Positions 1 to 64,000 of a stretch of DNA of 64,000 bases are shown piece by piece. The notes under the pieces were generated by a model that saw only the letters and a list, made by a program, of their open reading frames with translations, was not told where the DNA came from and made no database searches. How positions within the stretch are numbered: position 1 is the first letter of the stretch; the number at the start of each line of letters is the position of its first letter. The stretch lies in the IMG/VR virus record IMGVR_UViG_3300022752_000013; one strand, given 5' to 3'. Source of the stretch: a virus (lineage: Duplodnaviria > Caudoviricetes). The translations under genes were made by a program, and so were the position numbers.

Positions 1-432
1 TTCTCGTGGCCCAGCCATGTGATGGCAGAAACTGTGATTAGAGATGGCCTTAAAAATGTCAGTGAATTTTGGGGCATTGAAGTTCCGCTATATTTCCCCA
101 GCATTTACGCAGGCACAACAGATGGCGCAGGTATACATTTGAATGAAGAATCCATACTGGATTACAAACAAACCAACAAACCCAAAAAGCGCGAATGGAT
201 TGATGATTACTTTGTGCAACTGTGTGCCTACGCAGAAGCACACAACGAATTACATGGTACACGAATACGCAAAGGCGTGATTTTGATGTGTGTCAAACCC
301 GATCTAGATGAGCAACACAATATCATTGGCGAGCCACAATATCAGGAATTTGTGCTGGAAGGCGCAGAGTTTGATCGTTACCGAGATCTATGGTGGAAAA
401 AGGTCGAACAGTACTACATGCTAAATATGTAA
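1..432 (+). CDS. Cas4-like/PD-(D/E)XK phage exonuclease, C-terminal part (5' end outside window)
   Basis: Frame is open from base 1. Motifs DYKQTNKPKKREWIDDYFVQLCAYAEAHN are typical of RecB/Cas4-like exonucleases of T4-like phages. Confidence 0.75.
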   Translation, partial: FSWPSHVMAETVIRDGLKNVSEFWGIEVPLYFPSIYAGTTDGAGIHLNEESILDYKQTNKPKKREWIDDYFVQLCAYAEAHNELHGTRIRKGVILMCVKPDLDEQHNIIGEPQYQEFVLEGAEFDRYRDLWWKKVEQYYMLNM

Positions 433-451
433 TATCCAAAGGACTATCACC

Positions 452-1012
452 GTGGCAATTGTACAAGTATCTCGAATCACAAATCGTAAAGGTCTAGCAG
501 AAAATGTGCCGCAACTGGCCGGCGCAGAACTTGGCTGGGCCATCGATGAACGTAGACTGTTTATCGGCAACGGCACCCTGCAAGAAGGCGCCCCTGTCAT
601 TGGCAACACAGAAGTGCTCACTGAGTACTCAGACGTGTTCACTGGTCGCACACAGTTTTCGTTTGGCAACTATGTTGTAAATGCAGGAACCACTGCAACC
701 TTGGCCAACAATGCCACCACAGAAACGGTGTTTACCATTGACGCCAGCACAATTCCAGCGTTTGAAGTAAAATACATGATACGCCGGGGCGTTTTTACTA
801 GAACCGGCACATACATTGTTGTAGGCAGTACAGATGGTTCTGGTAGTCTGCCAACCCCAGTGGATGCTAATCCTTTACAAAACGGATCTACCGGCGTCAC
901 CTTCACAGTGACTGAAAGCGCCAGCACTATTACATTTGCTTACTCCAGCACCAACACAGGTGTAACTGGAACTCTTTATTATTCTATCAGTTACTTTTTA
1001 CCTACAGTTTGA
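452..1012 (+). CDS. Virion structural protein with Mtd-N-like N-terminus
   Basis: N-terminus MAIVQVSRITNRKG...PQLAGAELGWAIDERRLFIGNG, followed by a Thr/Ser/Gly-rich beta region. CTAAATA late motif at about 421. Confidence 0.65.
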   Translation: MAIVQVSRITNRKGLAENVPQLAGAELGWAIDERRLFIGNGTLQEGAPVIGNTEVLTEYSDVFTGRTQFSFGNYVVNAGTTATLANNATTETVFTIDASTIPAFEVKYMIRRGVFTRTGTYIVVGSTDGSGSLPTPVDANPLQNGSTGVTFTVTESASTITFAYSSTNTGVTGTLYYSISYFLPTV

Positions 1013-1437
1013 TGTGGCCGCTTACATTTGAACAGCGCCTACATGCGTGGGGCGCTCTTCGCGAAACAGTACAACACGCACCGGTTGAACAAGTCCTTAC
1101 CGAAGTCAATACCTGGTGGTTTCAAGCACCTTGGCGAGCATATCATTTGCACTGGGATGATCGGCCAAACTGGCCAGATCCTTGGGAACTTTTAAGCGAT
1201 AATATCTATTGTGATCTTGCTCGCGGGCTGGGAATCCTGTATACTATAACTCTGCTGGATCGTGCTGATCTGCAGGATTCAATATTGGCGGAATCAGATC
1301 AGGGCAATTTAGTCCTGGCACAGCAAGGGAAATATATATTGAATTGGGACTCGCAACAAGTGTTAAATATCAATCCAGGGCAGATCAAGGCCCAGCACAG
1401 CATAACGCAAGAACAAATACAACAACAAATCGGATAA
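1009..1437 (+). CDS. Conserved phage hypothetical protein
   Basis: 142-aa ORF overlapping the upstream stop codon. Trp-rich (WWFQAPW, WPDPWELL). Confidence 0.6.
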   Translation: MMWPLTFEQRLHAWGALRETVQHAPVEQVLTEVNTWWFQAPWRAYHLHWDDRPNWPDPWELLSDNIYCDLARGLGILYTITLLDRADLQDSILAESDQGNLVLAQQGKYILNWDSQQVLNINPGQIKAQHSITQEQIQQQIG

Positions 1438-1439
1438 CA

Positions 1440-2915
1440 ATGAAGCAAATTATAGTACAAAAACGCAGTGGTAGCCGCGAGCCACTTGCATTGGAAAAAT
1501 GGCAAGCACAAATAGCCAAGGTTTGTGCAGGCATAGCGGATGTCAGTCAAAGCATGATTGAGATCAAAGCCCAGTTGCATTTTTATGATGGCATCACAAC
1601 CAAAGAAATCGACGGCATCACACTCAGAGCCATAGTGGACCTGATTGACGTAGAATCAAACCCTGATGTGGGCCACACCAACTATCAGTTTGTGGCAGGC
1701 AAGCAACGACTATCAATGTTGCGTAAAGATGTATACGGTTCATACGATCCTCCTCACCTGTATGAGATTGTGAAGCGGAATGTGGCCACTGGCCTGTACA
1801 CTCCTGAACTCCTGGAATGGTACTCAGAGGAAGACTGGAATCGCATGGAAGACATGATTGATCATGTGAAGGACGAACAGTATTCATATGCGGCAGTGGA
1901 ACAACTGATTGAAAAGTATCTGGTCAAGAATCGTTCAACAAAAGAAATTTACGAAACACCACAAGTGCGTTACATGATTGCGGCTGCCACGGTGTTCCAC
2001 ACGGAAGAACCCAACACAGCCCGTATGCGTTACATAAAGGAATACTACAATGCCGCAAGTGATGGATTATTTACCCTTGCTACTCCCGTCCTTGCTGGTC
2101 TCGGTACCCCTACTAAGCAATTCAGTTCGTGCGTACTCATTAGGAGTGATGATGACCTGGATAGTATTTTTGCTAGTGGTGAAATGATGGCCAAGTATGC
2201 CAGCAAACGTGCTGGCATTGGCTTAGAAATTGGACGACTACGTCCACTAGGGTCGCCCATACGTGGCGGCGAAATCATGCACACCGGCATGATACCATTT
2301 TTAAAGAAGTGGTTCGGCGACTTACGCTCATGCTCACAAGGAGGTATTCGCAATGCAAGTGCTACTGTATTTTATCCCATTTGGCATCATCAGTTTGATG
2401 ATCTTATTGTTCTTAAGAACAATCAAGGAACCGAAGAAACCCGAGTCCGGCACATGGATTATGGGGTTGTGCTTAGTGCTTTCTTCTGGAGACGATTTAA
2501 AAACAAAGAAAACATAACATTCTTTGATCCCAACCAGGTACCTGATCTGTATGAAGCGTTCTATGCCAACACTGAACGTTTTGAAAAACTTTATGTCGAG
2601 TATGAAAAGCGTCGAGACCTGCGTACCAAGACCATGAGCGCGGAAGAAGTGTTCAAGTCAGGCATACTCAAAGAGCGCACTGACACCGGTCGCATCTATC
2701 TAGTGTTCATTGACAACGTTCAGAATCAAGGTCCGTTTGATACTGAGTACCATACCATTTATCAGAGTAACTTATGCCTGGAGATTTTGCTCCCAACAAA
2801 ATCTTTCAAGCGAATGAATCCTGAACGCAAGTTGATTAGAGTTAAAAAGTCCAATGTTAATGAGTTTATGAAAACTAAACCCACAGACATAGTTAAAATT
2901 AGGAAAATAAAATAG
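1440..2915 (+). CDS. nrdA: Ribonucleotide reductase class Ia alpha subunit, N-terminal fragment (NrdA-a)
   Basis: ATP-cone (IIVQKRSGSREPL), TLATPVLAGLGTPTKQFSSCVL, GGIRNASAT and active-site QSNLCLEILLPT. It then ends in a basic non-RNR tail and TAG TAG. The ATG at 1440 is preferred over the track start at 1344. Confidence 0.95.
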   Translation: MKQIIVQKRSGSREPLALEKWQAQIAKVCAGIADVSQSMIEIKAQLHFYDGITTKEIDGITLRAIVDLIDVESNPDVGHTNYQFVAGKQRLSMLRKDVYGSYDPPHLYEIVKRNVATGLYTPELLEWYSEEDWNRMEDMIDHVKDEQYSYAAVEQLIEKYLVKNRSTKEIYETPQVRYMIAAATVFHTEEPNTARMRYIKEYYNAASDGLFTLATPVLAGLGTPTKQFSSCVLIRSDDDLDSIFASGEMMAKYASKRAGIGLEIGRLRPLGSPIRGGEIMHTGMIPFLKKWFGDLRSCSQGGIRNASATVFYPIWHHQFDDLIVLKNNQGTEETRVRHMDYGVVLSAFFWRRFKNKENITFFDPNQVPDLYEAFYANTERFEKLYVEYEKRRDLRTKTMSAEEVFKSGILKERTDTGRIYLVFIDNVQNQGPFDTEYHTIYQSNLCLEILLPTKSFKRMNPERKLIRVKKSNVNEFMKTKPTDIVKIRKIK

Positions 2916-2944
2916 TAGGTAATAGTATTACAAGGTAGAACATT

Positions 2945-3316
2945 ATGAACAAAAATATAAGAGATTACATCAACTTAATAGAAACCGCCCAGCAAGGTGT
3001 GGCCGAAGGCTTGAACGAATTTGCACCAGATGGATTTAACGGTGGCAATGACGGCGAAGAGTTTAGTCCGGAAATCGCCAAGATGGCACAAGAAGATGGC
3101 TTTACAAAAGGTGCGAGTCTTGCTGACGGTGCAACATTAGAACGAGCAATTACTATTAACCACTGGCACGACCAACACGGTGGTATGTATAAACAATACT
3201 TTGCTAAAGGCTTCAAACAAGGTCGTATGAATAAAATCCGTCACGACAATAAACAATATAATCTCAACTTGAAGTTGATGAAAGACGGTAGCATTAGACG
3301 TGGAGAACAGAAATGA
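2945..3316 (+). CDS. Hypothetical protein inserted between the nrdA fragments; N-terminus resembles head-packaged proteins
   Basis: 123-aa ORF. MNKNIRDYINLIE...VAEGLNE contains repeated (I/L/V)-x-E motifs. Confidence 0.65.
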   Translation: MNKNIRDYINLIETAQQGVAEGLNEFAPDGFNGGNDGEEFSPEIAKMAQEDGFTKGASLADGATLERAITINHWHDQHGGMYKQYFAKGFKQGRMNKIRHDNKQYNLNLKLMKDGSIRRGEQK

Positions 3317-3516
3317 ACGAACAAGTTAAAATACTTTGGGCTAAGGCAGCCGAATCAAACTTTGGCGATAGTTGGGAAGAACAAACTGCCTTTATGTCTA
3401 AGTTCGCCGAGTTGATTGTGAGAGAATGTGCCGATATTGCTAATGCTGGTATTGATCCTGCTGAATCACATTTGATCGGCGATGATATTTTAAAACATTT
3501 CGGAGTTGAAGAATGA
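3313..3516 (+). CDS. Small conserved phage hypothetical protein (KFAELIVRECA family)
   Basis: 67-aa ORF with ATGA overlaps on both sides. Confidence 0.7.
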   Translation: MNEQVKILWAKAAESNFGDSWEEQTAFMSKFAELIVRECADIANAGIDPAESHLIGDDILKHFGVEE

Positions 3517-4532
3517 ACAAATTATATGAAGAAATAGAATGTCTACCGGAAGAACTGGATGATGAATACGAATACTACGAGATTGACGAAGCAGAGGGTA
3601 GAATCGCCCTGTGTACGCTGGGAAGTATTAACTGGGGTGCATTCAGGAATCCTGAAGACATGCGCCGTGCTTGTAGAATTCTGCAGAGATCCTTGTGTAA
3701 TATTCTTGACTACCAAGACTTCCTGTCAATCCAATCGCAGTTATCAAATGACGAAATCCAGCCGCTTGGTATCGGTCTTACTAACTTGGCTTACTGGCAT
3801 GCCAAGCGCGGACTCCAATATGGTAACAAGGACGCTTTGGCCGAAGTCAAGTCGTGGATGGAACATCAGGCTTTCTACCTTACCGAAGCCACAGTTGAAC
3901 TTGCTAAAGAGCGGGGCCGTTGCAAAGATTCGGACCGCACCTGGTACGGTCGTGGTATCTTTCCCTGGGAACGACGGGCCAAAGGAGTCAATGAACTCAC
4001 GGACTTCTCTCCTGAACTGAACTGGGAAAGCCTACGTGCTGACATGCGAGCATATGGTGTGCGCAATGCCACACTGATGGCTATTGCTCCTGTTGAAAGT
4101 TCTAGCGTGGTAATCAACTCAACCAACGGCATTGAAATGCCAATGAGTTTAATATCAGTTAAGGAATCAAAAGCAGGAAGCCTTACGCAGGTTGTGCCTG
4201 AGTACCACAAGTTGAAAAACAAATATCAAATGATGTGGGCACAAAAGGACTGTGATGGTTATTTGAAAACAGCGGCTGTGTTAGCGGCCTATGTTGATCA
4301 ATCAATCTCAACCAACACATTCTACAACCCAGCACACTTTGCAGATCGTAAAGTTCCCACAACATTGATTGCTAAAAATCTAATGCAGGCACACCATTGG
4401 GGGATTAAGACCTTCTATTATAGCCTTGTGAATAAGCAAGGATCAAAATCTACAGATGAAACCGCTCCTAATACGCCACTTGAACAGATCGACTTTGATG
4501 ACGAAGATTCCTGCGAAAGTTGTAAACTTTGA
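3513..4532 (+). CDS. nrdA: Ribonucleotide reductase class Ia alpha subunit, C-terminal fragment (NrdA-b)
   Basis: Acidic leader, then GRIALCTLGSINWG, RNATLMAIAPVESSS, DQSISTN, KTFYY and the C-terminal redox pair CESCKL. Confidence 0.95.
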   Translation: MNKLYEEIECLPEELDDEYEYYEIDEAEGRIALCTLGSINWGAFRNPEDMRRACRILQRSLCNILDYQDFLSIQSQLSNDEIQPLGIGLTNLAYWHAKRGLQYGNKDALAEVKSWMEHQAFYLTEATVELAKERGRCKDSDRTWYGRGIFPWERRAKGVNELTDFSPELNWESLRADMRAYGVRNATLMAIAPVESSSVVINSTNGIEMPMSLISVKESKAGSLTQVVPEYHKLKNKYQMMWAQKDCDGYLKTAAVLAAYVDQSISTNTFYNPAHFADRKVPTTLIAKNLMQAHHWGIKTFYYSLVNKQGSKSTDETAPNTPLEQIDFDDEDSCESCKL

Positions 4533-4577
4533 TTAGTAAATAATAGTATTATTATTGTCTATTAGATAAATAATAGT

Positions 4578-5324
4578 ATGAATTACAAAAAACACTACGA
4601 TATGTTAATTGAAAGAAGCCGCACTAGAACTCTTACAGGATATGTTGAAAAGCATCATATTATTCCTAAGTGCCTGGGCGGTTCTGACGATAAAGATAAC
4701 ATTGCAGTATTAACACCAGAAGAACATTTTTTAGCACATCAACTATTAGTTAAGATATATCCTAATAGTCCTCCTTTAATAAACGCCGCGGTTATAATGA
4801 CAACTCATCATACTGAATCTAGAGCAAATAATAAATTATTTGGTTGGTTGAGACGCCGAGCATCCGAATACAGAAAAGAGTGGTTGCTAGAGAATGGACA
4901 TCCTAAGGGAATGTTAGGAAAGCATCACAAACTTGAAAACATTAACAAGATTACATCAGGTATAAAACAGAAAGCAGTTGAAAAGAGAATAGAAGTATAC
5001 ACATACAATCTAGATGGGTCTTTTTATAAAAAATATGATTCCTTAATAGAATGTGCTCAGGACTTAAAAACAAATGCATCAAATGTAAAGTATACAGCAG
5101 AAGGAAACTTTGGTCATTGTAAACAAAAACAAATAAGATATGAGTTTTTTGAAAATATAGAGCCATATGTTAAACCATCTCCTCTTAAAGGTAAAAAGAA
5201 AACTGAAGAACACAAATTAAATCAAAGCAAAGCAATGAAAGGTCGTACTCGCAGTGATGAGTGGAAAGCGGCACATAGTAATGCAATGAAGAAATACCAC
5301 GCAGAGAAAACGGAAACAGTATGA
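4578..5324 (+). mobile_element. Free-standing HNH homing endonuclease with NUMOD-type DNA-binding repeats
   Basis: EKHHIIPKCLGGSDDKDNIAVLTPEEHFLAH, HPKGMLGKHH, KGKKKTEEHKLNQSKAMKG. AT-rich relative to its neighbours. Confidence 0.9.
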
Positions 5325-5518
5325 ACAGTGTAGAAAAGATCTGGGCTCGGGCCACCGGGCATCTAATGGGTGAGAGTGATCATGACCGTCCAGATGTGCC
5401 TATATTAACCTTGAGAGAAGCCCGAATAGCCTTGTTTTTCAAAACATTTTGGGTTATAATACATGTTATAACCTGCGGTTTCATTATAGCCAACACAATT
5501 AGACACTGGAACAATTAA
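5321..5518 (+). CDS. Small membrane protein
   Basis: 65 aa with a C-terminal hydrophobic helix. ATGA overlap. Confidence 0.65.
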   Translation: MNSVEKIWARATGHLMGESDHDRPDVPILTLREARIALFFKTFWVIIHVITCGFIIANTIRHWNN

Positions 5519-6139
5519 ATGTTAGAAACCTGTTGTGATATATTAGTCGATGCGTACAAACGCAATTGGATAACCAGTAGAGATGGCAACATCTCTATTC
5601 GTCATCACGACCGTGATCACTTCTATATCACACCGTCGGGTGTGCGTAAGCAGACAATGCAACCGGATCAATTCAAGAAGATCGGTATTCACGGACTGTT
5701 GTGGCAAGAAGAATATTATACTGATATCAGTGCTAATCTAAAACCCAGTGGAGAGATTCCGTTGCACTTTGGCCTACAACGAGCAATGGGGCAACACAAG
5801 GATGATGTGCGGGTAGTAGTGCATGTGCATCCGACCTATTGCATCGCGGCCATGCATGCTGGTATTGATTTGAGCACTATTAGCGATAGTTTTCCAGAAC
5901 TCAATCGTTACACACGAGTAGCACCCAATGTGGGAGATGTGGCACCTATCAGTCAAGAACTTGCTGATGCGTGTCATCGTAATCTGGGATTAGACCCAGC
6001 AGGCAATATCAAATTTGATATTGTGGGTATCAAGGGGCATGGAGTAGTGGCCATTGATGTCACACCATGGCGTGCCTATGAGCACATTGAAAGATTAGAA
6101 CACATTTGCAAGATAGTACTTGCATCAGGAAAATATTAA
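5519..6139 (+). CDS. Class II aldolase/adducin family protein
   Basis: SRDGNIS, ITPSG, KPSGEIPLH, HVHPTY and GHGVVA metal-binding motifs. Confidence 0.9.
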   Translation: MLETCCDILVDAYKRNWITSRDGNISIRHHDRDHFYITPSGVRKQTMQPDQFKKIGIHGLLWQEEYYTDISANLKPSGEIPLHFGLQRAMGQHKDDVRVVVHVHPTYCIAAMHAGIDLSTISDSFPELNRYTRVAPNVGDVAPISQELADACHRNLGLDPAGNIKFDIVGIKGHGVVAIDVTPWRAYEHIERLEHICKIVLASGKY

Positions 6140-6140
6140 A

Positions 6141-7243
6141 ATGAGTCGAGCACAATACAATTTAAAAACAAAAACAGATTATCTCAATCGCAAGATGTTT
6201 CTTGACCCAGCAGGTCCAGTGACAGTTCAACGATTTGAAGAAGTCAAGTACAACAAATTGGTCAAGTACGAGCAAGAAGCACGTGGCTTCTTTTGGGTAC
6301 CAGAAGAAATTTCACTGACCAAAGACGCACAAGATTTTAAAGATGCCTCAGATACTGTCAAGCATATCTTTACATCAAACTTGTTACGTCAAACTGCACT
6401 GGACAGTTTGCAAGGACGTGGTCCTAGCCAAATCTTTACACCTGTTGTTTCAATTCCCGAACTTGAAGCCCTGGTCTACAACTGGACATTCTTTGAAACC
6501 AATATCCACTCACGTAGTTACAGTCACATCATTCGCAACATCTACAACGTGCCCAAGGATGTGTTCAACACAATCCACGACACACAAGAAATTATTGATA
6601 TGGCTAGCAGTGTGGGCAATCATTACGATGCATTGCATGTGATCAACTGTCGTAAGGAAGCAGGCGAAATAATTACAGAGAATGAACACATCCGAGCAAT
6701 CTGGTTGGCACTCAATGCCAGTTACGCACTAGAAGCATTCCGTTTCATGGTATCATTTGCCACAAGCCTGGCCATGGTAGAGAATCGTATCTTTATTGGC
6801 AATGGCAATATTATTCAATTGATCCTGCAAGATGAAGTGCTACACAAAGAGTGGACTGGTTGGTTGATCAATCAAGTGGTCAAAGAAGATGCTCGCTTTG
6901 CAGAGATTAAGGCCGAATGCGAAGGCGAAGTATATCAAATGTACCTGGATGTGATCCGTGAAGAAAAAGCCTGGGCTGACTACTTGTTCAACAAAGGTCC
7001 TGTAATTGGTCTCAATGCAAACATTCTCAAAGACTTTGTGGACTTCACTGCATTCAATGCACTCAAAGAAATCGGAATCAAGTATACTGAAGAACATCCA
7101 CGCTCCACCCCCATACCTTGGTTTACAAGCACGTGGACACCAGTAAGAAACAAACTGCACTGCAAGAGAACGAATCAACTAACTATGTTATCGGAGTTAT
7201 GAGTGACAGCATTGACTACGACGAATTACCAGAACTATCTTAA
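6141..7243 (+). CDS. nrdB: Ribonucleotide reductase class Ia beta subunit (apparent 1-nt frameshift near 7125)
   Basis: FFWVPEEISL, ETNIHSRSY, EAFRF and DEVLH iron ligands. The canonical tail KHVDTSKKQTALQENESTNYVIG...ELS* continues in the -1 frame from 7124 to TAA at 7241-7243. Confidence 0.9.
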
Positions 7244-7251
7244 GGAAAAAT

Positions 7252-7482
7252 ATGAAAGCAATTGTATGGTCAAAGAATCACTGCCCTTACTGCGATCAAG
7301 CCAAGAACTTGCTCAAATTAAAAGGCATTGAATATGAAGAACGCAACATCAATGATGGTTGGGACAAAGAGGATTTGTTGGCGGCTGTGCCAGGTGCAAG
7401 AACAGTGCCACAGATCTTTCTGGATGAGCAACTGATTGGTGGCTTCACTGAATTGCGTAAACATTTTAGCACTGAGGATTAA
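7252..7482 (+). CDS. Glutaredoxin
   Basis: CPYC, RTVPQIF, IGGF. Confidence 0.95.
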   Translation: MKAIVWSKNHCPYCDQAKNLLKLKGIEYEERNINDGWDKEDLLAAVPGARTVPQIFLDEQLIGGFTELRKHFSTED

Positions 7483-8079
7483 ATGCCAGAATATACATCA
7501 GATTGGTTTTCCAACACAATTGTAAATTTTGAACACATCAAGGACAATTACAACAACTCATTTGATCGTATCCTGGAAATAGGTTGCCACGAAGGTCGAT
7601 CAACCTGTTGGATGTTACAGAATCTGCTGAGTGATACAGGAACTATCACGTGTGTAGATCCATTTGCCAACCATCATATCAATCCCTTTACTGGCCAAAA
7701 GCCCACTGAGGATCGCACCTGGGAAAATAGATTTAGAGCCAATACTGCCGAAGCCAAACAGCCCGAGCAAACCCTAGACGTTCATGTGGCCTTGAGTTTT
7801 CCTACCTTGGCCAAATTTATTGTAGAGCAACGTGAGTTTGATTTTGTGTACATCGACGGTAATCACTGCTGTGATGCTGTGATGGCAGATGCTGTGATGG
7901 CCTGGAGCCTGCTCAAGCCCGGTGGCTTCATGCTGTTTGATGATTACCTGTTTGAAGACGAACCAGACATACTGGATCGGGGCAAGATTGCCATAGATGC
8001 ATTCTGCACTAGTTTTACTAGACAACTTGATTTTTATTTGATCAACTATCAGTTGGCTGTGCGTAAGAAAAAAATTTAA
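7483..8079 (+). CDS. Class I SAM-dependent methyltransferase
   Basis: ILEIGCHEGRST, FDFVYIDGNH, LLKPGGFMLFDDY. Confidence 0.85.
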   Translation: MPEYTSDWFSNTIVNFEHIKDNYNNSFDRILEIGCHEGRSTCWMLQNLLSDTGTITCVDPFANHHINPFTGQKPTEDRTWENRFRANTAEAKQPEQTLDVHVALSFPTLAKFIVEQREFDFVYIDGNHCCDAVMADAVMAWSLLKPGGFMLFDDYLFEDEPDILDRGKIAIDAFCTSFTRQLDFYLINYQLAVRKKKI

Positions 8080-8091
8080 CAAAGGAAAAAA

Positions 8092-8388
8092 ATGTTACTC
8101 GAAATTGACAAAGGCCTTTCTGAAGGCGACGTGGTCACACTCAAACTCACATCAGGTGAGGAAATTGTAGCACGATTAGACAAAGAAACTGACACACACT
8201 ACAGGCTGACCAAACCCATGGTGATTGCCATGAGCCCAAACGGTCCTGGACTGTTGCCCTACTTGTTTACTGTGAGTCCGGACAAGACCATTGGCCTGAG
8301 CAAAAACACAGTAACCGTGGCCACAACTTCAGACAAGCAGTTTGCAAGTCAGTACATGCAGAGCACAACCAATATACAAATGGTTTAA
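8092..8388 (+). CDS. Conserved T4-like hypothetical protein (Sm-like fold suspected)
   Basis: VVTLKLTSGEEIVARL motif. Confidence 0.6.
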   Translation: MLLEIDKGLSEGDVVTLKLTSGEEIVARLDKETDTHYRLTKPMVIAMSPNGPGLLPYLFTVSPDKTIGLSKNTVTVATTSDKQFASQYMQSTTNIQMV

Positions 8389-8419
8389 AACACCGGCTTT
8401 TCTTTTCCATAAATAATCA

Positions 8420-8635
8420 ATGGGACATCGCTTTGTGATCATGCAGGACGACCAGTTGTCGGAATACACAGAGTACGAACAAATTCCAGATCAGTTTGAT
8501 CACGTGATTGAGTTTGCTCCGGAGATTCCACCTGGACCCCATACTGATCAACAGCATGAAGAAATTGATCAGTGGCAGGTCAAGTTTGAAAGATTAATGG
8601 AAATAGAATATGCCAGCAGCCGCGAGAAAGAGTGA
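8420..8635 (+). CDS. Small hypothetical protein upstream of PAAR
   Basis: 71 aa, preceded by the ATAAATA late motif at about 8409. Confidence 0.65.
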   Translation: MGHRFVIMQDDQLSEYTEYEQIPDQFDHVIEFAPEIPPGPHTDQQHEEIDQWQVKFERLMEIEYASSREKE

Positions 8636-8993
8636 TAAATGTGTACCACACTGCTCTCCCTTTAACATAAAAGGTGCCAGTACCACGGTGTTTGTAAACA
8701 ACAGAGGTGCATCTCGTGTGGGCGATCCAGTTGTACCACACAAACAAGGTGGCGGTGCTGCCGGTGCTGCCGGAACGGCGGCATCTATAGGTGCAAAATT
8801 TGCACCGCCACCTTATAGTATTGCAATTGCTGTTGTTGGAAAACTATTAAAGTGTAAAAATCATGCTCCAAGAATTGGAGCAGGATCAAGTTCTGTTTTT
8901 ATCAATGGAAAAGCGGCTGCCTTTGTAGGTAGCAGTATAACTGGGTGTACCAGTGTTGCGGCCGGCAGCGCAGATGTTTTTATTGGTAGGTAA
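8610..8993 (+). CDS. PAAR-repeat spike tip protein (T4 gp5.4-like)
   Basis: MPAAAR, HCS, VFVNNRGASRVGD, H...GSSSVFINGKAAAFVGS, GSADVFIG. Confidence 0.9.
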   Translation: MPAAARKSDKCVPHCSPFNIKGASTTVFVNNRGASRVGDPVVPHKQGGGAAGAAGTAASIGAKFAPPPYSIAIAVVGKLLKCKNHAPRIGAGSSSVFINGKAAAFVGSSITGCTSVAAGSADVFIGR

Positions 8994-8995
8994 CA

Positions 8996-10285
8996 GTGCC
9001 TTCGATCCTGACCCCACTACAGATGATTGCTGGAGCCACACTCAGCAACAATCAAGGTGTGGCTATTGCTACAAATTTTACCAATGCCATCTCCTCATAT
9101 ACCGGCACCGCACTATTGACACCTTTGTTTGCGGCCCTTGGAAATAGTGCAAGTGCAAATTTAACTCCCACAACTCTTATCAGTTTAGAAACCATGGCAG
9201 CCAACAGTTGTCCTGCCCTGGCAGATAATACTCCTGAGGCATATGCCAGCAACATAGGTAACATACTAGGTCCCAGAGTAATTGCAAATTTTACCACCAA
9301 CTATGCAACATTTGAAGGTTCTATTTCGGGTAATACACTCACCGTGACCACGACTCCAGAACCTAACTTGATCTATGCGAGTCTACAACTCGGTGCTGTT
9401 GGTCTCACTGCAAATGCTTTTATCACTGCTGATCTAACTGGCAACGGCGGTGCCGGCGATTACGAAGTAACACCCGAACAAACTATTCCTTCTTCTACCA
9501 TGGTTGCCAATCCCTCACTGGCTTCTTTTGGCAACAGTATAAATGGATTCACAGGAGTTATTACCGACATCGGTAATACCTATCTTGGACAAGGCAACAC
9601 CACAGTTTTTGCACAAGTGTTTACCGCGGCACAAAGTTATATAAATCAGAATAATGATTTCATCAACACCGCCTACAATAGTCAAACCTACCTAGGTAGT
9701 ACATTTACTTCCATGAACAGTTTGATCACAGGTAACTTGACTGATATAAATTTAGCATTACCTGCGTTTGGTAGCGATTTGGCACGATTAGGTTTTCTTA
9801 TTGATCTTACCAATCTTGGTAATTTTGGTTTACCTAGTTCGGTATTCCGACAATTGGCCACAGTGACCAATCTAACTCCTAGAATTACTGTGGCTCTCAA
9901 ACAAGTGAATTTCAGTACCAGACAGATTGAAAACATTACCGATCCTGACATGCAATTGACTGACACTGAAGAAGCCAAGTTGTATCGAGCCATGCTTTTG
10001 ATCACAGGCCAAGCACTTCAGCAGGTTTGCGATATTCTGGGAATCACGTTGCCTGTGTTTGGTGTCAACACAACTCAGCCCCAAAACCCAGGATTGACCT
10101 CCATGGCAGACCTATTGAATCCTGTGAAAATATTCCCTACCAGTTTTGCCAGCCTCACAGTGAGAACCTACAATCAAAACACAACCAGTGAGTTGCGAGC
10201 CATCTATCTAGATTCAACTGGTACTATCAACAGCAGGTTGCTACAGTACCTGCCAAGATATGTTATAACAGTGGTGCCAGCATGA
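8996..10285 (+). CDS. Putative virion structural protein
   Basis: 429 aa, Thr/Asn/Gly-rich, directly downstream of PAAR in a late operon. Confidence 0.6.
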   Translation: MPSILTPLQMIAGATLSNNQGVAIATNFTNAISSYTGTALLTPLFAALGNSASANLTPTTLISLETMAANSCPALADNTPEAYASNIGNILGPRVIANFTTNYATFEGSISGNTLTVTTTPEPNLIYASLQLGAVGLTANAFITADLTGNGGAGDYEVTPEQTIPSSTMVANPSLASFGNSINGFTGVITDIGNTYLGQGNTTVFAQVFTAAQSYINQNNDFINTAYNSQTYLGSTFTSMNSLITGNLTDINLALPAFGSDLARLGFLIDLTNLGNFGLPSSVFRQLATVTNLTPRITVALKQVNFSTRQIENITDPDMQLTDTEEAKLYRAMLLITGQALQQVCDILGITLPVFGVNTTQPQNPGLTSMADLLNPVKIFPTSFASLTVRTYNQNTTSELRAIYLDSTGTINSRLLQYLPRYVITVVPA

Positions 10286-11223
10286 TTACCTACGAACGAC
10301 TTAGCAAAATTATACCCGCAGATCAAGCCCTGGCATGCAAGGCCATGAGCGTGAGTTTACAACAAGTAAAAAACATAGATACCTTGTCTTTGCCCCAGTT
10401 GGCCGCTGCCTTTGTCAACACAGTGACCACCAAGGACCTGGATCAAATCAATGCACTTACCACAGCGGTACCACCTGCTGTGGCACAGTTTTATACTGAT
10501 TACTATGCCACCGGAACAGGAACAGGAAACACACTGGTGTTGACTGATCTGTTGGGTGCCGCAGTTGGTGTGACCTATATTGATCAATTGAACAATGTTG
10601 TGACAACCATTAACTCACTAGGAAATGGTTTGTCAAATCTCACAACCATCTATGTCAGAATGCAAAACACAGTAAATGGTGTGTATGGCAATGCTGTTTC
10701 TGGGCCTGTTGTTATTCCTGCCGGTTACGGTAATGGCACTTATACCAATGCTGATGTGGCATTTAGTACTGCTTTGATTCCTAATGCGGTGATTGAAATT
10801 GGTAATGTAGTAACTGCTTATCCAACACAGACTACAGCACTCAACACAGAATTTAATACCATGGCACAAAAGATCATCAGCGAAACTGATAATTTAACTC
10901 TGGCCACTATAAACATAGCCGAATTGAATACTGATGATCGAAGTCCTGTTATGAGTTTTGTTGAAAGTCTTCCTGAATATGGTGTCAACAAAGAACAAAA
11001 TGGCCCCACATACTTTCTGGAACAAGTGGCCGATTTAGCCACTCTGGGCGGGCAAGCAATTGTGGCTTGCTTGCGTGAAGGGCAAAATCTAGCCATACTT
11101 AATAATGTGGGAATTGGTGTAGATACCAGCATTCCAAGCGAGCCCAGTTTGCCCAGTCCGGTTGCAAATCTTATTCCAGCCACATATACTGAGTCACAAG
11201 CAGCCAATTTAGTGGTGATTTAA
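10282..11223 (+). CDS. Putative virion structural protein
   Basis: 313 aa with similar composition, translationally coupled to the upstream gene. Confidence 0.6.
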   Translation: MITYERLSKIIPADQALACKAMSVSLQQVKNIDTLSLPQLAAAFVNTVTTKDLDQINALTTAVPPAVAQFYTDYYATGTGTGNTLVLTDLLGAAVGVTYIDQLNNVVTTINSLGNGLSNLTTIYVRMQNTVNGVYGNAVSGPVVIPAGYGNGTYTNADVAFSTALIPNAVIEIGNVVTAYPTQTTALNTEFNTMAQKIISETDNLTLATINIAELNTDDRSPVMSFVESLPEYGVNKEQNGPTYFLEQVADLATLGGQAIVACLREGQNLAILNNVGIGVDTSIPSEPSLPSPVANLIPATYTESQAANLVVI

Positions 11224-11299
11224 TCACGTTGTGTGTGATTCCGCTAAATATTATTCTGTGTTTGTAATCAAACACTATCTTTTAAAAAGGGAAAACTAA

Positions 11300-11842
11300 A
11301 TGAAGAAAATCTTCGCAATCTTGGCCTTGGCCATTTCAGGTACTGCTTTTGCAGCCGACACGTTTACAGTCGAAAGTCAACGTATCAACAACACAGGTGC
11401 TGCCGCACAACAACAATATGTGCTGGGCATCAAGAAAGATTTCACGGGCTTTGCCGGTGACTTGGCATTTTCAAATGCACAAACTGACGGTACAAATGCT
11501 TTGAGCACACGTATCGAAGCAGGCGCAACAGTGGCCGGTCCAGTTGGATTGTATGCTCGTGTTGCAACAGGTCAAAAGTATAGCAACACTGCTGATTTCA
11601 CATACTACTCAGTTGAGCCAGGTATTGCAGTCGCAGTTCCGGGCGTGGCAGGTTTGACTGCCAAAGCGGGTGTTCGTTTCCGTAGTGCATTTCAAAGTGC
11701 AAACAATGACCAAACACACACAGCCCGTTACTCATTGGCCTATGCCTTGAGCAAGAACGATACCGTCGCTGTCAAGTATGACCGTGTTCAAGGTGACAGC
11801 AACCAAAAGATTGTTGCAGTAGCATACACACGTGGTTTCTAA
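11300..11842 (+). CDS. Outer-membrane beta-barrel-like protein with Sec signal peptide
   Basis: Signal MKKIFAILALAISGTAFA, amphipathic beta strands and a C-terminal Phe (VAVAYTRGF). Confidence 0.7.
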   Translation: MKKIFAILALAISGTAFAADTFTVESQRINNTGAAAQQQYVLGIKKDFTGFAGDLAFSNAQTDGTNALSTRIEAGATVAGPVGLYARVATGQKYSNTADFTYYSVEPGIAVAVPGVAGLTAKAGVRFRSAFQSANNDQTHTARYSLAYALSKNDTVAVKYDRVQGDSNQKIVAVAYTRGF

Positions 11843-11872
11843 AAAGTAACACTTTTTTATTACCATAAAAAA

Positions 11873-11890
11873 GTAATACTCAAGTACTAC
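11873..11890. promoter_or_regulatory. Palindromic operator GTAATAC-TCAA-GTACTAC (degenerate tandem copy at 11846-11863)
   Basis: Same motif occurs at 36696, 46717, 49381, 61758 and 63960. Confidence 0.7.
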
Positions 11891-11920
11891 AAAACCCTGC
11901 CCTGTGCAGGGTTTTTCTTT
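11891..11920 (+). terminator. Rho-independent terminator
   Basis: AAAACCCTGC-CCTGT-GCAGGGTTTT followed by a T-rich tail. Confidence 0.85.
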
Positions 11921-11923
11921 TGG

Positions 11924-11952
11924 TTGACTCGAAATAGCCGAAATGTTATAAT
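11924..11952 (+). promoter_or_regulatory. Sigma70-type early promoter
   Basis: TTGACT-N17-TATAAT. Confidence 0.9.
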
Positions 11953-11958
11953 CATAAC

Positions 11959-12192
11959 ATGAAGTTAGAAATCAACGAAATACTACAGTGGACCGGAGCA
12001 GTGTTTATCATTGCAGGTCACAGTCTCAACGCCGTGGGTCCTGCGGCCTATCCCTACAATATCCTTGCATTTTTCCTGGGCACTATACTGTTCATGGCCT
12101 GGAGCATTCGTGTTGCAAATAAGCCACAGTTACTGGTGAACATTGTTGCCTTGGCAATTGGGCTCACAGGACTAGTCAAAGCATTTGGTTGA
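11959..12192 (+). CDS. Small multi-pass membrane protein
   Basis: 77 aa with three hydrophobic segments. Confidence 0.7.
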   Translation: MKLEINEILQWTGAVFIIAGHSLNAVGPAAYPYNILAFFLGTILFMAWSIRVANKPQLLVNIVALAIGLTGLVKAFG

Positions 12193-12217
12193 CCAATAAT
12201 TACCCATTTGCTATAAT
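12189..12217 (+). promoter_or_regulatory. Sigma70-type early promoter
   Basis: TTGACC-N17-TATAAT. Confidence 0.9.
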
Positions 12218-12247
12218 ATACACATACAGACACAAAAGGAGCCTAAA

Positions 12248-12520
12248 TTGAAACAACTGACTGAAAGCCAAAAACGTGAAGTTCGCATGTATGGTGTTAC
12301 CGAAGTCGAACTTCGCGAGAGTGTAGAACGTAGCATTACATTTCGTACGTCAGGACCTGCCATGATGGTGGCCGGGCTAATGAGCGATAGCCAAGAGATG
12401 GTGTCTTATGGTCCTCACGACAACGACAACTTTGCTAACATCTTGGAAGACCAGCGTTTGACTCTAAACCGTGCAAAATTTATTTTATTCACTTACATCA
12501 TGAACAGGGAAACAGCATGA
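12248..12520 (+). CDS. Hypothetical protein
   Basis: AAGGAG RBS, TTG start, 90 aa. Confidence 0.7.
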   Translation: MKQLTESQKREVRMYGVTEVELRESVERSITFRTSGPAMMVAGLMSDSQEMVSYGPHDNDNFANILEDQRLTLNRAKFILFTYIMNRETA

Positions 12521-12687
12521 GCCGTATGAGCGAACTTGATATTGACATTCGGTCCTTGCTGGAGAAGGGCCGGACTGCAATGGACATTGCCCGTGAACTG
12601 GAGATCCCGGTATCTTGGGTTTACGAGAAGCCAGAGGCACAAGAACCTGAAGAAGTTCTCAGCCCTTTTGCTACAATAAACAGTTGA
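12517..12687 (+). CDS. Small HTH-like hypothetical protein (56 aa, not in ORF track)
   Basis: MSRMSELDIDIRSLLEKGRTAMDIARELEIPVSWV; ATGA overlap. Confidence 0.55.
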   Translation: MSRMSELDIDIRSLLEKGRTAMDIARELEIPVSWVYEKPEAQEPEEVLSPFATINS

Positions 12688-12712
12688 CCAGAAATCCATT
12701 TTCGGTTATAAT
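12684..12712 (+). promoter_or_regulatory. Sigma70-type early promoter
   Basis: TTGACC-N17-TATAAT. Confidence 0.9.
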
Positions 12713-12743
12713 ACATTTTTAATTCATTAACTCAGGAGATTTT

Positions 12744-13112
12744 ATGTCTTATTCTTTTGCAGGTACTTCTGTACTAAAAGGTGAACTCAAAGTTCGTTTT
12801 GCTAACTCAGACGCTCGTGCCAAACAATTGGCCAAACTGGGCGACACAGATGTAAACATTGTTCAGTTGCCACGTGCAATGGACAAGTCCGAAGCGGTTG
12901 CATACTTGCTGGAGTCTGGCTTTGCCAAAGACATCTTGGTTCGTGCCGCACTTGAAGCCGAAGTGGCTCCCCGAGCCAAGGCTAAAGCACCACGCACGGT
13001 CAAAGTACGTGTGAAGTCAGTCAAGCCCAAAGCAAAGGTCAAAGTAGACCGCACCGCGGCCACTGAAGCCGAAGTGGATGCATTGTACGAGGCAGTTTAC
13101 GGTACCAAGTAA
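12744..13112 (+). CDS. Basic hypothetical protein (possible nucleic-acid binder)
   Basis: AGGAG RBS; K/R/A-rich C-terminal half. Confidence 0.7.
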   Translation: MSYSFAGTSVLKGELKVRFANSDARAKQLAKLGDTDVNIVQLPRAMDKSEAVAYLLESGFAKDILVRAALEAEVAPRAKAKAPRTVKVRVKSVKPKAKVKVDRTAATEAEVDALYEAVYGTK

Positions 13113-13258
13113 TGGTTATCAATGCCTTGTTTGTTTGGCTCAGTTGGCGAGTTGCCAACTGGTGCTTTGAAAACGACAGCCCTGGTTGGGGCTGGGTTAA
13201 TATTTTTTTCAGTGCTTACAACGGTGCTGTGATTATGTATCAATTATTAGGAGATTAA
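13112..13258 (+). CDS. Small membrane protein (48 aa, not in ORF track)
   Basis: TAATG coupling; MVINALFVWLSWRVANW... Confidence 0.45.
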   Translation: MVINALFVWLSWRVANWCFENDSPGWGWVNIFFSAYNGAVIMYQLLGD

Positions 13259-13259
13259 C

Positions 13260-13616
13260 GTGGGACTAGACATGTATGCATACACTGCCGCCAAAGAACA
13301 GGCAGATTACGAAACTGGTCAACGTGAGATTGCCTACTGGCGTAAACATCCTAATCTGCACGGTTGGATGGAACGACTTGCTGAATCTAAAAATGTCAAG
13401 TACGGCTCATTCAACGGTGTTGAACTAGAACTCACCTGGGAGGATCTGGATGAACTGGAACGTGCAATAACACATGACCAACTGCCAAGTACGCAGGGAT
13501 TCTTTTTTGGCAACGAGTCAGATGACTTTTACAAAGAACAAGATCTTGAATTCATCAAGAAAGCCCGAGCAGAATTGTTCTTGGGTTTAAAAGTGTTTTA
13601 TAACTCTTCATGGTAA
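13260..13616 (+). CDS. Conserved phage hypothetical protein
   Basis: MGLDMY...EIAYWRKHPNLHGWM motif; AGGAG RBS. Confidence 0.75.
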   Translation: MGLDMYAYTAAKEQADYETGQREIAYWRKHPNLHGWMERLAESKNVKYGSFNGVELELTWEDLDELERAITHDQLPSTQGFFFGNESDDFYKEQDLEFIKKARAELFLGLKVFYNSSW

Positions 13617-13628
13617 CCACTTAAATAT

Positions 13629-15002
13629 ATGAACGAGATCAATTTCTCAAATGAAAGGTTCGATGGCACGATGGCCGCAGGCTGGATCCGCGATCTAGAA
13701 AGTTCAGACAGCCGTATACACAAAGAAAAAACAATTGAAAAAGCATTAATGGCAGCCAAATTGGGCAGTGCCGATGCACAATGTTTTCTCTTTAATTGTT
13801 ACCAGGCCTACAATCCTTTCTACACTTTTAACATCCGTCAGGTGCCAGAGACTGAGGGTCTAACTGGTCGGCCCAACCCTTGGACAAAATTTTGGGGGTT
13901 GTTGGAAGCCCTACGCACAAGATCGAGCACAGGTAATCGTGCTAGAGAAGCCATTGAACAAATGAGTCAACAGTTTGATTCAGACGAGTGGAACAACTTG
14001 GCTCGACGTGTGATGACCAAGGATCTGCGTTGTGGTATCTCAGAAAAAACGCTAAACAAAGTACTGGGCAAAACAGAGTACCGGATTCCTGTGTTTACTT
14101 GTCAACTGGCGCAGGACTCTACAGACCAACCCAAGAAGTTGAAAGGCATCAAACGCCTAGAAGTCAAACTGGATGGTGTGCGAGTACTAGCAGTGGTTGA
14201 CGGCAGTAATGTCTCTCTGTTCAGTCGCAACGGCAAAGAGTTTGCAAACTTTACACAGATTGCAGACGCTATTGAAGATGCCCGTAAGCACTTTCAATGG
14301 GGTCGCGGCACAGGCGGACGTTTTGTATTGGATGGCGAGATTGTGGGCGAGAGTTTCCAGAAACTCATGAAGCAGGCACATCGCAAGAGTGATGCCAAGA
14401 CCGATGGCATGGTGTATCACATTTTTGATATTCTTCCATTGGAGTCATTGCAAGAAGGCCATTGTAACATACAACAGTACAAACGCATTGAGTGGATTGA
14501 GAGTGCCCGAGATCGGCTTTTGGAAACACCTTGCCTGCGTGTTATGAATGGCCTGGAGGTGGATTTGGACACAGCAGAAGGGCATGACATCATGAATCGT
14601 TTTGCCCAAGACGCTGTAGCCGAAGGCTTTGAAGGCATCATGATCAAGAGCCTGGATGCACCTTATGAGTGCAAACGCAGTGACTTTTGGATGAAATGGA
14701 AACCCACAATCTCAGTTGATCTCAATATAGTGGGTTTCGAAGAAGGAACTGGTCGCAATGCAGGCCGGTTAGGTGCTATAATATGTGAAGGAGAAGACAA
14801 TGACCGTAGAATTTGTGTTAATGTTGGTAGTGGGTTTAGTGATACTCTTCGTGATGAGTATTGGACCAGTAGGGATCAGTTACTTGGTCACTTGGTTGAA
14901 GTCCAAGCGGACGCAGTCACCCAAAATCAAGACGGAACATACAGCCTCCGATTCCCAAGGTTCTTGAGATTCCGTGACTTTGACGCTGGAGAAAAAATTT
15001 GA
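13629..15002 (+). CDS. ATP-dependent DNA ligase
   Basis: EVKLDGVR (motif I), VLDGEI, EGIMIK, WMKWK and SLRFPRFLRFR. Confidence 0.95.
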   Translation: MNEINFSNERFDGTMAAGWIRDLESSDSRIHKEKTIEKALMAAKLGSADAQCFLFNCYQAYNPFYTFNIRQVPETEGLTGRPNPWTKFWGLLEALRTRSSTGNRAREAIEQMSQQFDSDEWNNLARRVMTKDLRCGISEKTLNKVLGKTEYRIPVFTCQLAQDSTDQPKKLKGIKRLEVKLDGVRVLAVVDGSNVSLFSRNGKEFANFTQIADAIEDARKHFQWGRGTGGRFVLDGEIVGESFQKLMKQAHRKSDAKTDGMVYHIFDILPLESLQEGHCNIQQYKRIEWIESARDRLLETPCLRVMNGLEVDLDTAEGHDIMNRFAQDAVAEGFEGIMIKSLDAPYECKRSDFWMKWKPTISVDLNIVGFEEGTGRNAGRLGAIICEGEDNDRRICVNVGSGFSDTLRDEYWTSRDQLLGHLVEVQADAVTQNQDGTYSLRFPRFLRFRDFDAGEKI

Positions 15003-15193
15003 TGACACCTTTACATGATATTGTATTAGTAGCGGTTATGGTGGCACACAGTGCTTTTGGCCCTGCACAACTGGAGTACCAATCAGTTGATTATTTTAAC
15101 TCTTGGACTCGATGCCGCCAAGAGCAACAGAGATTGAGTCAAAAACAGGATAAAAGAACAGCATACATTTGTCTAAAGGTTGATAGGTCATAA
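14999..15193 (+). CDS. Hypothetical protein
   Basis: Coupled ORF in the + strand operon. Confidence 0.5.
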   Translation: MMTPLHDIVLVAVMVAHSAFGPAQLEYQSVDYFNSWTRCRQEQQRLSQKQDKRTAYICLKVDRS

Positions 15194-15421
15194 ATGACAG
15201 CACGATCAGCCAATGGTGTTTGCGGACATCTATTAAATCTAATTGACGGAACTGTAGTGTTTCGTGTGTATGATGCTGAACACAATTTCGTGGACTACGA
15301 TATACACCATAGTGACTTGTGTGTCACCATTGATGACACAGATGCGTACTTTTATCAACGAGATGGTCAAGACATATTGGATCATGCACCTATGACACTG
15401 GGGATGACAGATGATAGTTGA
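15194..15421 (+). CDS. Hypothetical protein
   Basis: 75 aa, abuts the upstream stop codon. Confidence 0.6.
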   Translation: MTARSANGVCGHLLNLIDGTVVFRVYDAEHNFVDYDIHHSDLCVTIDDTDAYFYQRDGQDILDHAPMTLGMTDDS

Positions 15422-15530
15422 AATATTTTTATACGGTTTTATCTCAGCATTCGGTTGGTGGACTGCCACGCACTATGTGATCGAACCACATTTTCCGCCA
15501 TCCATTGAAAAGAAAGCAGAGCAAAAATGA
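15411..15530 (+). CDS. Small membrane peptide (39 aa, not in ORF track)
   Basis: MIVEIFLYGFISAFGWWTATHYVIEP; fills the gap, with ATGA coupling to the next gene. Confidence 0.45.
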   Translation: MIVEIFLYGFISAFGWWTATHYVIEPHFPPSIEKKAEQK

Positions 15531-15967
15531 AAATTGGACTCAGTTATAGTCGATGTGTCCGTGATATTGTGGATGGTGTAGTGGACATTGCGGATGTGTT
15601 GGTTCTTATCACTCGTACAGATTTTGATCCGCATGATGACAACCAGTGGCAGGGCATTTGGGAAGGTTACGGCGGCGGCACAGAAAATGCTTACAGTCGT
15701 GGATTCTTTAGCCAAAGCAATCCAGAGTGGGCTGGCTATCACGATGAAGATCGTTTTCGTAGTGTGAGCATTGAACTTTGGGAAACTGGTCGATTACACC
15801 AGCCACGCAAGTTTGGCTTCCATCCTAGTCGTCGTCCTGAAATTTGGCTCGAAGCCGTTCTGCCCAGCAGTGAACTTGATCGTAACCCTGCGGCTAAAAA
15901 TGCTTGGGATCAGTTTCAAACCATTGCAGGCCTAACCAATGTCAAACTAGACAAGGAGTATCGATAA
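15527..15967 (+). CDS. Conserved phage hypothetical protein
   Basis: MKIGLSYSRCVRDIV...RLHQPRKFG. Confidence 0.7.
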   Translation: MKIGLSYSRCVRDIVDGVVDIADVLVLITRTDFDPHDDNQWQGIWEGYGGGTENAYSRGFFSQSNPEWAGYHDEDRFRSVSIELWETGRLHQPRKFGFHPSRRPEIWLEAVLPSSELDRNPAAKNAWDQFQTIAGLTNVKLDKEYR

Positions 15968-15968
15968 A

Positions 15969-16199
15969 ATGAGTAAACGTATTGGACCTATCACACTGGA
16001 CAGCGAGGCCGCTGATCGAATTACAGTGCTTACTCTCAAAGAACAACGGGCCCACCTCAAGAAGGAACTGACTGAGTGGAAGAAAGATCCCCGGTCAGAC
16101 TCAAATCCTGGTGGTAAGTGGATGCACCCTGAGGACGTGGCAATCAACACTCGCATGATTGAATCCTTAAACACAGTTATTAAGTACTTTGGCGAATGA
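15969..16199 (+). CDS. Hypothetical protein
   Basis: 76 aa, tight packing. Confidence 0.65.
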   Translation: MSKRIGPITLDSEAADRITVLTLKEQRAHLKKELTEWKKDPRSDSNPGGKWMHPEDVAINTRMIESLNTVIKYFGE

Positions 16200-16657
16200 A
16201 AAAAACTTACTACGAAAAACGTGGCCGCAGGTACGTGCCTGTGGCAGAAAACGACTACGACATGTTTGATGCCTTTCCCAAAGGATCACATCTTGTGATG
16301 TGTTACCCAGGCGGGCAAAGCAAACGCTACAATATTAATCCCAACCATGCGGCCTTGCTTGCGGCCAGTCGTGTGGCTGAGTTTGCCATGTGTGATGCTC
16401 TGCGCAAGGCCAGCGAAGTACAACCAAGTCGTACACCTCTCACACCTGAGCAAATGGCAGCCTGGAATCATCTGATTGAAGTGTTCGGTGAAGATGCTAG
16501 ATCTCTATCTCGGGCCAGTGCCCATGACATTGCCGAAGCAGGATTGAAAGCATTGCAATCGGAAGCAGATCGATTAATGAAACACGCAAGTGTAAAAAAT
16601 GCATACGAACAATTCCTGTTGGTATGCGAATTAACCAAGGAGAGCAAGAGTGCCTAA
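16196..16657 (+). CDS. Hypothetical protein
   Basis: 153 aa, ATGA overlap. Confidence 0.7.
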   Translation: MKKTYYEKRGRRYVPVAENDYDMFDAFPKGSHLVMCYPGGQSKRYNINPNHAALLAASRVAEFAMCDALRKASEVQPSRTPLTPEQMAAWNHLIEVFGEDARSLSRASAHDIAEAGLKALQSEADRLMKHASVKNAYEQFLLVCELTKESKSA

Positions 16658-17888
16658 AAAGCCCAAAATAGCAGAAGTAGAAACTGTAAATCCTGAGCAT
16701 GACAAACTCCTAGAGGTACTAAAGTTCACGCCACGCACCTACAAAATCAGCATGTGGGGCTATGGTGGCGAAAAAGTCATGGGCACAGTGGACCGTGCGG
16801 TATGGGACTACTGCATGGAACACCAAGTTGATCTTTCTGAAATTGCCTGGAGCGATGAAGAAACTGTGCAAGATGACATGAACCTTGATGTGGACCGGTT
16901 GCCATTCCCTCCAGGCTCCTGGTATGAATGTGATGACATGGCACATGTCAATGGCGTTAGCCGCAATGCCGGTACACTACAGATTGAAGATGAAACTGGT
17001 GCTGTAGTATTTGAACGGAGATTAGAAGATATGGATGGAGGCAGTGACGATAGCCCCGAATGGTCATGCAATGACGAAGCCTGGGTTGGCAGTAAGCCCG
17101 CTGGCACAGTGGTGTTCATCGGTACCAGCAATGAAAAAGGCACATTCTTTGAAGGCAATATTGAACTTACACAACCATTTGACATTACCAAACTAACTCT
17201 GGGCTACGATGACATTGACGGTGAGGAACTGGTCAACAGCGTGACCTATGATGATGAAGACATTGATAACTTTGGTGGTAGTACAGATGGTAAGAGTTCA
17301 GACTTTGGAATGTATCTTGTGATGGATAACAACACCTGGGAAACTTATGCGCCCGAAGAAAAAGACTGGGGTCATCCTCCGCATGGATCAAGTCCCAGCA
17401 CTTGGGAACGATCTGAGACATTTAAGTTTACAAAAGTCCAACCCACACTGCCTGGCTATTACAGTTGTACATGGAAGCACTTTGGCACAACATATGGCAC
17501 AGCATACTGGGATGGCACACAGTTTGGCGAATGGGAATACGGCAAGTTCAATCCTATTACAGGAGAGATTGTGACTTGGTCAGGATACAACTGGGACACC
17601 GGTTCATGGGTTAACCAACCACCAGAACCTGTAGATATTGCGTGTGACAATAAAAAATGCGGTTGGGTAGGAATGGCATCAGAGCGTCGTGAAGATGCAG
17701 ACTACAACGACCATTGCCCCGAATGCGATGGCACAGAGTTTACTTGGATTGACTATGATCCAGACTCAGCAGTTGGACGCAAGAATCGTGCTAAGTACTG
17801 CGAAGAGTGGGATCCTGCAATTGCAATGGATCGAATTGTAGCATCTGCAGATGAAGAACCGGCCAAGTGGCCAGCAACAAGACCTTAA
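16650..17888 (+). CDS. Acidic hypothetical protein with a C-terminal Zn-ribbon
   Basis: 412 aa; CDNKKC...HCPEC. Confidence 0.7.
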   Translation: MPKKPKIAEVETVNPEHDKLLEVLKFTPRTYKISMWGYGGEKVMGTVDRAVWDYCMEHQVDLSEIAWSDEETVQDDMNLDVDRLPFPPGSWYECDDMAHVNGVSRNAGTLQIEDETGAVVFERRLEDMDGGSDDSPEWSCNDEAWVGSKPAGTVVFIGTSNEKGTFFEGNIELTQPFDITKLTLGYDDIDGEELVNSVTYDDEDIDNFGGSTDGKSSDFGMYLVMDNNTWETYAPEEKDWGHPPHGSSPSTWERSETFKFTKVQPTLPGYYSCTWKHFGTTYGTAYWDGTQFGEWEYGKFNPITGEIVTWSGYNWDTGSWVNQPPEPVDIACDNKKCGWVGMASERREDADYNDHCPECDGTEFTWIDYDPDSAVGRKNRAKYCEEWDPAIAMDRIVASADEEPAKWPATRP

Positions 17889-17899
17889 AGGAGAAAACT

Positions 17900-18589
17900 A
17901 TGAATGATACACTTGTATTTAATGATGAACAATACCGTTCAGCAGAACAAATCAACTCGGCCATGGGCCGTGTTTACGGACACATGAGTCTGGCAGTGAT
18001 TGTGAGTATGCTGGTCAGTTACTGGGTAGGAACCACACCAGAGTTGCTACAATTATTTTTCACAGGCATAACAAAATGGATTGTGATTTTTGCTCCGCTG
18101 GTGGCAATCTTTGGTGTGAGCATGGTGCTGGGTAATAACCCAAGCAAACCAGTAGCACAGTTATGCCTACATGGCTTTGCCGCTTTAATGGGTCTGAGTT
18201 TTTCAATGATCTTTGCTGTGTTTGCCATGGGGTCAATTGTGAGTGCCTTTATGGGTGCGGCCATCTTGTTTGGTGTAATGAGTGGATATGGCTACTTTAC
18301 CAAACGCAGTCTTGACAGCATGGGCAAGTTTATGATTGTAGGTTTGATCGCCATCTGTATTGCCAGTATTGTGAACATCTTTATTGGCAGCACCGTGATG
18401 CAGATGGTGATCTCCGCACTGGCTATCATTATCTTCTTGGGACTTACTGCCTATGACACACAACAGATCCGTGAAGAACTCAGTGTAGAAACTACTGATG
18501 CCGCAGAAGTGCGTGGTGCGTTGACCTTGTACATGGACTTTATCAACTTGTTCTTGAATTTGTTACAACTGTTTGGCGATAGAAAATAA
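17900..18589 (+). CDS. Bax inhibitor-1/YccA family membrane protein
   Basis: About 7 TM helices, MGRVYGHM, YDTQQI and GALTLYMDFINLFLNLL. AAGGAG RBS before ATG 17900. Confidence 0.9.
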   Translation: MNDTLVFNDEQYRSAEQINSAMGRVYGHMSLAVIVSMLVSYWVGTTPELLQLFFTGITKWIVIFAPLVAIFGVSMVLGNNPSKPVAQLCLHGFAALMGLSFSMIFAVFAMGSIVSAFMGAAILFGVMSGYGYFTKRSLDSMGKFMIVGLIAICIASIVNIFIGSTVMQMVISALAIIIFLGLTAYDTQQIREELSVETTDAAEVRGALTLYMDFINLFLNLLQLFGDRK

Positions 18590-18617
18590 ACATTACTGAT
18601 TTTAGAACAACAATAAG

Positions 18618-18646
18618 TTGACACGCCACCACTTTCTTTGTATAAT
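18618..18646 (+). promoter_or_regulatory. Sigma70-type early promoter
   Basis: TTGACA-N17-TATAAT. Confidence 0.9.
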
Positions 18647-18654
18647 GTACATGT

Positions 18655-18820
18655 GCATGAGCAAGGAGATTGGTGGCGATCTAATGGTATGAGCGGGGTG
18701 ATCGATTCGCCCGGGCCCGACATAACCGTGGCAGGTAGATATAATGCCCACAAGGTTGAGACACTGTCCAAGACTCAGCAATGAGTCAAAACCGGCTGGT
18801 ACCCGGTGTATGCTCAAGTT
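18655..18820 (+). ncRNA. Candidate structured non-coding RNA or long leader
   Basis: No + strand ORF over about 200 nt. A closing helix TGAGCA/TGCTCA encloses five hairpins, including GACTCA-GCAA-TGAGTC. Confidence 0.5.
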
Positions 18821-28904: not shown

Positions 28905-29927
28905 ATGACTGCTCGAATTGGCTTTTGTTGCAAATGGCTCAATGACCCAAGCGAATGTGGGGGCATGAAAGTCAATGCAAAGGACCGTGAATTAAACGGC
29001 AGATCAACTACCATGAGGTGGCTTCGCGAACACAAAGACGAAGCGGAACAACGTCAGTGGGACATCATGAATCACAATACATCAGCGGCTGTGAAGATGA
29101 TTGAGCGTGTGGCCACATTACCCGAAGGCAGACGCATGGTACGACTGGGCAGTGAAATGCTACAAGGCTACACTGAGAAAGATTGGATCAACTGGTGGCA
29201 ACGCACTGAGATTCAAGATCACTGTGCAAAGATATTTGCACCCATAGGCGAAACTGCAAGACGACTAGGTGTGCGACTGAGTTTCCATCCTGGACAGTTT
29301 TGTGTGTTGGCCAGCGAGAGCGACGAGATTGTGGAACGCAGTATCCTCGAATTTGAATATCATGCAGACATGGCACGGTGGATGGGCTACGGCGAGACCT
29401 GGCATGATCATGGATTTAAAATTAACGTGCATTTATCGGGTAAAGGTGGTCCCGCTAAATTCCTGAAGACCTTGGGTCGTCTCACTCCAGAGGCCAGGAA
29501 CTTGATAACCATCGAGAATGACGAGATGACAAATGGATTGGACACTACTTTGGCTGTGGCTCAGCATGTGGCTCTTGTGTTGGATGTACACCACCACTGG
29601 ATCAACTCAGGCGAATATATCGAACCGCAGGACGTTCGTGCAAGTAGGGTTATTGACTCTTGGCGCGGTGTTCGTCCTGCAATGCATTTTAGTACTAGTC
29701 GCGAGGACGTTTTGGTCGATCATGATCCAGGAGTTCGACCAGACCTTGCTGAACTTCTTGCTAGAGGTTATAAAAAGCAGAAACTCCGAGCACACAGTGA
29801 CTTCTGTTGGAACCGGGCTGTGAACGCATGGGCACTGGGTTTTCGTGACCAGTTTGATATACAGGTAGAAGCCAAGGGCAAAAATCTTGCCAGTCAGCAG
29901 TTGTTTGACCAAAGTAACAATCAATGA
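28905..29927 (+). CDS. uvsE: UV damage repair endonuclease
   Basis: RIGFCCK, RLSFHPGQF, IENDE, LDVHHH and AHSD...EAKGK. Confidence 0.9.
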   Translation: MTARIGFCCKWLNDPSECGGMKVNAKDRELNGRSTTMRWLREHKDEAEQRQWDIMNHNTSAAVKMIERVATLPEGRRMVRLGSEMLQGYTEKDWINWWQRTEIQDHCAKIFAPIGETARRLGVRLSFHPGQFCVLASESDEIVERSILEFEYHADMARWMGYGETWHDHGFKINVHLSGKGGPAKFLKTLGRLTPEARNLITIENDEMTNGLDTTLAVAQHVALVLDVHHHWINSGEYIEPQDVRASRVIDSWRGVRPAMHFSTSREDVLVDHDPGVRPDLAELLARGYKKQKLRAHSDFCWNRAVNAWALGFRDQFDIQVEAKGKNLASQQLFDQSNNQ

Positions 29928-30991
29928 TAAAAATATGGTTGTCTGACAGAGCAAATTGGATAGATTATATAATCCGTACCAATGGTAACCACGTTGAAAT
30001 TGTCCAAGACCTAACACAAATAAAATCAGAATCTGATTCTAAGAATGTGGTGGTAGACATGATGCAGAGTAATAGCAGTTGTACCATTGAAGAAATACTA
30101 GAATATAACAAAATATTTGATCGAATAGTGTTGATCAATTGTGAAACACGTTCGGATCTAATGCAAATGGTACAGAGATTTGATCTAGCAAAAGTTCGAT
30201 TTATAAATCTTAGTCATTTAAATTATACTCCCCATAGTATGAAAATAACAGGAGTAGAAACTTTTTTTGGGGAAGTTCGAAAATTATATCATAACACTAA
30301 CTATGAGTCTCTTAACAATCTAAAGCCGTTGGTATCAAAAAATCTATATTTTGATGCTCTATTAGGAATGCCAAAAAAACACAGAGACTTTGTGCATCAA
30401 AAAATGCAAAATTATGGTGCCGACAAATTCTTTATACGATATCAACGTCCAGGGCAAACATTAGATGATTCTTTAAAAAATAATAATTGGCACTGGCCGG
30501 CTGGTGCCCTAATTAAATCAGAAACAGATCAAAAAAATTGGTACTCGGGTAATCAAATAAAGTTTGCAGATATGACAACCAACATATCTAACATTGTGCC
30601 TGTTGATATATATAATGACACATGCTACAGTATTGTAACAGAAAGTTTTTTTCTATCAGATTTTGTAATGCTGACAGAAAAAACTGCCAAGCCATTGATT
30701 GCCAAAAGATTATTTGTGATGTTTGCAGGTCCGGGTTATCTAGCACACCTGCATCGTTTGGGATTTCGAACGTTTGATTCAGTGATAGATGAAAGTTATG
30801 ATCTTGAACTTGATGCTGAAACAAGGTGGACTCGGGCATTTGATCAGGTAGAATACTTGTGTAATCAACCACAAGAATTAATATTGCAAAAAATACAGCC
30901 CATTTTGGAACATAACTACAATCTTTTTGTAGACCGAGACTGGAATCAAGAATACGAGCAAGCCATTGCCACTGCTGTAACTGATTTCTAA
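29924..30991 (+). CDS. Putative glycosyltransferase-like protein (TEKT family)
   Basis: YSIVTES...LTEKTAKPL...GFRTF..VIDESYD. Confidence 0.6.
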   Translation: MIKIWLSDRANWIDYIIRTNGNHVEIVQDLTQIKSESDSKNVVVDMMQSNSSCTIEEILEYNKIFDRIVLINCETRSDLMQMVQRFDLAKVRFINLSHLNYTPHSMKITGVETFFGEVRKLYHNTNYESLNNLKPLVSKNLYFDALLGMPKKHRDFVHQKMQNYGADKFFIRYQRPGQTLDDSLKNNNWHWPAGALIKSETDQKNWYSGNQIKFADMTTNISNIVPVDIYNDTCYSIVTESFFLSDFVMLTEKTAKPLIAKRLFVMFAGPGYLAHLHRLGFRTFDSVIDESYDLELDAETRWTRAFDQVEYLCNQPQELILQKIQPILEHNYNLFVDRDWNQEYEQAIATAVTDF

Positions 30992-30993
30992 TC

Positions 30994-31011
30994 TTGTAAT
31001 ATTATCGTAAT
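30994..31011 (+). promoter_or_regulatory. Pho-box-like tandem repeat 1
   Basis: TTGTAAT-ATTA-TCGTAAT, 11-bp period, about 10 nt before TATAAATA. Confidence 0.5.
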
Positions 31012-31029
31012 GTGTACATATATAAATAA

Positions 31030-31103
31030 ACTTAACCGCACACAACGATAGAGTGTGACCAGAACTCGTAACTGGTACTAAGCACCGCAAGGTGCTTTTT
31101 TTT
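31030..31103 (+). ncRNA. Candidate small RNA (two 5-bp hairpins plus terminator)
   Basis: TATAAATA at 31021; CACAC-9nt-GTGTG; ACCAG-9nt-CTGGT; AAGCACC-GCAA-GGTGCTT-Tn; no ORF. Confidence 0.55.
31080..31103 (+). terminator. Rho-independent terminator
   Basis: AAGCACC-GCAA-GGTGCTT followed by a T run. Confidence 0.9.
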
Positions 31104-31128
31104 GGGCTAGTTTTAAAATTAAACACGG

Positions 31129-31146
31129 TAGTCATAAAAATGTCAA
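31129..31146 (+). promoter_or_regulatory. Pho-box-like tandem repeat 2
   Basis: TAGTCAT-AAAA-ATGTCAA, compared with the PhoB consensus CTGTCAT-A(A/T)A(A/T)-CTGTCAY. Confidence 0.65.
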
Positions 31147-31170
31147 AAAATCCCGCTCTATAAATAAGGG

Positions 31171-31818
31171 ATGAAACCCACTATAGCCCTGTTCATTTAC
31201 GATCCCAAGTGTAGTGTACAAAGCGGCAATGGTATTATTCGAGCATTACAATCACACTACAACTTCAAGATATTCGGCAAGAATGAACTGGAAAAAGTTT
31301 TCTTTGACGATGTAGACATGATTGCAGTTCCGGGTGGACTGGGAGATGCCAGCAGTTATGAAACTGCATTCCGATACAATGCCCAACCAGTACGAGACTT
31401 TGTGGCCGATGGTGGTCGATATCTTGGCATCTGCATGGGTGCTTACTGGGCCGGAAGTCACTATCTCAACATCTTGCAAGACGTGGATGCTGAACAATAT
31501 ATCTGTCGCCCGGCAACAGACACACGCAGACCACATGCTAAGAATTTAGATGTGCATTGGAATCATGTTCCTCAAAAAATGTTCTTCTACGATGGCTGTG
31601 CCTTGGTAGGTGATACAAACAAATTCCAAACCGTGGCCACATACACGAACGGTGATGCCATGGCTATTCAACAAAACAACATTGGCTTGATCGGGTGTCA
31701 TCCTGAAAGTGAACAGTTCTGGTACGACAGTTATTCATGGATGCGTGGCCAATATCACAACGGTCGACATCATGGCATGTTGTTGGATTTTGTGGACCAA
31801 ATGTTTGTAACAAAATAG
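31171..31818 (+). CDS. Class I glutamine amidotransferase-like / BPL_N-like protein
   Basis: AVPGGLG, YLGICMGAY (nucleophile elbow) and HPE. Confidence 0.8.
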   Translation: MKPTIALFIYDPKCSVQSGNGIIRALQSHYNFKIFGKNELEKVFFDDVDMIAVPGGLGDASSYETAFRYNAQPVRDFVADGGRYLGICMGAYWAGSHYLNILQDVDAEQYICRPATDTRRPHAKNLDVHWNHVPQKMFFYDGCALVGDTNKFQTVATYTNGDAMAIQQNNIGLIGCHPESEQFWYDSYSWMRGQYHNGRHHGMLLDFVDQMFVTK

Positions 31819-31822
31819 TAAC
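31805..31822 (+). promoter_or_regulatory. Pho-box-like tandem repeat 3
   Basis: TTGTAAC-AAAA-TAGTAAC, 11 nt before TAAATA and the plcP start. Confidence 0.55.
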
Positions 31823-31843
31823 ACAATTCTGCCTAAATACTAG

Positions 31844-32638
31844 ATGCCAAAAACATACCGCAGTATTTTTATCAGTGATGTGCATCTTGGCACAAGAGAC
31901 TGCAAGGCAGAAGAACTAAACAATTTTTTAAAGCACAACTCGTGCGATACCCTGTACCTAGTGGGTGACATCATTGACGCCTGGAAGATACAACAAAACC
32001 GGTGGCGATGGAAACAAAGCCACACCAATGTGGTACGTCGTATACTGGGTCATGCCAAACGCGGCACTCGCGTGGTATTCATAGCAGGCAATCATGATGA
32101 ATTCCTGCGTCCCATGATACCATATGGTTTTAGTTTTGGACTAATAGAGATTCAAAATCAAACTGAACACATTGGTGCAGACGGCCGACATTATCTTGTG
32201 GTGCATGGAGACCTGTTTGATGGTATCACAAGACTGGCACCGTGGATAGCATTTTTAGGAGACCGAGCATATGACTTTATTCTTGCGCTTAATAGCCGAT
32301 TTAATTGGCTACTGCATCGTTTTGGTATTGGGTACTTTAGTCTTAGCCAGTACCTTAAAAAACGAGTGAAGAAGGCTGTAGACTTTATTTTCCACTTTGA
32401 AAAAAATCTAGCCAATTACTGTCGAAAGCGAGGCTACGATGGAGTGATATGTGGACACATACATCATGCAGAGATCAAAGAGATAGATGGTGTTGTATAC
32501 ATGAATGATGGTGACTGGGTTGAATCATGCACCGCTCTAGTGGAACATCATACCGGACGCTGGGAGATTGTAACATGGACACAAAAAAATGACAAAGAAG
32601 ATACTGATAATAACAGACAACTTACCGGACCAGATTAA
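31844..32638 (+). CDS. plcP: PlcP-like phospholipase C (LpxH-like metallophosphoesterase)
   Basis: YRSIFISDVHLG, LVGDIID, GNHDEFLR, HGDLFD, GVICGHIH and YMNDGDWVESCTALVEH. Confidence 0.75.
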   Translation: MPKTYRSIFISDVHLGTRDCKAEELNNFLKHNSCDTLYLVGDIIDAWKIQQNRWRWKQSHTNVVRRILGHAKRGTRVVFIAGNHDEFLRPMIPYGFSFGLIEIQNQTEHIGADGRHYLVVHGDLFDGITRLAPWIAFLGDRAYDFILALNSRFNWLLHRFGIGYFSLSQYLKKRVKKAVDFIFHFEKNLANYCRKRGYDGVICGHIHHAEIKEIDGVVYMNDGDWVESCTALVEHHTGRWEIVTWTQKNDKEDTDNNRQLTGPD

Positions 32639-33590
32639 TGGCGTGGTTACCACTTACAAGAACATTGAGGCTTGTGCGGTATTGGATGGTTATACTGTGG
32701 ATTATATTGATCCCGGGCGGTTCCGCTATGTTGATTGTCCTGGCTACAACGAAGTCAAACTTGCCATTCCGCGGGAGATGGGCAAGAAGATCGAAGAGAT
32801 TGATCCGGATCATATCCACATCGCCACAGAAGGTCCTCTTGGTCTGTGGGCTAGAAAGTATCTTTCAATATGTGGTTATAGGTATAACACCGCTTATCAT
32901 ACTAAGTTTCCTGAAGGGTTAAAGAAACTGTTTGGTATTCCTGAAGCAGTGACTTGGCCCTTGGTGCGTTGGTTTCACAAACATTCGGGCAAAGTTCTGA
33001 CCACAACCGAAACCATGGTACGTGAATTACAATCACACGGGTTTAAAGGTCAAATTGTTCCGTGGACTCGCGGTGTTGACCGTGCAATCTTTAATCCTAC
33101 TCATAGACAAAAAACCATCAGTCGATACATCTTGTGTGTGAGCCGTGTGAGCAAAGAAAAGAATCTTGAAAAGTTTCTTAAAATGGACTATCCGGGGTTC
33201 TTAAAGATCATGGTGGGTGACGGTCCCATGTTGGAAACTTATCGCCGGCAGTATCCTGAGGTTTGCTTTACAGGATTCAAAACAGGAGTGGATCTAGCCC
33301 AATACTATGCCAACGCCGAAGTATTTGTGTTTCCCAGTCAATGGGAAACATTTGGCATTGTGATGATTGAAGCCATGGCCTGTGGAACTCCTGTGGCTGC
33401 CTATCCTTGTCAAGGCCCCGAAGATGTCATTGACGAAGGTGTCACTGGCTGTATGAACACAGATTTAAAGCAGGCCGTCACTGATTGTTTGTTTTTAAAT
33501 CGACAAGGTGTGTGGCAAGGTAGTCAACGTTGGTCATGGGAACGTGCCTGGGCGATATTTAAAGACAACTTGGTGCCAGCAAAGTCATAG
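32589..33590 (+). CDS. GT4 glycosyltransferase (Agt/PimA-like glycolipid synthase)
   Basis: QINGVVTT, IHIATEGPLG, YHTKFPE, RVSKEKNL and ETFGIVMIEAMACG; overlaps the plcP-like gene. Confidence 0.85.
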   Translation: MTKKILIITDNLPDQINGVVTTYKNIEACAVLDGYTVDYIDPGRFRYVDCPGYNEVKLAIPREMGKKIEEIDPDHIHIATEGPLGLWARKYLSICGYRYNTAYHTKFPEGLKKLFGIPEAVTWPLVRWFHKHSGKVLTTTETMVRELQSHGFKGQIVPWTRGVDRAIFNPTHRQKTISRYILCVSRVSKEKNLEKFLKMDYPGFLKIMVGDGPMLETYRRQYPEVCFTGFKTGVDLAQYYANAEVFVFPSQWETFGIVMIEAMACGTPVAAYPCQGPEDVIDEGVTGCMNTDLKQAVTDCLFLNRQGVWQGSQRWSWERAWAIFKDNLVPAKS

Positions 33591-33640
33591 TTTATTGTGT
33601 AGGTGCTTTTATTTCTAGTACCGGAGTTTAAATATATGCT

Positions 33641-33781
33641 ATGAGCAGTATTTTTGAAGAACTAAACGACCTAGTATCAGAAAACCCAGTTGGTAAAGTA
33701 CTGGGCATTACTTTGTTGATTCTTGTTTTCTCTGGAGCAGTTGCTCTTGGGTTTGCTTATTGGATAACACACAGGCATTGA
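33641..33781 (+). CDS. Small membrane protein (46 aa, not in ORF track)
   Basis: TTAAATA upstream; single TM helix. Confidence 0.45.
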   Translation: MSSIFEELNDLVSENPVGKVLGITLLILVFSGAVALGFAYWITHRH

Positions 33782-33782
33782 G

Positions 33783-34559
33783 TTATCTTCCCGAATATCT
33801 TTTAGGTTCGGCTTCCAGTTGACGTTGACGTTCTGTTTTGGGTACAATGCCGGTGCCCAATTGGGGGTATTTCTCAATTCTGTCTTGTATCACCAACGCC
33901 ATCATTAATCCAACTGACAATGCAATAACCACAGCCGCCACTCCCCATATAGCATTGGCCCAAATAGCATCCATACGCCTTTTTCTACGAACCGCCCGGA
34001 TATGGTCTTGTCTCATTTGTTTAGCGATAAGAATCTTTTGTTGCTTGCCCATGATCAGCATCATGTCTTCCACTTCAGAGTGTAAAGCACCCAATTCAGG
34101 AGGTGATTGATACACCATTATCTCACGAAGTTCTGTGCCCATCTGTTCCAGTTGTTTTTTCATCAGCACACGTTGTAGGGCACGTTTGCCTAGACTAGCA
34201 TCACCTTCATAGATCTCGTGCTGACTGTGCTTTTCTTCTTCTTCAAAGATAGCCATGCACTTGTAGTAGTTGTCGTAGTATGCACCAAGATGTTCGCCAA
34301 GTTCGGTATAGATGCCCGCAGTCTCGCCGTCGCGCTTGTTTAGTTCAATTACACGATTTTTTTCTTTTACAAATTGATTACGTGCTTCTACGCTGACTGG
34401 TTTGTCAGGTGGATGTGCTTTGGCAAATTGCTCGTCGAGATCTTTGAGCACAGCCTTGACATCGCCAGCGGCACCTTTGATGTCTTTGTACAGTTGACAG
34501 CCTTTTTTCACAGCAGCCACAGCGCCATTGGCCAGGGCAAAGAGGGTTATGGGATCCAT
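33783..34559 (-). CDS. Hypothetical protein with C-terminal TM helix
   Basis: 258 aa; MDPITLFALANGAVAAVKKG. Confidence 0.75.
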   Translation of the reverse strand: MDPITLFALANGAVAAVKKGCQLYKDIKGAAGDVKAVLKDLDEQFAKAHPPDKPVSVEARNQFVKEKNRVIELNKRDGETAGIYTELGEHLGAYYDNYYKCMAIFEEEEKHSQHEIYEGDASLGKRALQRVLMKKQLEQMGTELREIMVYQSPPELGALHSEVEDMMLIMGKQQKILIAKQMRQDHIRAVRRKRRMDAIWANAIWGVAAVVIALSVGLMMALVIQDRIEKYPQLGTGIVPKTERQRQLEAEPKRYSGR

Positions 34560-34816
34560 TACTTGACCTCTTTCTTCAAACGATACTCAACACAGATTAC
34601 GATTCTATTGTTGACATCACCGATCCAGGCAGTTCGTACACATTCAGCAACACCGTGGTTGAGTCGTACTTCTCGTTCTCGAGCAGGTAGTTCTCGTGCC
34701 ACACTGGGTCGATCACCGCCATACATAGGCGAACTTGACACCATTGCAGACGCACATAGTATTAGCAATAATACCAAGATTACAATTCGATAGATAGCCC
34801 TTATTTTTGTCATCAT
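34559..34816 (-). CDS. Small secreted or membrane protein
   Basis: N-terminal hydrophobic segment; coupled to the downstream gene. Confidence 0.55.
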   Translation of the reverse strand: MMTKIRAIYRIVILVLLLILCASAMVSSSPMYGGDRPSVARELPAREREVRLNHGVAECVRTAWIGDVNNRIVICVEYRLKKEVK

Positions 34817-34870
34817 ACTTCCAGTTCTTACGCTGAGAACTCAAAGTATTTACAGCAATGGTTGCGTTAG

Positions 34871-34899
34871 ATTAAAGGGTGTTTAACTATTTTAGTCAA
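34871..34899 (-). promoter_or_regulatory. Sigma70-type promoter (minus strand)
   Basis: TTGACT-N17-TTTAAT on the reverse strand. Confidence 0.6.
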
Positions 34900-34900
34900 T

Positions 34901-34920
34901 AAAAAACCCCTTGCGGGGCA
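34901..34920 (-). terminator. Rho-independent terminator (minus strand)
   Basis: CCCC-GCAA-GGGG-TTTTTT on the reverse strand. Confidence 0.75.
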
Positions 34921-34923
34921 ATT

Positions 34924-35175
34924 TTAGTTGGTAGGAGTTTTCTTGGCTCGAGGTTTTTTGAGTACAACTGGCTTTTCAGCAGGCACCGCCTTAGGCTTGG
35001 CAAGTGCTCGGGACTTTTTAACAGGAGCAGTGGCTATCATTGGCGCCGGTTCCGGTGCAATTTCACTTGCTCTAGGAAATGGCCAATTGGTCACAGGCGC
35101 CTCAACTTTGTACGGTGCTTCGGTTGCGATCTCTTTTGATTTGCCAAAAAAGAATTCTTTGAACTTGTTAAACAT
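34924..35175 (-). CDS. Small protein with K/A/P-rich tail
   Basis: 83 aa; AGGAG RBS and TAAATA on the minus strand. Confidence 0.75.
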   Translation of the reverse strand: MFNKFKEFFFGKSKEIATEAPYKVEAPVTNWPFPRASEIAPEPAPMIATAPVKKSRALAKPKAVPAEKPVVLKKPRAKKTPTN

Positions 35176-35195
35176 GCTGTTCTCCTATAGAATAT

Positions 35196-36290
35196 TTAGC
35201 GTGGTAACCATGAACTAATGAAGTTCTGTATAGGTTTGTGACGATGCTCCATGTTCCTAATCAGTTGATAATTGTGTACTAAAATTTCTTGTGCCTGTGC
35301 GTACAGCAGTTGCGGATCAGTCTGGGCTAGAAATTCTACTGCTTGCCATGCTTTGGCCCAGCGTTTGCAATCATCAACTATTTCATCATAACTTTCGTCA
35401 ATTAAGTCTTCAAAAGTACGATAGCCCTGTGCTTGTAATTGTGCCAGTGCCCTATACCCACCAAATAGCACAAATACACGTTGACCATGAATTGCTTTTC
35501 CTGTTTTTTCAGTTAAAAATGCAGTTTGTGTAGGGTTAGTTTCAGCCACAATGCTGTACCAACTGTTTTCGTACACTGCTCGAGGAATAAAAACATTTAC
35601 ATTCATTGTTTCGTCAAAAAAATAATTGTTGCCTTTGTAGTAATAGTTGGCGCTGTTATCTTGGAGATCTGCTCGAGCAGTTGTAGTCATTTGCGCATGA
35701 TCAAGTTGATTTAATGCTGGCGATCTATAAAAATATTCTGCTCCATGACTGCCGCTTACTGACAGTAAAGTTTGATCGATAAAATTACTCTGTTGAATCC
35801 ACGCAGACAATTCACGTCTAACTGGGGTGGCTTGTCCTAGTAGTGCTTCAAACAAAAAATCACGTTGTACTGGTTGTTTTAATTCAAGATTTTGGTTGGC
35901 TGCACATACCCTATCAAACGTAGTCAGTGTAGGTGTATATACTTGTTCGTGCCTGGGCCAATATCGAGGCACACCTCCAGTTAACACAATCACGTGTGAA
36001 CATTTTGTTTGTTGTTGAAGATCACTGATAAATTTGTCGGGAGATAATTGACTGTCAATGATTTCTGGAGTGTATCCTATGACCATGTCTGCCCAACTGC
36101 AATCTTTAAAATGGTCGTTTTGAAAAATTTCTACTATGGCAATTTTTTTCCTAGAGTCATTGATAAATTTTTCAACTGGTTCCCAGACCACTTCACAGTC
36201 TGGAATCCAAGGCCATCCGTGCGACTCAGCATAATGTGCCGGAAACCCAAAATGGTAATTGTCGCACAAAATTAAGTAAGGTTTGGACAT
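35196..36290 (-). CDS. Putative glycosyltransferase-like protein (TEKT family)
   Basis: YSIVAET...FLTEKTGKAI...GYRTF..LIDESYD. Confidence 0.6.
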   Translation of the reverse strand: MSKPYLILCDNYHFGFPAHYAESHGWPWIPDCEVVWEPVEKFINDSRKKIAIVEIFQNDHFKDCSWADMVIGYTPEIIDSQLSPDKFISDLQQQTKCSHVIVLTGGVPRYWPRHEQVYTPTLTTFDRVCAANQNLELKQPVQRDFLFEALLGQATPVRRELSAWIQQSNFIDQTLLSVSGSHGAEYFYRSPALNQLDHAQMTTTARADLQDNSANYYYKGNNYFFDETMNVNVFIPRAVYENSWYSIVAETNPTQTAFLTEKTGKAIHGQRVFVLFGGYRALAQLQAQGYRTFEDLIDESYDEIVDDCKRWAKAWQAVEFLAQTDPQLLYAQAQEILVHNYQLIRNMEHRHKPIQNFISSWLPR

Positions 36291-36370
36291 GTGAGATATT
36301 TAACGATTAGTGATTGCTCACTAGTAAAAACCATTGATTTGCAGTTGCAGGATCATATATAATAGCACAT

Positions 36371-36426
36371 AGGACGCTGGATAGGCCGGGTCCTAAAGTA
36401 AACTCGCTTTATAGGAGAACCATATG
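36371..36426 (+). promoter_or_regulatory. Second ROSE-like RNA thermometer
   Basis: Hairpin AGGAC...GTCCT, then CUCGCU-UUAU-AGGAG occluding the SD with a bulged G. Confidence 0.55.
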
Positions 36427-36699
36427 TTTACAGCAGACGCAATCATCGATACAGTTCAAACTGGTAAAAAAACTTTCGTTAACACATTCGTAACAAACGA
36501 AGCAACCAAAGAAGCAATGATTAAATTCATTGACGCACAAGCCGATTACACCAAAAAAGCCTCCAAGGTTGGTTTGGACACAGCAACCACGCTCACAAGC
36601 GAAGCAATGAAACAAGTGCAAGAAGTGGTTAAATTTGACTATGTCAAAGCAGGACAAGAATTCTTCAAAGCATTCCAGCCAGCAACAAGTAAAAAGTAA
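36424..36699 (+). CDS. Phasin-like small helical protein
   Basis: Amphipathic helices; IDAQADYTKKA pattern. Confidence 0.5.
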   Translation: MFTADAIIDTVQTGKKTFVNTFVTNEATKEAMIKFIDAQADYTKKASKVGLDTATTLTSEAMKQVQEVVKFDYVKAGQEFFKAFQPATSKK

Positions 36700-36713
36700 T
36701 ACCTTAGTATTAC
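36696..36713. promoter_or_regulatory. Palindromic operator (perfect copy)
   Basis: GTAATAC-CTTA-GTATTAC. Confidence 0.75.
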
Positions 36714-36720
36714 CATTTGC

Positions 36721-36746
36721 AAGCCCTGTATAACGCAGGGCTTTCT
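36721..36746 (+). terminator. Rho-independent terminator
   Basis: AAGCCCTG-TATAACG-CAGGGCTT followed by T-rich sequence. Confidence 0.75.
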
Positions 36747-36747
36747 C

Positions 36748-36776
36748 TTGACCAATAATTGCCATTCTGCTATACT
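36748..36776 (+). promoter_or_regulatory. Sigma70-type early promoter
   Basis: TTGACC-N17-TATACT. Confidence 0.85.
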
Positions 36777-36782
36777 TGCCAC

Positions 36783-37070
36783 ATGAGATACTTAATACCG
36801 TTGATTGTTGTGGTAGCAGGCTGTGCCAATGTGCGTCCACCTGTGGATGTTACTCTCATACCCAATGACTGTGCCAACCAGCCGGCAATCATCAATTGGT
36901 TGGAAGAACAAAGCCGACTTTCCCCTTCAACTTTTTCTGACAAGGATCAATATGCAAGACACCGTGCCTCGATTCGCCAACGTGTATGGAATATGCGTTA
37001 CACTTGCAATCCTGCTGACTACAGGTTGCTCAACTGTGCAAAGAACGCCAATGGCGTTTGTGGATCTTGA
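36783..37070 (+). CDS. Putative lipoprotein
   Basis: MRYLIPLIVVVAGC lipobox. Confidence 0.7.
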   Translation: MRYLIPLIVVVAGCANVRPPVDVTLIPNDCANQPAIINWLEEQSRLSPSTFSDKDQYARHRASIRQRVWNMRYTCNPADYRLLNCAKNANGVCGS

Positions 37071-37293
37071 TCACTTCAAAGTCAATTGCAGAAAAAAAGG
37101 TGAGCAGATTGCATTCTTGCAAAGTATGAGACCCACAAATGATGAAAAATTACTTACAGGGTTCAGTGCTCTGTTACAACCCTGGACCTACATTACAGAT
37201 CCTTATGGGCATGACAGCAAACAAGCAGTATCAACAGGAAGATCAGAATGGGTAATAAATCAATTGTTAATGGAACTTCGCGACAACTGCTGA
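36982..37293 (+). CDS. Putative lipoprotein (start uncertain)
   Basis: GICVTLAILLTTGC lipobox. Confidence 0.6.
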   Translation: MYGICVTLAILLTTGCSTVQRTPMAFVDLDHFKVNCRKKGEQIAFLQSMRPTNDEKLLTGFSALLQPWTYITDPYGHDSKQAVSTGRSEWVINQLLMELRDNC

Positions 37294-37841
37294 TTGCATG
37301 TTTGATTGCACCTGCTGTGGCTCTAGCCCAACAATGTGTGCTACAAACTCGTACAGTCACGCAAGGTCAAATTCAAGTGGAAGAACGTAGCCAAGTGTCG
37401 GCACAGATAGTGCCTGTTCCGGGCGGAGATCAACGATGCATGATCTCCATGCGCGGACGTGTGGGTGCCACATGGTATACTGGATTTGGTGAATTTGTAT
37501 TTTCTAGAACAGGCAGTCCTGAACAGGCATGTGTGAGTGCTCGATCACGAGCCGAAGCCAGCATTGTGTCACAAGCAGGATCACGACTGGTGTCTACAGA
37601 TAGTACTTTAGTTTGCAAAGAAGATCCCACACTAGATGCATTGCGTCGAACGGATATCGGTACTGTGGCCAAACTGGCACAATATCGTCCCCATCCGGAT
37701 TACCCAAATGACTTTAGACACAATGGTACTCGGTGCCGTTGGTTTTTGGATCCTGCGTGGACCGGGCGTGAATTGCGCACAGGACAAGGAGTAATTTGCC
37801 AATTACAAGATGACAACTATGTTGTGGTTGACAAATTTTAA
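37248..37841 (+). CDS. Putative secreted protein
   Basis: Signal-like LLIACLIAPAVALAQ; several Cys. Confidence 0.65.
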   Translation: MGNKSIVNGTSRQLLIACLIAPAVALAQQCVLQTRTVTQGQIQVEERSQVSAQIVPVPGGDQRCMISMRGRVGATWYTGFGEFVFSRTGSPEQACVSARSRAEASIVSQAGSRLVSTDSTLVCKEDPTLDALRRTDIGTVAKLAQYRPHPDYPNDFRHNGTRCRWFLDPAWTGRELRTGQGVICQLQDDNYVVVDKF

Positions 37842-37856
37842 GATATCGGTTATACT
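37828..37856 (+). promoter_or_regulatory. Sigma70-type early promoter
   Basis: TTGACA-N17-TATACT. Confidence 0.85.
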
Positions 37857-37886
37857 ACGTACACATTAATCACCAAAGAGGTAGAT

Positions 37887-38642
37887 ATGAAACTTTCAGT
37901 AATAGCACTAGCACTTGTTGCCAGTATCGGAGCCGCCCAGGCTCAAACACAACCGCATCCTTATGCGATGAATCAAGCACCTGTGTCAGCACCGCCTGCC
38001 GCACCCGCCTGGTTCACAAGACTGCCCGAGGATACTGCGGACATGATCTTTTCAGCCGCAGTGGGTTCCAGCGTAGATGAGCAGATGGCCTATGACAAGG
38101 CTCGTATGCAAGCCGAACGCAAACTGGTTGAACTCATGAGTTCTAGAGTTCGTTCAAACGTAAAAAGTTATCGCAATGATCGTGGTGACAACATGCAAGA
38201 AAGCACAGAGATCACTATCAACAAAACAGCCGATGGCGAGTTGATTGGGGCACAACGTGTGGACAGTCAAGCCACGTTTGACGGTCGGGTGTATCGTGTG
38301 TATGTGTTGCTACGCTACCCGCTGGCACAGAACAACACCTTGCGTAAAGAACGTGAGGGTGCTCAAAGCAAACGTGAAGCAGACTTGAGAGCCGCACGGG
38401 CACAACAAGATCTCGAGCGTGAAACTCAACGTCAGCGTACAGACGCGGAAGCCGCAGATCGCAGACTCAAAGAAGAAATCGGCCCACGCCCTGATGCTCC
38501 AGCACCAGCATCTGCACAGACAGTGAACACCACTGAAGGACCGGTAAAGTTACTGGATGTGGACAATGTTGAGTACAAGCAAAAACGCACCGAAGCACTG
38601 GCCAAACCTGGTGCTGTTATCGGTCAAACAGTCGTCCGATAA
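37887..38642 (+). CDS. Secreted LPP20-like protein
   Basis: Sec signal; AVGSSVDEQMAYDKARMQAERKL pattern. Confidence 0.6.
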   Translation: MKLSVIALALVASIGAAQAQTQPHPYAMNQAPVSAPPAAPAWFTRLPEDTADMIFSAAVGSSVDEQMAYDKARMQAERKLVELMSSRVRSNVKSYRNDRGDNMQESTEITINKTADGELIGAQRVDSQATFDGRVYRVYVLLRYPLAQNNTLRKEREGAQSKREADLRAARAQQDLERETQRQRTDAEAADRRLKEEIGPRPDAPAPASAQTVNTTEGPVKLLDVDNVEYKQKRTEALAKPGAVIGQTVVR

Positions 38643-38690
38643 ACGGCGTATAAATAGAAGCGGTGCCAACAACACCGCTTCTTCCTCTTT

Positions 38691-39275
38691 ATGATTATGG
38701 CCACACAAGAAACTATTCAAACGGAACAAAATCACTCACAGTCCCTGGCCGATAATGGCATGTATGTTTTCATGGGTGATGTGGATGACGAAAACATCAA
38801 GCCAGTGGTGGAATGGGTGTTGTACGAAAACTATGTGACCAAGAAAAAGAAAAAGGAACTACTACTGATGATCTGCTCCGGCGGAGGAGACATGGGTGCG
38901 GCCTTTGCCCTAATTGACGTCATGATGAGTTCGCAGATTCCAATTAAAACTGTGGGCCTAGGAACCATTGCATCAGCAGGACTCTTGATCTTTATATCCG
39001 GCACTCACGGACGCCGAATACTCACACCCAACACCAGTATCCTGAGCCATCAGTTCTCCTGGTACAACGAAGGCAAGGTACATGAGTTGTTTGCCACCAT
39101 GAAAGAGTTTGAACTCACACAGGCTCGAATGTTGGCACACTATGAATTGTGTACAGGTCTGGGGCGAGAAGAGATACGCACGAACCTGTTGCCGGCACAG
39201 GATGTATGGCTTTCAGCATCGGAAGCACTGGCCTTGGGCGTGTGCGATGATATCAGCGTTTTAAATAGATCTTAA
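38691..39275 (+). CDS. Divergent ClpP-family protease
   Basis: ICSGGGD, GTIASAG (catalytic Ser), SHQF (His) and DVWLSASEALALG. TATAAATA upstream. Confidence 0.8.
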   Translation: MIMATQETIQTEQNHSQSLADNGMYVFMGDVDDENIKPVVEWVLYENYVTKKKKKELLLMICSGGGDMGAAFALIDVMMSSQIPIKTVGLGTIASAGLLIFISGTHGRRILTPNTSILSHQFSWYNEGKVHELFATMKEFELTQARMLAHYELCTGLGREEIRTNLLPAQDVWLSASEALALGVCDDISVLNRS

Positions 39276-39448
39276 CCGCCACGTGCGCTACGGCGGGTGA
39301 CATTAGCACCACCAAAGCCTTTGGAGTTTGGTTTAGGACCTTGCTTTTTAGGTGCCTTGCCCAAACCAGGATGCAGTTCCTGGTTTTTCTTTTTGGCATC
39401 ATTGGCCATGTTAATAAATGGATTGGAACTTTTCTTTGGTTCTGTCAT
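39272..39448 (-). CDS. Small basic protein (58 aa, not in ORF track)
   Basis: MTEPKKSSNPFINMAN...RRSARGG; AAGGAG RBS. Confidence 0.6.
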   Translation of the reverse strand: MTEPKKSSNPFINMANDAKKKNQELHPGLGKAPKKQGPKPNSKGFGGANVTRRSARGG

Positions 39449-39460
39449 GATAACTCCTTA

Positions 39461-40585
39461 CTAGTCGTTAGTTTTTAATCCAGCATTTTTTAATATACTA
39501 GATAATTCTGTAGATTCGGCCATGCCACCTTTACGTTGTACTGGTACTTTTTCTTTCGATTTCAAATCAGGAGTCAGATCAACCTCGGGTCGGGTTGGTG
39601 CCGGTAATGCAGGAGTATCTTTTGCATACTGAACTGGACCCATGTCCTTGACTGTGGGGGCAGGCGCTTGATCTCCCCCACCAGCAACTCCTTTTGCCAA
39701 TCCGGCAAATCGCGATACGTTTGCCAGGTCCGTTGAAGAGTTGTCATCTGGGTCAATGTTAGCCTGCCACATTTTATACATTTTCTCGCGTACCTGGTCC
39801 GGGCTTAGAGCATTTGATAATTTGCTTGGATCGATATATTTCTCGCTATCTATCTTTACAGGTTTACCACCGCTAGTGGCTGTGAATTTCGTATATTTGT
39901 GAAAACGACTACCCGAACTCGAGCCATCACTTCTTATTATACTTTTAAGTTCTTCAACTGGGTCAGTTTCACGATTATCTCTAACATAGGTGTCCCCAAT
40001 ATTTCCATCAAAGTCGGTTTTGTAAATTATAATTTTGTTTTCTTCTGGCGTATTACTAGCATAATAATCATAAGGTTCACTGTCGTCTGGTTCCTTTAGT
40101 TTATTTTGATAACGCCAGTCACTTGGGTCATCGGCTCTTGACCTGAATGATGATTTTACTTTTGCAGGATTGATAGCGACACTTTGAAGATGTTTGATCA
40201 GTTGAGCAGCCGCCAGTTCGGGATTTTGTCGATACAAATCTAGTAAATCAAACATTTGATCTGTAGCAGATATATCATATTCATCATCAGCATCGGGATC
40301 GGCCTCTATATAATCAAAACCCAAATCGTGAGCCATGTCTTCCTGGGCATCAAACAGATCATCGTCATCCTCTGCGTCCCATTGATTGAGATGATCTTGA
40401 ATGCCTTTTAACAATGCAATTCCGGCCGGGATAGGCATAGTGGCAACACCTGCTGGTGTTGACAGCAGTTTAACTACAGGTGCAGGCACAGCCGCTGAAG
40501 CCGCAAAACTTGCCAGACCTTTAAGGAATCCACGACGATTTAGTTGTTCTTGTGCTTCGTTGACGTATTGTTTAAAAGTTTTCAT
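39461..40585 (-). CDS. Putative head-packaged internal protein with twin-arginine motif
   Basis: N-terminus MKTFKQYVNE resembles the T4 internal-protein capsid-targeting sequence, followed by NRRGFLK. Confidence 0.55.
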   Translation of the reverse strand: MKTFKQYVNEAQEQLNRRGFLKGLASFAASAAVPAPVVKLLSTPAGVATMPIPAGIALLKGIQDHLNQWDAEDDDDLFDAQEDMAHDLGFDYIEADPDADDEYDISATDQMFDLLDLYRQNPELAAAQLIKHLQSVAINPAKVKSSFRSRADDPSDWRYQNKLKEPDDSEPYDYYASNTPEENKIIIYKTDFDGNIGDTYVRDNRETDPVEELKSIIRSDGSSSGSRFHKYTKFTATSGGKPVKIDSEKYIDPSKLSNALSPDQVREKMYKMWQANIDPDDNSSTDLANVSRFAGLAKGVAGGGDQAPAPTVKDMGPVQYAKDTPALPAPTRPEVDLTPDLKSKEKVPVQRKGGMAESTELSSILKNAGLKTND

Positions 40586-40594
40586 GACGTTTCC

Positions 40595-42217
40595 TTAGCG
40601 TTTCCTTACATTTCGACCCAGCACATCCTTGGTCATCTTGACTGCTTGACTTTGTTTGGCGGCTTTGGCACCCGGTCCAGTCAAGCGTTTTTTGTCAGTT
40701 TCTGCGTCCAGGGTGTCAGTGCTGACTCCAGGTCCCATGTAGTCCACAAGTTCGCCTGCTCGGCTCGGACCGGGTGCATCTGTGGTAGCCGCCTTTTCGA
40801 CGTTGGGAATCGCTTGAGGTTTTTCATTGATTCCAAACACCAGTTTACCACCTGAACTAGCAGTCGAACTATAACTCTTTTGTGCTTCCAGCGTGACTTC
40901 ACTAAACAACGTGCCGGGCCATATGGTTCTAAAACCTTTGATAATAATTTGACCGTCTTTGCTCTTGGTAGCATCAGTGTACATTTGCACAAAGGCCGAA
41001 TGGTTGAGAATGTCAGACGCCGCGTCTGAAAAATCGGTCTTTAAATTGATTTCGTTGCAGACTTTGTATGCAATAGAAGCCACCAGATGATTGAGTGGAA
41101 CAACCTTGCTGGGGTTTTCAGCAGTGCGATCGTGGTACAATTGTTTGAGATTGTCTGACAGATCGGTTTTGTCAATATTAAATTTTGGATTGCCTGCTGA
41201 TTGTTTGAGACTCATCACTTGAGGTATTTCATCCTTAGTGATAATTCCAAACTGCACAGCCAAGTTTAACGGACCAGAGTTGTGATCACCTTTGTCGATG
41301 GTGTTGAGAATATCAACAACCTCAGGATAATTCTGTGCAAACTCAGGCATGCCCGCGGCTTCCAGTTCACGCAAGGCAACCAACAAGTTCACACTACTGG
41401 CCTTGGCACCAGTAGCACCCTTGCTTGAAAGTTTGATTTGTTTACCCTCGGGACTGACCAACAAAGAGTCGTATAAGCCACCACTCACATTGGCATTAAA
41501 ACTAACGGTACAACCTGCAAATCCGTTTCTACCCATGAACAGTGCCGCTGCCTCACCAGCATTGCCTTTAACTTGGCCGCCATTGATCAACACACAGGGC
41601 TGTAGCATTTCACAAAAGTAATCACGAAAGCCTGTGAAGTCTATGCCTGTTCCATCAACCGACACAGGAAAAGTGGGCGAATTCATTATGATTTCAGACG
41701 CTCGGTATTCAGAACTGTCCACAGTAAACTTTTCACCAATTTGTGCCAGGATACTAGCAGGGGTTTGTTTCTTGAGATCAGTCAGAACATCACTGGGCTT
41801 GTAACCGGCTTTTTCCTTGCTACCACGAGCATCCGCTTGTTTGAATCCTCCGGGTATGTCTTTGGTTTGGAAAAATTTGTTTGCATCAAAAACAGGTTTG
41901 ATTTCTGAAGTAAATTTGGCTAGGTAGCGTGTGCCCACAGCAGTGTCAAATGCGGCAATACCAAATGCTCGTGTGGCGGCGGTGGGTTGATTGACTTTTT
42001 CAATTGGGTGATCAAGTGATTGCTCTGCAGTTATCCAAGCGTCCATAAAATCATGAGCATCTTTATACTTGCCAACTTTAGGATAGAATGTTAATGATTT
42101 AAACACGATTTGATCGTCGGCACTGTCACCTCTTTTGTATACAGCACCGGATTCTCTACCGCTGAGTCCGCGGCTTTCTGCAATTGAGTCTAGTAGGTTG
42201 ATTAAATCTCGCATCAT
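40595..42217 (-). CDS. Putative head-packaged protein with PD-(D/E)XK-like motif
   Basis: MMRDLINLLDSIAE leader; GLYDSLLVSPEGKQIKLSSKG. Confidence 0.55.
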   Translation of the reverse strand: MMRDLINLLDSIAESRGLSGRESGAVYKRGDSADDQIVFKSLTFYPKVGKYKDAHDFMDAWITAEQSLDHPIEKVNQPTAATRAFGIAAFDTAVGTRYLAKFTSEIKPVFDANKFFQTKDIPGGFKQADARGSKEKAGYKPSDVLTDLKKQTPASILAQIGEKFTVDSSEYRASEIIMNSPTFPVSVDGTGIDFTGFRDYFCEMLQPCVLINGGQVKGNAGEAAALFMGRNGFAGCTVSFNANVSGGLYDSLLVSPEGKQIKLSSKGATGAKASSVNLLVALRELEAAGMPEFAQNYPEVVDILNTIDKGDHNSGPLNLAVQFGIITKDEIPQVMSLKQSAGNPKFNIDKTDLSDNLKQLYHDRTAENPSKVVPLNHLVASIAYKVCNEINLKTDFSDAASDILNHSAFVQMYTDATKSKDGQIIIKGFRTIWPGTLFSEVTLEAQKSYSSTASSGGKLVFGINEKPQAIPNVEKAATTDAPGPSRAGELVDYMGPGVSTDTLDAETDKKRLTGPGAKAAKQSQAVKMTKDVLGRNVRKR

Positions 42218-42218
42218 G

Positions 42219-42239
42219 TACTTATCTCCGCGATAAGTA
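42219..42239. promoter_or_regulatory. Back-to-back late-type promoters forming an inverted repeat
   Basis: TACTTATC-TCCGC-GATAAGTA between divergent ATGs at 42217 and 42247. Confidence 0.55.
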
Positions 42240-42246
42240 AACCACA

Positions 42247-43254
42247 ATGAATATCACAATACCCATAGAAGTCAGCGGAGATATATGGTACAACGAAGTT
42301 GAAGTGCAACAAAAATTAAAAGAGTTATCCAGCGACGTCGAAATTACACTAGATTTACGCAGTGAAGGTCCTAGTCTACATCGTTTAGGCGTTGTTGCTA
42401 TGGTTGATGCCTGGCTTGCTAGACACAATTTGCTACCAACTGCAATCACTGTTACTAAATGGAGTAATGCCGGCGAATCTATTGCTTATAAAAAATTCCA
42501 GTGTAGTGTGCCCAGTCATTTTTGGTACTTTGCACGAGAATATCAACTGCAGCCAGAACAAGATTTTGGTGGCATAAAATCACACTTGTTTGGATTGTTC
42601 TTGGGCCGAGCAACAGTGCACCGTAATGCAATTTTGTATCAGGTGCAACAACAATGGGACAATAGATTTTTGATCAGTAGATTAACAGCACTCACACCCG
42701 AAGGTACTCCAGTGCCTGAACCTTGGCACATACGCAATTTCAAAGGTTGGTGCTTGCCAGAAACTCTAGCAGATTGGGCACCAGACAATCAACAAGACGT
42801 CATTGATTGGTTTGCCACACAAAAATTCTCAAGCCTAGACGGTAGAACTATTCGAGATCAATATGGAGATCCAGACAACCACTTTGTACATAATCGCAGT
42901 ATGATAAGTCATTATCACCGATTCAATATAGAACTTGTGTGTGAAAGTTACACGCTGGGTCAAACATTTTTCCCTACGGAAAAAACAGCAAGGCCTATTG
43001 CAGGAACACGGCCTTGGATCATCTATGGAGCATCAGGTTACATTCAACGGTTGAAACACATGGGCTTTTGTAGTTTTGATTCTGTATGGGACGAATCTTA
43101 TGATCAACTGGAAGGACCTGCTAGATGGTTGGCCATGAAAATAGTGATTCAGTCGCTGATTGATCTGGATGCCACAAAACTAAATTCTGTGCTGGAACAA
43201 GCCCATGCAATTGCATTGCACAATAGATTACATCTAGAAACATTATACCCATGA
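42247..43254 (+). CDS. Putative glycosyltransferase-like protein (TEKT family)
   Basis: LVCES...FPTEKTARPI...GFCSF..VWDESYD. Confidence 0.6.
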   Translation: MNITIPIEVSGDIWYNEVEVQQKLKELSSDVEITLDLRSEGPSLHRLGVVAMVDAWLARHNLLPTAITVTKWSNAGESIAYKKFQCSVPSHFWYFAREYQLQPEQDFGGIKSHLFGLFLGRATVHRNAILYQVQQQWDNRFLISRLTALTPEGTPVPEPWHIRNFKGWCLPETLADWAPDNQQDVIDWFATQKFSSLDGRTIRDQYGDPDNHFVHNRSMISHYHRFNIELVCESYTLGQTFFPTEKTARPIAGTRPWIIYGASGYIQRLKHMGFCSFDSVWDESYDQLEGPARWLAMKIVIQSLIDLDATKLNSVLEQAHAIALHNRLHLETLYP

Positions 43255-44240
43255 TAATTACGACATTTGATCAAGGCTGGGGACGTGAATACCCGCTCAA
43301 ACAGTACGAGCAAGGTATTGTGAGTGATCTTGTGAAACCGTTTGTTAAGAGTGATCAACGTGTGGTCATAATCAACAGCGTGTGGTACACTGGGGAAATG
43401 CACGAACAAGTGATGTTGTGGTTGCGTGAGAATGAGTGGGATCAGATTGTGTTGATTGCCATGTTGGATGCTGCCATACCCTATCCTGACCGCTATGAGG
43501 AATTTGGTCGTCCGGTCACCGGTATAGGTTACTATCCGGGCGCAGGTCAAGTGGATTTTTGTGCATTATTTGTTGATCACTTTTTACAGGCCCCTGATAA
43601 CACTGTATTGTTGGAGGTCAACACAATTGACACTGCATACATGTGTTTGAATCGAAAACCTCACTGGCACAGACAAAAACTATACAGCAAACTACAGGCC
43701 ATGAATCTGGTCAATCAAGGCATTGTGAGCATGGGCGGCGACGGGCAGGCTGTAGTAGCATTGGCACAAGATCGAGATCACGACACCCTGGCACCCAATG
43801 CCACTAGCGATCATTATGGTATACCCAACGATATTGTGAGTTTGGGACACCCGGGTAATTGGCAACGACACCTGCTCAATGTGGTCACTGAAACCTTTTA
43901 CAACATAAATAGTTCAGGCTTTGTAAGTGAAAAAATCTACAAACCCATTGTGGGTTGCAGACCGTTTTTGGTATATGACCCAGATGGTGGCACACGTTGG
44001 TTGCGTGATCGAGGGTTTGAACCTTACACACAGGACTTTGAGGACATTTCGAATTTGGATCTGGCAGAACCACACAACCTACCCGGATTTCTAAAGGTTC
44101 TGTGTGAGCAAACACCTGCGTACTGGCAAAAGAAATTTGTTGACTTACAGGAAAAAATCCTATACAATCAGGCTCACTTTGCTGATTACGTCAAACAGCA
44201 ACAATCTATAGTCGAAAAAGGAATACCATGCCCCATTTAG
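43251..44240 (+). CDS. Putative glycosyltransferase-like protein (TEKT family)
   Basis: LNRKPHWHR; VVTET...[10 protein letters not shown]...PFL. Confidence 0.6.
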
Positions 44241-44824
44241 TGCCAATTGTGCTTGAACAAACTGCCAAAGGCGAGCGCAGTTACGATATCTACAGTCGTC
44301 TATTAAAAGACCGTGTGATCATGCTGGACACAGAAGTGAGCGAACACACAGCCAGTCTGCTGGTAGCACAAATGCTGTTTTTGGAAAGTGATAACCCTGA
44401 TAAAGATATTTCCTTGTATATTAATTCGCCAGGTGGAAGTGTAACAGCGGGCATGGCCATTTATGATACCATGCAGTTTATTCGCTGTGATGTACAAACT
44501 ATCGTAATGGGACAGGCCTGCTCCATGGGGTCGTTGTTGGCCACAGCAGGAGCCGCAGGCAAACGTATGATCCTGCCCAATGCCCGACACATGATTCACC
44601 AGCCATCAGGTGGTGCTTCAGGACAAGCCACAGACATCCAAATTCAAGCACGTGAAATTCAAAAGATGAAAGAGTATCTTACCAACATCTATGTCAAACA
44701 CAACACAGCAGGCAAAGACTACGATGTACTGAGTGCAGACATGGAACGTGATTTCTTCATGAGTGCCCAAGAAGCAGTGGACTATGGTTTAGCAGATCGA
44801 ATCATCAATCAACGTGACCAATAA
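44228..44824 (+). CDS. clpP: ATP-dependent Clp protease proteolytic subunit
   Basis: [29 protein letters not shown] and MERDFFMSA. Confidence 0.95.
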
Positions 44825-46094
44825 TTTAAAAAACAATTTTTGTCCCAGCCCGTGGTTCCATATGAGAATCAACAATGCCGGGCATTATGAATACTGTCGT
44901 TGGGCGGCAACAGATCAACGCTATTCTGCTGACAATATCTACAACATAACACCAGTTGAGTTTTTTCAACAACGCATGACCAGTGTTAGACAAGAGTTAG
45001 CAACAGGTAATTCACCTCCTGGTTGTGCAAAATGCACACAGATGGAACGTCACAACAAAATCAGCGGACGACAAAAACAACTGCTCAAAGCAGGTGTTAG
45101 ACTTGAACATTTTGAAAAGACTCTAGCATCATCGCCGTGGTTGACAGAATTTGCCCAAGGTGGCGAGACAACACAAATGCCCCAGGATTGGCAAATAGAT
45201 CTTGGCAACTATTGCAACGGTGCCTGTGTATTTTGTAGCCCACATTCAAGTTCGCGCCTGGCGTCGGAGTTTAAAAAGATCGGCATCATCAATGATCTAC
45301 CACCTGCAAACTGGACCGACGATCCTGTGCGGGTTCAACAGTTGGTTGATACCTTGATCTCAAGTTCACACATACAATACTTGCATTTCATTGGTGGTGA
45401 AACACTGATAACTCCCGCATTCAAAACCATACTTGAGGCTCTGATTCAAGCCGGCTTGAATCGCACGGCCACAATTGGGTTTACTACTAATCTAGGCGTA
45501 TGGCGCGATGATGTGGTTGAACTGTTGACCCAATTCCAGGGAGTGAATCTTGGCATGAGTGTGGAGAGTTTTAAGATTGTGAATGACTATGTGCGTTATC
45601 CTGTGTGTTTGCCCACTGTGTTTGAAAGTATGGAACGTTGGTTAGAAATAAGTCAGCAACAAGATTGGTTAGTGCAGTTTAGAACCACGCCCACAGCACT
45701 CACAGTTGGTCACATGCTAGGAGTATATGAATATGCCTGGCACCACAACATTGCTGTGGAAAGTTGTAATTTTTTAAACAAGCCTGAGTGTTTGCGCCCA
45801 TCAGTTCTGCCTCTGGAATACAGACAACGCATTGTGTCCGACCTTGAAGCCTGGATAGACCAGCATCCGGTTGGCAGCGATGTGGTAGTAAACATTCGTG
45901 ATCCAAATGTAGCCCAACAACAAATTGTACAGGATCTACAGAGTTATGTGAATTATCTCAAGGCCGAATCGGATGAAAGTTGGCGTCTGCCAGACCTAGT
46001 TGAGTATTTGAAAAGACTGGAAGCCAATCGTGGCAACTCAATTGTAACTTATTTGCCTGAATATGAAGAACTTTTTACAACTGCTGGATACTGA
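44814..46094 (+). CDS. Radical SAM protein (SPASM/twitch-type N-terminal Cys region)
   Basis: [14 protein letters not shown] and TTN. Confidence 0.85.
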
Positions 46095-46311
46095 ACTATT
46101 GCTGACCGTGGTTGATAATCACAGTCAATCAACTGTGAGTTTGCATGACCACTTGGAGTTTGATGCTGATCATGTGGTAACAATTGATGGCATTGATGTG
46201 TTGCCAAGATATTGGCATTTGGCTCAGAATGGAGTGTTAACCATTTCAGAACCGTTTTATTGCTGGTATCACCGAGTGTCAGGGCAAGGTTGGTTGCTGA
46301 CCCCACACTAG
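46063..46311 (+). CDS. Hypothetical protein
   Basis: 82 aa; PFYCWYHRVSGQGWLL. Confidence 0.65.
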   Translation: MKNFLQLLDTELLLTVVDNHSQSTVSLHDHLEFDADHVVTIDGIDVLPRYWHLAQNGVLTISEPFYCWYHRVSGQGWLLTPH

Positions 46312-46366
46312 GGGTGAACTTCCCAACCTTCATGTGCCCAACGACACAGCATCAATAGATCTGCAA

Positions 46367-46486
46367 TCATTTTGCGTACATGGCCTTGGCTTCGTTTATT
46401 TTACCTGCTCTGGCCAACACGCTGGCTGCACGGGCTTCGCCCATGGATTCAAGAAAATTCCAAACTGAGTTAAAAAATTGTTTCAT
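46367..46486 (-). CDS. Small hypothetical protein (39 aa, not in ORF track)
   Basis: MKQFFNSVWNFLESMGEARAASVLARAG; ATGA coupling. Confidence 0.55.
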   Translation of the reverse strand: MKQFFNSVWNFLESMGEARAASVLARAGKINEAKAMYAK

Positions 46487-46653
46487 GCAAAATTCCTATC
46501 TGATTGTTTGTCGTACTGACGTTGCCAGTATTCTACGTCTGCTTCGCTGGCAATGCATTTGGTGCTCAAATACTGTTCCAAGCGAGATTGGTAATTTTGC
46601 TTGGGGAACATCTCAGCAAGACGTTCTATTAATTGAATAAACATTTGTGACAT
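46483..46653 (-). CDS. DUF3563-like small protein (56 aa, not in ORF track)
   Basis: GAAGGAG RBS and GTAAATA; RLEQYLS...ADVEYWQRQYD. Confidence 0.6.
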   Translation of the reverse strand: MSQMFIQLIERLAEMFPKQNYQSRLEQYLSTKCIASEADVEYWQRQYDKQSDRNFA

Positions 46654-46711
46654 TTATTTTTCTCCTTCTCAGTATTTACCACGAGTCTCTCGTGGTTTAT
46701 ACTAATATAAT

Positions 46712-46739
46712 CAAGATTAGTACTCAAGTACTAATCTTG
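46712..46739. promoter_or_regulatory. Palindromic operator within a 12-bp perfect inverted repeat
   Basis: CAAGATTAGTAC-TCAA-GTACTAATCTTG. Confidence 0.7.
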
Positions 46740-46744
46740 GGAGT

Positions 46745-46773
46745 TTGACTTGAAATACCCAAAGTGCTATAAT
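46745..46773 (+). promoter_or_regulatory. Sigma70-type early promoter
   Basis: TTGACT-N17-TATAAT. Confidence 0.9.
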
Positions 46774-46798
46774 GTACACATGATTAACCTTTTGGAGC

Positions 46799-48022
46799 AT
46801 GATTGTGCCAAAAATTTGTTGTTTATTAATGTGTCTAGCACTTGTGGCCTGTGGGGGCGGGGGTGGTGGCGGAAGCAGTGGGACTCCTGCAAGTTCTGCA
46901 TCTATTGCCGTGAAAATAATCAATCAAGGCACTGCAATACATAACAACAAGGTCAAAAACTATGCGGTGGGAGATTTAAACAACGATGGACTTGATGATG
47001 TGGTAATTGGGGGGTGGTCAGGATCTGGGACCTCGTATCTTGCAATTATGATACAAAACTCCAACGGAACGTTAACAGAGCGCACCACAGAACTATTAGG
47101 CAGCAACTCTTACCCGGGCAGTGGTCACATTTTTATTTGGGATTTTGACCACGATGGCCATGCGGATATATGGCTACCGGGTGCTGATGATTTTGTTAGT
47201 TCTTCTAACAGTCTAATGTTGTGGGGTAGCGCCGCCGGAACTTTTAGTAAACAAACCTTCAGTGAATCCATGTCTAGTGCCGGTGCCTGTTTATTTGATC
47301 TCAACAACGACGGCAACATGGACATGCTGGTTCGAGGAACCTACAATCGAAATACAAATACATACGGATATTACTTGAATCAGGGCAATAGAACTTTTAC
47401 ATTTGTTGCTGATCAATATGTAAATGGTGCCAGTGCATGTGCAGTGATACGTGATTCTACCACTGGGCATCTGGCCGCGATGCAAGGTGGCAACAGCCAA
47501 GGTGCCACTGCGGACGCCATTAGCATTGTTGATGCAAATCTTGGGTTGATCAAACTGATACCCGTTCCCAGACAAGACAATGCCATGGCCGGAATGATTG
47601 GGGTTGTGACAGCAGATGTTAATGAAGACGGACTGTTGGATTTTATAACTCTATATGAGGCCTCTAGTGCAGGATTACCAGGACGCAAAGAAGTTTGGTT
47701 AAATCAAGGATCAGACAATTTTTCCTATGCCTACGCTTTGGATACTGCCTATAACAGCAATGGAGATATTGTTAATTTTGTTTATCAAGGTATACAATAT
47801 TACTTCTTTAATGGGCCCAATGGGGATGCTACATTTTACCAACTGGCCAATGGCGTTTTAAATCTTTATCAACGTGATACTTTTTTGAGCATGGCTCGAT
47901 TGTTAGGAGCCAATCCTGGTGTAAAAGATTGGAGCGTGTTTTCTGCTACTGTATATCGTGGCAGTGAGGGGATTTATATACTTCAGGAGTTGAAATCGAT
48001 ATACTACACACAAAAACTTTAA
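46799..48022 (+). CDS. FG-GAP/VCBS-repeat lipoprotein
   Basis: LVACGGGGGGG lipobox; repeats GDLNNDGLDDV, DFDHDGHADI, DLNNDGNMDM and DVNEDGLLDF. Confidence 0.85.
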   Translation: MIVPKICCLLMCLALVACGGGGGGGSSGTPASSASIAVKIINQGTAIHNNKVKNYAVGDLNNDGLDDVVIGGWSGSGTSYLAIMIQNSNGTLTERTTELLGSNSYPGSGHIFIWDFDHDGHADIWLPGADDFVSSSNSLMLWGSAAGTFSKQTFSESMSSAGACLFDLNNDGNMDMLVRGTYNRNTNTYGYYLNQGNRTFTFVADQYVNGASACAVIRDSTTGHLAAMQGGNSQGATADAISIVDANLGLIKLIPVPRQDNAMAGMIGVVTADVNEDGLLDFITLYEASSAGLPGRKEVWLNQGSDNFSYAYALDTAYNSNGDIVNFVYQGIQYYFFNGPNGDATFYQLANGVLNLYQRDTFLSMARLLGANPGVKDWSVFSATVYRGSEGIYILQELKSIYYTQKL

Positions 48023-48032
48023 ATACACTATG

Positions 48033-48061
48033 TTGACCAGGCGTCAAACATGTGCTACAAT
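48033..48061 (+). promoter_or_regulatory. Sigma70-type early promoter
   Basis: TTGACC-N17-TACAAT. Confidence 0.8.
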
Positions 48062-48089
48062 ACATTATCGATTTTACAAAGGAGTTGAC

Positions 48090-48314
48090 ATGAACAATTG
48101 GGACAAAGGAAATTTGGATTTTATCTTGAATTCAACTGATGCGGATATGGAAGATTTCTTATCCTGGGCATCAGATGAAGATTTAAGATATGCGCTAGAA
48201 TTGATTCAAATAGCCAAAAACGAATTGGTTATACAAGAAATTGAAATTCTAGATATCAAGGCCGATGAGGATTTTTCACAAGCACAGGCAGTGCTAGAAC
48301 GATTCCGCTTGTGA
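48090..48314 (+). CDS. Small acidic hypothetical protein
   Basis: AAGGAG RBS. Confidence 0.7.
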   Translation: MNNWDKGNLDFILNSTDADMEDFLSWASDEDLRYALELIQIAKNELVIQEIEILDIKADEDFSQAQAVLERFRL

Positions 48315-49384
48315 AAATACGACTGATCGGTAAACGCAACAACTTGGGTATTGGCACCCATTTTGCAAACTTTGCAGATGCATTGAAACGTGTGAGTCAC
48401 TGGGGTGCCTGTGTTGAAGAGTTTGATTGCGAAGATCCGCAGAGACTACTGGCCGAAGCACGTATCAGTGAACCAGGCGATATCAACATCTGTTTTGTGA
48501 GCATACCCTTGCAAGATTACTTTAAAGGTACCAACATTCAATGGGTGGTGTTTGAAAGTACCCTAGTACCACCCACCGTGATGAGCACCATGCTCACCGC
48601 AGATCAAGTGTGGGTTCCTAGTGCCTGGGGTCAATCTGTGCTGATTGAAAATGGTCTGGATCCTGCCCGTTGTGAGATAGTGCCGGAAGGGGTGGATACA
48701 GATCGATATCATCCTTATGCACCCAGAGTCAACAGTCCTATCTTGACCTATTTGATCACAGGCAAATATGAATTGAGAAAAAGCATCATAGAAACTGTGT
48801 ATGCCTGGCACCAAGAATTTGGCAATGATCCTGATGTTGAACTGGTGATCAAGACTGATCATTTCTTCAACAAAGAAGCCAAGTACAATGAACTCACTCA
48901 ATGGATTGGGGAACTTGGCTTGACCAATGTGCGTGTGATGTGGGGCTCAGTACCAGCCAATGACATGGCAGATCTTTATCAACAGGCTCATGTGTTTGTG
49001 TTGCCCTCCAAAGGTGAAGGTTGGGGACTTCCGCTAATCGAAGCCGCGGCAGTGGGCCTGCCTATCATCACAACCTGGCACAGTGCTCACACAGAATTCT
49101 TGCAACACATACAATCCAGTGTGATAACAGTGGAATATGACATGGTGCCGGTTGCTTGTCAGGATTATCAGTTGTTCTACCCCACAACAGATGGCAATTG
49201 GGGCGAGTGGGCACAACCCCGAATTGACAGCATAAGGCAAGCATTAAAAACCAGTCGACAAAGTTATACATATCTACAAAAAAGAGCCAGAGAAAACAGC
49301 CACATTATACGCAACAACTTTTCCTGGGCACAGGTAGCAGACAGAGCCTTGCAGATACTGCAAAAACACGGGTTGCTAAAGTAA
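48311..49384 (+). CDS. GT4-family glycosyltransferase
   Basis: VWVPSAW, IVPEGVD and VLPSKGEGWGLPLIEAAAVG. Confidence 0.9.
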   Translation: MKIRLIGKRNNLGIGTHFANFADALKRVSHWGACVEEFDCEDPQRLLAEARISEPGDINICFVSIPLQDYFKGTNIQWVVFESTLVPPTVMSTMLTADQVWVPSAWGQSVLIENGLDPARCEIVPEGVDTDRYHPYAPRVNSPILTYLITGKYELRKSIIETVYAWHQEFGNDPDVELVIKTDHFFNKEAKYNELTQWIGELGLTNVRVMWGSVPANDMADLYQQAHVFVLPSKGEGWGLPLIEAAAVGLPIITTWHSAHTEFLQHIQSSVITVEYDMVPVACQDYQLFYPTTDGNWGEWAQPRIDSIRQALKTSRQSYTYLQKRARENSHIIRNNFSWAQVADRALQILQKHGLLK

Positions 49385-49398
49385 TACTTTAGTACTAC
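49381..49398. promoter_or_regulatory. Palindromic operator
   Basis: GTAATAC-TTTA-GTACTAC. Confidence 0.75.
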
Positions 49399-49409
49399 TT
49401 TTTAAAAGA

Positions 49410-49438
49410 TTGACTCAAAACCGTACTTTTGCTATAAT
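49410..49438 (+). promoter_or_regulatory. Sigma70-type early promoter
   Basis: TTGACT-N17-TATAAT. Confidence 0.9.
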
Positions 49439-49468
49439 AATGACATGTTAAGCAAAAAGGAGATCCAA

Positions 49469-49720
49469 ATGCGACATGTAGCCGGGTTTAGTAACAGCAC
49501 CCGAATTCGTTTTATCGTCAACGGTTTTGGTATGTACGGTACCATCAATGACATCTACACAAAAACAGCCACAGTCACACATGGTGCCGCTCTGCGCTTG
49601 GCAATCCAAAAATTGGCTTACGATCGCCGTCGCAGTAGTTTCACAGGTGCCGGTCGCCCAGTGGGTGTGGGCATCACGCATGAAGGCATCGACGTACAAA
49701 TCACTTTAATGGCCAACTAA
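49469..49720 (+). CDS. Hypothetical early protein
   Basis: AAGGAG RBS before ATG 49469. Confidence 0.7.
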   Translation: MRHVAGFSNSTRIRFIVNGFGMYGTINDIYTKTATVTHGAALRLAIQKLAYDRRRSSFTGAGRPVGVGITHEGIDVQITLMAN

Positions 49721-49736
49721 TCACAAGGAGCATCAT

Positions 49737-50015
49737 ATGAGTTACTATGTCATTTCTAAAGGTTCAGGTCTTATTGTCAACGACGGCCCTGCCAAAACTC
49801 GTGCATACAAAACTTTTGGTGCCGCTATGGCCACCCGCACTCGTCTTTGCCGAAAGTCAGGTTGGAACATCTCCGAACTCAGCATCATTGCCACTAGTCA
49901 TTACAAACCTAAAATGGTCACCCGTACAAATTTGATGACTGGCAAGACATTTGAGGAAGATGTCAACACCCCAAATTGTTGCTCACCAGCATCAGAAACT
50001 TTTTGGAGCATGTGA
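49737..50015 (+). CDS. Hypothetical early protein
   Basis: AAGGAG RBS; TPNCCSPASETFWSM. Confidence 0.75.
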   Translation: MSYYVISKGSGLIVNDGPAKTRAYKTFGAAMATRTRLCRKSGWNISELSIIATSHYKPKMVTRTNLMTGKTFEEDVNTPNCCSPASETFWSM

Positions 50016-50133
50016 TGAGTGAACCTGTTTGGACCATATCCTGGACCCAGAATTATCTCAACTGGGAACCCATTGAATTACCAATCACAGACTTCTCCCA
50101 AGCACAAGAAGTCATAGCAAGGATCATGTCACT

Positions 50134-50481
50134 ATGAAATGGTTTGCAGAAACTACTGACTACAAAGATAACACCCCCAACGGTGTGTACTTGCTGGACG
50201 ATGGCAAGAGCAAGATGTATGCGTTCAAGCCAAAAGGCACAGGCACTATCAAAGTATTCAAGAATCCCATCCGCATCGATGTGCGTGGGCGTAAGTTTGC
50301 CATCAACTCTGTTCAGTTTAAAACTAAACTAAAAGAAGAACAGCCCGAAGGGCGTGTGATTGAAGTTACAGGCAGTAAAGGCGACGTATACAAGGTTACC
50401 GAACTCAATGGCAACTTGTCTTGCACTTGTTCAGGATTCCGTTTCCGCGGCGACTGCAAGCACGTCAAGAGCGTGGCATGA
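50134..50481 (+). CDS. SWIM zinc-finger protein
   Basis: CTCSGFRFRGDCKH. Confidence 0.8.
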   Translation: MKWFAETTDYKDNTPNGVYLLDDGKSKMYAFKPKGTGTIKVFKNPIRIDVRGRKFAINSVQFKTKLKEEQPEGRVIEVTGSKGDVYKVTELNGNLSCTCSGFRFRGDCKHVKSVA

Positions 50482-50723
50482 AGTTTGCTTTTAAAAATTC
50501 ACCCGAGTGGTTTACTAACTATGTGACCGAAACTTATGTGGACGAGTTCCACCAACGAGTAAAAGACATCAATTGGGATCAAACAGGTCGTATCGAATTA
50601 TTAGATGCGGCCGTGAAATTCTTTAGTGAAAAAGGCTTTAGGGTTTACTGCTACAATAGAGAACTTTGGTTTGACTTGGACGAAGACCAAGAGACCACAA
50701 TGCTGGCTCTACAGTGGTCTTGA
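50478..50723 (+). CDS. Hypothetical protein (F...W small-protein family)
   Basis: LWFDLDEDQETTMLALQWS. Confidence 0.6.
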   Translation: MKFAFKNSPEWFTNYVTETYVDEFHQRVKDINWDQTGRIELLDAAVKFFSEKGFRVYCYNRELWFDLDEDQETTMLALQWS

Positions 50724-50724
50724 C

Positions 50725-51156
50725 TTACTTGTAAATGTAGTTGATGGTGTCCGAATTTTCGCGATAGACTCCAGCACCATTCTTTAAATGGAAACGTCGG
50801 GCCATCTCGGTCTTGGGACTTAGTGTAACATAGGTATCAATACCAGGGAATTCTTGCTTGATCGACTTCTGTGTTTCCACAATCAACTCACGCCCAGACC
50901 CTGCGGCGTAACTCCAAATTGTATAAAATACTGCAACAGTGGCACTTCCAACCAACTCAGCCAAGTCATCCACAGCCGCCGGAATGGCCTGCAAGAATTT
51001 GACACAGGTCACTGCTTGAGTTTGGTCCCCATCCTTCAACATGTAGATTCGACTGTTGGAGTTTATCCGTTTGGTCATGGGGATTTCAGGACGCACAGGG
51101 TCATCCTTGATCAGGGTTTCTAAGTCTTCTGTAATGGTGGTGATGGTGTGTAACAT
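50725..51156 (-). CDS. Conserved hypothetical protein (GNAT-like fold possible)
   Basis: DDPVRP, FYTIWSY..GSGR and VTLSP...RFHLKNGA. Confidence 0.7.
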   Translation of the reverse strand: MLHTITTITEDLETLIKDDPVRPEIPMTKRINSNSRIYMLKDGDQTQAVTCVKFLQAIPAAVDDLAELVGSATVAVFYTIWSYAAGSGRELIVETQKSIKQEFPGIDTYVTLSPKTEMARRFHLKNGAGVYRENSDTINYIYK

Positions 51157-51224
51157 AATCTACGCCGTTAATGTTTATGTAAAGGTATTTATCACAACCT
51201 TTGTTACATTAAAATTACAGAGTG

Positions 51225-51566
51225 TTAGGTGTGGAGTTCTCGGTACCGAGCCATGGCTCGAGCACGGGCCACTGCCAGTCTCACCTGGACATACGCAGAC
51301 AACTCATCATCTGGTTGGTCGGTTGGTGGTGCCACCTTGGGACGTCGAGCCAAACTACTACAAAGAAATTCATCATCTGGAGCATCATAAGGATTGGTAC
51401 CTTGCAAACGAATGGCAGTGAATCTGTGTGGATTACTCCGCAATAGTTTGACTCTTGGCACTCGCGGTTGGTGCGCCCGTGTGTGCAAATCTTTAGATAC
51501 GTGAACAGGCACCTGGGCCCAGGCGGTGACGGATAATATGGCCACAATGATCAAGAAGTGTTTCAT
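51225..51566 (-). CDS. Hypothetical secreted protein
   Basis: Signal-like MKHFLIIVAILSVTAWA. Confidence 0.55.
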   Translation of the reverse strand: MKHFLIIVAILSVTAWAQVPVHVSKDLHTRAHQPRVPRVKLLRSNPHRFTAIRLQGTNPYDAPDDEFLCSSLARRPKVAPPTDQPDDELSAYVQVRLAVARARAMARYRELHT

Positions 51567-51605
51567 GTGTATATATAACGCCTTGACCCTGGTTTACGCT
51601 GACAC

Positions 51606-51630
51606 AAAAAAAGGCTCCGAAGAGCCTTTT
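51606..51630 (-). terminator. Terminator with cUUCGg tetraloop (minus strand, probably bidirectional)
   Basis: Reverse strand AAGGCTC-TTCG-GAGCCTT-TTTT. Confidence 0.85.
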
Positions 51631-51648
51631 GTGTGAATCAAATAATGG

Positions 51649-52191
51649 TTAACCCATTGTGTTATCTTGTTTTTCTTTTGGATGGCCCATTGCTCCGACT
51701 TGCCCTCTTCCTCTTCCAAAAAATGTATCAGCAAACATTAATAGTAATATTCCGATTGGAATAAGAATGCCAGATGCAACACCCATACCGGTACCGGCCA
51801 CGCCAGGTTGTGAACCTAAATATCCTCCAACAGCGGAACCTGCTATACCAATGGTGTATAACAATTGAATTAATTTACCTTTCCAATCTCCTGCTAAGCC
51901 CCAAGTAACTTCATCAAGTTGTTGTTCGGCCACTGCCTTTTTTGGTGCAATTTTGTCGAAACCAAGTGCTTTTGCTACCTTAATAGCATTTTCTTGACTT
52001 GGGGTAAAATCTCCGCCTGTGGCTTGTTTTACTTGCTGTGCAATTTGTTGAACTGTATCACCGCCCAAAAGTTTCATTGCTTTAGGTACCAGTGATTTGA
52101 TAGTATCCATCATGCCTTCATCAAGTTGAACCTTGGGTTGTTCTGCTTCCTTGATAATATCAATGTAGTTTCTTAAGAATTCTGTGCTCAT
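51649..52191 (-). CDS. Putative head-packaged protein with two TM segments
   Basis: MSTEFLRNYIDIIKEAE leader, two QLDE motifs and GTAAATA upstream. Confidence 0.6.
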   Translation of the reverse strand: MSTEFLRNYIDIIKEAEQPKVQLDEGMMDTIKSLVPKAMKLLGGDTVQQIAQQVKQATGGDFTPSQENAIKVAKALGFDKIAPKKAVAEQQLDEVTWGLAGDWKGKLIQLLYTIGIAGSAVGGYLGSQPGVAGTGMGVASGILIPIGILLLMFADTFFGRGRGQVGAMGHPKEKQDNTMG

Positions 52192-52335
52192 ATCATCTCC
52201 AAATAATTGCTTTTATTTACCTTATGTGCAAGTTTAGGCAAATGAGTTGTCAAAAAGCCTTGCTATTGCCAGCAAGATGCCTTATACTTGTTGAATGCTG
52301 TACGCAACGGCTATTTTACATGAAAGGTAATTTAT

Positions 52336-52602
52336 ATGCGTTTTAATCCAGAAACTAAGACTTTTAAAGTCTTCAATGCACTCTACAACGGCGAAACTTT
52401 GACTCCATCAGAAGCAAAGAAGCGTTTTGGCGTGGGCAACCTCAGTGCCGAAGCCAGCCGTATCCGTCAAGCCGGTTTTGCTGTTTATAGCAACAGCCGT
52501 GTTGCCGGTAATGGTGTCAAGGTTACAGAATATGTAATTGGGAAACCATCAAGAAAAATCGTAGCCGCAGGCTACAAAGCAATGGCCATGGGCTTGGTCT
52601 AA
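52336..52602 (+). CDS. Winged-HTH-like DNA-binding protein
   Basis: LTPSEAKKRFGVGNLSAEASRIRQAG, followed by a beta-hairpin. Confidence 0.6.
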   Translation: MRFNPETKTFKVFNALYNGETLTPSEAKKRFGVGNLSAEASRIRQAGFAVYSNSRVAGNGVKVTEYVIGKPSRKIVAAGYKAMAMGLV

Positions 52603-52642
52603 AATTTAGACACGCTGTCCAATTCAGACTGGACACATTGAT

Positions 52643-52669
52643 AAAACCCTGTTCACGACAGGGTTTTTT
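52643..52669 (+). terminator. Rho-independent terminator
   Basis: AAAACCCTGT-TCACG-ACAGGGTTTTTT. Confidence 0.85.
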
Positions 52670-52670
52670 C

Positions 52671-52699
52671 TTGACTGCATATTCCTAATCCTGTATAAT
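52671..52699 (+). promoter_or_regulatory. Sigma70-type early promoter
   Basis: TTGACT-N17-TATAAT. Confidence 0.9.
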
Positions 52700-52730
52700 A
52701 ACTTTATCGTTTAACATTTGGAGCATATAA

Positions 52731-53648
52731 ATGACAACAAAAAAATCTAGTCTAGAAACAGAATTGTTATTTGCAAGCAAAGATAAAAATCTGCTCATCG
52801 AGCAAGGAAAACTCGAAGACGAAAAATCAAGGAATTTTATAAAATCTGCATTAGGTATAAAAAAGAAATTAGTTGAAGCCACACGACATAGCATTTTGTC
52901 TGGCCCGCCCGGCGTAGGAAAGACTCATGGCACTATGGACGAATGTAGAAATGCGGGACTCAAATATATAACTATTGCTCCTGGTATGACTGATTTACAG
53001 TTGGCTATCAAGTTAGCAATCGGTGTTGCTGAACTTAACGACAATGAAGAATTAGTTGTCATCTTAGATGATGCAGATGATGTTGTTTTTGGTGCATACG
53101 AAACACTTAATAAGTGGAAATTAGCAATGGGGGATATTGACTACGAATTGGGCATTATCCCGCATTATCACTATCCTGCAAGTATGATCTCAACTATCTC
53201 TTCGTTGACTAAACAAAATAGAATGAAGATTGTGAGTACCATACAAAAATGGCAATCTGACTCTGACATTGGACTGTCCATCCCAATGGATAGAGTTAGA
53301 TTCATTGTATTATGTAATTTAGATTTAGAGAATCCGAAAGCATTTACTAGTCCAAAAATTCGAAGTGCAGTAGCCCCTGTTCTAGATCGATTTAATTATA
53401 AACGTATGTCTATTCCCTGGACACACCAATGGGGGTGGCTGGCATACACACTTAAAAACACGCAACCATTTCCAGAATTTCCATTATCTGTAGACCAAAA
53501 GAAACTTCTATTAGATTGGTTATATAGCAATTGGTCCCAATTACGCGGTGGCGGGGCATCATACAGAACTGTTAGAAAATTAGCGGCTGACATGATTAAT
53601 GAAACGGAGTACGAAGATGCATGGAAAGAAAATCTCAAAGGAAACTAA
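52731..53648 (+). CDS. AAA+-like P-loop NTPase
   Basis: GPPGVGKT, VILDDAD and AVAPVLDRF. Confidence 0.8.
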   Translation: MTTKKSSLETELLFASKDKNLLIEQGKLEDEKSRNFIKSALGIKKKLVEATRHSILSGPPGVGKTHGTMDECRNAGLKYITIAPGMTDLQLAIKLAIGVAELNDNEELVVILDDADDVVFGAYETLNKWKLAMGDIDYELGIIPHYHYPASMISTISSLTKQNRMKIVSTIQKWQSDSDIGLSIPMDRVRFIVLCNLDLENPKAFTSPKIRSAVAPVLDRFNYKRMSIPWTHQWGWLAYTLKNTQPFPEFPLSVDQKKLLLDWLYSNWSQLRGGGASYRTVRKLAADMINETEYEDAWKENLKGN

Positions 53649-54141
53649 AACTTTTGATGAATCAATTGATTCGTTACTAGCAGAGTTAGAATTACCATCA
53701 GACTCCGAAATCAAAAAACATACTGGTAATGTCAAACAAGCACAAAAGGTTAAGGGAAGAAAACGTCCAGATCAAAGTACTCGAATGGCAGGCGATCGCA
53801 ACTCGATGGCTGGCAAAACGCATCCTAACAAAGGTAAGTCTTTACCGCAGATAGGAAGACCGGGGCAGAAGAAACCAGAAGGGTTCGGTGAAAAGATTAG
53901 AAAATCTCGAAAAGGTATTCCAAATTTGAAAGCACTCGGTGTAGAAAGACCAGACCATAGTGAGTTGATGAAAACAAAAAATCCTATGTTTCGTCCTATC
54001 CGAACCCCACACGGTGATTTTGATTCTATACGATTTGTAATCGCTGATGAAAAAGCCAGAGGAATGAAAAATGTAGAACGCCGTGTGCGTAACTTGCTCG
54101 CTATCTCGGGCTCGGGATATTACTACATTGACCATAATTAA
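53599..54141 (+). CDS. NUMOD3-like repeat protein with no recognisable nuclease domain
   Basis: GRKRPDQSTRM.GDRNSM, HPNKGK and RPDHSELMKTKNPM. Confidence 0.55.
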   Translation: MKRSTKMHGKKISKETKTFDESIDSLLAELELPSDSEIKKHTGNVKQAQKVKGRKRPDQSTRMAGDRNSMAGKTHPNKGKSLPQIGRPGQKKPEGFGEKIRKSRKGIPNLKALGVERPDHSELMKTKNPMFRPIRTPHGDFDSIRFVIADEKARGMKNVERRVRNLLAISGSGYYYIDHN

Positions 54142-54156
54142 ACTTTCCTGTATAAT
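54128..54156 (+). promoter_or_regulatory. Sigma70-type early promoter
   Basis: TTGACC-N17-TATAAT. Confidence 0.9.
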
Positions 54157-54162
54157 AGCAAC

Positions 54163-54615
54163 ATGCTTAAAAAACTCTTTGACCGCTTGGGTCGGTACCG
54201 TATTATTATGGACCGTGTGGATAATCAACCATACTTGGAACGCTACTATGTGTTTCTCCGAGATCGGGAACGATTTCCGTTCAACGTGTTTGTACACAAG
54301 TTTTTGAAAAGTGATACCGAAGATGTGCATGACCATCCTTGGCCGTTCCTGACCATAATTCTCCGAGGCGGCTACTGGGAATGGACACCGCAGTTTGATG
54401 CCCAAGGTCGCAAGGCGGGTGAGATTGCCCGCTGGTGTGGACCGGGAAGCATGCGTTGGGCCAAGGCCCGTCAGTATCACAGAGTTGAACTGGACCCAGA
54501 TGTCACGTGCTGGACCTTGTTCTGCCCGGGTGTCAAACAACGTGATTGGGGATTCCTGGTCCAGAACCAGTGGATACAATGGGAACAGTATCTAGCCACT
54601 CGCTCAAGTAAATAA
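54163..54615 (+). CDS. Cupin-fold hypothetical protein
   Basis: PYLERY, HDHPW..LTIILRGGYWE and HRV. Confidence 0.75.
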   Translation: MLKKLFDRLGRYRIIMDRVDNQPYLERYYVFLRDRERFPFNVFVHKFLKSDTEDVHDHPWPFLTIILRGGYWEWTPQFDAQGRKAGEIARWCGPGSMRWAKARQYHRVELDPDVTCWTLFCPGVKQRDWGFLVQNQWIQWEQYLATRSSK

Positions 54616-54632
54616 CACAAGGAAATCATATT

Positions 54633-55010
54633 ATGAACTTAGAAACTATCATAGCCGCCATGTTTACCGGAGTAGGATTTGGTGTGATTGTGTTCTTGCT
54701 ATTTGTTTGGATAATATCTCGACGAATCCAGTTTCGGATTGATTCAGAAATATCGGGTGTGATAGAAAAATTAGCCCAGGATCGACTGATAGCACTCACG
54801 GTGGAAATTGACAACAATCAGTACTTCTGCTACAATGCACTTACCAAAGACTTTGTATGCCAAGGCTACAGTTTGAAAGAAATCATAGAACGATTTCGTC
54901 TGCGTTATCCCGACAAGGCCGCCGCAATATATGACGGCGATGAAACAGCAGTACAGACACTCAAATCTCAAATGGATCAACTTGATAAATCAGACACAGT
55001 GCAATCTTAA
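54633..55010 (+). CDS. Membrane-anchored hypothetical protein
   Basis: N-terminal TM helix; GTAAATA upstream. Confidence 0.7.
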   Translation: MNLETIIAAMFTGVGFGVIVFLLFVWIISRRIQFRIDSEISGVIEKLAQDRLIALTVEIDNNQYFCYNALTKDFVCQGYSLKEIIERFRLRYPDKAAAIYDGDETAVQTLKSQMDQLDKSDTVQS

Positions 55011-56091
55011 AGGCACCCAAAAATTATTTTTTATCCAGTTAAATCAGGCTGCCTCTTGTTGTAGAAGTAATCTTGAATCGTTGCCGGCTGACATGTCAGA
55101 CTTGCTTGAGCATTGGCAACTGGAACATGATCAATTGACACAAGGCATTGCCGTTCAAAATTGTTCTGTTTGTTGGAAACAACAGGCCCAAGGTCATACA
55201 TCTTGGAGACAACTACACGGTCACCAGAATAACAACACCGTTGAACTGTGGTTGAACAATTCCTGCAATCAAATGTGTAGTTATTGTAGTCCAAAATTCT
55301 CTAGCACTTGGCAACAGAATATCATTGACCACGGACCTTTTGAAAATATCAGTAGCACAGCCAAATCCAATCTTGACCTGCCACCAATAGCAATAGATCA
55401 GCAACAGTGGATAGAAAAAATAGGTGAATATTTACAATCTCAACCTCCAGAATCAGTTGATCTAAAGTTGTTGGGCGGTGAGCCCTTGATGCAGATTCGA
55501 AATTTACAAAAATTAATTGATCTTTCTGGTAATAGTATAAATCAACTGATGATAAACACCAATCTCAATCCTCCCAACAATCGATTCCTGCATTGGTTAT
55601 TGGACACAGTGCCTGCTTACAAACTCAAATTTGAGATAAGTCTAGACGCCAGTCCCAAATATAATCATGTGCCAAGAGCAGGATTTGATCCAGAACGATT
55701 CCATACCAATTTAGAATTGCTGATTGAAAAAAATATAAATTTTGGTTTTTTGTCGGTTATGAGTGTGCTGAGTATTTTTGACTTGCCCGACTTTACGAAA
55801 TGGTCTCAACCATATCAAGTGGCATTTAACAAAATCAACAATCCGGATTGCCTGGACCCAATTTGGTTACCAATGGAAATCTTAGACCAAATAAACAACC
55901 AGTTTGAGCAAGAACCGCCAATGATTTTCCAAGAATTATACAACAAGCCGCAATCTTTGGTTGACCTAAAATTGTTTGAGCAGTATAATTACTTGTGTCA
56001 GTATTTTTCTAGAACTGGCATAAACATCAAACAAATCGATAATCTCTTGTTCCAACAATATTGGACTTGGCTAGAAGAAAGACAAAAATGA
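54931..56091 (+). CDS. Radical SAM protein (true start probably near 54982)
   Basis: CNQMCSYC, LGGEP and NTN. Confidence 0.85.
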   Translation: MTAMKQQYRHSNLKWINLINQTQCNLKGTQKLFFIQLNQAASCCRSNLESLPADMSDLLEHWQLEHDQLTQGIAVQNCSVCWKQQAQGHTSWRQLHGHQNNNTVELWLNNSCNQMCSYCSPKFSSTWQQNIIDHGPFENISSTAKSNLDLPPIAIDQQQWIEKIGEYLQSQPPESVDLKLLGGEPLMQIRNLQKLIDLSGNSINQLMINTNLNPPNNRFLHWLLDTVPAYKLKFEISLDASPKYNHVPRAGFDPERFHTNLELLIEKNINFGFLSVMSVLSIFDLPDFTKWSQPYQVAFNKINNPDCLDPIWLPMEILDQINNQFEQEPPMIFQELYNKPQSLVDLKLFEQYNYLCQYFSRTGINIKQIDNLLFQQYWTWLEERQK

Positions 56092-56942
56092 AAATCTCAC
56101 TGGTCAGTGACGTACATTTAGAATTTGGAGACTTGGACTTTGAAAATGATCAAGGTGCTGAAGTCTTGATTCTGTCTGGCGACATTTGCGTGGCTAAAGA
56201 CATTGCCCAACGTGATCCCTATGGCATCATGGGCCCAGGATATCGTAGCAATCGCTTTCATGATTTCTTTCAACGCTGTCATGACCGGTTTCCACATGTG
56301 ATCTACATTGTGGGCAATCATGAATACTACCATGGCGACTTTGCCACCGCTTTTGCACATCTCAAGGATGTGCTGGGCTACTTGCCCAACTTGCATATCC
56401 TGGAAAAAGAATCTATTACTATTGGTGACACCACATTCTTGTGTGGTACGCTGTGGACTGACATGAACCGTGAAGACCCGGATACCTTGTATCGCATTCG
56501 CAGTTACATGAATGATTTTAGAATCATCAAAGACAGTCGCCATCCTGTACACTTCAAGGACTCGGAAGGTCACAGGCACACACGTGATGGCAAATTCAGC
56601 CCCGAGGCAACGGTGGAAGAGCACCGGGCCATGTTGAAGTTTGTGAAGGAGTCAATTGAGGCCAATCCTGCAGGTAAGTATGTGGTAGTTGGTCATCATG
56701 CACCCAGCCGGGCGTCGACTCATGCACAGTACGCAGATCAAACCATGGTGAATGGTGCTTACAGTTCAGACCTGGATCAGTTTATTCTTGATCGTCCACA
56801 AATCAAACTATGGACACATGGACACACTCATCATGAGTTTGACTACATGATCGGCTCGTGCCGTGTGATGTGCAACCCACGTGGTTATGATGGCTATGAA
56901 CAACAGGCGGAACAATGGAAACTAAAAACAGTAGATATCTAA
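56088..56942 (+). CDS. Calcineurin-like metallophosphoesterase
   Basis: SDVH, GDI, GNHE, HHAP and HGHTH. Confidence 0.9.
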   Translation: MKISLVSDVHLEFGDLDFENDQGAEVLILSGDICVAKDIAQRDPYGIMGPGYRSNRFHDFFQRCHDRFPHVIYIVGNHEYYHGDFATAFAHLKDVLGYLPNLHILEKESITIGDTTFLCGTLWTDMNREDPDTLYRIRSYMNDFRIIKDSRHPVHFKDSEGHRHTRDGKFSPEATVEEHRAMLKFVKESIEANPAGKYVVVGHHAPSRASTHAQYADQTMVNGAYSSDLDQFILDRPQIKLWTHGHTHHEFDYMIGSCRVMCNPRGYDGYEQQAEQWKLKTVDI

Positions 56943-57121
56943 ACTGGTTGCGTTACAGTGGTGCCAGCATCATTGTAACGCTTAATCCCTTGCATTGGCG
57001 ATGGGTGCCTCAAGCACGTCGCGAACGCAATACAGAATGGCCCAGCCCCAATGAGGTCACTTACATGGTGAGTTGGTTGTTTGTGACCATACGTGGTTGG
57101 GTAGATGATGGTGATTGGTAG
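56915..57121 (+). CDS. Hypothetical protein
   Basis: 68 aa, Trp-rich. Confidence 0.6.
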   Translation: METKNSRYLNWLRYSGASIIVTLNPLHWRWVPQARRERNTEWPSPNEVTYMVSWLFVTIRGWVDDGDW

Positions 57122-57256
57122 TGCGAGATCTAGTGTCATACATAGTTTATGCCCTGATGTTTATAGTGGTATATAACCACAACTCTGTAATGGGCCCGGA
57201 CCGTGAACGTGCAGAACTGGCTCGGCTACGAGACTCAAGTGGATACTTAATACGAT

Positions 57257-57529
57257 ATGAACCAACAGACTAAACAACTAGCAGAACAAGCAGGCTTTGT
57301 TCTAGATGACTTGCCAGACTCGGTTCTACAGCCATTGGAGACGTTTGCTGATCTATTGAGAACTGCCAACACTCGTGAAGTGATTGCATTGTGTGCCAGC
57401 ACAATTAATAATAACATCAATGAGCAAAAGCAAAAAACAAAACATCGTTGGGAAATCGTAGAAGCCCTAGTGATCGTAACAGCATTGATAGCCTGGGCCA
57501 CCTGGTGGTACACTCAGTCACACACTTAA
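57257..57529 (+). CDS. Hypothetical protein with C-terminal TM helix
   Basis: MNQQTKQLAEQAGF leader. Confidence 0.65.
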   Translation: MNQQTKQLAEQAGFVLDDLPDSVLQPLETFADLLRTANTREVIALCASTINNNINEQKQKTKHRWEIVEALVIVTALIAWATWWYTQSHT

Positions 57530-57539
57530 AGGATAACAC

Positions 57540-58253
57540 ATGAAAGTATATATTGGTAAACCTCGAGATCACTGGATCTCACCTTACACCATGTTGGACT
57601 ATGCGTTCTGGTGGACTGATTGGTCACGGTGCAGTCGTGACCGGCGTATCCGCAGTCTTGAAGAAGAAAGCAAGTATGTGGAACATCCTGCCTGGGTAGA
57701 ACGTTGGAGCAACTACTTGACTCCTGTTAGTCGTGCTATTGCCTGGGTATTGGATCGTGTGCATCCGGCCATCAACCTTGTGAAGATTGACTACTGGGAT
57801 ACCTGGAGCATGGATCATACTCTGAGTCCCATTATCCTTCCCATGCTCCGGCAATTGAAAACAACTCAGCACGGTGCAGGATTTGTTGATGATACGGATG
57901 TGCCTGAAGAACTAAAATCAACGTCAGCACCCGCCAAAGAGAACGAGTGGGACACTGATGCCAATCACTTTGCTCGCTGGGAACATGTGCTGAACGAAAT
58001 GATCTTTGCATTTGAATGCAAAGTGGATGACTCATGGGAAGATGCGTTCCGTTCAGGAGAACATGACATGTTGTGGGTGCCTGTAGACGTACATGGCAAC
58101 GAAGTGCCTAAAGGTGAGCACCGGTACTATGAAATGAAAGACGGTCCCAAGAACACATACAAGTGCGATTACGAAGGAATGCGAGTGGTTGAAGCACGTA
58201 TTCAAAACGGTTTCCGTTTGTTCGGCAAATACTATCAAAATCTCTGGGACTAA
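57540..58253 (+). CDS. Conserved T4-like hypothetical protein
   Basis: WDTWSMDHTL...GFRLFGKYYQNLWD. Confidence 0.8.
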   Translation: MKVYIGKPRDHWISPYTMLDYAFWWTDWSRCSRDRRIRSLEEESKYVEHPAWVERWSNYLTPVSRAIAWVLDRVHPAINLVKIDYWDTWSMDHTLSPIILPMLRQLKTTQHGAGFVDDTDVPEELKSTSAPAKENEWDTDANHFARWEHVLNEMIFAFECKVDDSWEDAFRSGEHDMLWVPVDVHGNEVPKGEHRYYEMKDGPKNTYKCDYEGMRVVEARIQNGFRLFGKYYQNLWD

Positions 58254-58726
58254 TGGAAGAATCCAACTCCGCCAAGGGTAGAGACAGTTTTGATATTTCT
58301 ACCGGCAACACCTTGGTGCATTTCTTTAATCGTAATGTAACACCTTACGCCACTAGCACTCTGGGCCCGACATTTGATCTAGTGCCAGTAGAAAAACAAA
58401 AAGATCTCATGATCAACCATGCTAGGATGTATGCCCAGCAGGAATATAATCGCATTATGGAATTGGTGGCGGTATTACAACGACAAGCCGAGGATATCCG
58501 ACGTAGATTAGAAGTTACCGATATGGTCCACGGTGCTGAGTATCAGTTTCAAATTGTGATGGGCAACTGCTATTGGTTGGTATGGCACCGGAGATTTGAG
58601 AAAACTCTCTTGGTTGTGACTGGTCCGGATGAATGGAATACTGGTGTACCCGAAGATTATGAATACTTGACGCAGGTACGATACATGGGAGACCATACCT
58701 GGCTAGAGATTGACTCCAAATCCTAA
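58253..58726 (+). CDS. DUF2452-like protein
   Basis: AQQEYNRIME...GNCYWL. Confidence 0.65.
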   Translation: MEESNSAKGRDSFDISTGNTLVHFFNRNVTPYATSTLGPTFDLVPVEKQKDLMINHARMYAQQEYNRIMELVAVLQRQAEDIRRRLEVTDMVHGAEYQFQIVMGNCYWLVWHRRFEKTLLVVTGPDEWNTGVPEDYEYLTQVRYMGDHTWLEIDSKS

Positions 58727-58738
58727 ATGTGCTACAAT
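58710..58738 (+). promoter_or_regulatory. Sigma70-type early promoter
   Basis: TTGACT-N17-TACAAT. Confidence 0.8.
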
Positions 58739-58743
58739 AAATC

Positions 58744-58920
58744 ATGACTACCATAACTGTTGAAGGTGTTGATCGAGCAATTAATGCTGGTGCCTGGCTT
58801 GAAGAACAATGCATAAAGTATGAACTGTTTGGCATTGGACTATTGTCCTCTGATCCCAAATATCAGTTTAAATTTGCCAGCGCCCAGGACGCAACACACT
58901 TTGCACTACGATGGCGATAA
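58744..58920 (+). CDS. F...W family small protein (58 aa, not in ORF track)
   Basis: YQFKFASAQDATHFALRWR. Confidence 0.65.
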   Translation: MTTITVEGVDRAINAGAWLEEQCIKYELFGIGLLSSDPKYQFKFASAQDATHFALRWR

Positions 58921-58923
58921 GAT

Positions 58924-59154
58924 ATGTTCGAGCATGAGATACGTATAGAAAATGCTGGTCCTGACGACGGCATATACTGGAGCCATGAACTGCAAGTGAC
59001 CGGCCTGATTCAAGATCAAGACTATGTGTGGCAATACATGCCGGCTTGGGACGACAATTTTGGATCCGACAATTCATCGCCTCGAGCCGTGGTGTTTGCG
59101 TTTAGCAATCCTGCCCTGGCAACCTTTTATCAATTGAAATGGCAACGTTGCTAA
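58924..59154 (+). CDS. F...W family small protein
   Basis: VFAFSNPALATFYQLKW. Confidence 0.7.
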   Translation: MFEHEIRIENAGPDDGIYWSHELQVTGLIQDQDYVWQYMPAWDDNFGSDNSSPRAVVFAFSNPALATFYQLKWQRC

Positions 59155-59372
59155 TGAAACAACACATGCTACCCGAAACTGCTCGAATGTTTGACCAGTG
59201 TGTACATTGTGTGACACCACGAAAAGATGCATACGGACCAGATATCATGCGTTGGCTTACTGAAAATATAATCAAAACTGAAGCAGGATTCAGGCCTTGG
59301 ACTAGAACAGATCGAGAATTCCGATTCATGCACGAACGTGATGCTGTGGTGTTTGCACTCAAATGGTCATGA
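59139..59372 (+). CDS. F...W family small protein
   Basis: FRFMHERDAVVFALKWS. Confidence 0.7.
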   Translation: MATLLMKQHMLPETARMFDQCVHCVTPRKDAYGPDIMRWLTENIIKTEAGFRPWTRTDREFRFMHERDAVVFALKWS

Positions 59373-59560
59373 CTCATACAGTAAGAATACCCTGGCGAAA
59401 GGGCGACACGATTTCTAAATGGGACGAAGTATGTGTTTGGGTAATTGAAGAATTTGGCTTGCCTGGTGAACGTTATTCAACACACCCTAAACACGATGCT
59501 ATGTTTTTTGTTTTCCAGGACAGCCGGGACGCTATATACTTCAAACTCCGATGGCTATAA
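59369..59560 (+). CDS. F...W family small protein
   Basis: FVFQDSRDAIYFKLRWL. Confidence 0.7.
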   Translation: MTHTVRIPWRKGDTISKWDEVCVWVIEEFGLPGERYSTHPKHDAMFFVFQDSRDAIYFKLRWL

Positions 59561-59787
59561 AAACTGCTGAAGACACAATACGATTGGGCGACAGTTTCAG
59601 TCATGCCTGTAGAATTCAAAAAAACTACGGTGTGTTGGAACAAATACTAGCATGGTCAAAAGAGAGTTTGACAGCAGAATGGCGTTGGCAACTGGTCAGT
59701 GTAAGTTCAGATATCCGCCCAGGAGATTACATTTTCTACTTTGATAGTGAGCGTGACTATCTAGCATTTGTTATGAAATGGTTATAA
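59551..59787 (+). CDS. F...W family small protein
   Basis: FYFDSERDYLAFVMKWL. Confidence 0.7.
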   Translation: MAIKTAEDTIRLGDSFSHACRIQKNYGVLEQILAWSKESLTAEWRWQLVSVSSDIRPGDYIFYFDSERDYLAFVMKWL

Positions 59788-60083
59788 GTAAAATTATGCA
59801 CACACCTCAAGAACGAGACAAAAGAAATCTACGTATTCAACGTGACGAAAATGCCATTCGAAAACAAGCCAAGATTGCCCGGGCACATGGCATGGATGTA
59901 AAAGAGCCACACAAGTTTGTCAAGCATCATGCCATGGACTGTGGACAACCAGGTTGTGTCCTGTGTGGTAATCCAAGAAAAACATTTAGTGAATTGACCA
60001 CACAAGAAAAACGCCTGTTCCAGGATGTAGAACAGCCGCGTGACAAACATTCAAACGGCTTGCCCCGGGATCAAAATGATTGA
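59778..60083 (+). CDS. Basic Cys/His protein (possible Zn-binding)
   Basis: KHHAMDCGQPGCVLCGNPRK. Confidence 0.7.
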   Translation: MVISKIMHTPQERDKRNLRIQRDENAIRKQAKIARAHGMDVKEPHKFVKHHAMDCGQPGCVLCGNPRKTFSELTTQEKRLFQDVEQPRDKHSNGLPRDQND

Positions 60084-60285
60084 TTTTGACATAACCATGC
60101 AACGTATTAAGAACTTGGCTGAGTACGAAGTTCAAGTCACTGTGCCTGAAACATTTAGTTTTCGCGGCCAAGTGCCTTGGGACATGCAGATCCTGGGCAA
60201 CCAGGCCTTTGTGACAGTTATCGCAGCCAGCCTTACTGAGGCTCGAAGCAGAGTAGAAGAATATTTTAATTTCAAGGAAGAATAA
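60076..60285 (+). CDS. Hypothetical protein
   Basis: 69 aa from ATG 60076. Confidence 0.6.
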   Translation: MIDFDITMQRIKNLAEYEVQVTVPETFSFRGQVPWDMQILGNQAFVTVIAASLTEARSRVEEYFNFKEE

Positions 60286-60286
60286 T

Positions 60287-60532
60287 ATGGACATGGATCA
60301 ATCGGCAGTATTTTTGGCCGGAAGTATTTTAACAGCACTAGGATTTGTTGTGTTTGTTATTGCTATTGTCATAGTCAACAACATCATACATCGTTGGTGG
60401 AAGCCATTGGGTTGGACATTTGGATGGATAGCCGCACCCACAAGATTTGCCACACCGGAAGAACTGGAACAACCTCCAAAAATAGAACCTGTAATCGATA
60501 AAAAAGATGAACCGAAAGCAAAAACTAATTGA
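60287..60532 (+). CDS. Small membrane protein
   Basis: TM helix; AAGGA RBS. Confidence 0.65.
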   Translation: MDMDQSAVFLAGSILTALGFVVFVIAIVIVNNIIHRWWKPLGWTFGWIAAPTRFATPEELEQPPKIEPVIDKKDEPKAKTN

Positions 60533-60719
60533 GCAGGCAGGCTTTAGTAAGACCTTTGAAGCAGATCGACTGAATCACTTGATTGATCTTACTGTAAACC
60601 AATGCATTGTTGCTATCACCAACTCTTCACGAGATCACTGTCCCACAACCTATGATCAGGACCAATGGGCCAGCACCATCGAACGGTGCGTTCAAAGTGT
60701 AAAACAACAGTTTCGGTAA
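60507..60719 (+). CDS. Hypothetical protein
   Basis: MNRKQKLIEQAGF leader. Confidence 0.6.
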   Translation: MNRKQKLIEQAGFSKTFEADRLNHLIDLTVNQCIVAITNSSRDHCPTTYDQDQWASTIERCVQSVKQQFR

Positions 60720-60721
60720 GA

Positions 60722-60750
60722 TTGACAACTTAATCCTGTGGTGTTATACT
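60722..60750 (+). promoter_or_regulatory. Sigma70-type early promoter
   Basis: TTGACA-N17-TATACT. Confidence 0.85.
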
Positions 60751-60769
60751 ATGATCAAAGGAGCAGGTT

Positions 60770-61105
60770 ATGGGCACAAGTACTTTTGTGGTGGTATGGG
60801 ACAATACTGGTTTGGAATATGTGGGCAACGTCACTGAGGACGAGCAACGCCGTGTGTGGGGTGAACTCAACGGCAAGCCTGTGTCGAGCCAACTGCCCAA
60901 CGTAAACCATCTTGTGCTCAGGGCTAGATACAACAGCCAACGTCATTATGAAATCTATTTGATAGCGGCCACAGATGGAATAACTACAAATGACATACGT
61001 AATATGTTTGAGGCTTCTCCCCAAACAGCCGCGGACACCATACGTAGACTTGGTCACTGTTACTACAGTGGCCGAGCAGATACAAGTAAAATACTAATTA
61101 CATAA
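60770..61105 (+). CDS. Hypothetical protein
   Basis: AAGGAG RBS; LRARYNSQRHYEIY. Confidence 0.75.
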   Translation: MGTSTFVVVWDNTGLEYVGNVTEDEQRRVWGELNGKPVSSQLPNVNHLVLRARYNSQRHYEIYLIAATDGITTNDIRNMFEASPQTAADTIRRLGHCYYSGRADTSKILIT

Positions 61106-61111
61106 ATCAAA

Positions 61112-61756
61112 ATGGCAACTCTACAACAAGTTTGTGATTATAATCGGGCTCAGGTAAATTGGATCAAACTGTATTCAATGATCGATACTCTCGGCACAAC
61201 CATGAACGGAAAAAAAGATCGGTTTGACAAAAGCGATCTCATTGAGATGGGCATGGACATCTATAGTAATGGAGGAATCAAACTTGTAAATCTTGATGGT
61301 GTGGACCACGAACTGGTAAACTTGCCAAGCGCAAAAGGCCTACCAACCACACAGGAAATGAAGTTTGATAGCAAACTTTTTTACAAAATGATTAGTGTCC
61401 AACGTGCCAATCGACGTCGAGGAATCGAAGGCCGGAAAGAATTGCAACGATCAAATGATCCTGTCACGCTAAAATTGGTCAACACACAGGGAGAGAACAA
61501 TTACACTGAGTTGCCAGATACATACGCAGAATTTTTACTAGCGGCAGACAACCATAGTGCTCATGTGATCGAGGTTGCCACATTGAAGCCGTATTTGAAA
61601 TTTCCTAATGATGGAATCACAGCAGTCAACGTTCCATCAAACTTGTTTATGCAGGTGGTTGGCCCAGACGATATCACTGCCAGGCAGCCCCTGGCAAATT
61701 TCAACTACAAACAAGAGAAGTTGGCATTTCAAAGAAACTTTTTAAACAAGTTCTAA
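61112..61756 (+). CDS. Hypothetical protein, possible PD-(D/E)XK nuclease
   Basis: E-(n)-GVD-(n)-QEMK arrangement. Confidence 0.45.
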   Translation: MATLQQVCDYNRAQVNWIKLYSMIDTLGTTMNGKKDRFDKSDLIEMGMDIYSNGGIKLVNLDGVDHELVNLPSAKGLPTTQEMKFDSKLFYKMISVQRANRRRGIEGRKELQRSNDPVTLKLVNTQGENNYTELPDTYAEFLLAADNHSAHVIEVATLKPYLKFPNDGITAVNVPSNLFMQVVGPDDITARQPLANFNYKQEKLAFQRNFLNKF

Positions 61757-61757
61757 A

Positions 61758-61775
61758 GTAGTACTTTAGTATTAG
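61758..61775. promoter_or_regulatory. Palindromic operator abutting the -35 element
   Basis: GTAGTAC-TTTA-GTATTAG. Confidence 0.65.
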
Positions 61776-61776
61776 A

Positions 61777-61805
61777 TTGACAACGACCGAGTTTTGCTAT
61801 ATAAT
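61777..61805 (+). promoter_or_regulatory. Sigma70-type early promoter
   Basis: TTGACA-N17-TATAAT. Confidence 0.9.
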
Positions 61806-61880
61806 AGAAACTGTTGGGTAGGCATAGTGCCTACTAACACTTAACCAATCCTGTATTGTACAGGTAAAGAAGGAAAAATT

Positions 61881-62933
61881 ATGGCACAGAAACGCCTCAC
61901 ACGTAAACTTACGGATGTGATTGCTGAAGTTGAAACTCAACTACGAGCACACTACGGTGTAACCCAAAAAGATCTCGATGCATGGCGAGTCCGTGCAAAG
62001 GCTTTATCACACCGATTTCCCACTAGTTCAATGATTGCTATTGAAGACCTTTGGATTGATTATGAAGTCCAACGTGATGTCTTGCACAAGCACATTATTA
62101 ATATCATTCGGAAATGGGATCCACGCATTTGTAGTCCTGGTTCTGCTTGCCGCTTTGGCGGAAAACCTCCGATCTATTTGTATGATGCACAACACCGTAC
62201 CATTGCGGCCGGACTGCTAGGCTATACTGAAATTCCGTGTGCTGTAGTAGAAACAGATGAACTTAATTTTGCAAGTTATGCATTTGAACTGCTCAATGAC
62301 ACAGGCGTCAAACGATTAACTCCGGGGGATTTGCATCGCAATGCCTTGGTGCGTTTTAAAAATGGCAGCGGTGATAAGAAAGTTGTGGATGCCCGCACCA
62401 TGCAGGATCAATTTGATACCGCAGGTATTGACTTGCAAGACAAAGGATCACGTGCGTCAGACAACTTGCGTGGTGACAATGATTACTTCTTTAGTCACTT
62501 TAAGTATGCACAAAAAGGCATTGAGATTGATGACAGTGGCAAAATACTTTTAGAAATTTTAACTGCAATCAAAGACACGTTTCCACTGCAAGAAGAAATT
62601 GATCAAGGTTGCTACATTGGATTATACGAACTGCATCGTATCTCGAGCAATAGTGCCAACAGCAAACTACCAACAGGATGGATGAAGGCAGTACTTGAAG
62701 CAATCAAGCCCACGTTCAAGAGTTCCTCATTGATACATACCAAGGCTAAAATACAATGGGATTATGTAAACCCTGGTGCTACTTGGTCAGCCCCTAGTGC
62801 TATGTCTAACTTTTTACGTGAGTTATACATCCGTAATAGTGGCAAGATTAATTTACCATACCACGGTGAAGGTGCCAAGATGGGTATCGAAGAAGGCAAC
62901 ATTGCCCCAGGCTTGTTTCCTGAAGGAGCATAA
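61881..62933 (+). CDS. ParB/Srx-like domain protein
   Basis: IDYEVQRDV and YLYDAQHRTIAA (ParB-like DGQHR variant). Confidence 0.65.
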   Translation: MAQKRLTRKLTDVIAEVETQLRAHYGVTQKDLDAWRVRAKALSHRFPTSSMIAIEDLWIDYEVQRDVLHKHIINIIRKWDPRICSPGSACRFGGKPPIYLYDAQHRTIAAGLLGYTEIPCAVVETDELNFASYAFELLNDTGVKRLTPGDLHRNALVRFKNGSGDKKVVDARTMQDQFDTAGIDLQDKGSRASDNLRGDNDYFFSHFKYAQKGIEIDDSGKILLEILTAIKDTFPLQEEIDQGCYIGLYELHRISSNSANSKLPTGWMKAVLEAIKPTFKSSSLIHTKAKIQWDYVNPGATWSAPSAMSNFLRELYIRNSGKINLPYHGEGAKMGIEEGNIAPGLFPEGA

Positions 62934-62934
62934 A

Positions 62935-63399
62935 ATGAATTTCATGATTGAAAATTTATTGGGTAAGCAAGCAGATAAAAAGGTTACCTTTGCTCAGGCA
63001 TTTAAAACTTTGCTAGATATGGACTTGATCAACATTGGCGAAGTAGGCGAGCAGACTATTAGTAATGCCAGTGGTGTTGAAAGATGTCCTCGCAATACCG
63101 CTAAAATTGATTTAGTATCAGGTGTGCAAATTAAAACCGCACAAACCCATCCTGACAAAGAAAAATTGCAGGCGTATTTTGCACCAGGTAACACCAACGC
63201 CCCAATATTGTTAATGGTAATAGAAAGATTAACTGGAAAAGAGTACTTTTTCTTTTTTCAATATAAAGATTACAAAAATACAATCGGTTCTAGTGTTTGT
63301 CTACCGTTTTTCTTGGATGGAACCCCACGTCGATCTAACAGTTGGTGGGATTACGAAATTACATTCGATGAACTTTGTAAGTTAGCAAAAAATGATTAA
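62935..63399 (+). CDS. Possible PD-(D/E)XK endonuclease-like protein
   Basis: EVGE...KIDLVSGVQIKTA; AAGGAG RBS. Confidence 0.45.
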   Translation: MNFMIENLLGKQADKKVTFAQAFKTLLDMDLINIGEVGEQTISNASGVERCPRNTAKIDLVSGVQIKTAQTHPDKEKLQAYFAPGNTNAPILLMVIERLTGKEYFFFFQYKDYKNTIGSSVCLPFFLDGTPRRSNSWWDYEITFDELCKLAKND

Positions 63400-63955
63400 T
63401 CTTAAAGAATCCTTAGACCAATTCACAGCACCGGTGTACGGCAAAACCAAACGCACCGCTGACACTTATCAGACGGTAGCCGACTATTGTCGCCGCAACT
63501 TGGTTCGCTTGGTTGCTGACTATCATGCCGTTCAAAACGATCAACAACTGCTGAGAGAGATCCGCAACGACATTGACACATATCTACGCAGGTATCACGA
63601 GTACTGTATCCAACAACGTGATGGTATGAAAGCACACTACCACGAAATTGGAGCGGATGAAGAATGTGATTTTGAGCATTTGATTCCAGCGGCTCGTATT
63701 CGTGACTTGCTTTTGGCCAGTGCCATTTCTGTAGAGCAGGCTCTCAATGCACCAACTGTGAGGTTGAGTCGTTCCAAACACATGGCTCTTAAGGAAGCAG
63801 GTTGGGCCAGTACCACTCCAGACATGTGGCAACCGTTTAGGCGTTACACTCAAGTGTTTGACGCTAAGTACGAAACACATGATGGAACACCAATTGACCC
63901 CGAAACTTGGACCTTGCAACAGCACTTTGACTATTTCAAGCATCTTGTGCTTTAA
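63392..63955 (+). CDS. Hypothetical protein with HNH-like EHxxP motif
   Basis: CDFEHLIPAARIRD. Confidence 0.5.
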   Translation: MINLKESLDQFTAPVYGKTKRTADTYQTVADYCRRNLVRLVADYHAVQNDQQLLREIRNDIDTYLRRYHEYCIQQRDGMKAHYHEIGADEECDFEHLIPAARIRDLLLASAISVEQALNAPTVRLSRSKHMALKEAGWASTTPDMWQPFRRYTQVFDAKYETHDGTPIDPETWTLQQHFDYFKHLVL

Positions 63956-63959
63956 AAAA

Positions 63960-63977
63960 GTAATACTCAAGTACTAC
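63960..63977. promoter_or_regulatory. Palindromic operator, followed by TTGACC at 63989 (promoter runs off the window)
   Basis: GTAATAC-TCAA-GTACTAC. Confidence 0.75.
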
Positions 63978-64000
63978 TTTTTGCCCGGTTGACCAATATC

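Follow-up and report, generated by a model that had tools for sequence, protein, structure and literature searches.

A split ribonucleotide reductase gene with a conserved basic tail and acidic leader in a lake jumbo phage

The split nrdA locus and its neighbouring genes

The window analysed here is a 64,000-nucleotide stretch of DNA from an uncultured ~330-kb lake jumbo phage that lies outside the T4-like Straboviridae. It encodes the large subunit of ribonucleotide reductase (RNR) in two pieces, nrdA-a and nrdA-b, whose coordinates are confirmed by the ORF list (Table 1). The initial annotation had described a two-piece nrdA with its break between the residues that correspond to E. coli C439 and C462, and the ORFs, the Pfam matches, and mapping onto the E. 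coli R1 structure bear this out. NrdA-a matches PF00317 and positions 1–222 of PF02867, the RNR barrel, and NrdA-b covers positions 222–522, which indicates a clean cut with no loss of the fold. The match of NrdA-a to the ATP-cone family PF03477 scored 24.6 bits, under the 25.8 cutoff. The NrdA-a core carries the C225 equivalent (SSCVLI) and the N, C, and E of NLCLE. The NrdA-b core carries the C462 equivalent, the FYY tyrosines, and the C-terminal CxxC. The NrdA-a core was aligned to R1 residues 400–450 and the NrdA-b core to residues 451–528. The Cys of NLC corresponds to C439, Cys34 of NrdA-b corresponds to C462, and the loop at R1 residues 451–457 is the site of both the tail start and the leader end. 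Intact close relatives (97%/95% identical) read ...KR-LDD-AEGRIALC... at the split site; thus, the tail, gap, and leader replace three codons (LDD). NrdA-b has its own start codon, with GGAG 8–11 nt upstream of the ATG, and an ATGA overlap with orf67.

Table 1. Features of the split nrdA locus and the genes downstream of it
Feature	Coordinates	Strand	Length	Description
nrdA-a	1440–2915	+	491 aa	upstream piece of nrdA
nrdA-a core	1440–2813	+		weak ATP-cone match, all-alpha domain, first half of the barrel
Basic tail	2814–2915	+	33 aa + TAG stop	C-terminal tail of NrdA-a
Spacer	2916–2944	+		short; holds GTAATAGTATTAC and the orf123 ribosome-binding site
orf123	2945–3316	+		cargo gene
orf67	3313–3516	+		small cargo gene
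nrdA-b	3513–4532	+	339 aa	downstream piece of nrdA
Acidic leader	3513–3590	+	26 aa	N-terminal leader of NrdA-b
nrdA-b core	3591–4532	+		second half of the barrel
HNH homing endonuclease	4578–5324	+		MobE family, free-standing, canonical position downstream of nrdA
nrdB	6141–7243	+		RNR gene, frameshifted near its 3' end
Glutaredoxin	7252–7482	+		ORF; likely RNR reductant

The gap between the two pieces holds a spacer and two small genes. At its 5' end the class A gap begins with this conserved spacer, and in relatives the sequence then runs on into a GIY-YIG gene. Searches of orf123 against Pfam and PHROG gave no match, and no nuclease domain was found in orf123 or orf67, so no homing endonuclease was found between the window's fragments. 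The exact orf123 protein is present on 12 contigs, and an 88% identical copy follows the GIY-YIG gene in the gap of one relative, L163. orf67 shares ATGA overlaps with both orf123 and nrdA-b, and its relatives sit directly upstream of the leader in L163, L169, L090, and L012. The 3' end of orf67 is highly repeated in lake metagenomes.

An endonuclease gene of ~250 aa occupies 9 of the 11 gaps examined, and these genes are of three types. One representative per type was scanned; two are GIY-YIG endonucleases, and one has the shared C-terminal domain only. The gaps of relatives contain GIY-YIG genes rather than MobE, or nothing. Because the L163 gap consists of a GIY-YIG gene plus orf123 and orf67, the window looks like an endonuclease-less derivative. 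We read the missing gap endonuclease as a secondary loss, which makes the window a derivative of the cassette and not a complete one.

A MobE-family gene is found downstream of nrdA-b. It matches phrog_655 at 4.7e-52, and its Pfam matches to HNH and NUMOD1 are weak and both under the cutoff. The N-terminal part of its product is 51% identical to the in-gene endonuclease of coliphage PEC04 (E 3e-32) and 45% identical to MobE of phage Aeh1 (E 4e-21). The operon continues with nrdB and a glutaredoxin gene, which is likely the RNR reductant; the identical gene in a related contig, L244, matches PF00462.

Conservation and selection of the tail and leader

The tail contains 11 K/R and 3 D/E and has a pI of 10.8, and the leader contains 12 D/E and 1 K and has a pI of 4.1. 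These counts and the lengths of the tail and leader are those of the initial annotation. Neither extension is present in unsplit homologues. A search for the same breakpoint in relatives, which the annotation had proposed, identified 19 IMG/VR contigs with a homologous tail and/or leader. The tail is kept in 13 distinct variants that differ by many synonymous changes, and the opposite charge is kept in every variant (10–11 K/R in the tail, 11–13 D/E in the leader). The distance from the tail stop to the leader ATG among these relatives ranges from 7 nt to 1478 nt.

Non-synonymous divergence is 0.154 in the tail and 0.050 in the leader, compared to 0.151 and 0.163 in the adjoining core; the leader value is about one-third that of the core. 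Synonymous sites are near saturation, with pS values of 0.71 (tail) and 0.76 (leader). These data show that both the tail and the leader are under purifying selection that is at least as strong as that on the core. Judged from these divergence values, the locus would be a genuine two-gene RNR large subunit with functional charged extensions, as first proposed.

The distribution of the extensions was examined in several databases. A near-identity DNA search of GenBank phages gave no match to the window, and the leader of the lake family was found in no cultured phage. A 45-position tail profile had no matches among 1.84 billion representative proteins, a null result that is uninformative, probably because the profile is short and the clusters are represented by unsplit NrdAs. 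The idea that both extensions are degenerate copies of the adjacent core was also considered. Local alignment gave p values of 0.17 and 0.5, which are not significant. With global alignments anchored at the junction, the post-hoc p values were 0.0006–0.015 for the leader and 0.0014–0.16 for the tail, and inspection of Aeh1 by eye does not reveal the duplication. Where tblastn carried the tail far into intact NrdAs, the extension was rejected as due to chance.

Fate of the interruption

One alternative is that the interruption is removed as RNA, by a group I intron, or is skipped by the ribosome. Phage RNR genes often contain group I introns (PMC3653736). An Rfam search gave no match at E <= 1, and no group I intron was found by it. 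A spliced mRNA was the observation that the annotation had named as counting against a two-protein enzyme, and none of the metatranscriptome contigs, whose coverage is patchy, joins both sides of the split. The minimal form of the locus has only 7 nt between the stop codon and the ATG, which are in different frames, and the gap contents are unrelated between loci. Selection acts at the protein level on both ends of the interruption. An intron or a ribosomal bypass is extremely unlikely in view of these data.

A second alternative is that the extensions are remnants of a split intein, or an active trans-splicing intein that yields one polypeptide. A split intein was raised as a possible origin by Crona et al. 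(PMC3045599), and true split inteins do occur: a relative, L049, has one 12 residues upstream, and contig L019 has one at the LRSC/SQGG junction. The extensions in the window family have different ends. Where an N-intein would have C, S, or A as its first residue, the tail has M, L, or I; where a C-intein would finish with HN before a C, S, or T, the leader finishes with DE before an Ala. A Hint fold takes far more than the 33 + 26 residues present. Neither extension is significantly similar to the L049 intein halves, and Pfam detected no intein (Hint) domain in the nrdA fragments. We therefore assign next to no probability to an intein at this site.

The RNR operon might instead be in decay, or be an artefact of assembly, in this one genome. 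This idea draws on nrdB, in which a 1-nt deletion near 7127 shifts the last ~30 residues into another frame. The exact 353-aa product is found on one contig only, and direct three-frame reading shows that the relatives do not share the window's nrdB frame. The frameshift, if real, would disable the enzyme in the window's genome alone. In sibling assemblies whose NrdA-b is identical, the operon is intact and encodes a 367-aa NrdB and the glutaredoxin. Both nrdA fragments are complete ORFs that together contain all of the catalytic residues, and purifying selection extends across the whole family. Misassembly at the junctions had been raised in the annotation and was checked. Logan contigs of other studies of lake metagenomes and three other assemblies (ENA) carry the split junctions with 0 differences, so the split is not a misassembly. 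Decay or artefact is highly unlikely given these observations.

Relationship to the Aeh1 split gene and role of the tails

The Aeh1 nrdA-a/mobE/nrdA-b locus is the studied example of a split RNR (Friedrich et al. 2007, as cited in PMC3045599; Crona et al. 2010/2011, PMC3045599). The annotation had considered the split in the window to be independent, and this part of its claim is not supported. The window and Aeh1 genes are broken in one and the same loop, between the C439 and C462 equivalents, and the window's tail and leader have homologues in Aeh1 and PEC04. The Smith-Waterman score of the window tail against the Aeh1 tail was 59 compared to 27 ± 4.6 for shuffles (0/2000; z 6.8), and the comparison with the PEC04 tail gave a z of 7.7 against composition-preserving shuffles. 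The motif LI[KR]VKKS.V..F is common to the tails of the three lineages. In all three, the leader has D[DE]EY exactly 13 residues before LCTL, and the leader match in this fixed register is significant for PEC04 (p 5e-5) and Aeh1 (p 0.004). L019 carries an intermediate, Aeh1-like junction (LPTVAMG...FIKVKK).

An independent, convergent split in which charge complementarity evolved on its own has points in its favour. The phage falls outside the T4-like group, the identity between its NrdA core and the Aeh1 core is only ~39%, and there is no MobE gene in the gap. Of 4282 six-frame segments searched with an HMM of the family tail, the Aeh1 tail took the top rank, but with an E of only 0.12. The identical break loop, the shared tail motif, the leader register, and the intermediate in L019 make convergence very unlikely. 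We conclude that the window very probably holds a member of the Aeh1-type 'genes-in-pieces' class Ia RNRs. It is a relative of the studied Aeh1 split gene, and no new mechanism is established.

The function of the tails has been studied in Aeh1. Tail-less Aeh1 fragments still form the aa/ab heterodimer, and without the tails (aa/ab)2 dimerisation is lost, along with holoenzyme assembly and activity (PMC3045599). The Aeh1 tails are thus essential by experiment, yet dispensable for binding between the halves (PMC3045599). A requirement for the tails in (aa/ab)2 assembly and activity of the window's enzyme is consistent with these results, and the purifying selection agrees with it. The annotation's electrostatic zipper, a beta-type pairing of tail and leader that would be the main glue joining NrdA-a to NrdA-b and could be used as a portable heterodimerisation tag, is unlikely. 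The opposite charge kept in every variant fits a zipper, and direct charge-charge contacts were deemed possible by Crona et al. (PMC3045599). AlphaFold predicts strand-helix-strand for the tail and strands for the leader, with a local pLDDT of 56–71 that is above that of the neighbouring core. This model is an in-frame read-through fusion of both chains; it is poor overall (mean pLDDT 45, pTM 0.34), gives no contacts, and is usable only for the local secondary structure of the tails. The Aeh1 defect lies in the dimerisation of heterodimers and in holoenzyme formation. The portable tag is speculative because the tail-less Aeh1 fragments still heterodimerise.

Split and intact nrdA alleles co-circulate and recombine, and the endonuclease has been swapped and lost among relatives. 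We infer the following history. A homing-endonuclease cassette would have entered nrdA in the loop between the strands with the C439 and C462 equivalents, and the ends of the cassette would encode a basic tail for the upstream piece and an acidic leader for the downstream piece. The endonuclease may later have been lost in the window lineage, leaving the tail, two small cargo ORFs, and the leader. NrdA-b would be translated from its own Shine-Dalgarno sequence, coupled to orf67, and, as far as the sequence indicates, neither RNA nor protein would be spliced. By homology to Aeh1, the fragments are predicted to join non-covalently into a composite active site, (aa/ab)2 with NrdB2, and the tails would be needed for productive quaternary assembly and activity.

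We lean, by a modest degree, towards a broader reading in which the tail-leader pair, rather than the endonuclease, is the constant core of an old mobile cassette and acts as a built-in antidote to gene fragmentation. The pair would have moved between phages that are only distantly related (Aeh1, the T4-like coliphages, and the lake jumbo phages) and would have been linked to no fewer than three or four endonucleases unrelated to one another (HNH MobE, two types of GIY-YIG enzyme, and a third type), while split and intact alleles keep recombining in natural populations. On the mobile-cassette reading, the pair would outlive its endonucleases because the split host gene, once they are gone, relies on it.

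The Aeh1 split RNR has until now been a near-singleton, an essential enzyme re-assembled via peptide extensions from a selfish element, and its original authors found no database match to the tails. The locus and its relatives provide dozens of natural variants of the same tails in another phage background with different endonucleases or none, and their evolution clearly shows strong constraint on the tails; this comparative data set can be used to find which tail residues matter. What is new is the GIY-YIG genes in the gaps of relatives, the loss of the endonuclease from the window's gap, the downstream MobE-family HNH gene, and the co-circulation of split and intact alleles that recombine. 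The extensions are retained after the endonuclease has gone, and tail-mediated assembly and split-intein ligation coexist in one phage family as alternative fixes.

Four known systems resemble the window. In Aeh1, as in the window, the upstream piece ends in a basic C-terminal tail and the downstream piece begins with an acidic N-terminal leader, homologous in sequence and register. We calculated pI values of 9.9 and 4.1 for the Aeh1 tail and leader; the published values are 10.4 and 3.8 (PMC3045599). MobE occupies the Aeh1 gap, whereas the window's gap has two small ORFs and no endonuclease, its MobE-family gene sits downstream of nrdA-b, and the gaps of relatives hold GIY-YIG genes rather than the HNH MobE. 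Aeh1 also differs from the uncultured lake phage in belonging to the T4-like Straboviridae. The Tequatrovirus hy01 coliphages (PEC04, HY01, UFV-AREG1) have a MobE-type endonuclease inside nrdA at the same site, with a tail (QQTRLIKIKKSDVAKF...) and leader (...EDDEYTT...) homologous to those of the window. These cultured T4 relatives differ in that the HNH endonuclease is kept between the fragments. Such nrdA insertions with conserved extensions were mentioned as unpublished in a 2022 preprint (10.1101/2022.08.31.505936). The fractured genes with split inteins, represented by L049, likewise show an nrdA break at the active site and a free-standing endonuclease gene that separates the pieces. 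The L049 pieces are religated by trans-splicing (N-intein CVTGDT..., C-intein ...VHN followed by C), whereas the extensions in the window are without intein features. The MobA cassette in the large subunit of T4 topoisomerase II (gp39/gp60), an inserted homing endonuclease, likewise adds C- and N-terminal extensions to the split products. It differs in host gene, its extensions are unrelated, and its translational bypass element has no counterpart here. The gp39/gp60 endonuclease can be replaced by a GIY-YIG enzyme or lost, and the extensions are always kept (10.1101/2022.08.31.505936), which is the pattern found here for nrdA.

Architecture of the split nrdA and selection on its extensions

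NrdA is encoded in the window by two ORFs separated by orf123 and orf67, neither of which has a match in Pfam or PHROG. Pfam assigns a weak ATP-cone, the all-alpha domain and barrel profile positions 1–222 to NrdA-a, and barrel positions 222–522 to NrdA-b, so the barrel is cut at a single point and none of it is missing. NrdA-a ends in a basic extension (tail) of 33 residues with 11 K/R versus 3 D/E, and NrdA-b begins with an acidic extension (leader) of 26 residues with 12 D/E versus 1 K. Alignment to the E. coli R1 structures identifies C439 as the Cys of NLCLE in NrdA-a and C462 as Cys34 of NrdA-b. These data bear out the initial annotation, which had described the charged extensions with these counts and had placed the break between the equivalents of C439 and C462. 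Loop 451–457 of E. coli R1 is where both the tail's first residues and the leader's last residues map. ATGA overlaps chain orf123 and orf67 to nrdA-b, a GGAG lies upstream of the nrdA-b start, and Rfam found no intron in window 1000–8000.

Window coordinates of the split nrdA and neighboring genes
Feature	Coordinates	Strand	Description
nrdA-a	1440–2915	+	ORF, 491 aa
orf123	2945–3316		ORF between nrdA-a and nrdA-b
[quoted passage not shown]
HNH gene	4578–5324		MobE family, downstream of nrdA-b

Codon alignments of 12 loci contain abundant synonymous change in both extensions. The synonymous difference summed over pairs is 0.71 for the tail, 0.76 for the leader and 0.84–0.87 for the adjoining core, all near saturation. 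The corresponding values at non-synonymous sites are 0.154 (tail) and 0.050 (leader) compared to 0.151 and 0.163 for the core (120 codons each side), which means that the tail is constrained equally to the catalytic barrel and the leader is about 3 times more constrained. Charge is kept in every tail and leader variant. The synonymous-heavy change and constant charge indicate that the extensions are translated and selected as protein, which argues against a role at the RNA level.

Junctions, gap contents and the allele population

The possibility of an assembly artefact was rejected because Logan contigs from other studies and three ENA assemblies carry the same arrangement. Window 2507–3703, which includes both junctions, is tiled with 0 differences by lake metagenome contigs (X3 and X6), and the ENA sibling assemblies (L244–L246) have an identical NrdA-b and the same gene order. 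In a third study (X8), an intact allele occurs together with a split allele that has diverged. The exact proteins are on record in 3 contigs for NrdA-a, 5 for NrdA-b, 12 for orf123 and 13 for orf67, and at 330 kb the longest of these contigs identifies the source as a jumbo phage. In lake metagenome contigs, the orf67 3′ end (window 3398–3519; codons for FAELIVREC... and ...HFGVEE) is present at depths from the hundreds into the thousands, with many different flanks and a middle that varies in length; the small-ORF family to which it belongs is very abundant and often found directly upstream of the leader.

No close DNA-level relative of the window was found among GenBank phages, and among named NrdAs the nearest are those of Xanthomonas, Ralstonia and Stenotrophomonas phages, which are unsplit (51–63% identity). 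IMG/VR holds hundreds of close relatives, mostly unsplit with ...LPTKPFKR-LDD-AEGRIALC...; the closest, L004, has 97% and 95% identity to the two cores. The search of related phages for the same breakpoint, proposed at the outset, recovered 19 split IMG/VR contigs with homology in the tail, the leader or both. The distance from tail stop to leader ATG is 7 nt in two loci (L040, L165), 597 nt in the window and 801–1478 nt in the others. A homing endonuclease gene (~250 aa) is present in the longer gaps and falls into three types; one representative per type was scanned, and 2 of the 3 are GIY-YIG (PF01541, phrog_314, phrog_5123), the third having only a C-terminal domain in common. The L163 gap holds a GIY-YIG gene together with orf123 and orf67, and TAGTAGGTAATAGTAT... 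directly after the tail stop is common to the window and the loci with this GIY-YIG type. On these sequence features, the window reads as a derivative whose endonuclease was lost.

One cassette class has TATAAATA, which matches the T4 late-promoter consensus. The other has a hairpin after the tail stop (L087:4008–4075, also in L166, L168, L090, L017 and L089; −15.5 kcal/mol, z −5.3), with ATAAATAA in its loop and the endonuclease gene's GGAGG covered by its 3′ arm. This hairpin resembles the RNA-structure control noted for mobE of Aeromonas phage Aeh1 (PMC3045599). A short motif at window 2920–2930, 4541–4551 and 4571–4581 has 7 matches at ≤1 mismatch in the window versus 0.87 expected (0 of 100 shuffles reach 7) and may be a promoter or cassette boundary.

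The nine split rows are dispersed across a tree of 116 distinct NrdA cores, on which the split label requires 8 changes (at least 4 forced by well-supported branches) and clusters no more than shuffled labels. Sliding-window identity is a patchwork, with the window core nearest unsplit alleles at 85–97% nucleotide identity and the two halves of the window tail resembling different split loci. This scatter and patchwork indicate that split and intact alleles co-circulate and recombine.

The content of the nrdA-b to nrdB interval (window 5321–6139) differs among relatives, with the HNH gene, a 65-aa ORF (phrog_1679) and a class II aldolase-like gene (PF00596) coming and going. The window nrdB has a 1-nt deletion (within 7100–7243; TTTAC-AAGC versus TTTACCAAGC in relatives) that puts the last ~30 residues in another frame, including the Y356 equivalent in TNYVIG and the acidic R1-binding end. 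This deletion is probably an assembly error or private variant; NrdB is intact (367 aa) in the near-identical assemblies L244 and L245, and only one recorded contig carries the frameshifted product.

Kinship with other split nrdA genes

The initial annotation regarded the split as independent, a view that the following comparisons do not support. Aeh1 nrdA-A/mobE/nrdA-B (L242) is cut in the same loop as the window. The Aeh1 tail scores 59 against the family tails by Smith-Waterman compared to 27.2 ± 4.6 for composition-preserving shuffles, and 0 of 2000 reach it. The T4-like coliphages of the Tequatrovirus hy01 group (PEC04, L247) have nrdA split likewise by an HNH gene, and the PEC04 tail has z values of 7.7 against the window's family and 6.4 against Aeh1. 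All three lineages have the tail motif LI[KR][VI]KKS.V..F and a leader D[DE]EY exactly 13 residues upstream of LCTL. Leader similarity in an ungapped, fixed-register test has p values of 5e-5 for the window versus PEC04 and 0.004 for the window versus Aeh1. With a narrow family HMM, the Aeh1 tail comes top among 4282 six-frame segments, yet only with E = 0.12. Relative L019 has an Aeh1-like junction (LPTVAMG...FIKVKK). From the common loop, the tail and leader homology and the L019 junction, we conclude that the tails and leaders of the window, Aeh1 and PEC04 have one origin.

Other nrdA genes of the window's family have intein-type splits. In the relative L049 (1–2953), nrdA is classically fractured by a true split intein, whose insertion point (NLC|C) is 12 residues upstream of the tail-type split: N-extein ...SNLC, N-intein CVTGDT..., a free-standing 311-aa HNH endonuclease, and a 34-aa C-intein ending ...ILVHN before CEILLPT. 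The window-family tails have no similarity to these intein halves. In L019 (1–3669), nrdA is in three pieces, through a tail-type split and an apparently atypical split intein. The tail of the former is Aeh1-like, and its stop is only 45 nt from the leader ATG. The intein, at LRSC|SQGG, has an N-part of ~19 aa following ...LRSC, then an ORF of 369 aa, and a C-part of ~135 aa (...LTHN|SQGG).

Proposed assembly of the fragments and comparison with Aeh1

RNR activity falls by a factor of about 2000 when the Aeh1 tails are deleted; fragments without tails still assemble into the aa/ab heterodimer, but not into (aa/ab)2 or the holoenzyme (Crona et al., PMC3045599). The Aeh1 tails (pI 10.4 and 3.8) have the same charge polarity as those of the window, and Crona et al. 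reported them without a database match (PMC3045599). By homology, the most likely mechanism here is that NrdA-a and NrdA-b would assemble non-covalently into a composite active site, with productive quaternary assembly depending on the tail and leader. The two extensions may pair with each other as a direct zipper. When the two chains were modeled by AlphaFold as an in-frame read-through fusion, overall quality was poor (mean pLDDT 45) and no contacts were available; within this poor model the tail is strand-helix-strand and the leader is strands (local pLDDT 56–71).

The window HNH gene between nrdA and nrdB occupies the place of MobE in T-even phages (PMC3045599). Aeh1 and PEC04 have an endonuclease between the fragments, whereas the window gap does not. 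A 2013 survey gives Aeh1 as the known endonuclease-split nrdA that is functional without an intron (PMC3653736). A 2022 preprint cites as unpublished a MobE inside nrdA with conserved extensions in "Aeh1 and several others", and describes, for the sister MobA element, an endonuclease replaced by GIY-YIG, or lost, with the extensions kept (10.1101/2022.08.31.505936). To the known Aeh1-type split, the window adds an endonuclease-free state, GIY-YIG relatives, and selection and population evidence.

Follow-up and report, generated by a model that had tools for sequence, protein, structure and literature searches.

The cassettes closest to the locus described here are the promoter-early stem-loop elements (PeSLs) of the T4-type phages RB49/phi1, PST/T4 and nt-1/KVP40 (Arbiol et al., 2010, PMC2839356; Comeau et al., 2014, PMC4122927). 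Published PeSLs have only an AT-rich stretch upstream and no defined palindrome, and the string "palindrom" does not occur in PMC4122927. The window analyzed in this work, a stretch of 64,000 nucleotides from a large uncultured tailed phage of a lake, contains cassettes that share with PeSLs a near-consensus sigma70-type promoter that has a stem-loop terminator directly ahead of it and, after it, a conserved leader and a Shine-Dalgarno sequence. As in PeSLs, these units repeat between small variable genes and are tied to gene gain, loss and displacement among relatives. They differ in that a subset carries an additional 18-bp dyad, helically phased, upstream of the stem-loop. Judged by this layout, the PeSL is the closest published kind of element and the cassette is PeSL-like, with the dyad lying outside the published definition. 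The core of the cassette, TTGACC-N17-TGCTATAAT followed by CATAG..CAAAAAGGAG, occurs in the window and at more than 100 loci, and about half of the dyad cassettes have a terminator stem-loop immediately ahead of the promoter, among them those at 11891-11923 and 36714-36747. No close relative was found in INPHARED, the contig of the window itself was not found in IMG/VR, no Rfam family matched in the window, and the phage was not found among the listed public RNA runs.

All seven dyads reported in an initial annotation are present in the window, and the gaps given there between dyad and TTGAC -35 element (33, 34, 10, 11, 1 and 11 nt) were reproduced. Site 1 (GTAATACTCAAGTACTAC, 11873..11890) follows the stop of the gene at 11300-11842 and is preceded, 27 bp upstream, by a degenerate distal copy with two mismatches (GTAACACTTTTTTATTAC, 11846..11863). 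A terminator hairpin with a T tract (11891..11923, plus strand) separates it from the plus-strand promoter TTGACT-N17-TATAAT (11924..11952, gap 33); the ATG of the DUF6552 membrane-protein gene (11959-12192) lies 7 nt beyond the -10 box. Site 2 (GTAATACCTTAGTATTAC, 36696..36713) contains the stop codon TAA of a 91-aa gene (36424-36699) and is likewise followed by a hairpin (36714-36747) and then, at a gap of 34, by the promoter TTGACC-N17-TATACT (the two together 36714..36776, plus strand), which precedes a lipoprotein gene starting at 36783. These two hairpins bear out the claim that terminators may stand between dyad and promoter. Site 3 (TTAGTACTCAAGTACTAA, 46717..46734) forms the core of a perfect 28-bp palindrome (46712-46739), with the promoter TTGACT-N17-TATAAT (46745..46773, plus strand) at a gap of 10 and an FG-GAP lipoprotein gene (46799-48022) downstream. 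Site 4 (GTAATACTTTAGTACTAC, 49381..49398) overlaps the 3' end of a glycosyltransferase gene (48311-49384) and stands 11 nt from a further TTGACT-N17-TATAAT promoter (49410..49438, plus strand) ahead of a small gene ending at 49720. Site 5 (GTAGTACTTTAGTATTAG, 61758..61775, one mismatch) lies 1 nt from TTGACA-N17-TATAAT (61777..61805, plus strand), upstream of a ParB/Srx-like gene (61881-62933). Site 6 is an exact match (GTAATACTCAAGTACTAC, 63960..63977); here the -35 box TTGACC (63989..63994, plus strand, gap 11) alone is visible, the remaining promoter lying past the window end. About 16-18 strong sigma70-type promoters are found on the plus strand of the window and only six have a dyad, in agreement with the earlier statement that most others lack it. 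The proposal that the sites control envelope proteins and a nuclease cassette is partly true: the genes downstream of dyads in the window include those of a membrane protein, two lipoproteins and the ParB/Srx-like protein, and across the relatives more than 45 unrelated small families are found downstream.

The element is built from a pair of GTANTAC units spaced 11 bp apart, and a T and an A border a free central dinucleotide. A motif scan for GTA-R-TAC-T-NN-A-GTA-Y-TAC found seven copies in the window where 0.33 were expected, a number not reached in any of 100 shuffles. The form GTARTAC-N4-GTAYTAC is exact at 11873, 36696, 49381 and 63960, with one mismatch at 61758 and two at 46717 and 11846. 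The units are almost invariant (G1, C7, G12 and C18 nearly so) and T8/A11 are conserved, while the central NN is free; after orthologues of the 91-aa gene the units are kept and the spacer differs. The dyad occurs in both orientations relative to the promoter, and a second copy 27-28 bp from the first was seen in nine distinct loci. Folded as a hairpin, the commonest variant reaches only -0.5 kcal/mol (range across sites -0.5 to -5 kcal/mol), and the unit centre is unable to pair in 20 of 50 dyads (40%). Conserved units, a variable centre and this share of unpaired unit centres therefore point to a site in duplex DNA bound by protein rather than to a hairpin, and we infer that the dyad is a sequence-specific protein site on double-stranded DNA.

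The exact 18-mer is present at 103 IMG/VR loci and at only six places in 596 Gb of bacterial genomes, which is not above chance level; two of these six are phage cassettes in MAGs, on mis-binned phage contigs assigned to unrelated phyla. Five relatives of 214-374 kb carry 6-12 dyads each, nearly all upstream of TTGACC-N17-TGCTATAAT promoters, and across these whole genomes and the window 57 sites with at most one mismatch were counted against five for a reversed-pattern control. Among the words that precede strong promoters in G002, G003, G004, G005 and G011, the 7-mers of the units rank first in enrichment (20-30 fold). Dyads are confined to a minority, about 10-35%, of the host-type promoter-terminator cassettes, and they have been gained or lost between close relatives. 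No replacement palindrome or other element was found in dyad-free genomes, including the close relatives G015 and G007. As to the host, psbA was not found, so that the phage is not a typical cyanophage, and a permuted tmRNA with the tag ANDEKFLMAA hints at a proteobacterial host, a lead only.

The spacing between dyad and promoter follows the helical repeat of DNA. In 95 non-redundant cassettes the gaps are 0-1, 7-11, 21, 30-35 and 42-44 nt, corresponding to a period of about 10.75-11 bp (Rayleigh R = 0.71 at this period, with p-values that overstate independence because the cassettes share ancestry). When the motif scan and spacing statistics were run on five whole relatives and the window, 46 of 57 dyads had a strong promoter within 125 nt and were phased to it (R = 0.73, n = 46), with nominal gaps of -1 to 2, 7-12, 20-22, 31-35 and 43-46 and no intermediate values. 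The centres accordingly fall near -44.5, -55, -65.5, -77 and -87.5. Where a terminator intervenes, the stretches on either side of the hairpin differ in length by 0-17 nt, and most totals still amount to 30-35. The gap is fixed relative to the downstream -35 box and not to the upstream stop. Furthermore, orthologous genes change between allowed gap classes, as exemplified by the DUF6552 orthologues with gaps of 7, 8, 33 and 34. The three main gap classes could in part be three inherited architectures. In sum, the dyad is a real, conserved, phage-specific and orientation-independent element that is phased with the promoter. The initial proposal of a regulon for a two-fold symmetric factor acting on one DNA face gains support here, the phasing in relatives being much stronger evidence than the six window sites.

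The protein that might bind the dyad was sought among phage genes. The winged-helix protein encoded at 52336-52602, put forward earlier as a candidate regulator, does exist and belongs to HTH_39; it is single-copy and 63-86% identical in every tested relative with a match. It is retained in the dyad-free relatives G007, G015 and G017, its putative recognition helix is unchanged in G007, and nothing speaks in its favour as the binder. In the window a dyad immediately precedes the ParB/Srx-like gene (P0122), and the same holds for its homologues in G005 (an orthologue) and G003 (a distant one); the protein is absent from dyad-free G007, which was initially suggestive. This second candidate was rejected: it is encoded in the dyad-free genomes G015, G017 and G022, dyad-rich and complete G002 has no close orthologue, and of 61 loci with orthologues only three are preceded by a dyad. 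When all G002 ORFs were profiled phylogenetically, with the dyad-rich genomes G001, G011 and G003-5 set against dyad-free G007, G015 and G017, no more than two fitted the pattern, a membrane protein of 92 aa and a doubtful ORF of 67 aa, neither annotated as DNA-binding. Family searches in the relatives gave no match for HTH_3, Trp_repressor, HU/IHF, GerE, sigma70 region 4, Peptidase_S24, AsiA, MotCF or ADP-ribosyltransferase. Because no phage gene tracks the dyad, the binder is more likely to be a core protein of the phage or a regulator of the host than the product of a dedicated accessory gene.

Our preferred reading, which we regard as probable, is that the dyad is a docking site for a two-fold symmetric factor that would contact RNA polymerase along a single helical face, both the protein and the contact being inferred. 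The factor would be a homodimer or two tandem monomers on a dyad that has been added to a minority of host-type promoter-terminator cassettes, and the geometry would suit class I/II-type contact, made either with sigma region 4 or with the alpha C-terminal domain. The factor could either bring in additional polymerase or silence a promoter already near consensus by retaining polymerase there, as phi29 p4 does at A2c; activation and repression cannot be told apart from sequence alone. By analogy with T4-type phages the dyad promoters are presumably early. Several observations count against the proposal: no binding protein was found, the dyad promoters are already near consensus, so that the need for an activator is not obvious, the close relatives G015 and G007 manage without the dyad, and tandem dyads 27-28 bp apart are separated by a non-integral number of helical turns. 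It is possible, albeit rather doubtful, that the dyad marks a separate temporal promoter class in a large T4-like clade seemingly without MotA/AsiA, in which a host or core phage factor boosts or shuts off a changing subset of early cassettes.

The layout of stem-loop, sigma70-type promoter, conserved leader and Shine-Dalgarno sequence, the same as in PeSLs, also allows the dyad to be read as a passenger or recombination module of mobile PeSL-type cassettes, kept by homologous recombination and with no regulatory role of its own. Such an origin agrees with the end of synteny between the window and G002 at or beside dyads (11918, 36716 and 46709), with the end of homology to G015 at a dyad edge, with the different neighbourhoods of the DUF6552 cassette in the window and G002, and with the great diversity of downstream genes together with dyad gain and loss between close relatives. 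We nevertheless consider it unlikely: descent would also have kept the spacer and flanks, whereas only the units and T8/A11 are kept, and most cassettes are shuffled without a dyad (in G002, about 5-7 dyads compared with about 65 strong promoters). Phasing, length compensation around unrelated terminators and the fixed distance of 27-28 bp to a second site would also be left unexplained.

Helical periodicity of alpha-CTD placement is established for UP elements and class I promoters, and the dyad might be a special UP-like element that needs no separate regulator, every GTANTAC unit serving as the landing site for one alpha C-terminal domain of host RNA polymerase in its native or phage-modified form. 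With two units 11 bp apart the dyad resembles a pair of UP subsites, proximal and distal; the unit centres (-39/-50, -50/-61, -60/-71, -72/-83 and -82/-93) show the periodicity of alpha-CTD placement, and such docking would suit a dyad tracked by no phage gene in relatives where several common DNA-binding families were not detected. Known UP elements, however, are A/T tracts without invariant G/C, whereas G1, C7, G12 and C18 are nearly invariant here; the unit centres are 2-3 bp away from the canonical -42/-52, and no ADP-ribosyltransferase of the Alt/Mod type was detected in the relatives. Dyad symmetry and a second site at fixed distance are more operator-like than UP-like, and we hold this explanation to be very unlikely. 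It appears highly improbable that the dyad serves the upstream transcription unit, whether as a hairpin at the RNA 3' end or as a roadblock formed by a protein, so as to aid termination and keep read-through away from the next promoter. The position at or over the upstream stop codon, ahead of the terminator where there is one, and the perfect 28-bp palindrome at 46712-46739 would suit such a role, but the hairpin is marginal, with its centre pair mismatched in 40% of sites, spacing is set by the downstream -35 box, and many dyads directly abut a -35 box without any terminator.

Returning to a docked factor, the combination of phasing, length compensation and class switching among orthologues provides strong comparative evidence for a one-face operator in uncultured phages known from sequence only. 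The scheduling of early and middle genes in T4-like phages outside the T-even group is poorly understood, and the temporal-class reading, if true, would describe a MotA-independent way for distant T4 relatives to time pre-replicative genes. The dyad offers an 18-bp bait for the factor, with dyad-rich and dyad-free sister genomes as a natural comparison set. Should the factor be a host regulator, the dyad would in addition mark the host range or host physiology of an abundant lake phage group.

Among known operators the E. coli trp operator, in its symmetric form GTACTAGTTAACTAGTAC, has the same 18-bp length and is matched at 12 of 14 specified positions, but no TrpR family protein was found in the phages. 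LexA boxes read RGTACNNNDGTWCB in cyanobacteria and GAAC-N4-GTTC in Gram-positives. No link to LexA was found, and the likeness to the cyanobacterial box pointed out in the initial annotation concerns the letters only: compared by eye with the consensus, the copy at 46717 (AGTAC-N4-GTACT) is exact and the others are at least one letter off. A LexA operator acting as a repressor site overlaps the promoter or lies downstream of the -35 box, whereas the dyads end 0-44 nt upstream of it; moreover, the relatives lack psbA and an S24/LexA-type protein (no Peptidase_S24 in seven relatives), and the 18-mer is at chance level in bacteria.

CRP sites are centred at -41.5, -61.5 and -72.5 and the 18-bp tra box of TraR at about -45 and -65. 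The dyad resembles such class I/II sites in its two-fold symmetry over about 18 bp, its location upstream of or abutting the -35 box and its positions one turn apart. Its sequence is unrelated to the tra box and to CRP/FNR-type sequences (TGTGA-N6-TCACA or TTGAT-N4-ATCAA), its centres are 3-5 bp off those of CRP, its promoters are near consensus, and the phages showed no protein of the CRP, LuxR or GerE type. The KorB OB operators of plasmid RK2 and the sites of other ParB-family regulators (VirB, Noc) are about a dozen dispersed palindromes, near to or far from a subset of promoters; the dispersal is similar, but here the presence of the dyad and that of the ParB/Srx-like protein are not linked across genomes. 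In the middle mode of T4, which encodes MotA and AsiA, a MotA box at -30 replaces the -35 element, whereas dyad promoters retain a consensus -35; searches for AsiA and MotCF in five relatives, run without a positive control, gave no match. Protein p4 of phi29 binds an inverted repeat, CTTTTT-N15-AAAATG, upstream of the host-type promoters A3 and A2c, contacts the alpha-CTD, and activates the weak promoter while it represses the strong one by holding polymerase; no relative of p4 was identified here. Despite its different site sequence, p4 shows how a dyad at strong early promoters could plausibly work.

Scanning the window for GTARTAC-N4-GTAYTAC, with 2 mismatches allowed, recovers exactly the seven sites listed in the initial annotation (11873, 36696, 46717, 49381, 61758 and 63960 plus a degenerate copy at 11846), where 0.33 would be expected; a count of seven is not attained in any of 100 dinucleotide-preserving shuffles. 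A gene end precedes every one of these dyads, the stop codon often adjoining the motif or lying within it, and the TTGAC -35 boxes described downstream are present at gaps of 33, 34, 10, 11, 1 and 11 nt, with Rho-independent terminators inside the 33- and 34-nt gaps. The site is, as had been claimed, confined to a minority of promoters, namely 6 of about 16-18 strong TTGAC-N17-(TG)nTATAAT promoters in the window, and the strong promoters lie nearly all on the + strand. The copy at 46717 forms part of a perfect 28-bp palindrome (46712-46739, CAAGATTAGTAC-TCAA-GTACTAATCTTG), a property not shared by the other copies.

Beyond the window, the exact 18-mer GTAATACTCAAGTACTAC occurs at 103 IMG/VR loci, nearly all of which present the same layout: a gene end, the dyad, an optional terminator, a TTGACC -35 element, TGCTATAAT and a conserved leader with AAGGAG. 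Bacterial genomes totalling 596 Gb contain only 6 exact matches to this 18-mer, no more than chance would give, and two of the six are phage cassettes that ended up in unrelated MAGs during binning. The dyad is clade-wide and phage-specific. Five large relatives carry 6-12 sites apiece at no more than 1 mismatch, compared with 0-1 for the reversed pattern, and a slightly looser pattern finds 57 sites in six genome-scale sequences versus 5 for the control; a strong promoter lies within 125 nt of 46 of these 57. When the 7-mers upstream of strong promoters were counted without reference to the motif, AGTACTA, GTACTAC, GTAATAC and AGTATTA ranked highest in the dyad-rich relatives G002-G005 and G011 (20-30 fold over expectation). 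A conserved copy inside a gene (G002 10139-10156, G004 157896-157913) provides codons for E-Y-Y-I-G-I-T in a GIY-YIG-like (Seg-type) protein and looks like a coding coincidence, not a site. Contigs of the type of the dyad-rich relative G001 (L135, L138-L142, L039, L049, L070) possess a second AT-rich palindrome, TTGTTGYAAAAATRCAACAA, between dyad and promoter. In G001 itself, GTTGNA-N4-TNCAAC occurs 9 times versus 3 for the control, and the promoters close to the dyad depend on an extended -10, their -35 being poor.

Deposited phage genomes include none closely related to the window phage, whose DNA ligase shares 32% identity with its counterpart in SPO1-like phages. The window is present in public runs from lake and freshwater metagenomes, and syntenic relatives of 214-374 kb are found in IMG/VR. 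Among them, G002 (364 kb, terminal repeats) aligns to window positions 1-60 kb in reverse order at 70-80% nucleotide identity. G002 encodes about 30 tRNAs, ribosomal protein bS21 (147634-147858; Pfam Ribosomal_S21, E 1e-17; window homologue near 22120-22362) and a permuted, two-piece tmRNA (L143 2616-3134; L160-L161), the tag of which, ANDEKFLMAA, resembles beta/gamma-proteobacterial tags and may offer a weak lead to the host.

The dyad consensus reads GTA-R-TAC-T-NN-A-GTA-Y-TAC, with nearly invariant 7-bp units, conserved T8 and A11 and two free central bases. Leaving aside the middle base, either unit is identical to its reverse complement, which makes an inverted repeat and a direct repeat of period 11 bp equally good readings of the dyad. 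At the orthologous site that follows a conserved 91-aa gene, the TAA stop lies inside the dyad, and the units are kept among relatives with 60-95% protein identity while the spacers vary (ATTA, CAAA, CTTA, TCAA, TCTA, TAAA, GCAA, TCGA). The commonest variant folds at just -0.5 kcal/mol, as RNA or single-stranded DNA, and in 20 of 50 unbiased sites the unit centre is unable to pair. Conserved units, varying spacers and weak folding together bear the signature of double-stranded DNA recognised by a protein rather than that of a hairpin.

Across 95 non-redundant cassettes, dyad and -35 stand 0-1, 7-11, 21, 30-35 or 42-44 nt apart, and apart from one case at 25 and one at 39 the intervals between these classes are empty; where the gap is 57-63, as in a few cassettes, the dyad is the outer one of a tandem pair. 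A period of 10.75-11 bp gives a Rayleigh vector of 0.71, the corresponding p-values overstating independence because the cassettes are related. The same classes come out of the whole-genome set when the -10 serves as the anchor (R = 0.73, n = 46). If the -35 box is taken as -35 to -30, the dyad centre falls at -44.5, -55, -65.5, -77 or -87.5. Within the terminator class the hairpins are unrelated in sequence and differ in size, with flanking spacers of 0-17 and 0-13 nt, and most totals still amount to 30-35. Furthermore, orthologous downstream genes switch class: the DUF6552 family occurs at 7, 8, 33 and 34, another family at 0, 10, 11, 32 and 34, and a 441-aa family at 0, 1, 9 and 10. Such length compensation and class switching speak for selection on length. 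The dyad is found in either orientation (TCAA:TTGA = 60:11 relative to the promoter), and nine distinct loci, 11846 included, have a second, often weaker, dyad 27-28 bp off.

The best-supported reading is that a two-fold symmetric DNA-binding factor would occupy the dyad and contact RNA polymerase from one helical face, the outcome being recruitment or trapping of the polymerase. Since the promoters are already near consensus, shut-off by over-stabilisation, for which phi29 p4/A2c is the model, is as plausible as activation. An UP-like docking site for two alpha-CTDs would account for the 11-bp spacing of the units and for no regulator having been found, though not for the invariant G and C. 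Synteny breaks at the dyad speak for a passenger or recombination module of cassettes resembling the promoter-early stem-loops (PeSLs) of T4-type phages, a proposal to which the conservation pattern and the phasing lend no support. An element serving the upstream transcript is disfavoured by a hairpin that is too weak and by spacing that is tied to the wrong side.

As to the identity of such a factor, the wHTH protein at 52336 put forward in the initial annotation does exist (HTH_39), and each relative with a match has one copy of it, at 63-86% identity, but it is kept by the dyad-free relatives G007, G015 and G017, and its putative recognition helix is unchanged in G007. In these three genomes (262, 332 and 357 kb, respectively) dyads are not above chance and no substitute palindrome was found. 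Gene-content subtraction first singled out the ParB/Srx-like protein at 61881; a dyad lies directly upstream of its gene in the window, of the orthologue in G005 and of a distant homologue in G003. This protein was rejected as the binder, as it occurs in dyad-free G015, G017 and G022, is missing from the dyad-rich, complete G002 and has a dyad upstream in only 3 of 61 orthologous loci. In the final gene profile, which set three dyad-free genomes against five dyad-rich ones (two complete, three partial), no candidate annotated as DNA-binding was left, and searches of the relatives gave no match to HTH_3, TrpR, HU/IHF, GerE, sigma70 region 4 or S24 domains. The binder is less likely to be the product of a dedicated accessory gene than a host factor, a core phage protein or the RNA polymerase. 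A very acidic, helical 74-aa protein (window 48090-48311) was detected in the window, G002, G003, G004, G005 and G011 and not in G001, G007, G015 or G017; in G002 its gene directly follows a dyad abutting the -35. Being too acidic to bind DNA, it might act on the polymerase or on a DNA-binding protein.

Downstream of the window dyads lie genes for a DUF6552 small membrane protein (11959), a lipoprotein (36783), a lipoprotein with FG-GAP assignment (46799), a small protein (ending at 49720) and the ParB/Srx-like protein, which is related to DUF6551 (61881). In the relatives, more than 45 unrelated families, mostly of 60-100 aa, are represented among the downstream genes, and no coherent functional regulon emerges among those of window and relatives; the promoter cassette contains the dyad as an optional component. 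In the DUF6552 (11947-11961) and first lipoprotein (36771-36785) genes the ATG lies 7 nt past the -10 hexamer without a Shine-Dalgarno sequence, and their mRNAs look leaderless; for DUF6552 the arrangement is kept in G002 and several IMG/VR loci. The ParB/Srx-like gene, on the other hand, has a long conserved 5' leader (61806-61880; loci L291-L352) with a hairpin at 61855-61869 just before the Shine-Dalgarno sequence. Its stem covaries (CCCGC/GTCGGG, GACGT/ACGTC, CTGGC/GCCAG, CCTGT/ACAGG) around a constant ATTGT or ATGGT loop. The hairpin probably represents a translational operator or some other RNA element, and it has no match in Rfam.

The feature is real and conserved and consists of a PeSL-type cassette plus a phased operator-like element. 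The interpretation originally proposed is supported in part: the operator-like set stands, without its links to the wHTH protein and to LexA. When compared with the consensus sequences of the cyanobacterial LexA box and the trp operator, the dyad resembles both in letters only; placement, gene content and the bacterial scan argue against either relationship. The cassette itself matches the published description of PeSLs, the definition of which does not include the dyad (PMC2839356, PMC4122927). What the dyad case adds is unusually large comparative support together with natural dyad-free sister genomes.

Follow-up and report, generated by a model that had tools for sequence, protein, structure and literature searches.

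Pho-type tandem repeats at a fixed distance from late-type promoter cores in a giant lake phage

A giant lake phage carries sites resembling those of a phosphate-starvation regulator at a fixed distance in front of its own late-type promoter cores for phosphate-saving genes, suggesting, from sequence comparison alone, that these genes are probably switched by the phosphate sensor of the host. The design is conserved in many related phages. The window analysed here is a 64,000-nucleotide stretch of a giant freshwater phage (IMGVR_UViG_3300022752_000013) with 43.5% G+C. A sequence-only reading had proposed that three 7-4-7 direct repeats with an 11-bp period, each shortly upstream of a TA(T)AAA(TA) element, precede a small RNA, a GATase-like gene and plcP, and that this island is wired to the host phosphate-starvation response, possibly through hybrid PhoB/late promoters. 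All three repeats were found exactly where they had been placed, and the observation is confirmed; a fourth site had been missed. Both halves of the interpretation, the Pho-type box and the late-type promoter, are supported by comparative evidence, though not by experiment. The features are as follows, where L numbers denote loci of related phages.

30994..31011 (+), box 1, TTGTAAT-ATTA-TCGTAAT, a Pho-type tandem repeat 9 nt before TATAAATA and 11 nt before TAAATA, conserved in L001, L005 and L011
31021..31028 (+), TATAAATA, late-type promoter core for the RNA unit (TAAATA at 31023-31028)
31029..31105 (+), conserved structured RNA element (a terminated RNA of about 75 nt): hairpin CACAC-AACGATAGA-GTGTG, hairpin CCAG-AACTCGTAA-CTGG, then a terminator hairpin and T8
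31129..31146 (+), box 2, TAGTCAT-AAAA-ATGTCAA, 12 nt before TATAAATA and 14 nt before TAAATA; the same GTCA-type box and 14-nt spacing occur in L001, L005 and L007, while L009 has 11 nt
31159..31166 (+), TATAAATA, late-type core 4 nt before the ATG of the GATase-like gene (leaderless layout)
31171..31818 (+), GATase-like gene of unknown function (215 aa, BPL_N domain, Pfam PF09825, E 7.5e-9); the homologue in L036 also matches GATase_3
31805..31822 (+), box 3, TTGTAAC-AAAA-TAGTAAC, overlapping the stop codon of the upstream gene, 11 nt before TAAATA
31834..31839 (+), TAAATA, late-type core 4 nt before the plcP ATG (leaderless layout)
31844..32638 (+), plcP (264-aa metallophosphoesterase, Pfam Metallophos, annotated LpxH in databases)
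32589..33590 (+), agt (333-aa GT4 glycosyltransferase, Pfam Glycos_transf_1 and Glyco_transf_4), overlapping plcP by 50 nt and without a promoter of its own
51203..51220 (-), box 4, CTGTAAT-TTTA-ATGTAAC, 11 nt before TAAATA (51186-51191, minus strand), kept in L229, L241 and L242 but absent from most relatives, which have TAAATA alone
50725..51156 (-), 143-aa protein downstream of box 4 with a malonyl-CoA-decarboxylase C-terminal (GNAT-like) domain (Pfam PF05292, E 5.5e-6), here called MCD-like, with more than 595 related phage loci

Scored only by mismatches to the E. coli consensus CTGTCAT-N4-CTGTCAY, boxes 1 to 3 are unremarkable: they match 9, 10 and 8 of 14 positions, while the window holds 461 positions scoring 9 or more and 72 scoring 10 or more. 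Likewise, the strict pattern YTGTAAY-N4-YTGTAAY with one mismatch allowed is not enriched over its reversed control in five large related contigs, and only the composite with TAAATA is informative. This composite reads yTGT(A>C)AY-AwmA-yTGT(A>C)AY, followed after 11 nt (sometimes 14 or 21-22) by TAAATA. It occurs four times in the window and never in 560 Markov simulations, 60 of window composition and 500 of intergenic composition. The looser pattern GTMAY-N6-GTMAH has six hits in the window, of which four are intergenic, lie on the gene strand and are each followed by TAAATA at 11-14 nt; it was this pattern that uncovered box 4. A weight matrix built only from bacterial pstS Pho boxes ranks the four sites 4th (box 2), 6th (box 1), 8th (box 3) and 15th of 127,966 positions, and a matrix built only from phage boxes at genes not orthologous to the targets in the window ranks boxes 1, 4 and 3 as 1st, 2nd and 3rd, with box 2 at 95th. 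The objection that equally good matches occur throughout the AT-rich intergenic DNA, which the sequence-only reading had named as a refutation, therefore does not hold.

PlcP has 218 relatives in IMG/VR lake viral contigs, some up to 525 kb long. Their upstream regions have diverged in flanks and spacers, yet they keep yTGTAAY-N4-yTGTAAY followed by TAAATA-N4/5-ATG. Across 663 kb of loci there are 143 GTMA-N7-GTMA boxes, and TAAATA follows at exactly 11 nt in 41, at 21 nt in 9, at 14 nt in 5, and almost nowhere else. All 52 boxes with TAAATA are on the gene strand and have the layout of two 7-bp direct repeats separated by 4 bp, as do the four sites of the window. Good boxes without TAAATA are rare (12), and most lie on the strand opposite to the plcP gene or inside open reading frames; no box followed by a host-type TAnnnT was seen in the phage loci. 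In 31 non-redundant sites from outside the window, the positions that were not forced by the search are conserved (T2 27/31, T13 26/31, A8 28/31, A11 24/31, and a pyrimidine at positions 7 and 18), giving yTGTAAY-AwmA-yTGTAAY, which differs from CTGTCATAWAWCTGTCAY essentially only at position 5 of each half-site. The phage half-site consensus yTGTAAY shares 5-6 of 7 positions with CTGTCAT, with A at position 5 in about 80% and C in about 20%. When only TAAATA next to the plcP start was used as the anchor, 25 of 28 distinct plcP promoters carried the box, and the gap from TAAATA to ATG was 4-6 nt in 27 of 28 relatives.

Besides plcP, the composite in related phages precedes phage pstS (PBP_like_2, E down to 6e-39), the GATase-like gene, the RNA element, a radical-SAM gene and an unknown MRxEDLA protein whose transcript would begin with a conserved hairpin. 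Pfam gave nothing for the MRxEDLA protein, and the ESM Atlas gave only viral hypothetical clusters. Scans of ten large related contigs (90-525 kb; five estimated 95-100% complete; five picked through the unrelated MCD-like gene) gave 14 hits against 3 for the reversed-pattern control, and all but three hits lie at plcP, pstS, the RNA element, the GATase-like gene or the MRxEDLA gene. By contrast, 57 of 60 distinct promoters of the MCD-like gene have TAAATA but only about 4 have a box. TAAATA is therefore a self-sufficient promoter core, and the box is an addition reserved almost entirely for phosphate-related genes. The nearest contig to the window, G001, is not collinear around box 4.

The closest bacterial PstS and PlcP are from Burkholderiales. 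Phage PstS is 55-73% identical to PstS of this order, mainly Comamonadaceae and including Lake Mendota MAGs, and PlcP homologues up to 59% identical were found in 200 of 401 Burkholderiales genomes searched. The best 120 PlcP homologues in a protein search were all phage-like and carried no host information. The host, probably a freshwater betaproteobacterium, is inferred only from the similarity of two auxiliary genes. Upstream of the bacterial pstS genes lies nTGTCAY-N4-yTGTCAY, followed after exactly 10 nt by TAnnnT in 50 of 58 cases. A GTCAY-N6-GTCAY box lies upstream of bacterial plcP in about 23 of the 35 loci examined, in agreement with the putative Pho boxes reported at bacterial plcP clusters (PMC4796936). 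In the Burkholderiales pstS boxes, however, 63 of 69 are GTCA in both halves, and GTAA, the main phage form, appears in only a few, all from lower-GC genomes.

The early promoters of the window are textbook TTGACT-N17-TATAAT with GGAG ribosome sites, and the host therefore has ordinary sigma-70 signals. A sigma-70 reading of boxes 1 to 3 themselves (-35 TTGTAA with 17-bp spacing) does not fit any of the three by direct inspection. TAAATA, which is invariant at the box promoters, belongs to a different class: 18 of 36 TAAATA in the window lie within 60 nt upstream of a same-strand gene start, nine of them 1-7 nt before the start codon. A gp55-type late sigma (phrog_234, E 1e-21 to 8e-25) is encoded in 4 of 5 related plcP-bearing contigs. 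The T4 late consensus TATAAATA lies at -13 to -6 (PMC1524935), and in that register phage box-N11-TAAATA and host box-N10-TAnnnT both put the box at -40 to -23, in place of a -35 element, while the 21-22-nt class sits one helical turn further upstream. The ATG of plcP and of the GATase-like gene then falls at the predicted start or 1 nt after it, so these mRNAs would be leaderless, and the predicted start of the RNA is at about 31034. Four lake metatranscriptome runs contain short contigs over plcP and agt, some of them identical and one crossing box 3, but as contigs cannot show starts, strand or level and DNA carry-over is possible, no conclusion on expression was drawn from them.

The explanation that we favour, with moderate confidence, is that the repeats are binding sites for a host PhoB-type response regulator grafted onto T4-type late promoter cores. 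In a phosphate-starved host, phosphorylated PhoB would bind head-to-tail to the two 7-bp repeats and raise transcription of a small phage regulon consisting of plcP-agt (phospholipid-to-glycolipid remodelling), the GATase-like gene, a structured RNA and, in relatives, pstS. What the analysis itself establishes is the composite motif with its fixed spacing and conservation, its near restriction to these genes, the matching box and geometry in Burkholderiales pstS promoters, and, in related phages, a gp55-type sigma without any OmpR/PhoB-type domain (no Trans_reg_C domain, PF00486, was found in five related contigs, two of them complete), which favours a host regulator. That the binding protein is host PhoB, that it binds at all, that the effect is activation under low phosphate, and whether the gp55 holoenzyme, the sigma-70 holoenzyme or both at different times read these promoters are inferences. 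Some observations sit less easily with this view. The half-sites are mostly GTAA, box 2 has an off-phase 14-nt spacing, and gp55 lacks the sigma region 4 that PhoB contacts, leaving the route of activation unexplained. It is possible, though we consider it unlikely, that host PhoB~P directly activates the gp55-type late holoenzyme from a box at -40 to -23. If so, this would create a nutrient-gated subclass of late promoters for leaderless mRNAs that does not depend on the replication-coupled sliding-clamp route, with a structured RNA co-regulated as a 3' element or a stand-alone transcript, and would be a new mode of activation both for OmpR/PhoB regulators and for T4-type late transcription.

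A phage-encoded regulator remains a rival, though an unlikely one. The best candidate is an early-expressed 88-aa winged-helix protein (HTH_39, window 52336-52602) that lies behind a sigma-70-type promoter. The phage would then run its phosphate module on its own programme, much as T4 MotA turns on middle promoters from a box near -30, and the invariable late-type -10 element does point to a phage-adapted transcription system. Among five large related contigs, homologues exist in G001, G002 (two copies) and G003, within 5-14 kb of plcP, but no homologue and no HTH_39 domain were found in G004 and G005, which do have box promoters, although these two are only 61-69% complete. The gene also travels with the MCD-like gene in relatives whose MCD-like promoter has no box. 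Small winged-helix proteins usually bind inverted repeats, whereas head-to-tail 11-bp repeats are the hallmark of OmpR/PhoB effectors. Moreover, a temporal class would include many genes, yet whole genomes hold only one to four such promoters, almost entirely at phosphate-related genes, and the sequence matches the Pho box of the host lineage.

It is also unlikely that the boxes bind another OmpR-family host factor, or act as a constitutive upstream enhancer of late transcription, without any link to phosphate. The GTAA core differs from the GTCA of the presumed host lineage, and read on the other strand the half-site is GTTACA, which resembles OmpR-type half-sites. The orientation (TGTMAY on the coding strand) and the 11-bp period nevertheless fit PhoB and not the 10-bp GTTACA repeats of OmpR, the target genes pstS and plcP-agt are the classic Pho regulon, and ordinary late promoters in the window and at the MCD-like gene work without boxes. 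Chance matches in AT-rich intergenic DNA, which the mismatch counts and the strict pattern might have suggested, are refuted by the simulations, the ranks with two independent matrices, the fixed spacing to TAAATA and the conservation of the box across relatives whose spacers and flanks have diverged.

The proteobacterial Pho box, as in E. coli pstS and phoA and in the Burkholderiales pstS promoters examined here, shares with the phage box the two 7-bp direct repeats, the 11-bp period, the A/T-rich spacer with A at positions 1 and 4, the bases T2, G3, T4, A6 and Y7 of each half-site, the strand orientation, an end at about -23 and a location in front of pstS and plcP. The phage box differs in having mostly A at position 5, in its -10 partner (TAAATA 11 nt away instead of TAnnnT 10 nt away) and in the second class with the box 21-22 nt upstream. 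Classical T4-type late promoters, read by gp55 with gp33 and gp45, likewise have a core close to gene starts. They have no upstream activator site, and most TAAATA promoters have no upstream element; the box promoters, a small subset which carry a response-regulator-type box where a -35 element would be, are therefore a hybrid subclass and not ordinary late promoters. In T4 middle promoters an activator box also replaces the -35 element at a fixed distance from the -10 element, but the MotA box is a single 9-bp element paired with a sigma-70-type -10, with sigma appropriation by MotA and AsiA, and defines a large temporal class, whereas here there are tandem repeats, a late-type -10 and a handful of nutrient-related genes. 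Bacterial plcP-agt lipid-renovation operons contain the same gene pair with a Pho-type box upstream (PMC4796936); here the pair is carried by a phage, is driven from a late-type core and has the layout TAAATA-N4/5-ATG.

Control of phage phosphate genes by the host Pho system is documented only for marine cyanophages: host PhoB of Synechococcus binds promoters of S-PM2d, and pstS and phoA of P-SSM2 are under host PhoBR control (PMC10976474). In those lytic T4-like phages, too, host Pho-regulon sites stand in front of auxiliary phosphate genes, so that these respond to the phosphate status of the host, but the cyanobacterial boxes are PyTTAAPyPy(T/A) repeats, and in S-PM2d predicted boxes were a poor guide to PhoB binding. 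New here are the proteobacterial type of the box, its strong conservation, its fixed fusion to a late promoter core, the inclusion of plcP-agt and a structured RNA, and the setting in abundant giant freshwater phages with a probable betaproteobacterial host; a literature search found no paper describing this. The arrangement would imply that these phages sense host phosphate status and mine the membrane for phosphorus only when needed, and it raises the question of how a response regulator that normally contacts sigma-70 region 4 could work with a late sigma that lacks it. The motif also provides a simple sequence tag for finding phosphate-responsive genes in uncultured phages, and points to a cultured system, Pelagibacter phage Mosig on HTCC1062.

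The RNA element behind box 1 matches no known Rfam family, as none was found in the window, but an nhmmer search finds it in 14 loci. It consists of a first hairpin with the loop AA(C)GAT(A/T)GA, a second hairpin with the invariant loop AACTCGTAA, and a terminator. Both stems show compensatory changes: stem 1 appears as CACAC/GTGTG, CCAC/GTGG, CCGC/GCGG, CCTC/GAGG and GTAC/GTAC, and stem 2 as CCAG/CTGG and CTGG/CCAG. RNAalifold recovered only hairpin 2 and the terminator, because hairpin 1 is offset by one column in the alignment, and the covariation of hairpin 1 was read directly from the sequences. In relatives the element sits just 3' of pstS or of another box-driven gene, the MRxEDLA gene, whereas in the window it follows box 1 directly. 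Box 1 and the RNA therefore look like a pstS cassette without pstS, and the same arrangement occurs next to plcP in L068, while its relative L071 has pstS between promoter and RNA.

A conserved structured RNA lies at window 31029-31105, and it was also found in loci of related phages at L009:3034-3113, L042:3668-3744, L071:3894-3970, L023:6489-6566 and others. It consists of two hairpins with the invariant loops AACGATAGA and AACTCGTAA, whose stems show compensatory changes, and a terminator. In the relatives this RNA is located just 3' of pstS or of another box-driven gene, while in the window it stands alone behind box 1. The element has no Rfam match. A possible role for this RNA could be that of a 3'UTR-derived small RNA, or it could serve as a stabilising or terminator module. 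The island as a whole (window 30994-31822, compared with L009, L042, L068 and L071) is mosaic: the box-promoter cassettes, which comprise pstS, the GATase-like gene, the RNA and plcP-agt, occur in different orders and orientations among the relatives, and the flanking genes differ.

Another conserved hairpin is associated with the gene encoding the MRxEDLA protein. In five loci from related phages (L004:5581-5640, L023:5457-5500, L024:5728-5770, L060:4226-4270 and L321:1501-1560), the box promoters of this gene are followed, right at the predicted start, by a conserved hairpin of the form GTGTGCC-NNNN-GGCACAC. Searches of Pfam and the ESM Atlas gave no function for this protein. In locus L060, just upstream of plcP, the tandem box (CTGTAAT-AGTG-TTGTAAT, 2553-2570, minus strand) is on the opposite strand to plcP. 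On that strand TAAATA follows after 32 nt, and this may be a divergent promoter.

The cultured pelagimyophage Pelagibacter phage Mosig EXVC030M (L309:2276-2425, corresponding to MT647606.1 93979-94128) contains pstS and plcP, the latter annotated as UDP-2,3-diacylglucosamine hydrolase, arranged divergently. The intergenic region shared by these two genes holds TTTAACA-AAAA-CTTAACA direct repeats with an 11-bp period, and TAAATA-N5-ATG precedes plcP. It is possible that this is a SAR11 version of the same design, in a system that is open to experiment.

The candidate for a rival, phage-encoded regulator of the boxes is an 88-aa HTH_39 winged-helix protein (window 52336-52602, plus strand), whose gene is located behind a sigma-70-type promoter. 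This gene is conserved next to, and divergent from, the MCD-like gene in many related phages, though its role as a regulator is no more than a possibility on present evidence. Two copies of the winged-helix gene, at about 77,282 and 459,853, as well as two copies of plcP, at about 82,183 and 184,978, are carried by a single related contig of 524,565 bp (G002, IMGVR_UViG_3300027749_002876). Only the second plcP copy has the box directly upstream. While this contig may represent a very large phage, it may also be a joined assembly.

In the window, TAAATA is located 4-7 nt before many start codons that have no Shine-Dalgarno sequence, for example at 8410-8422, 31161-31173, 31834-31846 and 36290-36302 (minus strand), so that many late genes look leaderless. 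The early genes, in contrast, have TTGACT-N17-TATAAT and GGAG.

Follow-up and report, generated by a model that had tools for sequence, protein, structure and literature searches.

The closest described counterparts of the locus reported here are the bacterial PlcP-Agt lipid renovation systems, in which phospholipids give way to phosphorus-free glycolipids, as represented by Sinorhizobium meliloti (SMc00171), Phaeobacter (MED193_17359), SAR11 strain HTCC7211 (PB7211_983/960) and Pseudomonas aeruginosa (PA3219/PA3218). Both this operon type and the products of Agt, MGDG and GADG, have been published (PMC4796936, PMC8528852), and the published operon partners of plcP include agt, pgt or btaAB (PMC4796936). 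The phage locus shares with these systems the two protein families, the gene order, the close coupling or overlap of the genes and an upstream direct repeat with an 11-bp period. In contrast to them, the phage pair resides in large T4-like lake phages, its proteins form a tight clade of their own, the partner glycosyltransferase has repeatedly been swapped for a small GT2 enzyme, and in the promoter Pho-box-like repeats are combined with a TAAATA element that lies only 4 nt ahead of the start codon, a Shine-Dalgarno sequence being absent.

In lakes and oceans alike, phosphorus is often the limit on phage production, and the phage genome is very rich in it. T4-like cyanophages and pelagiphages carry pstS, phoA and phoH, and pstS and phoA are induced via the host PhoBR system; to our knowledge, the viral answers to phosphorus shortage known so far either concern uptake (pstS, phoA) or are of unclear function (phoH). 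The cassette described here resembles these genes in that it represents a copy, acquired by T4-like phages of nutrient-poor waters, of a function from the host Pho regulon, and in relatives it adjoins pstS and has its promoter type in common with it. It differs from pstS and phoA in that it would target an internal phosphorus store, the host membrane, rather than uptake, and in that a second enzyme would be needed to maintain the bilayer. The sequence-only reading that we followed up had proposed a strategy distinct from pstS and phoH, and this holds for the internal reservoir on which the enzymes would act; it does not hold for the gene neighborhood, given that the cassette adjoins pstS in relatives and is apparently co-regulated with it. 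A phage PlcP-Agt module is described nowhere in the literature that we searched, which covered few subscription journals, and as a viral answer to phosphorus-poor hosts the cassette is apparently unreported.

Results

A phage-borne gene pair

The window, by which we mean the whole 64-kb stretch of DNA that was analyzed, contains the following gene pair:

31844-32638, plus strand: plcP, 264 aa, PlcP-family metallophosphoesterase with an LpxH fold, predicted glycerophospholipid phospholipase C
32589-33590, plus strand: agt-like GT4 gene, 333 aa, predicted diacylglycerol glycosyltransferase

Both open reading frames and their overlap had been noted from the sequence and are indeed present on the plus strand, the overlap spanning 50 nt (32589-32638); we place the GT4 start at ATG 32589 because the alignment with P. 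aeruginosa Agt1 begins at residue 4 of the open reading frame. An overlap of 47-50 nt is seen again in related phage contigs. The motifs quoted earlier for the 264-aa product (YRSIFISDVHLG, GNHDEFLR, HGDLFD, GHIH and NDGDWVESCTA) all recur exactly.

Assignment of the first enzyme to PlcP

The plcP product matches Pfam Metallophos, and it is 58% identical to the P. aeruginosa PlcP (E 5e-93) and 49% identical to the S. meliloti PlcP (E 1e-84), whose loci we take to be PA3219 and SMc00171 from gene order. The S. meliloti anchor protein adjoins a LuxR-type regulator and an AHL synthase, and the P. aeruginosa anchor lies in a PA3219/PA3218-type locus. Validated PlcPs share 46-47% identity among themselves (PMC8528852). 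Against the LpxH equivalog models NF003743 and TIGR01854 the phage protein scores 47.5 bits (cut-off 134) and 35.2 bits (cut-off 190.35), respectively. A separate, true LpxH is encoded in all five of the examined bacterial genomes that carry a plcP ortholog, scoring 220-338 bits vs 40-57 for the ortholog, and the phage protein is 21-26% identical to the LpxH of these genomes and 51-53% identical to the second paralog.

In a maximum-likelihood tree, the viral proteins form a clade (support 100/100) whose sister (97/98) is a gammaproteobacterial clade that includes the P. aeruginosa PlcP; the S. meliloti PlcP branches outside both, and LpxH is a 100/100 clade of its own on a very long branch. 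Path lengths from the viral protein amount to 2.65 and 3.07 substitutions per site to the PlcPs and to 13.7-16.9 to LpxH. Clustering with LpxH had been named beforehand as the outcome that would speak against a phage PlcP, and the phylogeny instead nests the viral protein between two validated PlcPs. An AU test forcing the plcP product into LpxH returned p = 0.164 in a two-tree comparison whose constraint tears one tip from its 97%-identical sister; we disregarded it as badly posed and judged PlcP membership by identities, cut-offs and tree position.

The metal-ligand motifs (D12, H14, D42, N83, H84, D85, H121, H205 and H207) show no variation across an alignment of 31 family members. The GNHD of the phage protein, whose H84 is family-wide, stands opposite the GNRD of LpxH chains in HMMER alignments; the role of that arginine is known from LpxH structures. 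The AF2 model (pLDDT 87.5) adopts an LpxH-type fold made up of a calcineurin-like core and lid helices at 127-195, and its best 25 PDB matches are all LpxH. We know of no solved PlcP structure, and for this reason the model is compatible with either a phospholipid pocket or a lipid X pocket. LpxH thus shares with the phage protein the calcineurin-like core, the helical lid and the metal-ligand motifs, and differs from it in overall identity (18-26%), in being a separate paralog where both are present and in having GNRD in place of GNHD. By sequence, the first gene is PlcP-type and not LpxH, and phospholipase C activity on PE, PG or PC is predicted for its product.

The partner glycosyltransferase

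The 333-aa product contains both halves of a GT4 enzyme (Pfam Glyco_transf_4 and Glycos_transf_1), with an E-x7-E motif at about residues 253-261 of the translation, and it scores above the cut-off of none of the NCBIfam equivalogs. It aligns over its full length (330 aa, 38% identity, E 8e-76) with the P. aeruginosa Agt1-locus protein. Of 80 bacterial loci examined, about 50 have a GT4 directly 3' of plcP, to which the phage enzyme is 38-45% identical, and the GT4s of the viruses group in a single clade. The proposal that this gene encodes an Agt-type enzyme is therefore upheld by full-length homology both to validated Agt1 and to the bacterial plcP-linked GT4s, to which it is, on sequence comparison, orthologous. 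The predicted products of the enzyme are MGDG and/or GADG, with diacylglycerol and a UDP-sugar as substrates.

The partner of plcP is exchangeable among the phages, with at least 8 switches between GT4 and GT2 among 20 viral tips. A GT2 next to plcP has no counterpart in the 80 bacterial loci. The GT2 partner carries a GT21-type signature, and GT21 is the family of Pgt, a published processive diacylglycerol glycosyltransferase (PMC4796936).

Upstream promoters and neighboring elements

The region 5' of plcP holds three composite promoters, interspersed with an RNA element and a further gene:

30995-31028, plus strand: Pho-box-like promoter 1, a 7-4-7 direct repeat of TGTAAT-type units (30995-31012), 8 nt, then TATAAATA (31021-31028)
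31034-31103, plus strand: structured RNA element with stems P1 and P2 and a terminator hairpin with T-run (31082-31103)
31129-31166, plus strand: Pho-box-like promoter 2, TGTCA-type units (31129-31146), 12 nt, then TATAAATA (31159-31166)
31171-31818, plus strand: GATase-like gene, 215 aa, class-I glutamine-amidotransferase-like (Pfam BPL_N, 35 bits, over the cut-off)
31806-31839, plus strand: Pho-box-like promoter 3, a 7-4-7 repeat of TGTAAC-type units (31806-31823), 10 nt, then TAAATA (31834-31839)

The direct repeat has an 11-bp period. Promoter 3 ends in a TAAATA 4 nt 5' of the plcP ATG, with no Shine-Dalgarno sequence, and its repeat is the sole copy in the window at up to one mismatch. 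Promoter 2 likewise ends 4 nt 5' of the ATG of the next open reading frame, and at its site two related phage loci (L007 and L017) have a version within two mismatches of CTGTCAT-N4-CTGTCAT. Promoter 1, the arrangement of which recurs in L007, L011 and L017, is a candidate promoter of the structured RNA element.

Promoters of this composite type are rare, the 64-kb window having just three. Among 70 dereplicated viral loci, 26 have the repeat 5' of plcP, at a density of 6.5 per kb upstream of plcP vs 0.036 per kb elsewhere (an approximately 180-fold difference), and the same composite promoter precedes seven phage PstS genes (PBP_like_2, 125-135 bits), as well as a GNAT-like, a GATase-like and one uncharacterized open reading frame. 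Most repeat units read TGTAAY, not the canonical TGTCAY, and the two forms occur together in individual arrays. Canonical Pho boxes occur at many of the bacterial orthologs, and also at P. aeruginosa plcP, the positive control. The boxes were found by comparing upstream regions across phages: a search of the 64-kb window for CTGTCAT-N4-CTGTCAT at up to three mismatches gave 3 matches vs 8.5 expected, none of them near the cassette, and all three boxes of the window lie more than three mismatches from the CTGTCAT consensus. The phosphate link suggested from the sequence is strengthened by a Pho-box-like promoter common to plcP and the pstS of related phages, and from these sequence comparisons the cassette appears to depend on the repeat for its expression and to be co-regulated with pstS in relatives.

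The TAAATA part of the promoter, a -10-like element, resembles a T4-type late promoter, and it occurs 4-13 nt 5' of the start codon in about nine other genes of the window. Across the window as a whole, enrichment of TATAAATA falls short of significance (5 copies vs 2.3 expected, a count reached by 9 of 100 shuffles), and we therefore refrain from proposing a late-promoter class on the basis of counts alone. PhoB acts through sigma-70, which makes PhoB control of a repeat-TAAATA promoter mechanistically uncertain.

The RNA element (P1, 31039-31043/31053-31057; P2, 31059-31062/31072-31075) is represented by 16-18 distinct copies in related phage loci, with conserved loops, nine distinct complementary versions of stem P1 and a double compensatory swap in P2; an Rfam scan of 30900-33900 returned no match. 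Of 73 dereplicated viral loci, 31 have a homolog of the GATase-like gene no more than 6 kb from plcP, and the atlas clusters of this gene are mostly viral. A UDP-glucose dehydrogenase at 25705 had been put forward as a possible source of UDP-glucuronate for the glycolipid. The open reading frame in question (25705-26943) is a member of the nucleotide-sugar dehydrogenase family, although its 136 bits fall below the family cut-off of 189.8. It co-occurs with the cassette in only 8 of the 73 loci, all from one lineage with UGDH-to-UvdE synteny; on account of this restriction we rejected it as evidence on the cassette, and the proposed link is not supported.

Distribution and selection

We identified 218 relatives in IMG/VR, among them lake phages of up to 524 kb, with lake and freshwater metagenomes from many studies as source habitats. 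The plcP-glycosyltransferase pair is present in all 80 of the IMG/VR loci examined, at 80-97% amino-acid identity for plcP and 55-95% for GT4, and a GT4 or GT2 gene nearly always lies directly 3' of plcP. Strong purifying selection on the pair is indicated by a dN/dS of 0.05-0.14, and this recurrence and low dN/dS far exceed chance. The values of 0.4-0.5 obtained for GT4 against two relatives (L015 and L017) are an artefact, the sequences having been compared without gaps over regions with indels, and were set aside.

No structural hallmark emerged from PHROG scans of ten large open reading frames of unassigned function in the 64-kb window. The viral nature of the stretch follows from its IMG/VR relatives, from the carrier records, in which we found the Gp23 capsid protein (three large records) and phoH (5 of 5 carriers examined), and from homology to Mosig. 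We take the carrier to be a large T4-like lake phage with a genome of roughly 350 kb. The nearest cellular homolog belongs to an unclassified Pseudomonadota MAG (L087). Pieces of the cassette occur in four lake metatranscriptome libraries, as contigs only, for which DNA carry-over is possible.

Two cultured T4-like phages encode homologs of the plcP product, namely Pelagibacter phage Mosig EXVC030M (Mosig_00120, 48% identity) and Synechococcus phage S-SRM01 (37%), both annotated as UDP-2,3-diacylglucosamine hydrolase or diphosphatase. These homologs lie outside the tight lake-phage clade, that of S-SRM01 on a very long branch, and are not followed by a glycosyltransferase gene. The Mosig gene is divergent from pstS, with TTAACA-type repeats of 11-bp period and an ATAAATA just 5' of its ATG.

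Discussion

We suggest that the locus is a phage copy of bacterial PlcP-Agt lipid renovation, replacing phospholipids with phosphorus-free glycolipids and likely belonging to a phosphate-stress regulon, a reading to which we assign a probability of roughly 0.72. It is in line with the observed family membership, orthology, synteny, purifying selection, wide distribution among lake phages and common promoter with pstS, and the core of the original proposal, a phage-borne PlcP with an Agt-type glycosyltransferase, agrees with all computational tests. PlcP would act on glycerophospholipids of the inner membrane, PE or PG for example, and cut their phosphodiester bond to yield diacylglycerol and a phospho-alcohol, and the GT4 enzyme, with a UDP-sugar, would convert the diacylglycerol to monoglucosyl- and/or glucuronosyl-diacylglycerol, leaving the bilayer intact. 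The expectation that the phage frees phosphate from membrane lipids is thus sustained as to the type of enzyme, and needs amending as to the product: PlcP yields a phospho-alcohol rather than orthophosphate, so that further host enzymes are needed. Head-group phosphorus would reach the nucleotide pool via host phosphatases or central metabolism and feed the replication of a genome of roughly 350 kb. We infer these substrates and products, as we do a dependence on PhoB and a benefit to phage replication.

The same locus might be read in other ways. Public annotations of the homologs, and the filing of lpxH under LPS biosynthesis in virome papers (PMC10653327, PMC9611531), would have the phage encode a true LpxH (UDP-2,3-diacylglucosamine diphosphatase) and a glycosyltransferase acting on lipopolysaccharide, and thereby modify lipid A/LPS synthesis, a view with which the nearest solved structures, all LpxH, agree. 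It is close to refuted by scores far under the LpxH equivalog cut-offs, by the low identity to LpxH as against 58% and 49% to two validated PlcPs, by the separate LpxH that ortholog-bearing bacteria retain, by the long-branched LpxH clade and by GNHD in place of GNRD. We also consider it very improbable that the phosphoesterase serves as a phospholipase for lysis or host takeover and that the glycosyltransferase is unrelated, modifying for example phage DNA or virion proteins, with adjacency a matter of genome packing. Glycosyltransferases that modify DNA are common in T4-like phages, and the repeated exchange of GT4 for a GT2 that has no bacterial counterpart beside plcP might seem to favor such a view; however, the GT4 has the bacterial plcP-linked Agt as its ortholog and matches validated Agt1 at 38% identity, the GT2 carries the signature of the family of Pgt, and a glycosyltransferase follows plcP in viral contexts, often with translational overlap, which argues for selection on the pair.

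More weight, though still in the range of the unlikely, attaches to the idea that the enzymes are as we propose and their purpose is another, the envelope being remodelled to block superinfection, to alter sensitivity to grazers or antimicrobials, or in preparation for lysis or virion assembly, from a middle or late promoter driven by a phage factor rather than PhoB. TAAATA is common near start codons in the window, after the manner of T4-type late promoters, the repeat units are mostly of the variant form, and the promoter also precedes open reading frames with no known phosphate role; moreover, two published studies connect lipid remodelling with changes in phage attachment and in grazing (PMC9938194, PMC9457565). 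Against this, the promoter type is rare and strongly tied to plcP and to pstS, a classical PhoB target, canonical and variant units can replace one another in an array, near-consensus Pho boxes occur in relatives, the Mosig homolog lies back to back with pstS, and phoH is present in every carrier examined.

If the PlcP-Agt reading is correct, these phages would tap the phospholipids of the host itself, with the glycolipid product keeping the membrane sealed, and by a rough estimate the phospholipid phosphorus of a small freshwater cell would equal that of a few to several copies of a phage genome of about 350 kb. Infection would then be a direct driver of the phospholipid-to-glycolipid shifts measured in phosphorus-poor waters, and a systematic misannotation would be corrected, as virome surveys enter viral "lpxH" among the auxiliary genes of LPS biosynthesis. 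The locus would also offer a compact, testable model of a promoter and regulon by which large phages follow the nutrient status of their hosts. As cultured Mosig carries a homolog, at least part of this reading could be tested in an existing host-phage system.

The phage phosphate-stress regulon would probably comprise the plcP-glycosyltransferase pair, pstS, the GATase-like gene and the small structured RNA. A bolder version, which we offer tentatively and at less than even odds, is that jumbo T4-like lake phages possess a self-contained regulon responsive to host PhoB and built on one hybrid promoter type, with which they would sense host phosphorus and then dismantle the membrane. Its members would be pstS, the plcP-glycosyltransferase pair, the GATase-like enzyme and the RNA, a previously undescribed small structured element; Pho-box repeats fused to the phage TAAATA would give a leaderless or near-leaderless plcP message, and the host phospholipid membrane would serve as the phosphorus reserve. 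The RNA element might also act as a junction for the shuffling of cassettes between phage genomes. A further member of the unit may lie directly 3' of the GT4 gene, where the sequence reads as follows:

33629-33634, plus strand: TAAATA
33641-33781, plus strand: 46-aa open reading frame with a hydrophobic segment

A 46-aa gene is also called at a similar position in one relative (L006).

The phosphoesterase and its family

The two overlapping ORFs that the sequence-only reading took for plcP and a glycosyltransferase gene lie where it placed them, the five phosphoesterase motifs it quoted all occur in the translation of the first, and the overlap, of 50 nt, recurs in related contigs.

31171-31818 (+), class-I glutamine-amidotransferase-like (GATase-like, BPL_N) ORF, 215 aa, just 5' of plcP
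31844-32638 (+), plcP-type phosphoesterase ORF, 264 aa, Pfam calcineurin-like phosphoesterase
32589-33590 (+), GT4 glycosyltransferase ORF, 333 aa, both GT4 halves matched
33629-33781 (+), 46-aa ORF with a hydrophobic segment, directly 3' of GT4, TAAATA 6 nt before its ATG

The start codon of GT4 is fixed by its alignment to Pseudomonas aeruginosa Agt1, which begins at residue 4 of the ORF. One related contig (L006) likewise has a predicted 46-aa gene in a comparable position.

The phosphoesterase had been read as PlcP, with LpxH as the alternative. In its AlphaFold model (pLDDT 87.5) the window protein adopts the LpxH fold, residues 127-195 forming a helical lid, and LpxH accounts for every one of the model's 25 best PDB matches, at identities of 18-22%; the fold is common to both, but the family differs. 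The window protein reaches 47.5 bits with one NCBIfam equivalog model for LpxH (cut-off 134) and 35.2 bits with the other (cut-off 190), and a PDB sequence search matches LpxH weakly (E about 1e-5), GNHD of the window protein lying opposite GNRD. A library-wide HMMER search returned 957 clusters at E below 1e-30 and 40-54% identity to the query, and aligning 31 of them showed no variation at H84 or at any metal ligand. Scanning one genome per species gave 80 bacterial loci, 50-58% identical and spread over Alpha-, Beta- and Gammaproteobacteria with a few other phyla. Five of these genomes have a separate true LpxH (220-338 bits) beside the PlcP ortholog (40-57 bits); the window protein shares 21-26% identity with the true LpxH and 51-53% with the ortholog.

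Two loci from the plasmid collection, which are chromosomal pieces, supply anchors to characterised enzymes. At the P. aeruginosa locus, plcP overlaps a glycosyltransferase gene and faces an adenylate cyclase gene, which from gene order we take to be the PA3219/PA3218 arrangement; the Sinorhizobium meliloti gene adjoins LuxR-type regulator and AHL synthase genes and presumably, on the same grounds, occupies the SMc00171 position. The window protein is 58% identical to the P. aeruginosa PlcP (E 5e-93) and 49% to that of S. meliloti (E 1e-84), and validated PlcPs share a mutual identity of merely 46-47% (PMC8528852).

In a careful maximum-likelihood tree of PlcP and LpxH, the viral PlcPs form a single clade (support 100/100) that groups with the homolog of Pelagibacter phage Mosig and one uncultured Pseudomonadota sequence (99/92). 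This group is sister to the gammaproteobacterial clade with P. aeruginosa PlcP (97/98); S. meliloti PlcP falls outside both, and LpxH forms a separate clade (100/100). The window protein is separated from the two PlcPs by path lengths of 2.65 and 3.07, and from LpxH by 13.7-16.9.

We reject an LpxH identity on the sub-cut-off equivalog scores, the separate LpxH paralogs in bacteria and the distinct LpxH clade.

The glycosyltransferase partner and the carriers

Over 330 residues, the GT4 shares 38% identity with the protein at the P. aeruginosa Agt1 locus. Expressed in Escherichia coli, Agt1 yields monoglucosyl-diacylglycerol (PMC8528852). About 50 of the 80 bacterial loci have the plcP ortholog directly 5' of a GT4 that is 38-45% identical to the phage one, and plcP followed by GT4 is the published type-2 plcP-agt arrangement (PMC4796936).

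In the viral loci the gene after plcP is nearly always a glycosyltransferase, the sequence stopping shortly after plcP in the few loci with no detected partner. The viral GT4s form a single clade; roughly half the related phage contigs have, in their place, a 239-aa GT2 bearing a weak GT21 signature (for example L003:8907-9626, and about 40 other viral loci), and no GT2 of this type adjoins plcP in the 80 bacterial loci. GT4 and GT2 partners are mixed across the plcP tree, whose 20 tips require at least 8 switches, and this implies that cassettes have been exchanged repeatedly.

There are 218 relatives in IMG/VR, the best 80 of them 80-97% identical and on contigs of up to 524 kb. Both genes are under purifying selection, with dN/dS of 0.05-0.09 for plcP and 0.06-0.14 for GT4. 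Many studies of lakes and fresh waters have yielded metagenomes with near-identical DNA, and four lake metatranscriptome libraries hold contigs over parts of both genes, some identical, which indicates presence only. Genes for a Gp23-type capsid protein occur in three large carrier records, and phoH was present in all five carrier records examined. For one protein of the window's structural region, the greatest similarity is to Mosig, followed by jumbo myoviruses. Because the closest relative, a 90-kb contig, is rated 26% complete, a genome of roughly 350 kb is suggested.

Pho-box-like promoters

Comparing upstream regions of phages with differing upstream genes revealed a conserved element made of a 7-nt TGTAA(C/T)A-type unit in two or three direct copies, 4 nt apart; TAAATA comes about 10 nt later, or a further helical turn on, and the ATG a few bases after that. 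It lies upstream of plcP in 26 of 70 dereplicated viral loci, at a density of 6.5 per kb before plcP versus 0.036 per kb elsewhere. Another 17 copies lie within 6 kb, and those in the fetched loci all share the strand of plcP. Downstream of seven are genes of about 335 aa bearing a PstS N-terminal signature (PBP_like_2 scores of 125-135 bits); others stand before the GATase-like ORF, an uncharacterised ORF or a structured RNA. The canonical Pho-box unit is of TGTCA(T/C) type, and such units are intermixed with TGTAA(T/C) units within single arrays. Near-canonical boxes, at most two mismatches from the Pho-box consensus, stand before the GATase-like gene in close relatives. The positive control, P. 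aeruginosa plcP, is preceded by three to four CTGTCAC-type units, and canonical boxes also occur at many other bacterial plcP orthologs.

30995, 31129 and 31806 (+), Pho-box-like promoters of the plcP island, three within 850 nt
about 51186-51219 (-), fourth repeat-plus-TAAATA copy, the sole window copy outside the island
4578, 8420, 13629, 19171, 23259-24062 (-), 31171, 31844, 35196-36290 (-), 48030 and 33641, examples of TAAATA-preceded genes

The weak point of the putative Pho-type regulation is the downstream TAAATA, which resembles a T4-type late promoter; host PhoB, a phage factor or both may act at the element. TAAATA stands 4-13 nt before the start codon at about nine to ten window genes, where a Shine-Dalgarno sequence is absent, suggesting that their messages start at a late-type promoter with a very short leader or none. 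TATAAT promoters and clear AGGAG sites are found at other window genes.

Behind the fourth copy lies a 143-aa GNAT-like ORF (50725-51156, -) that weakly matches the malonyl-CoA decarboxylase C-terminal domain and whose family is almost exclusively viral.

The proposed pathway

The PlcP-Agt pathway is well known in bacteria, as are Pho-regulon genes in phages; the searchable literature yielded no description of a phage-borne PlcP-Agt module and lists the viral homologs as lpxH, under LPS biosynthesis. We propose that PlcP would cleave inner-membrane glycerophospholipid to diacylglycerol and a phospho-alcohol, and that GT4 would transfer sugar from a UDP-sugar onto the diacylglycerol. Host enzymes would recover the phosphorus, presumably to the benefit of the phage, and the shared promoter would tie expression to phosphate stress. 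The suggestion that the dehydrogenase at 25705 could supply UDP-glucuronate is not supported: it accompanies plcP within one synteny lineage only, and belongs to the nucleotide-sugar dehydrogenase family with a score under the family cut-off.

The cultured pelagiphage Mosig (L001, 3894-5729) has a PlcP homolog of its own, 48% identical, whose gene lies divergently beside pstS and is annotated as an enzyme of lipid A. The intergenic region carries TTAACA-type repeats at an 11-bp period, the same as in the lake phages, and ATAAATA lies 5 nt before the homolog's ATG. Unlike the lake phages, Mosig has no glycosyltransferase after it.

Neighbouring genes and a structured RNA

Of 73 viral loci, 31 have a homolog of the GATase-like ORF no more than 6 kb from plcP. 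Upstream of the window's copy is a conserved RNA element that also recurs in related contigs.

31034-31103 (+), structured RNA element with complementary stems and conserved loops
L007:5190-5278, and near L013 1887, L037 5926, L064 5935 and 7922, and L075 8829, among others, further copies

Its P1 stem of 4-6 bp occurs in 9 differing complementary versions around the conserved loop AA(N)GAT(A/T)G(A/G); P2, of 4 bp, pairs CTGG with CCAG around the conserved loop AACTCGTAA, and in the window its two arms are exchanged (CCAG/CTGG). The element, which has no Rfam match, is found after pstS, after GT4 or alone behind a Pho-box-like promoter, usually with a terminator 3' of it, and could be a small RNA, a 3'-UTR element or a cassette-junction site.

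In several phages an ORF family of 214-324 aa starting MRFEDLA, with no Pfam match, directly follows the glycosyltransferase behind a Pho-box-like promoter and a short hairpin (L029:7497-8471, L066:4309-4953, L079:7535-8179, L030 and L076). Elsewhere in the window, a separate cluster for glycan or peptide modification might lie at 44814-49384 and 54931-56091 (+), which encode a pair of radical SAM proteins, a protein with FG-GAP repeats and another GT4, this one with a 'conflict-system' GT4 signature. The phage also encodes a UvdE-type UV damage endonuclease (28905-29927, +; 102 bits), which is conserved together with the dehydrogenase in close relatives.
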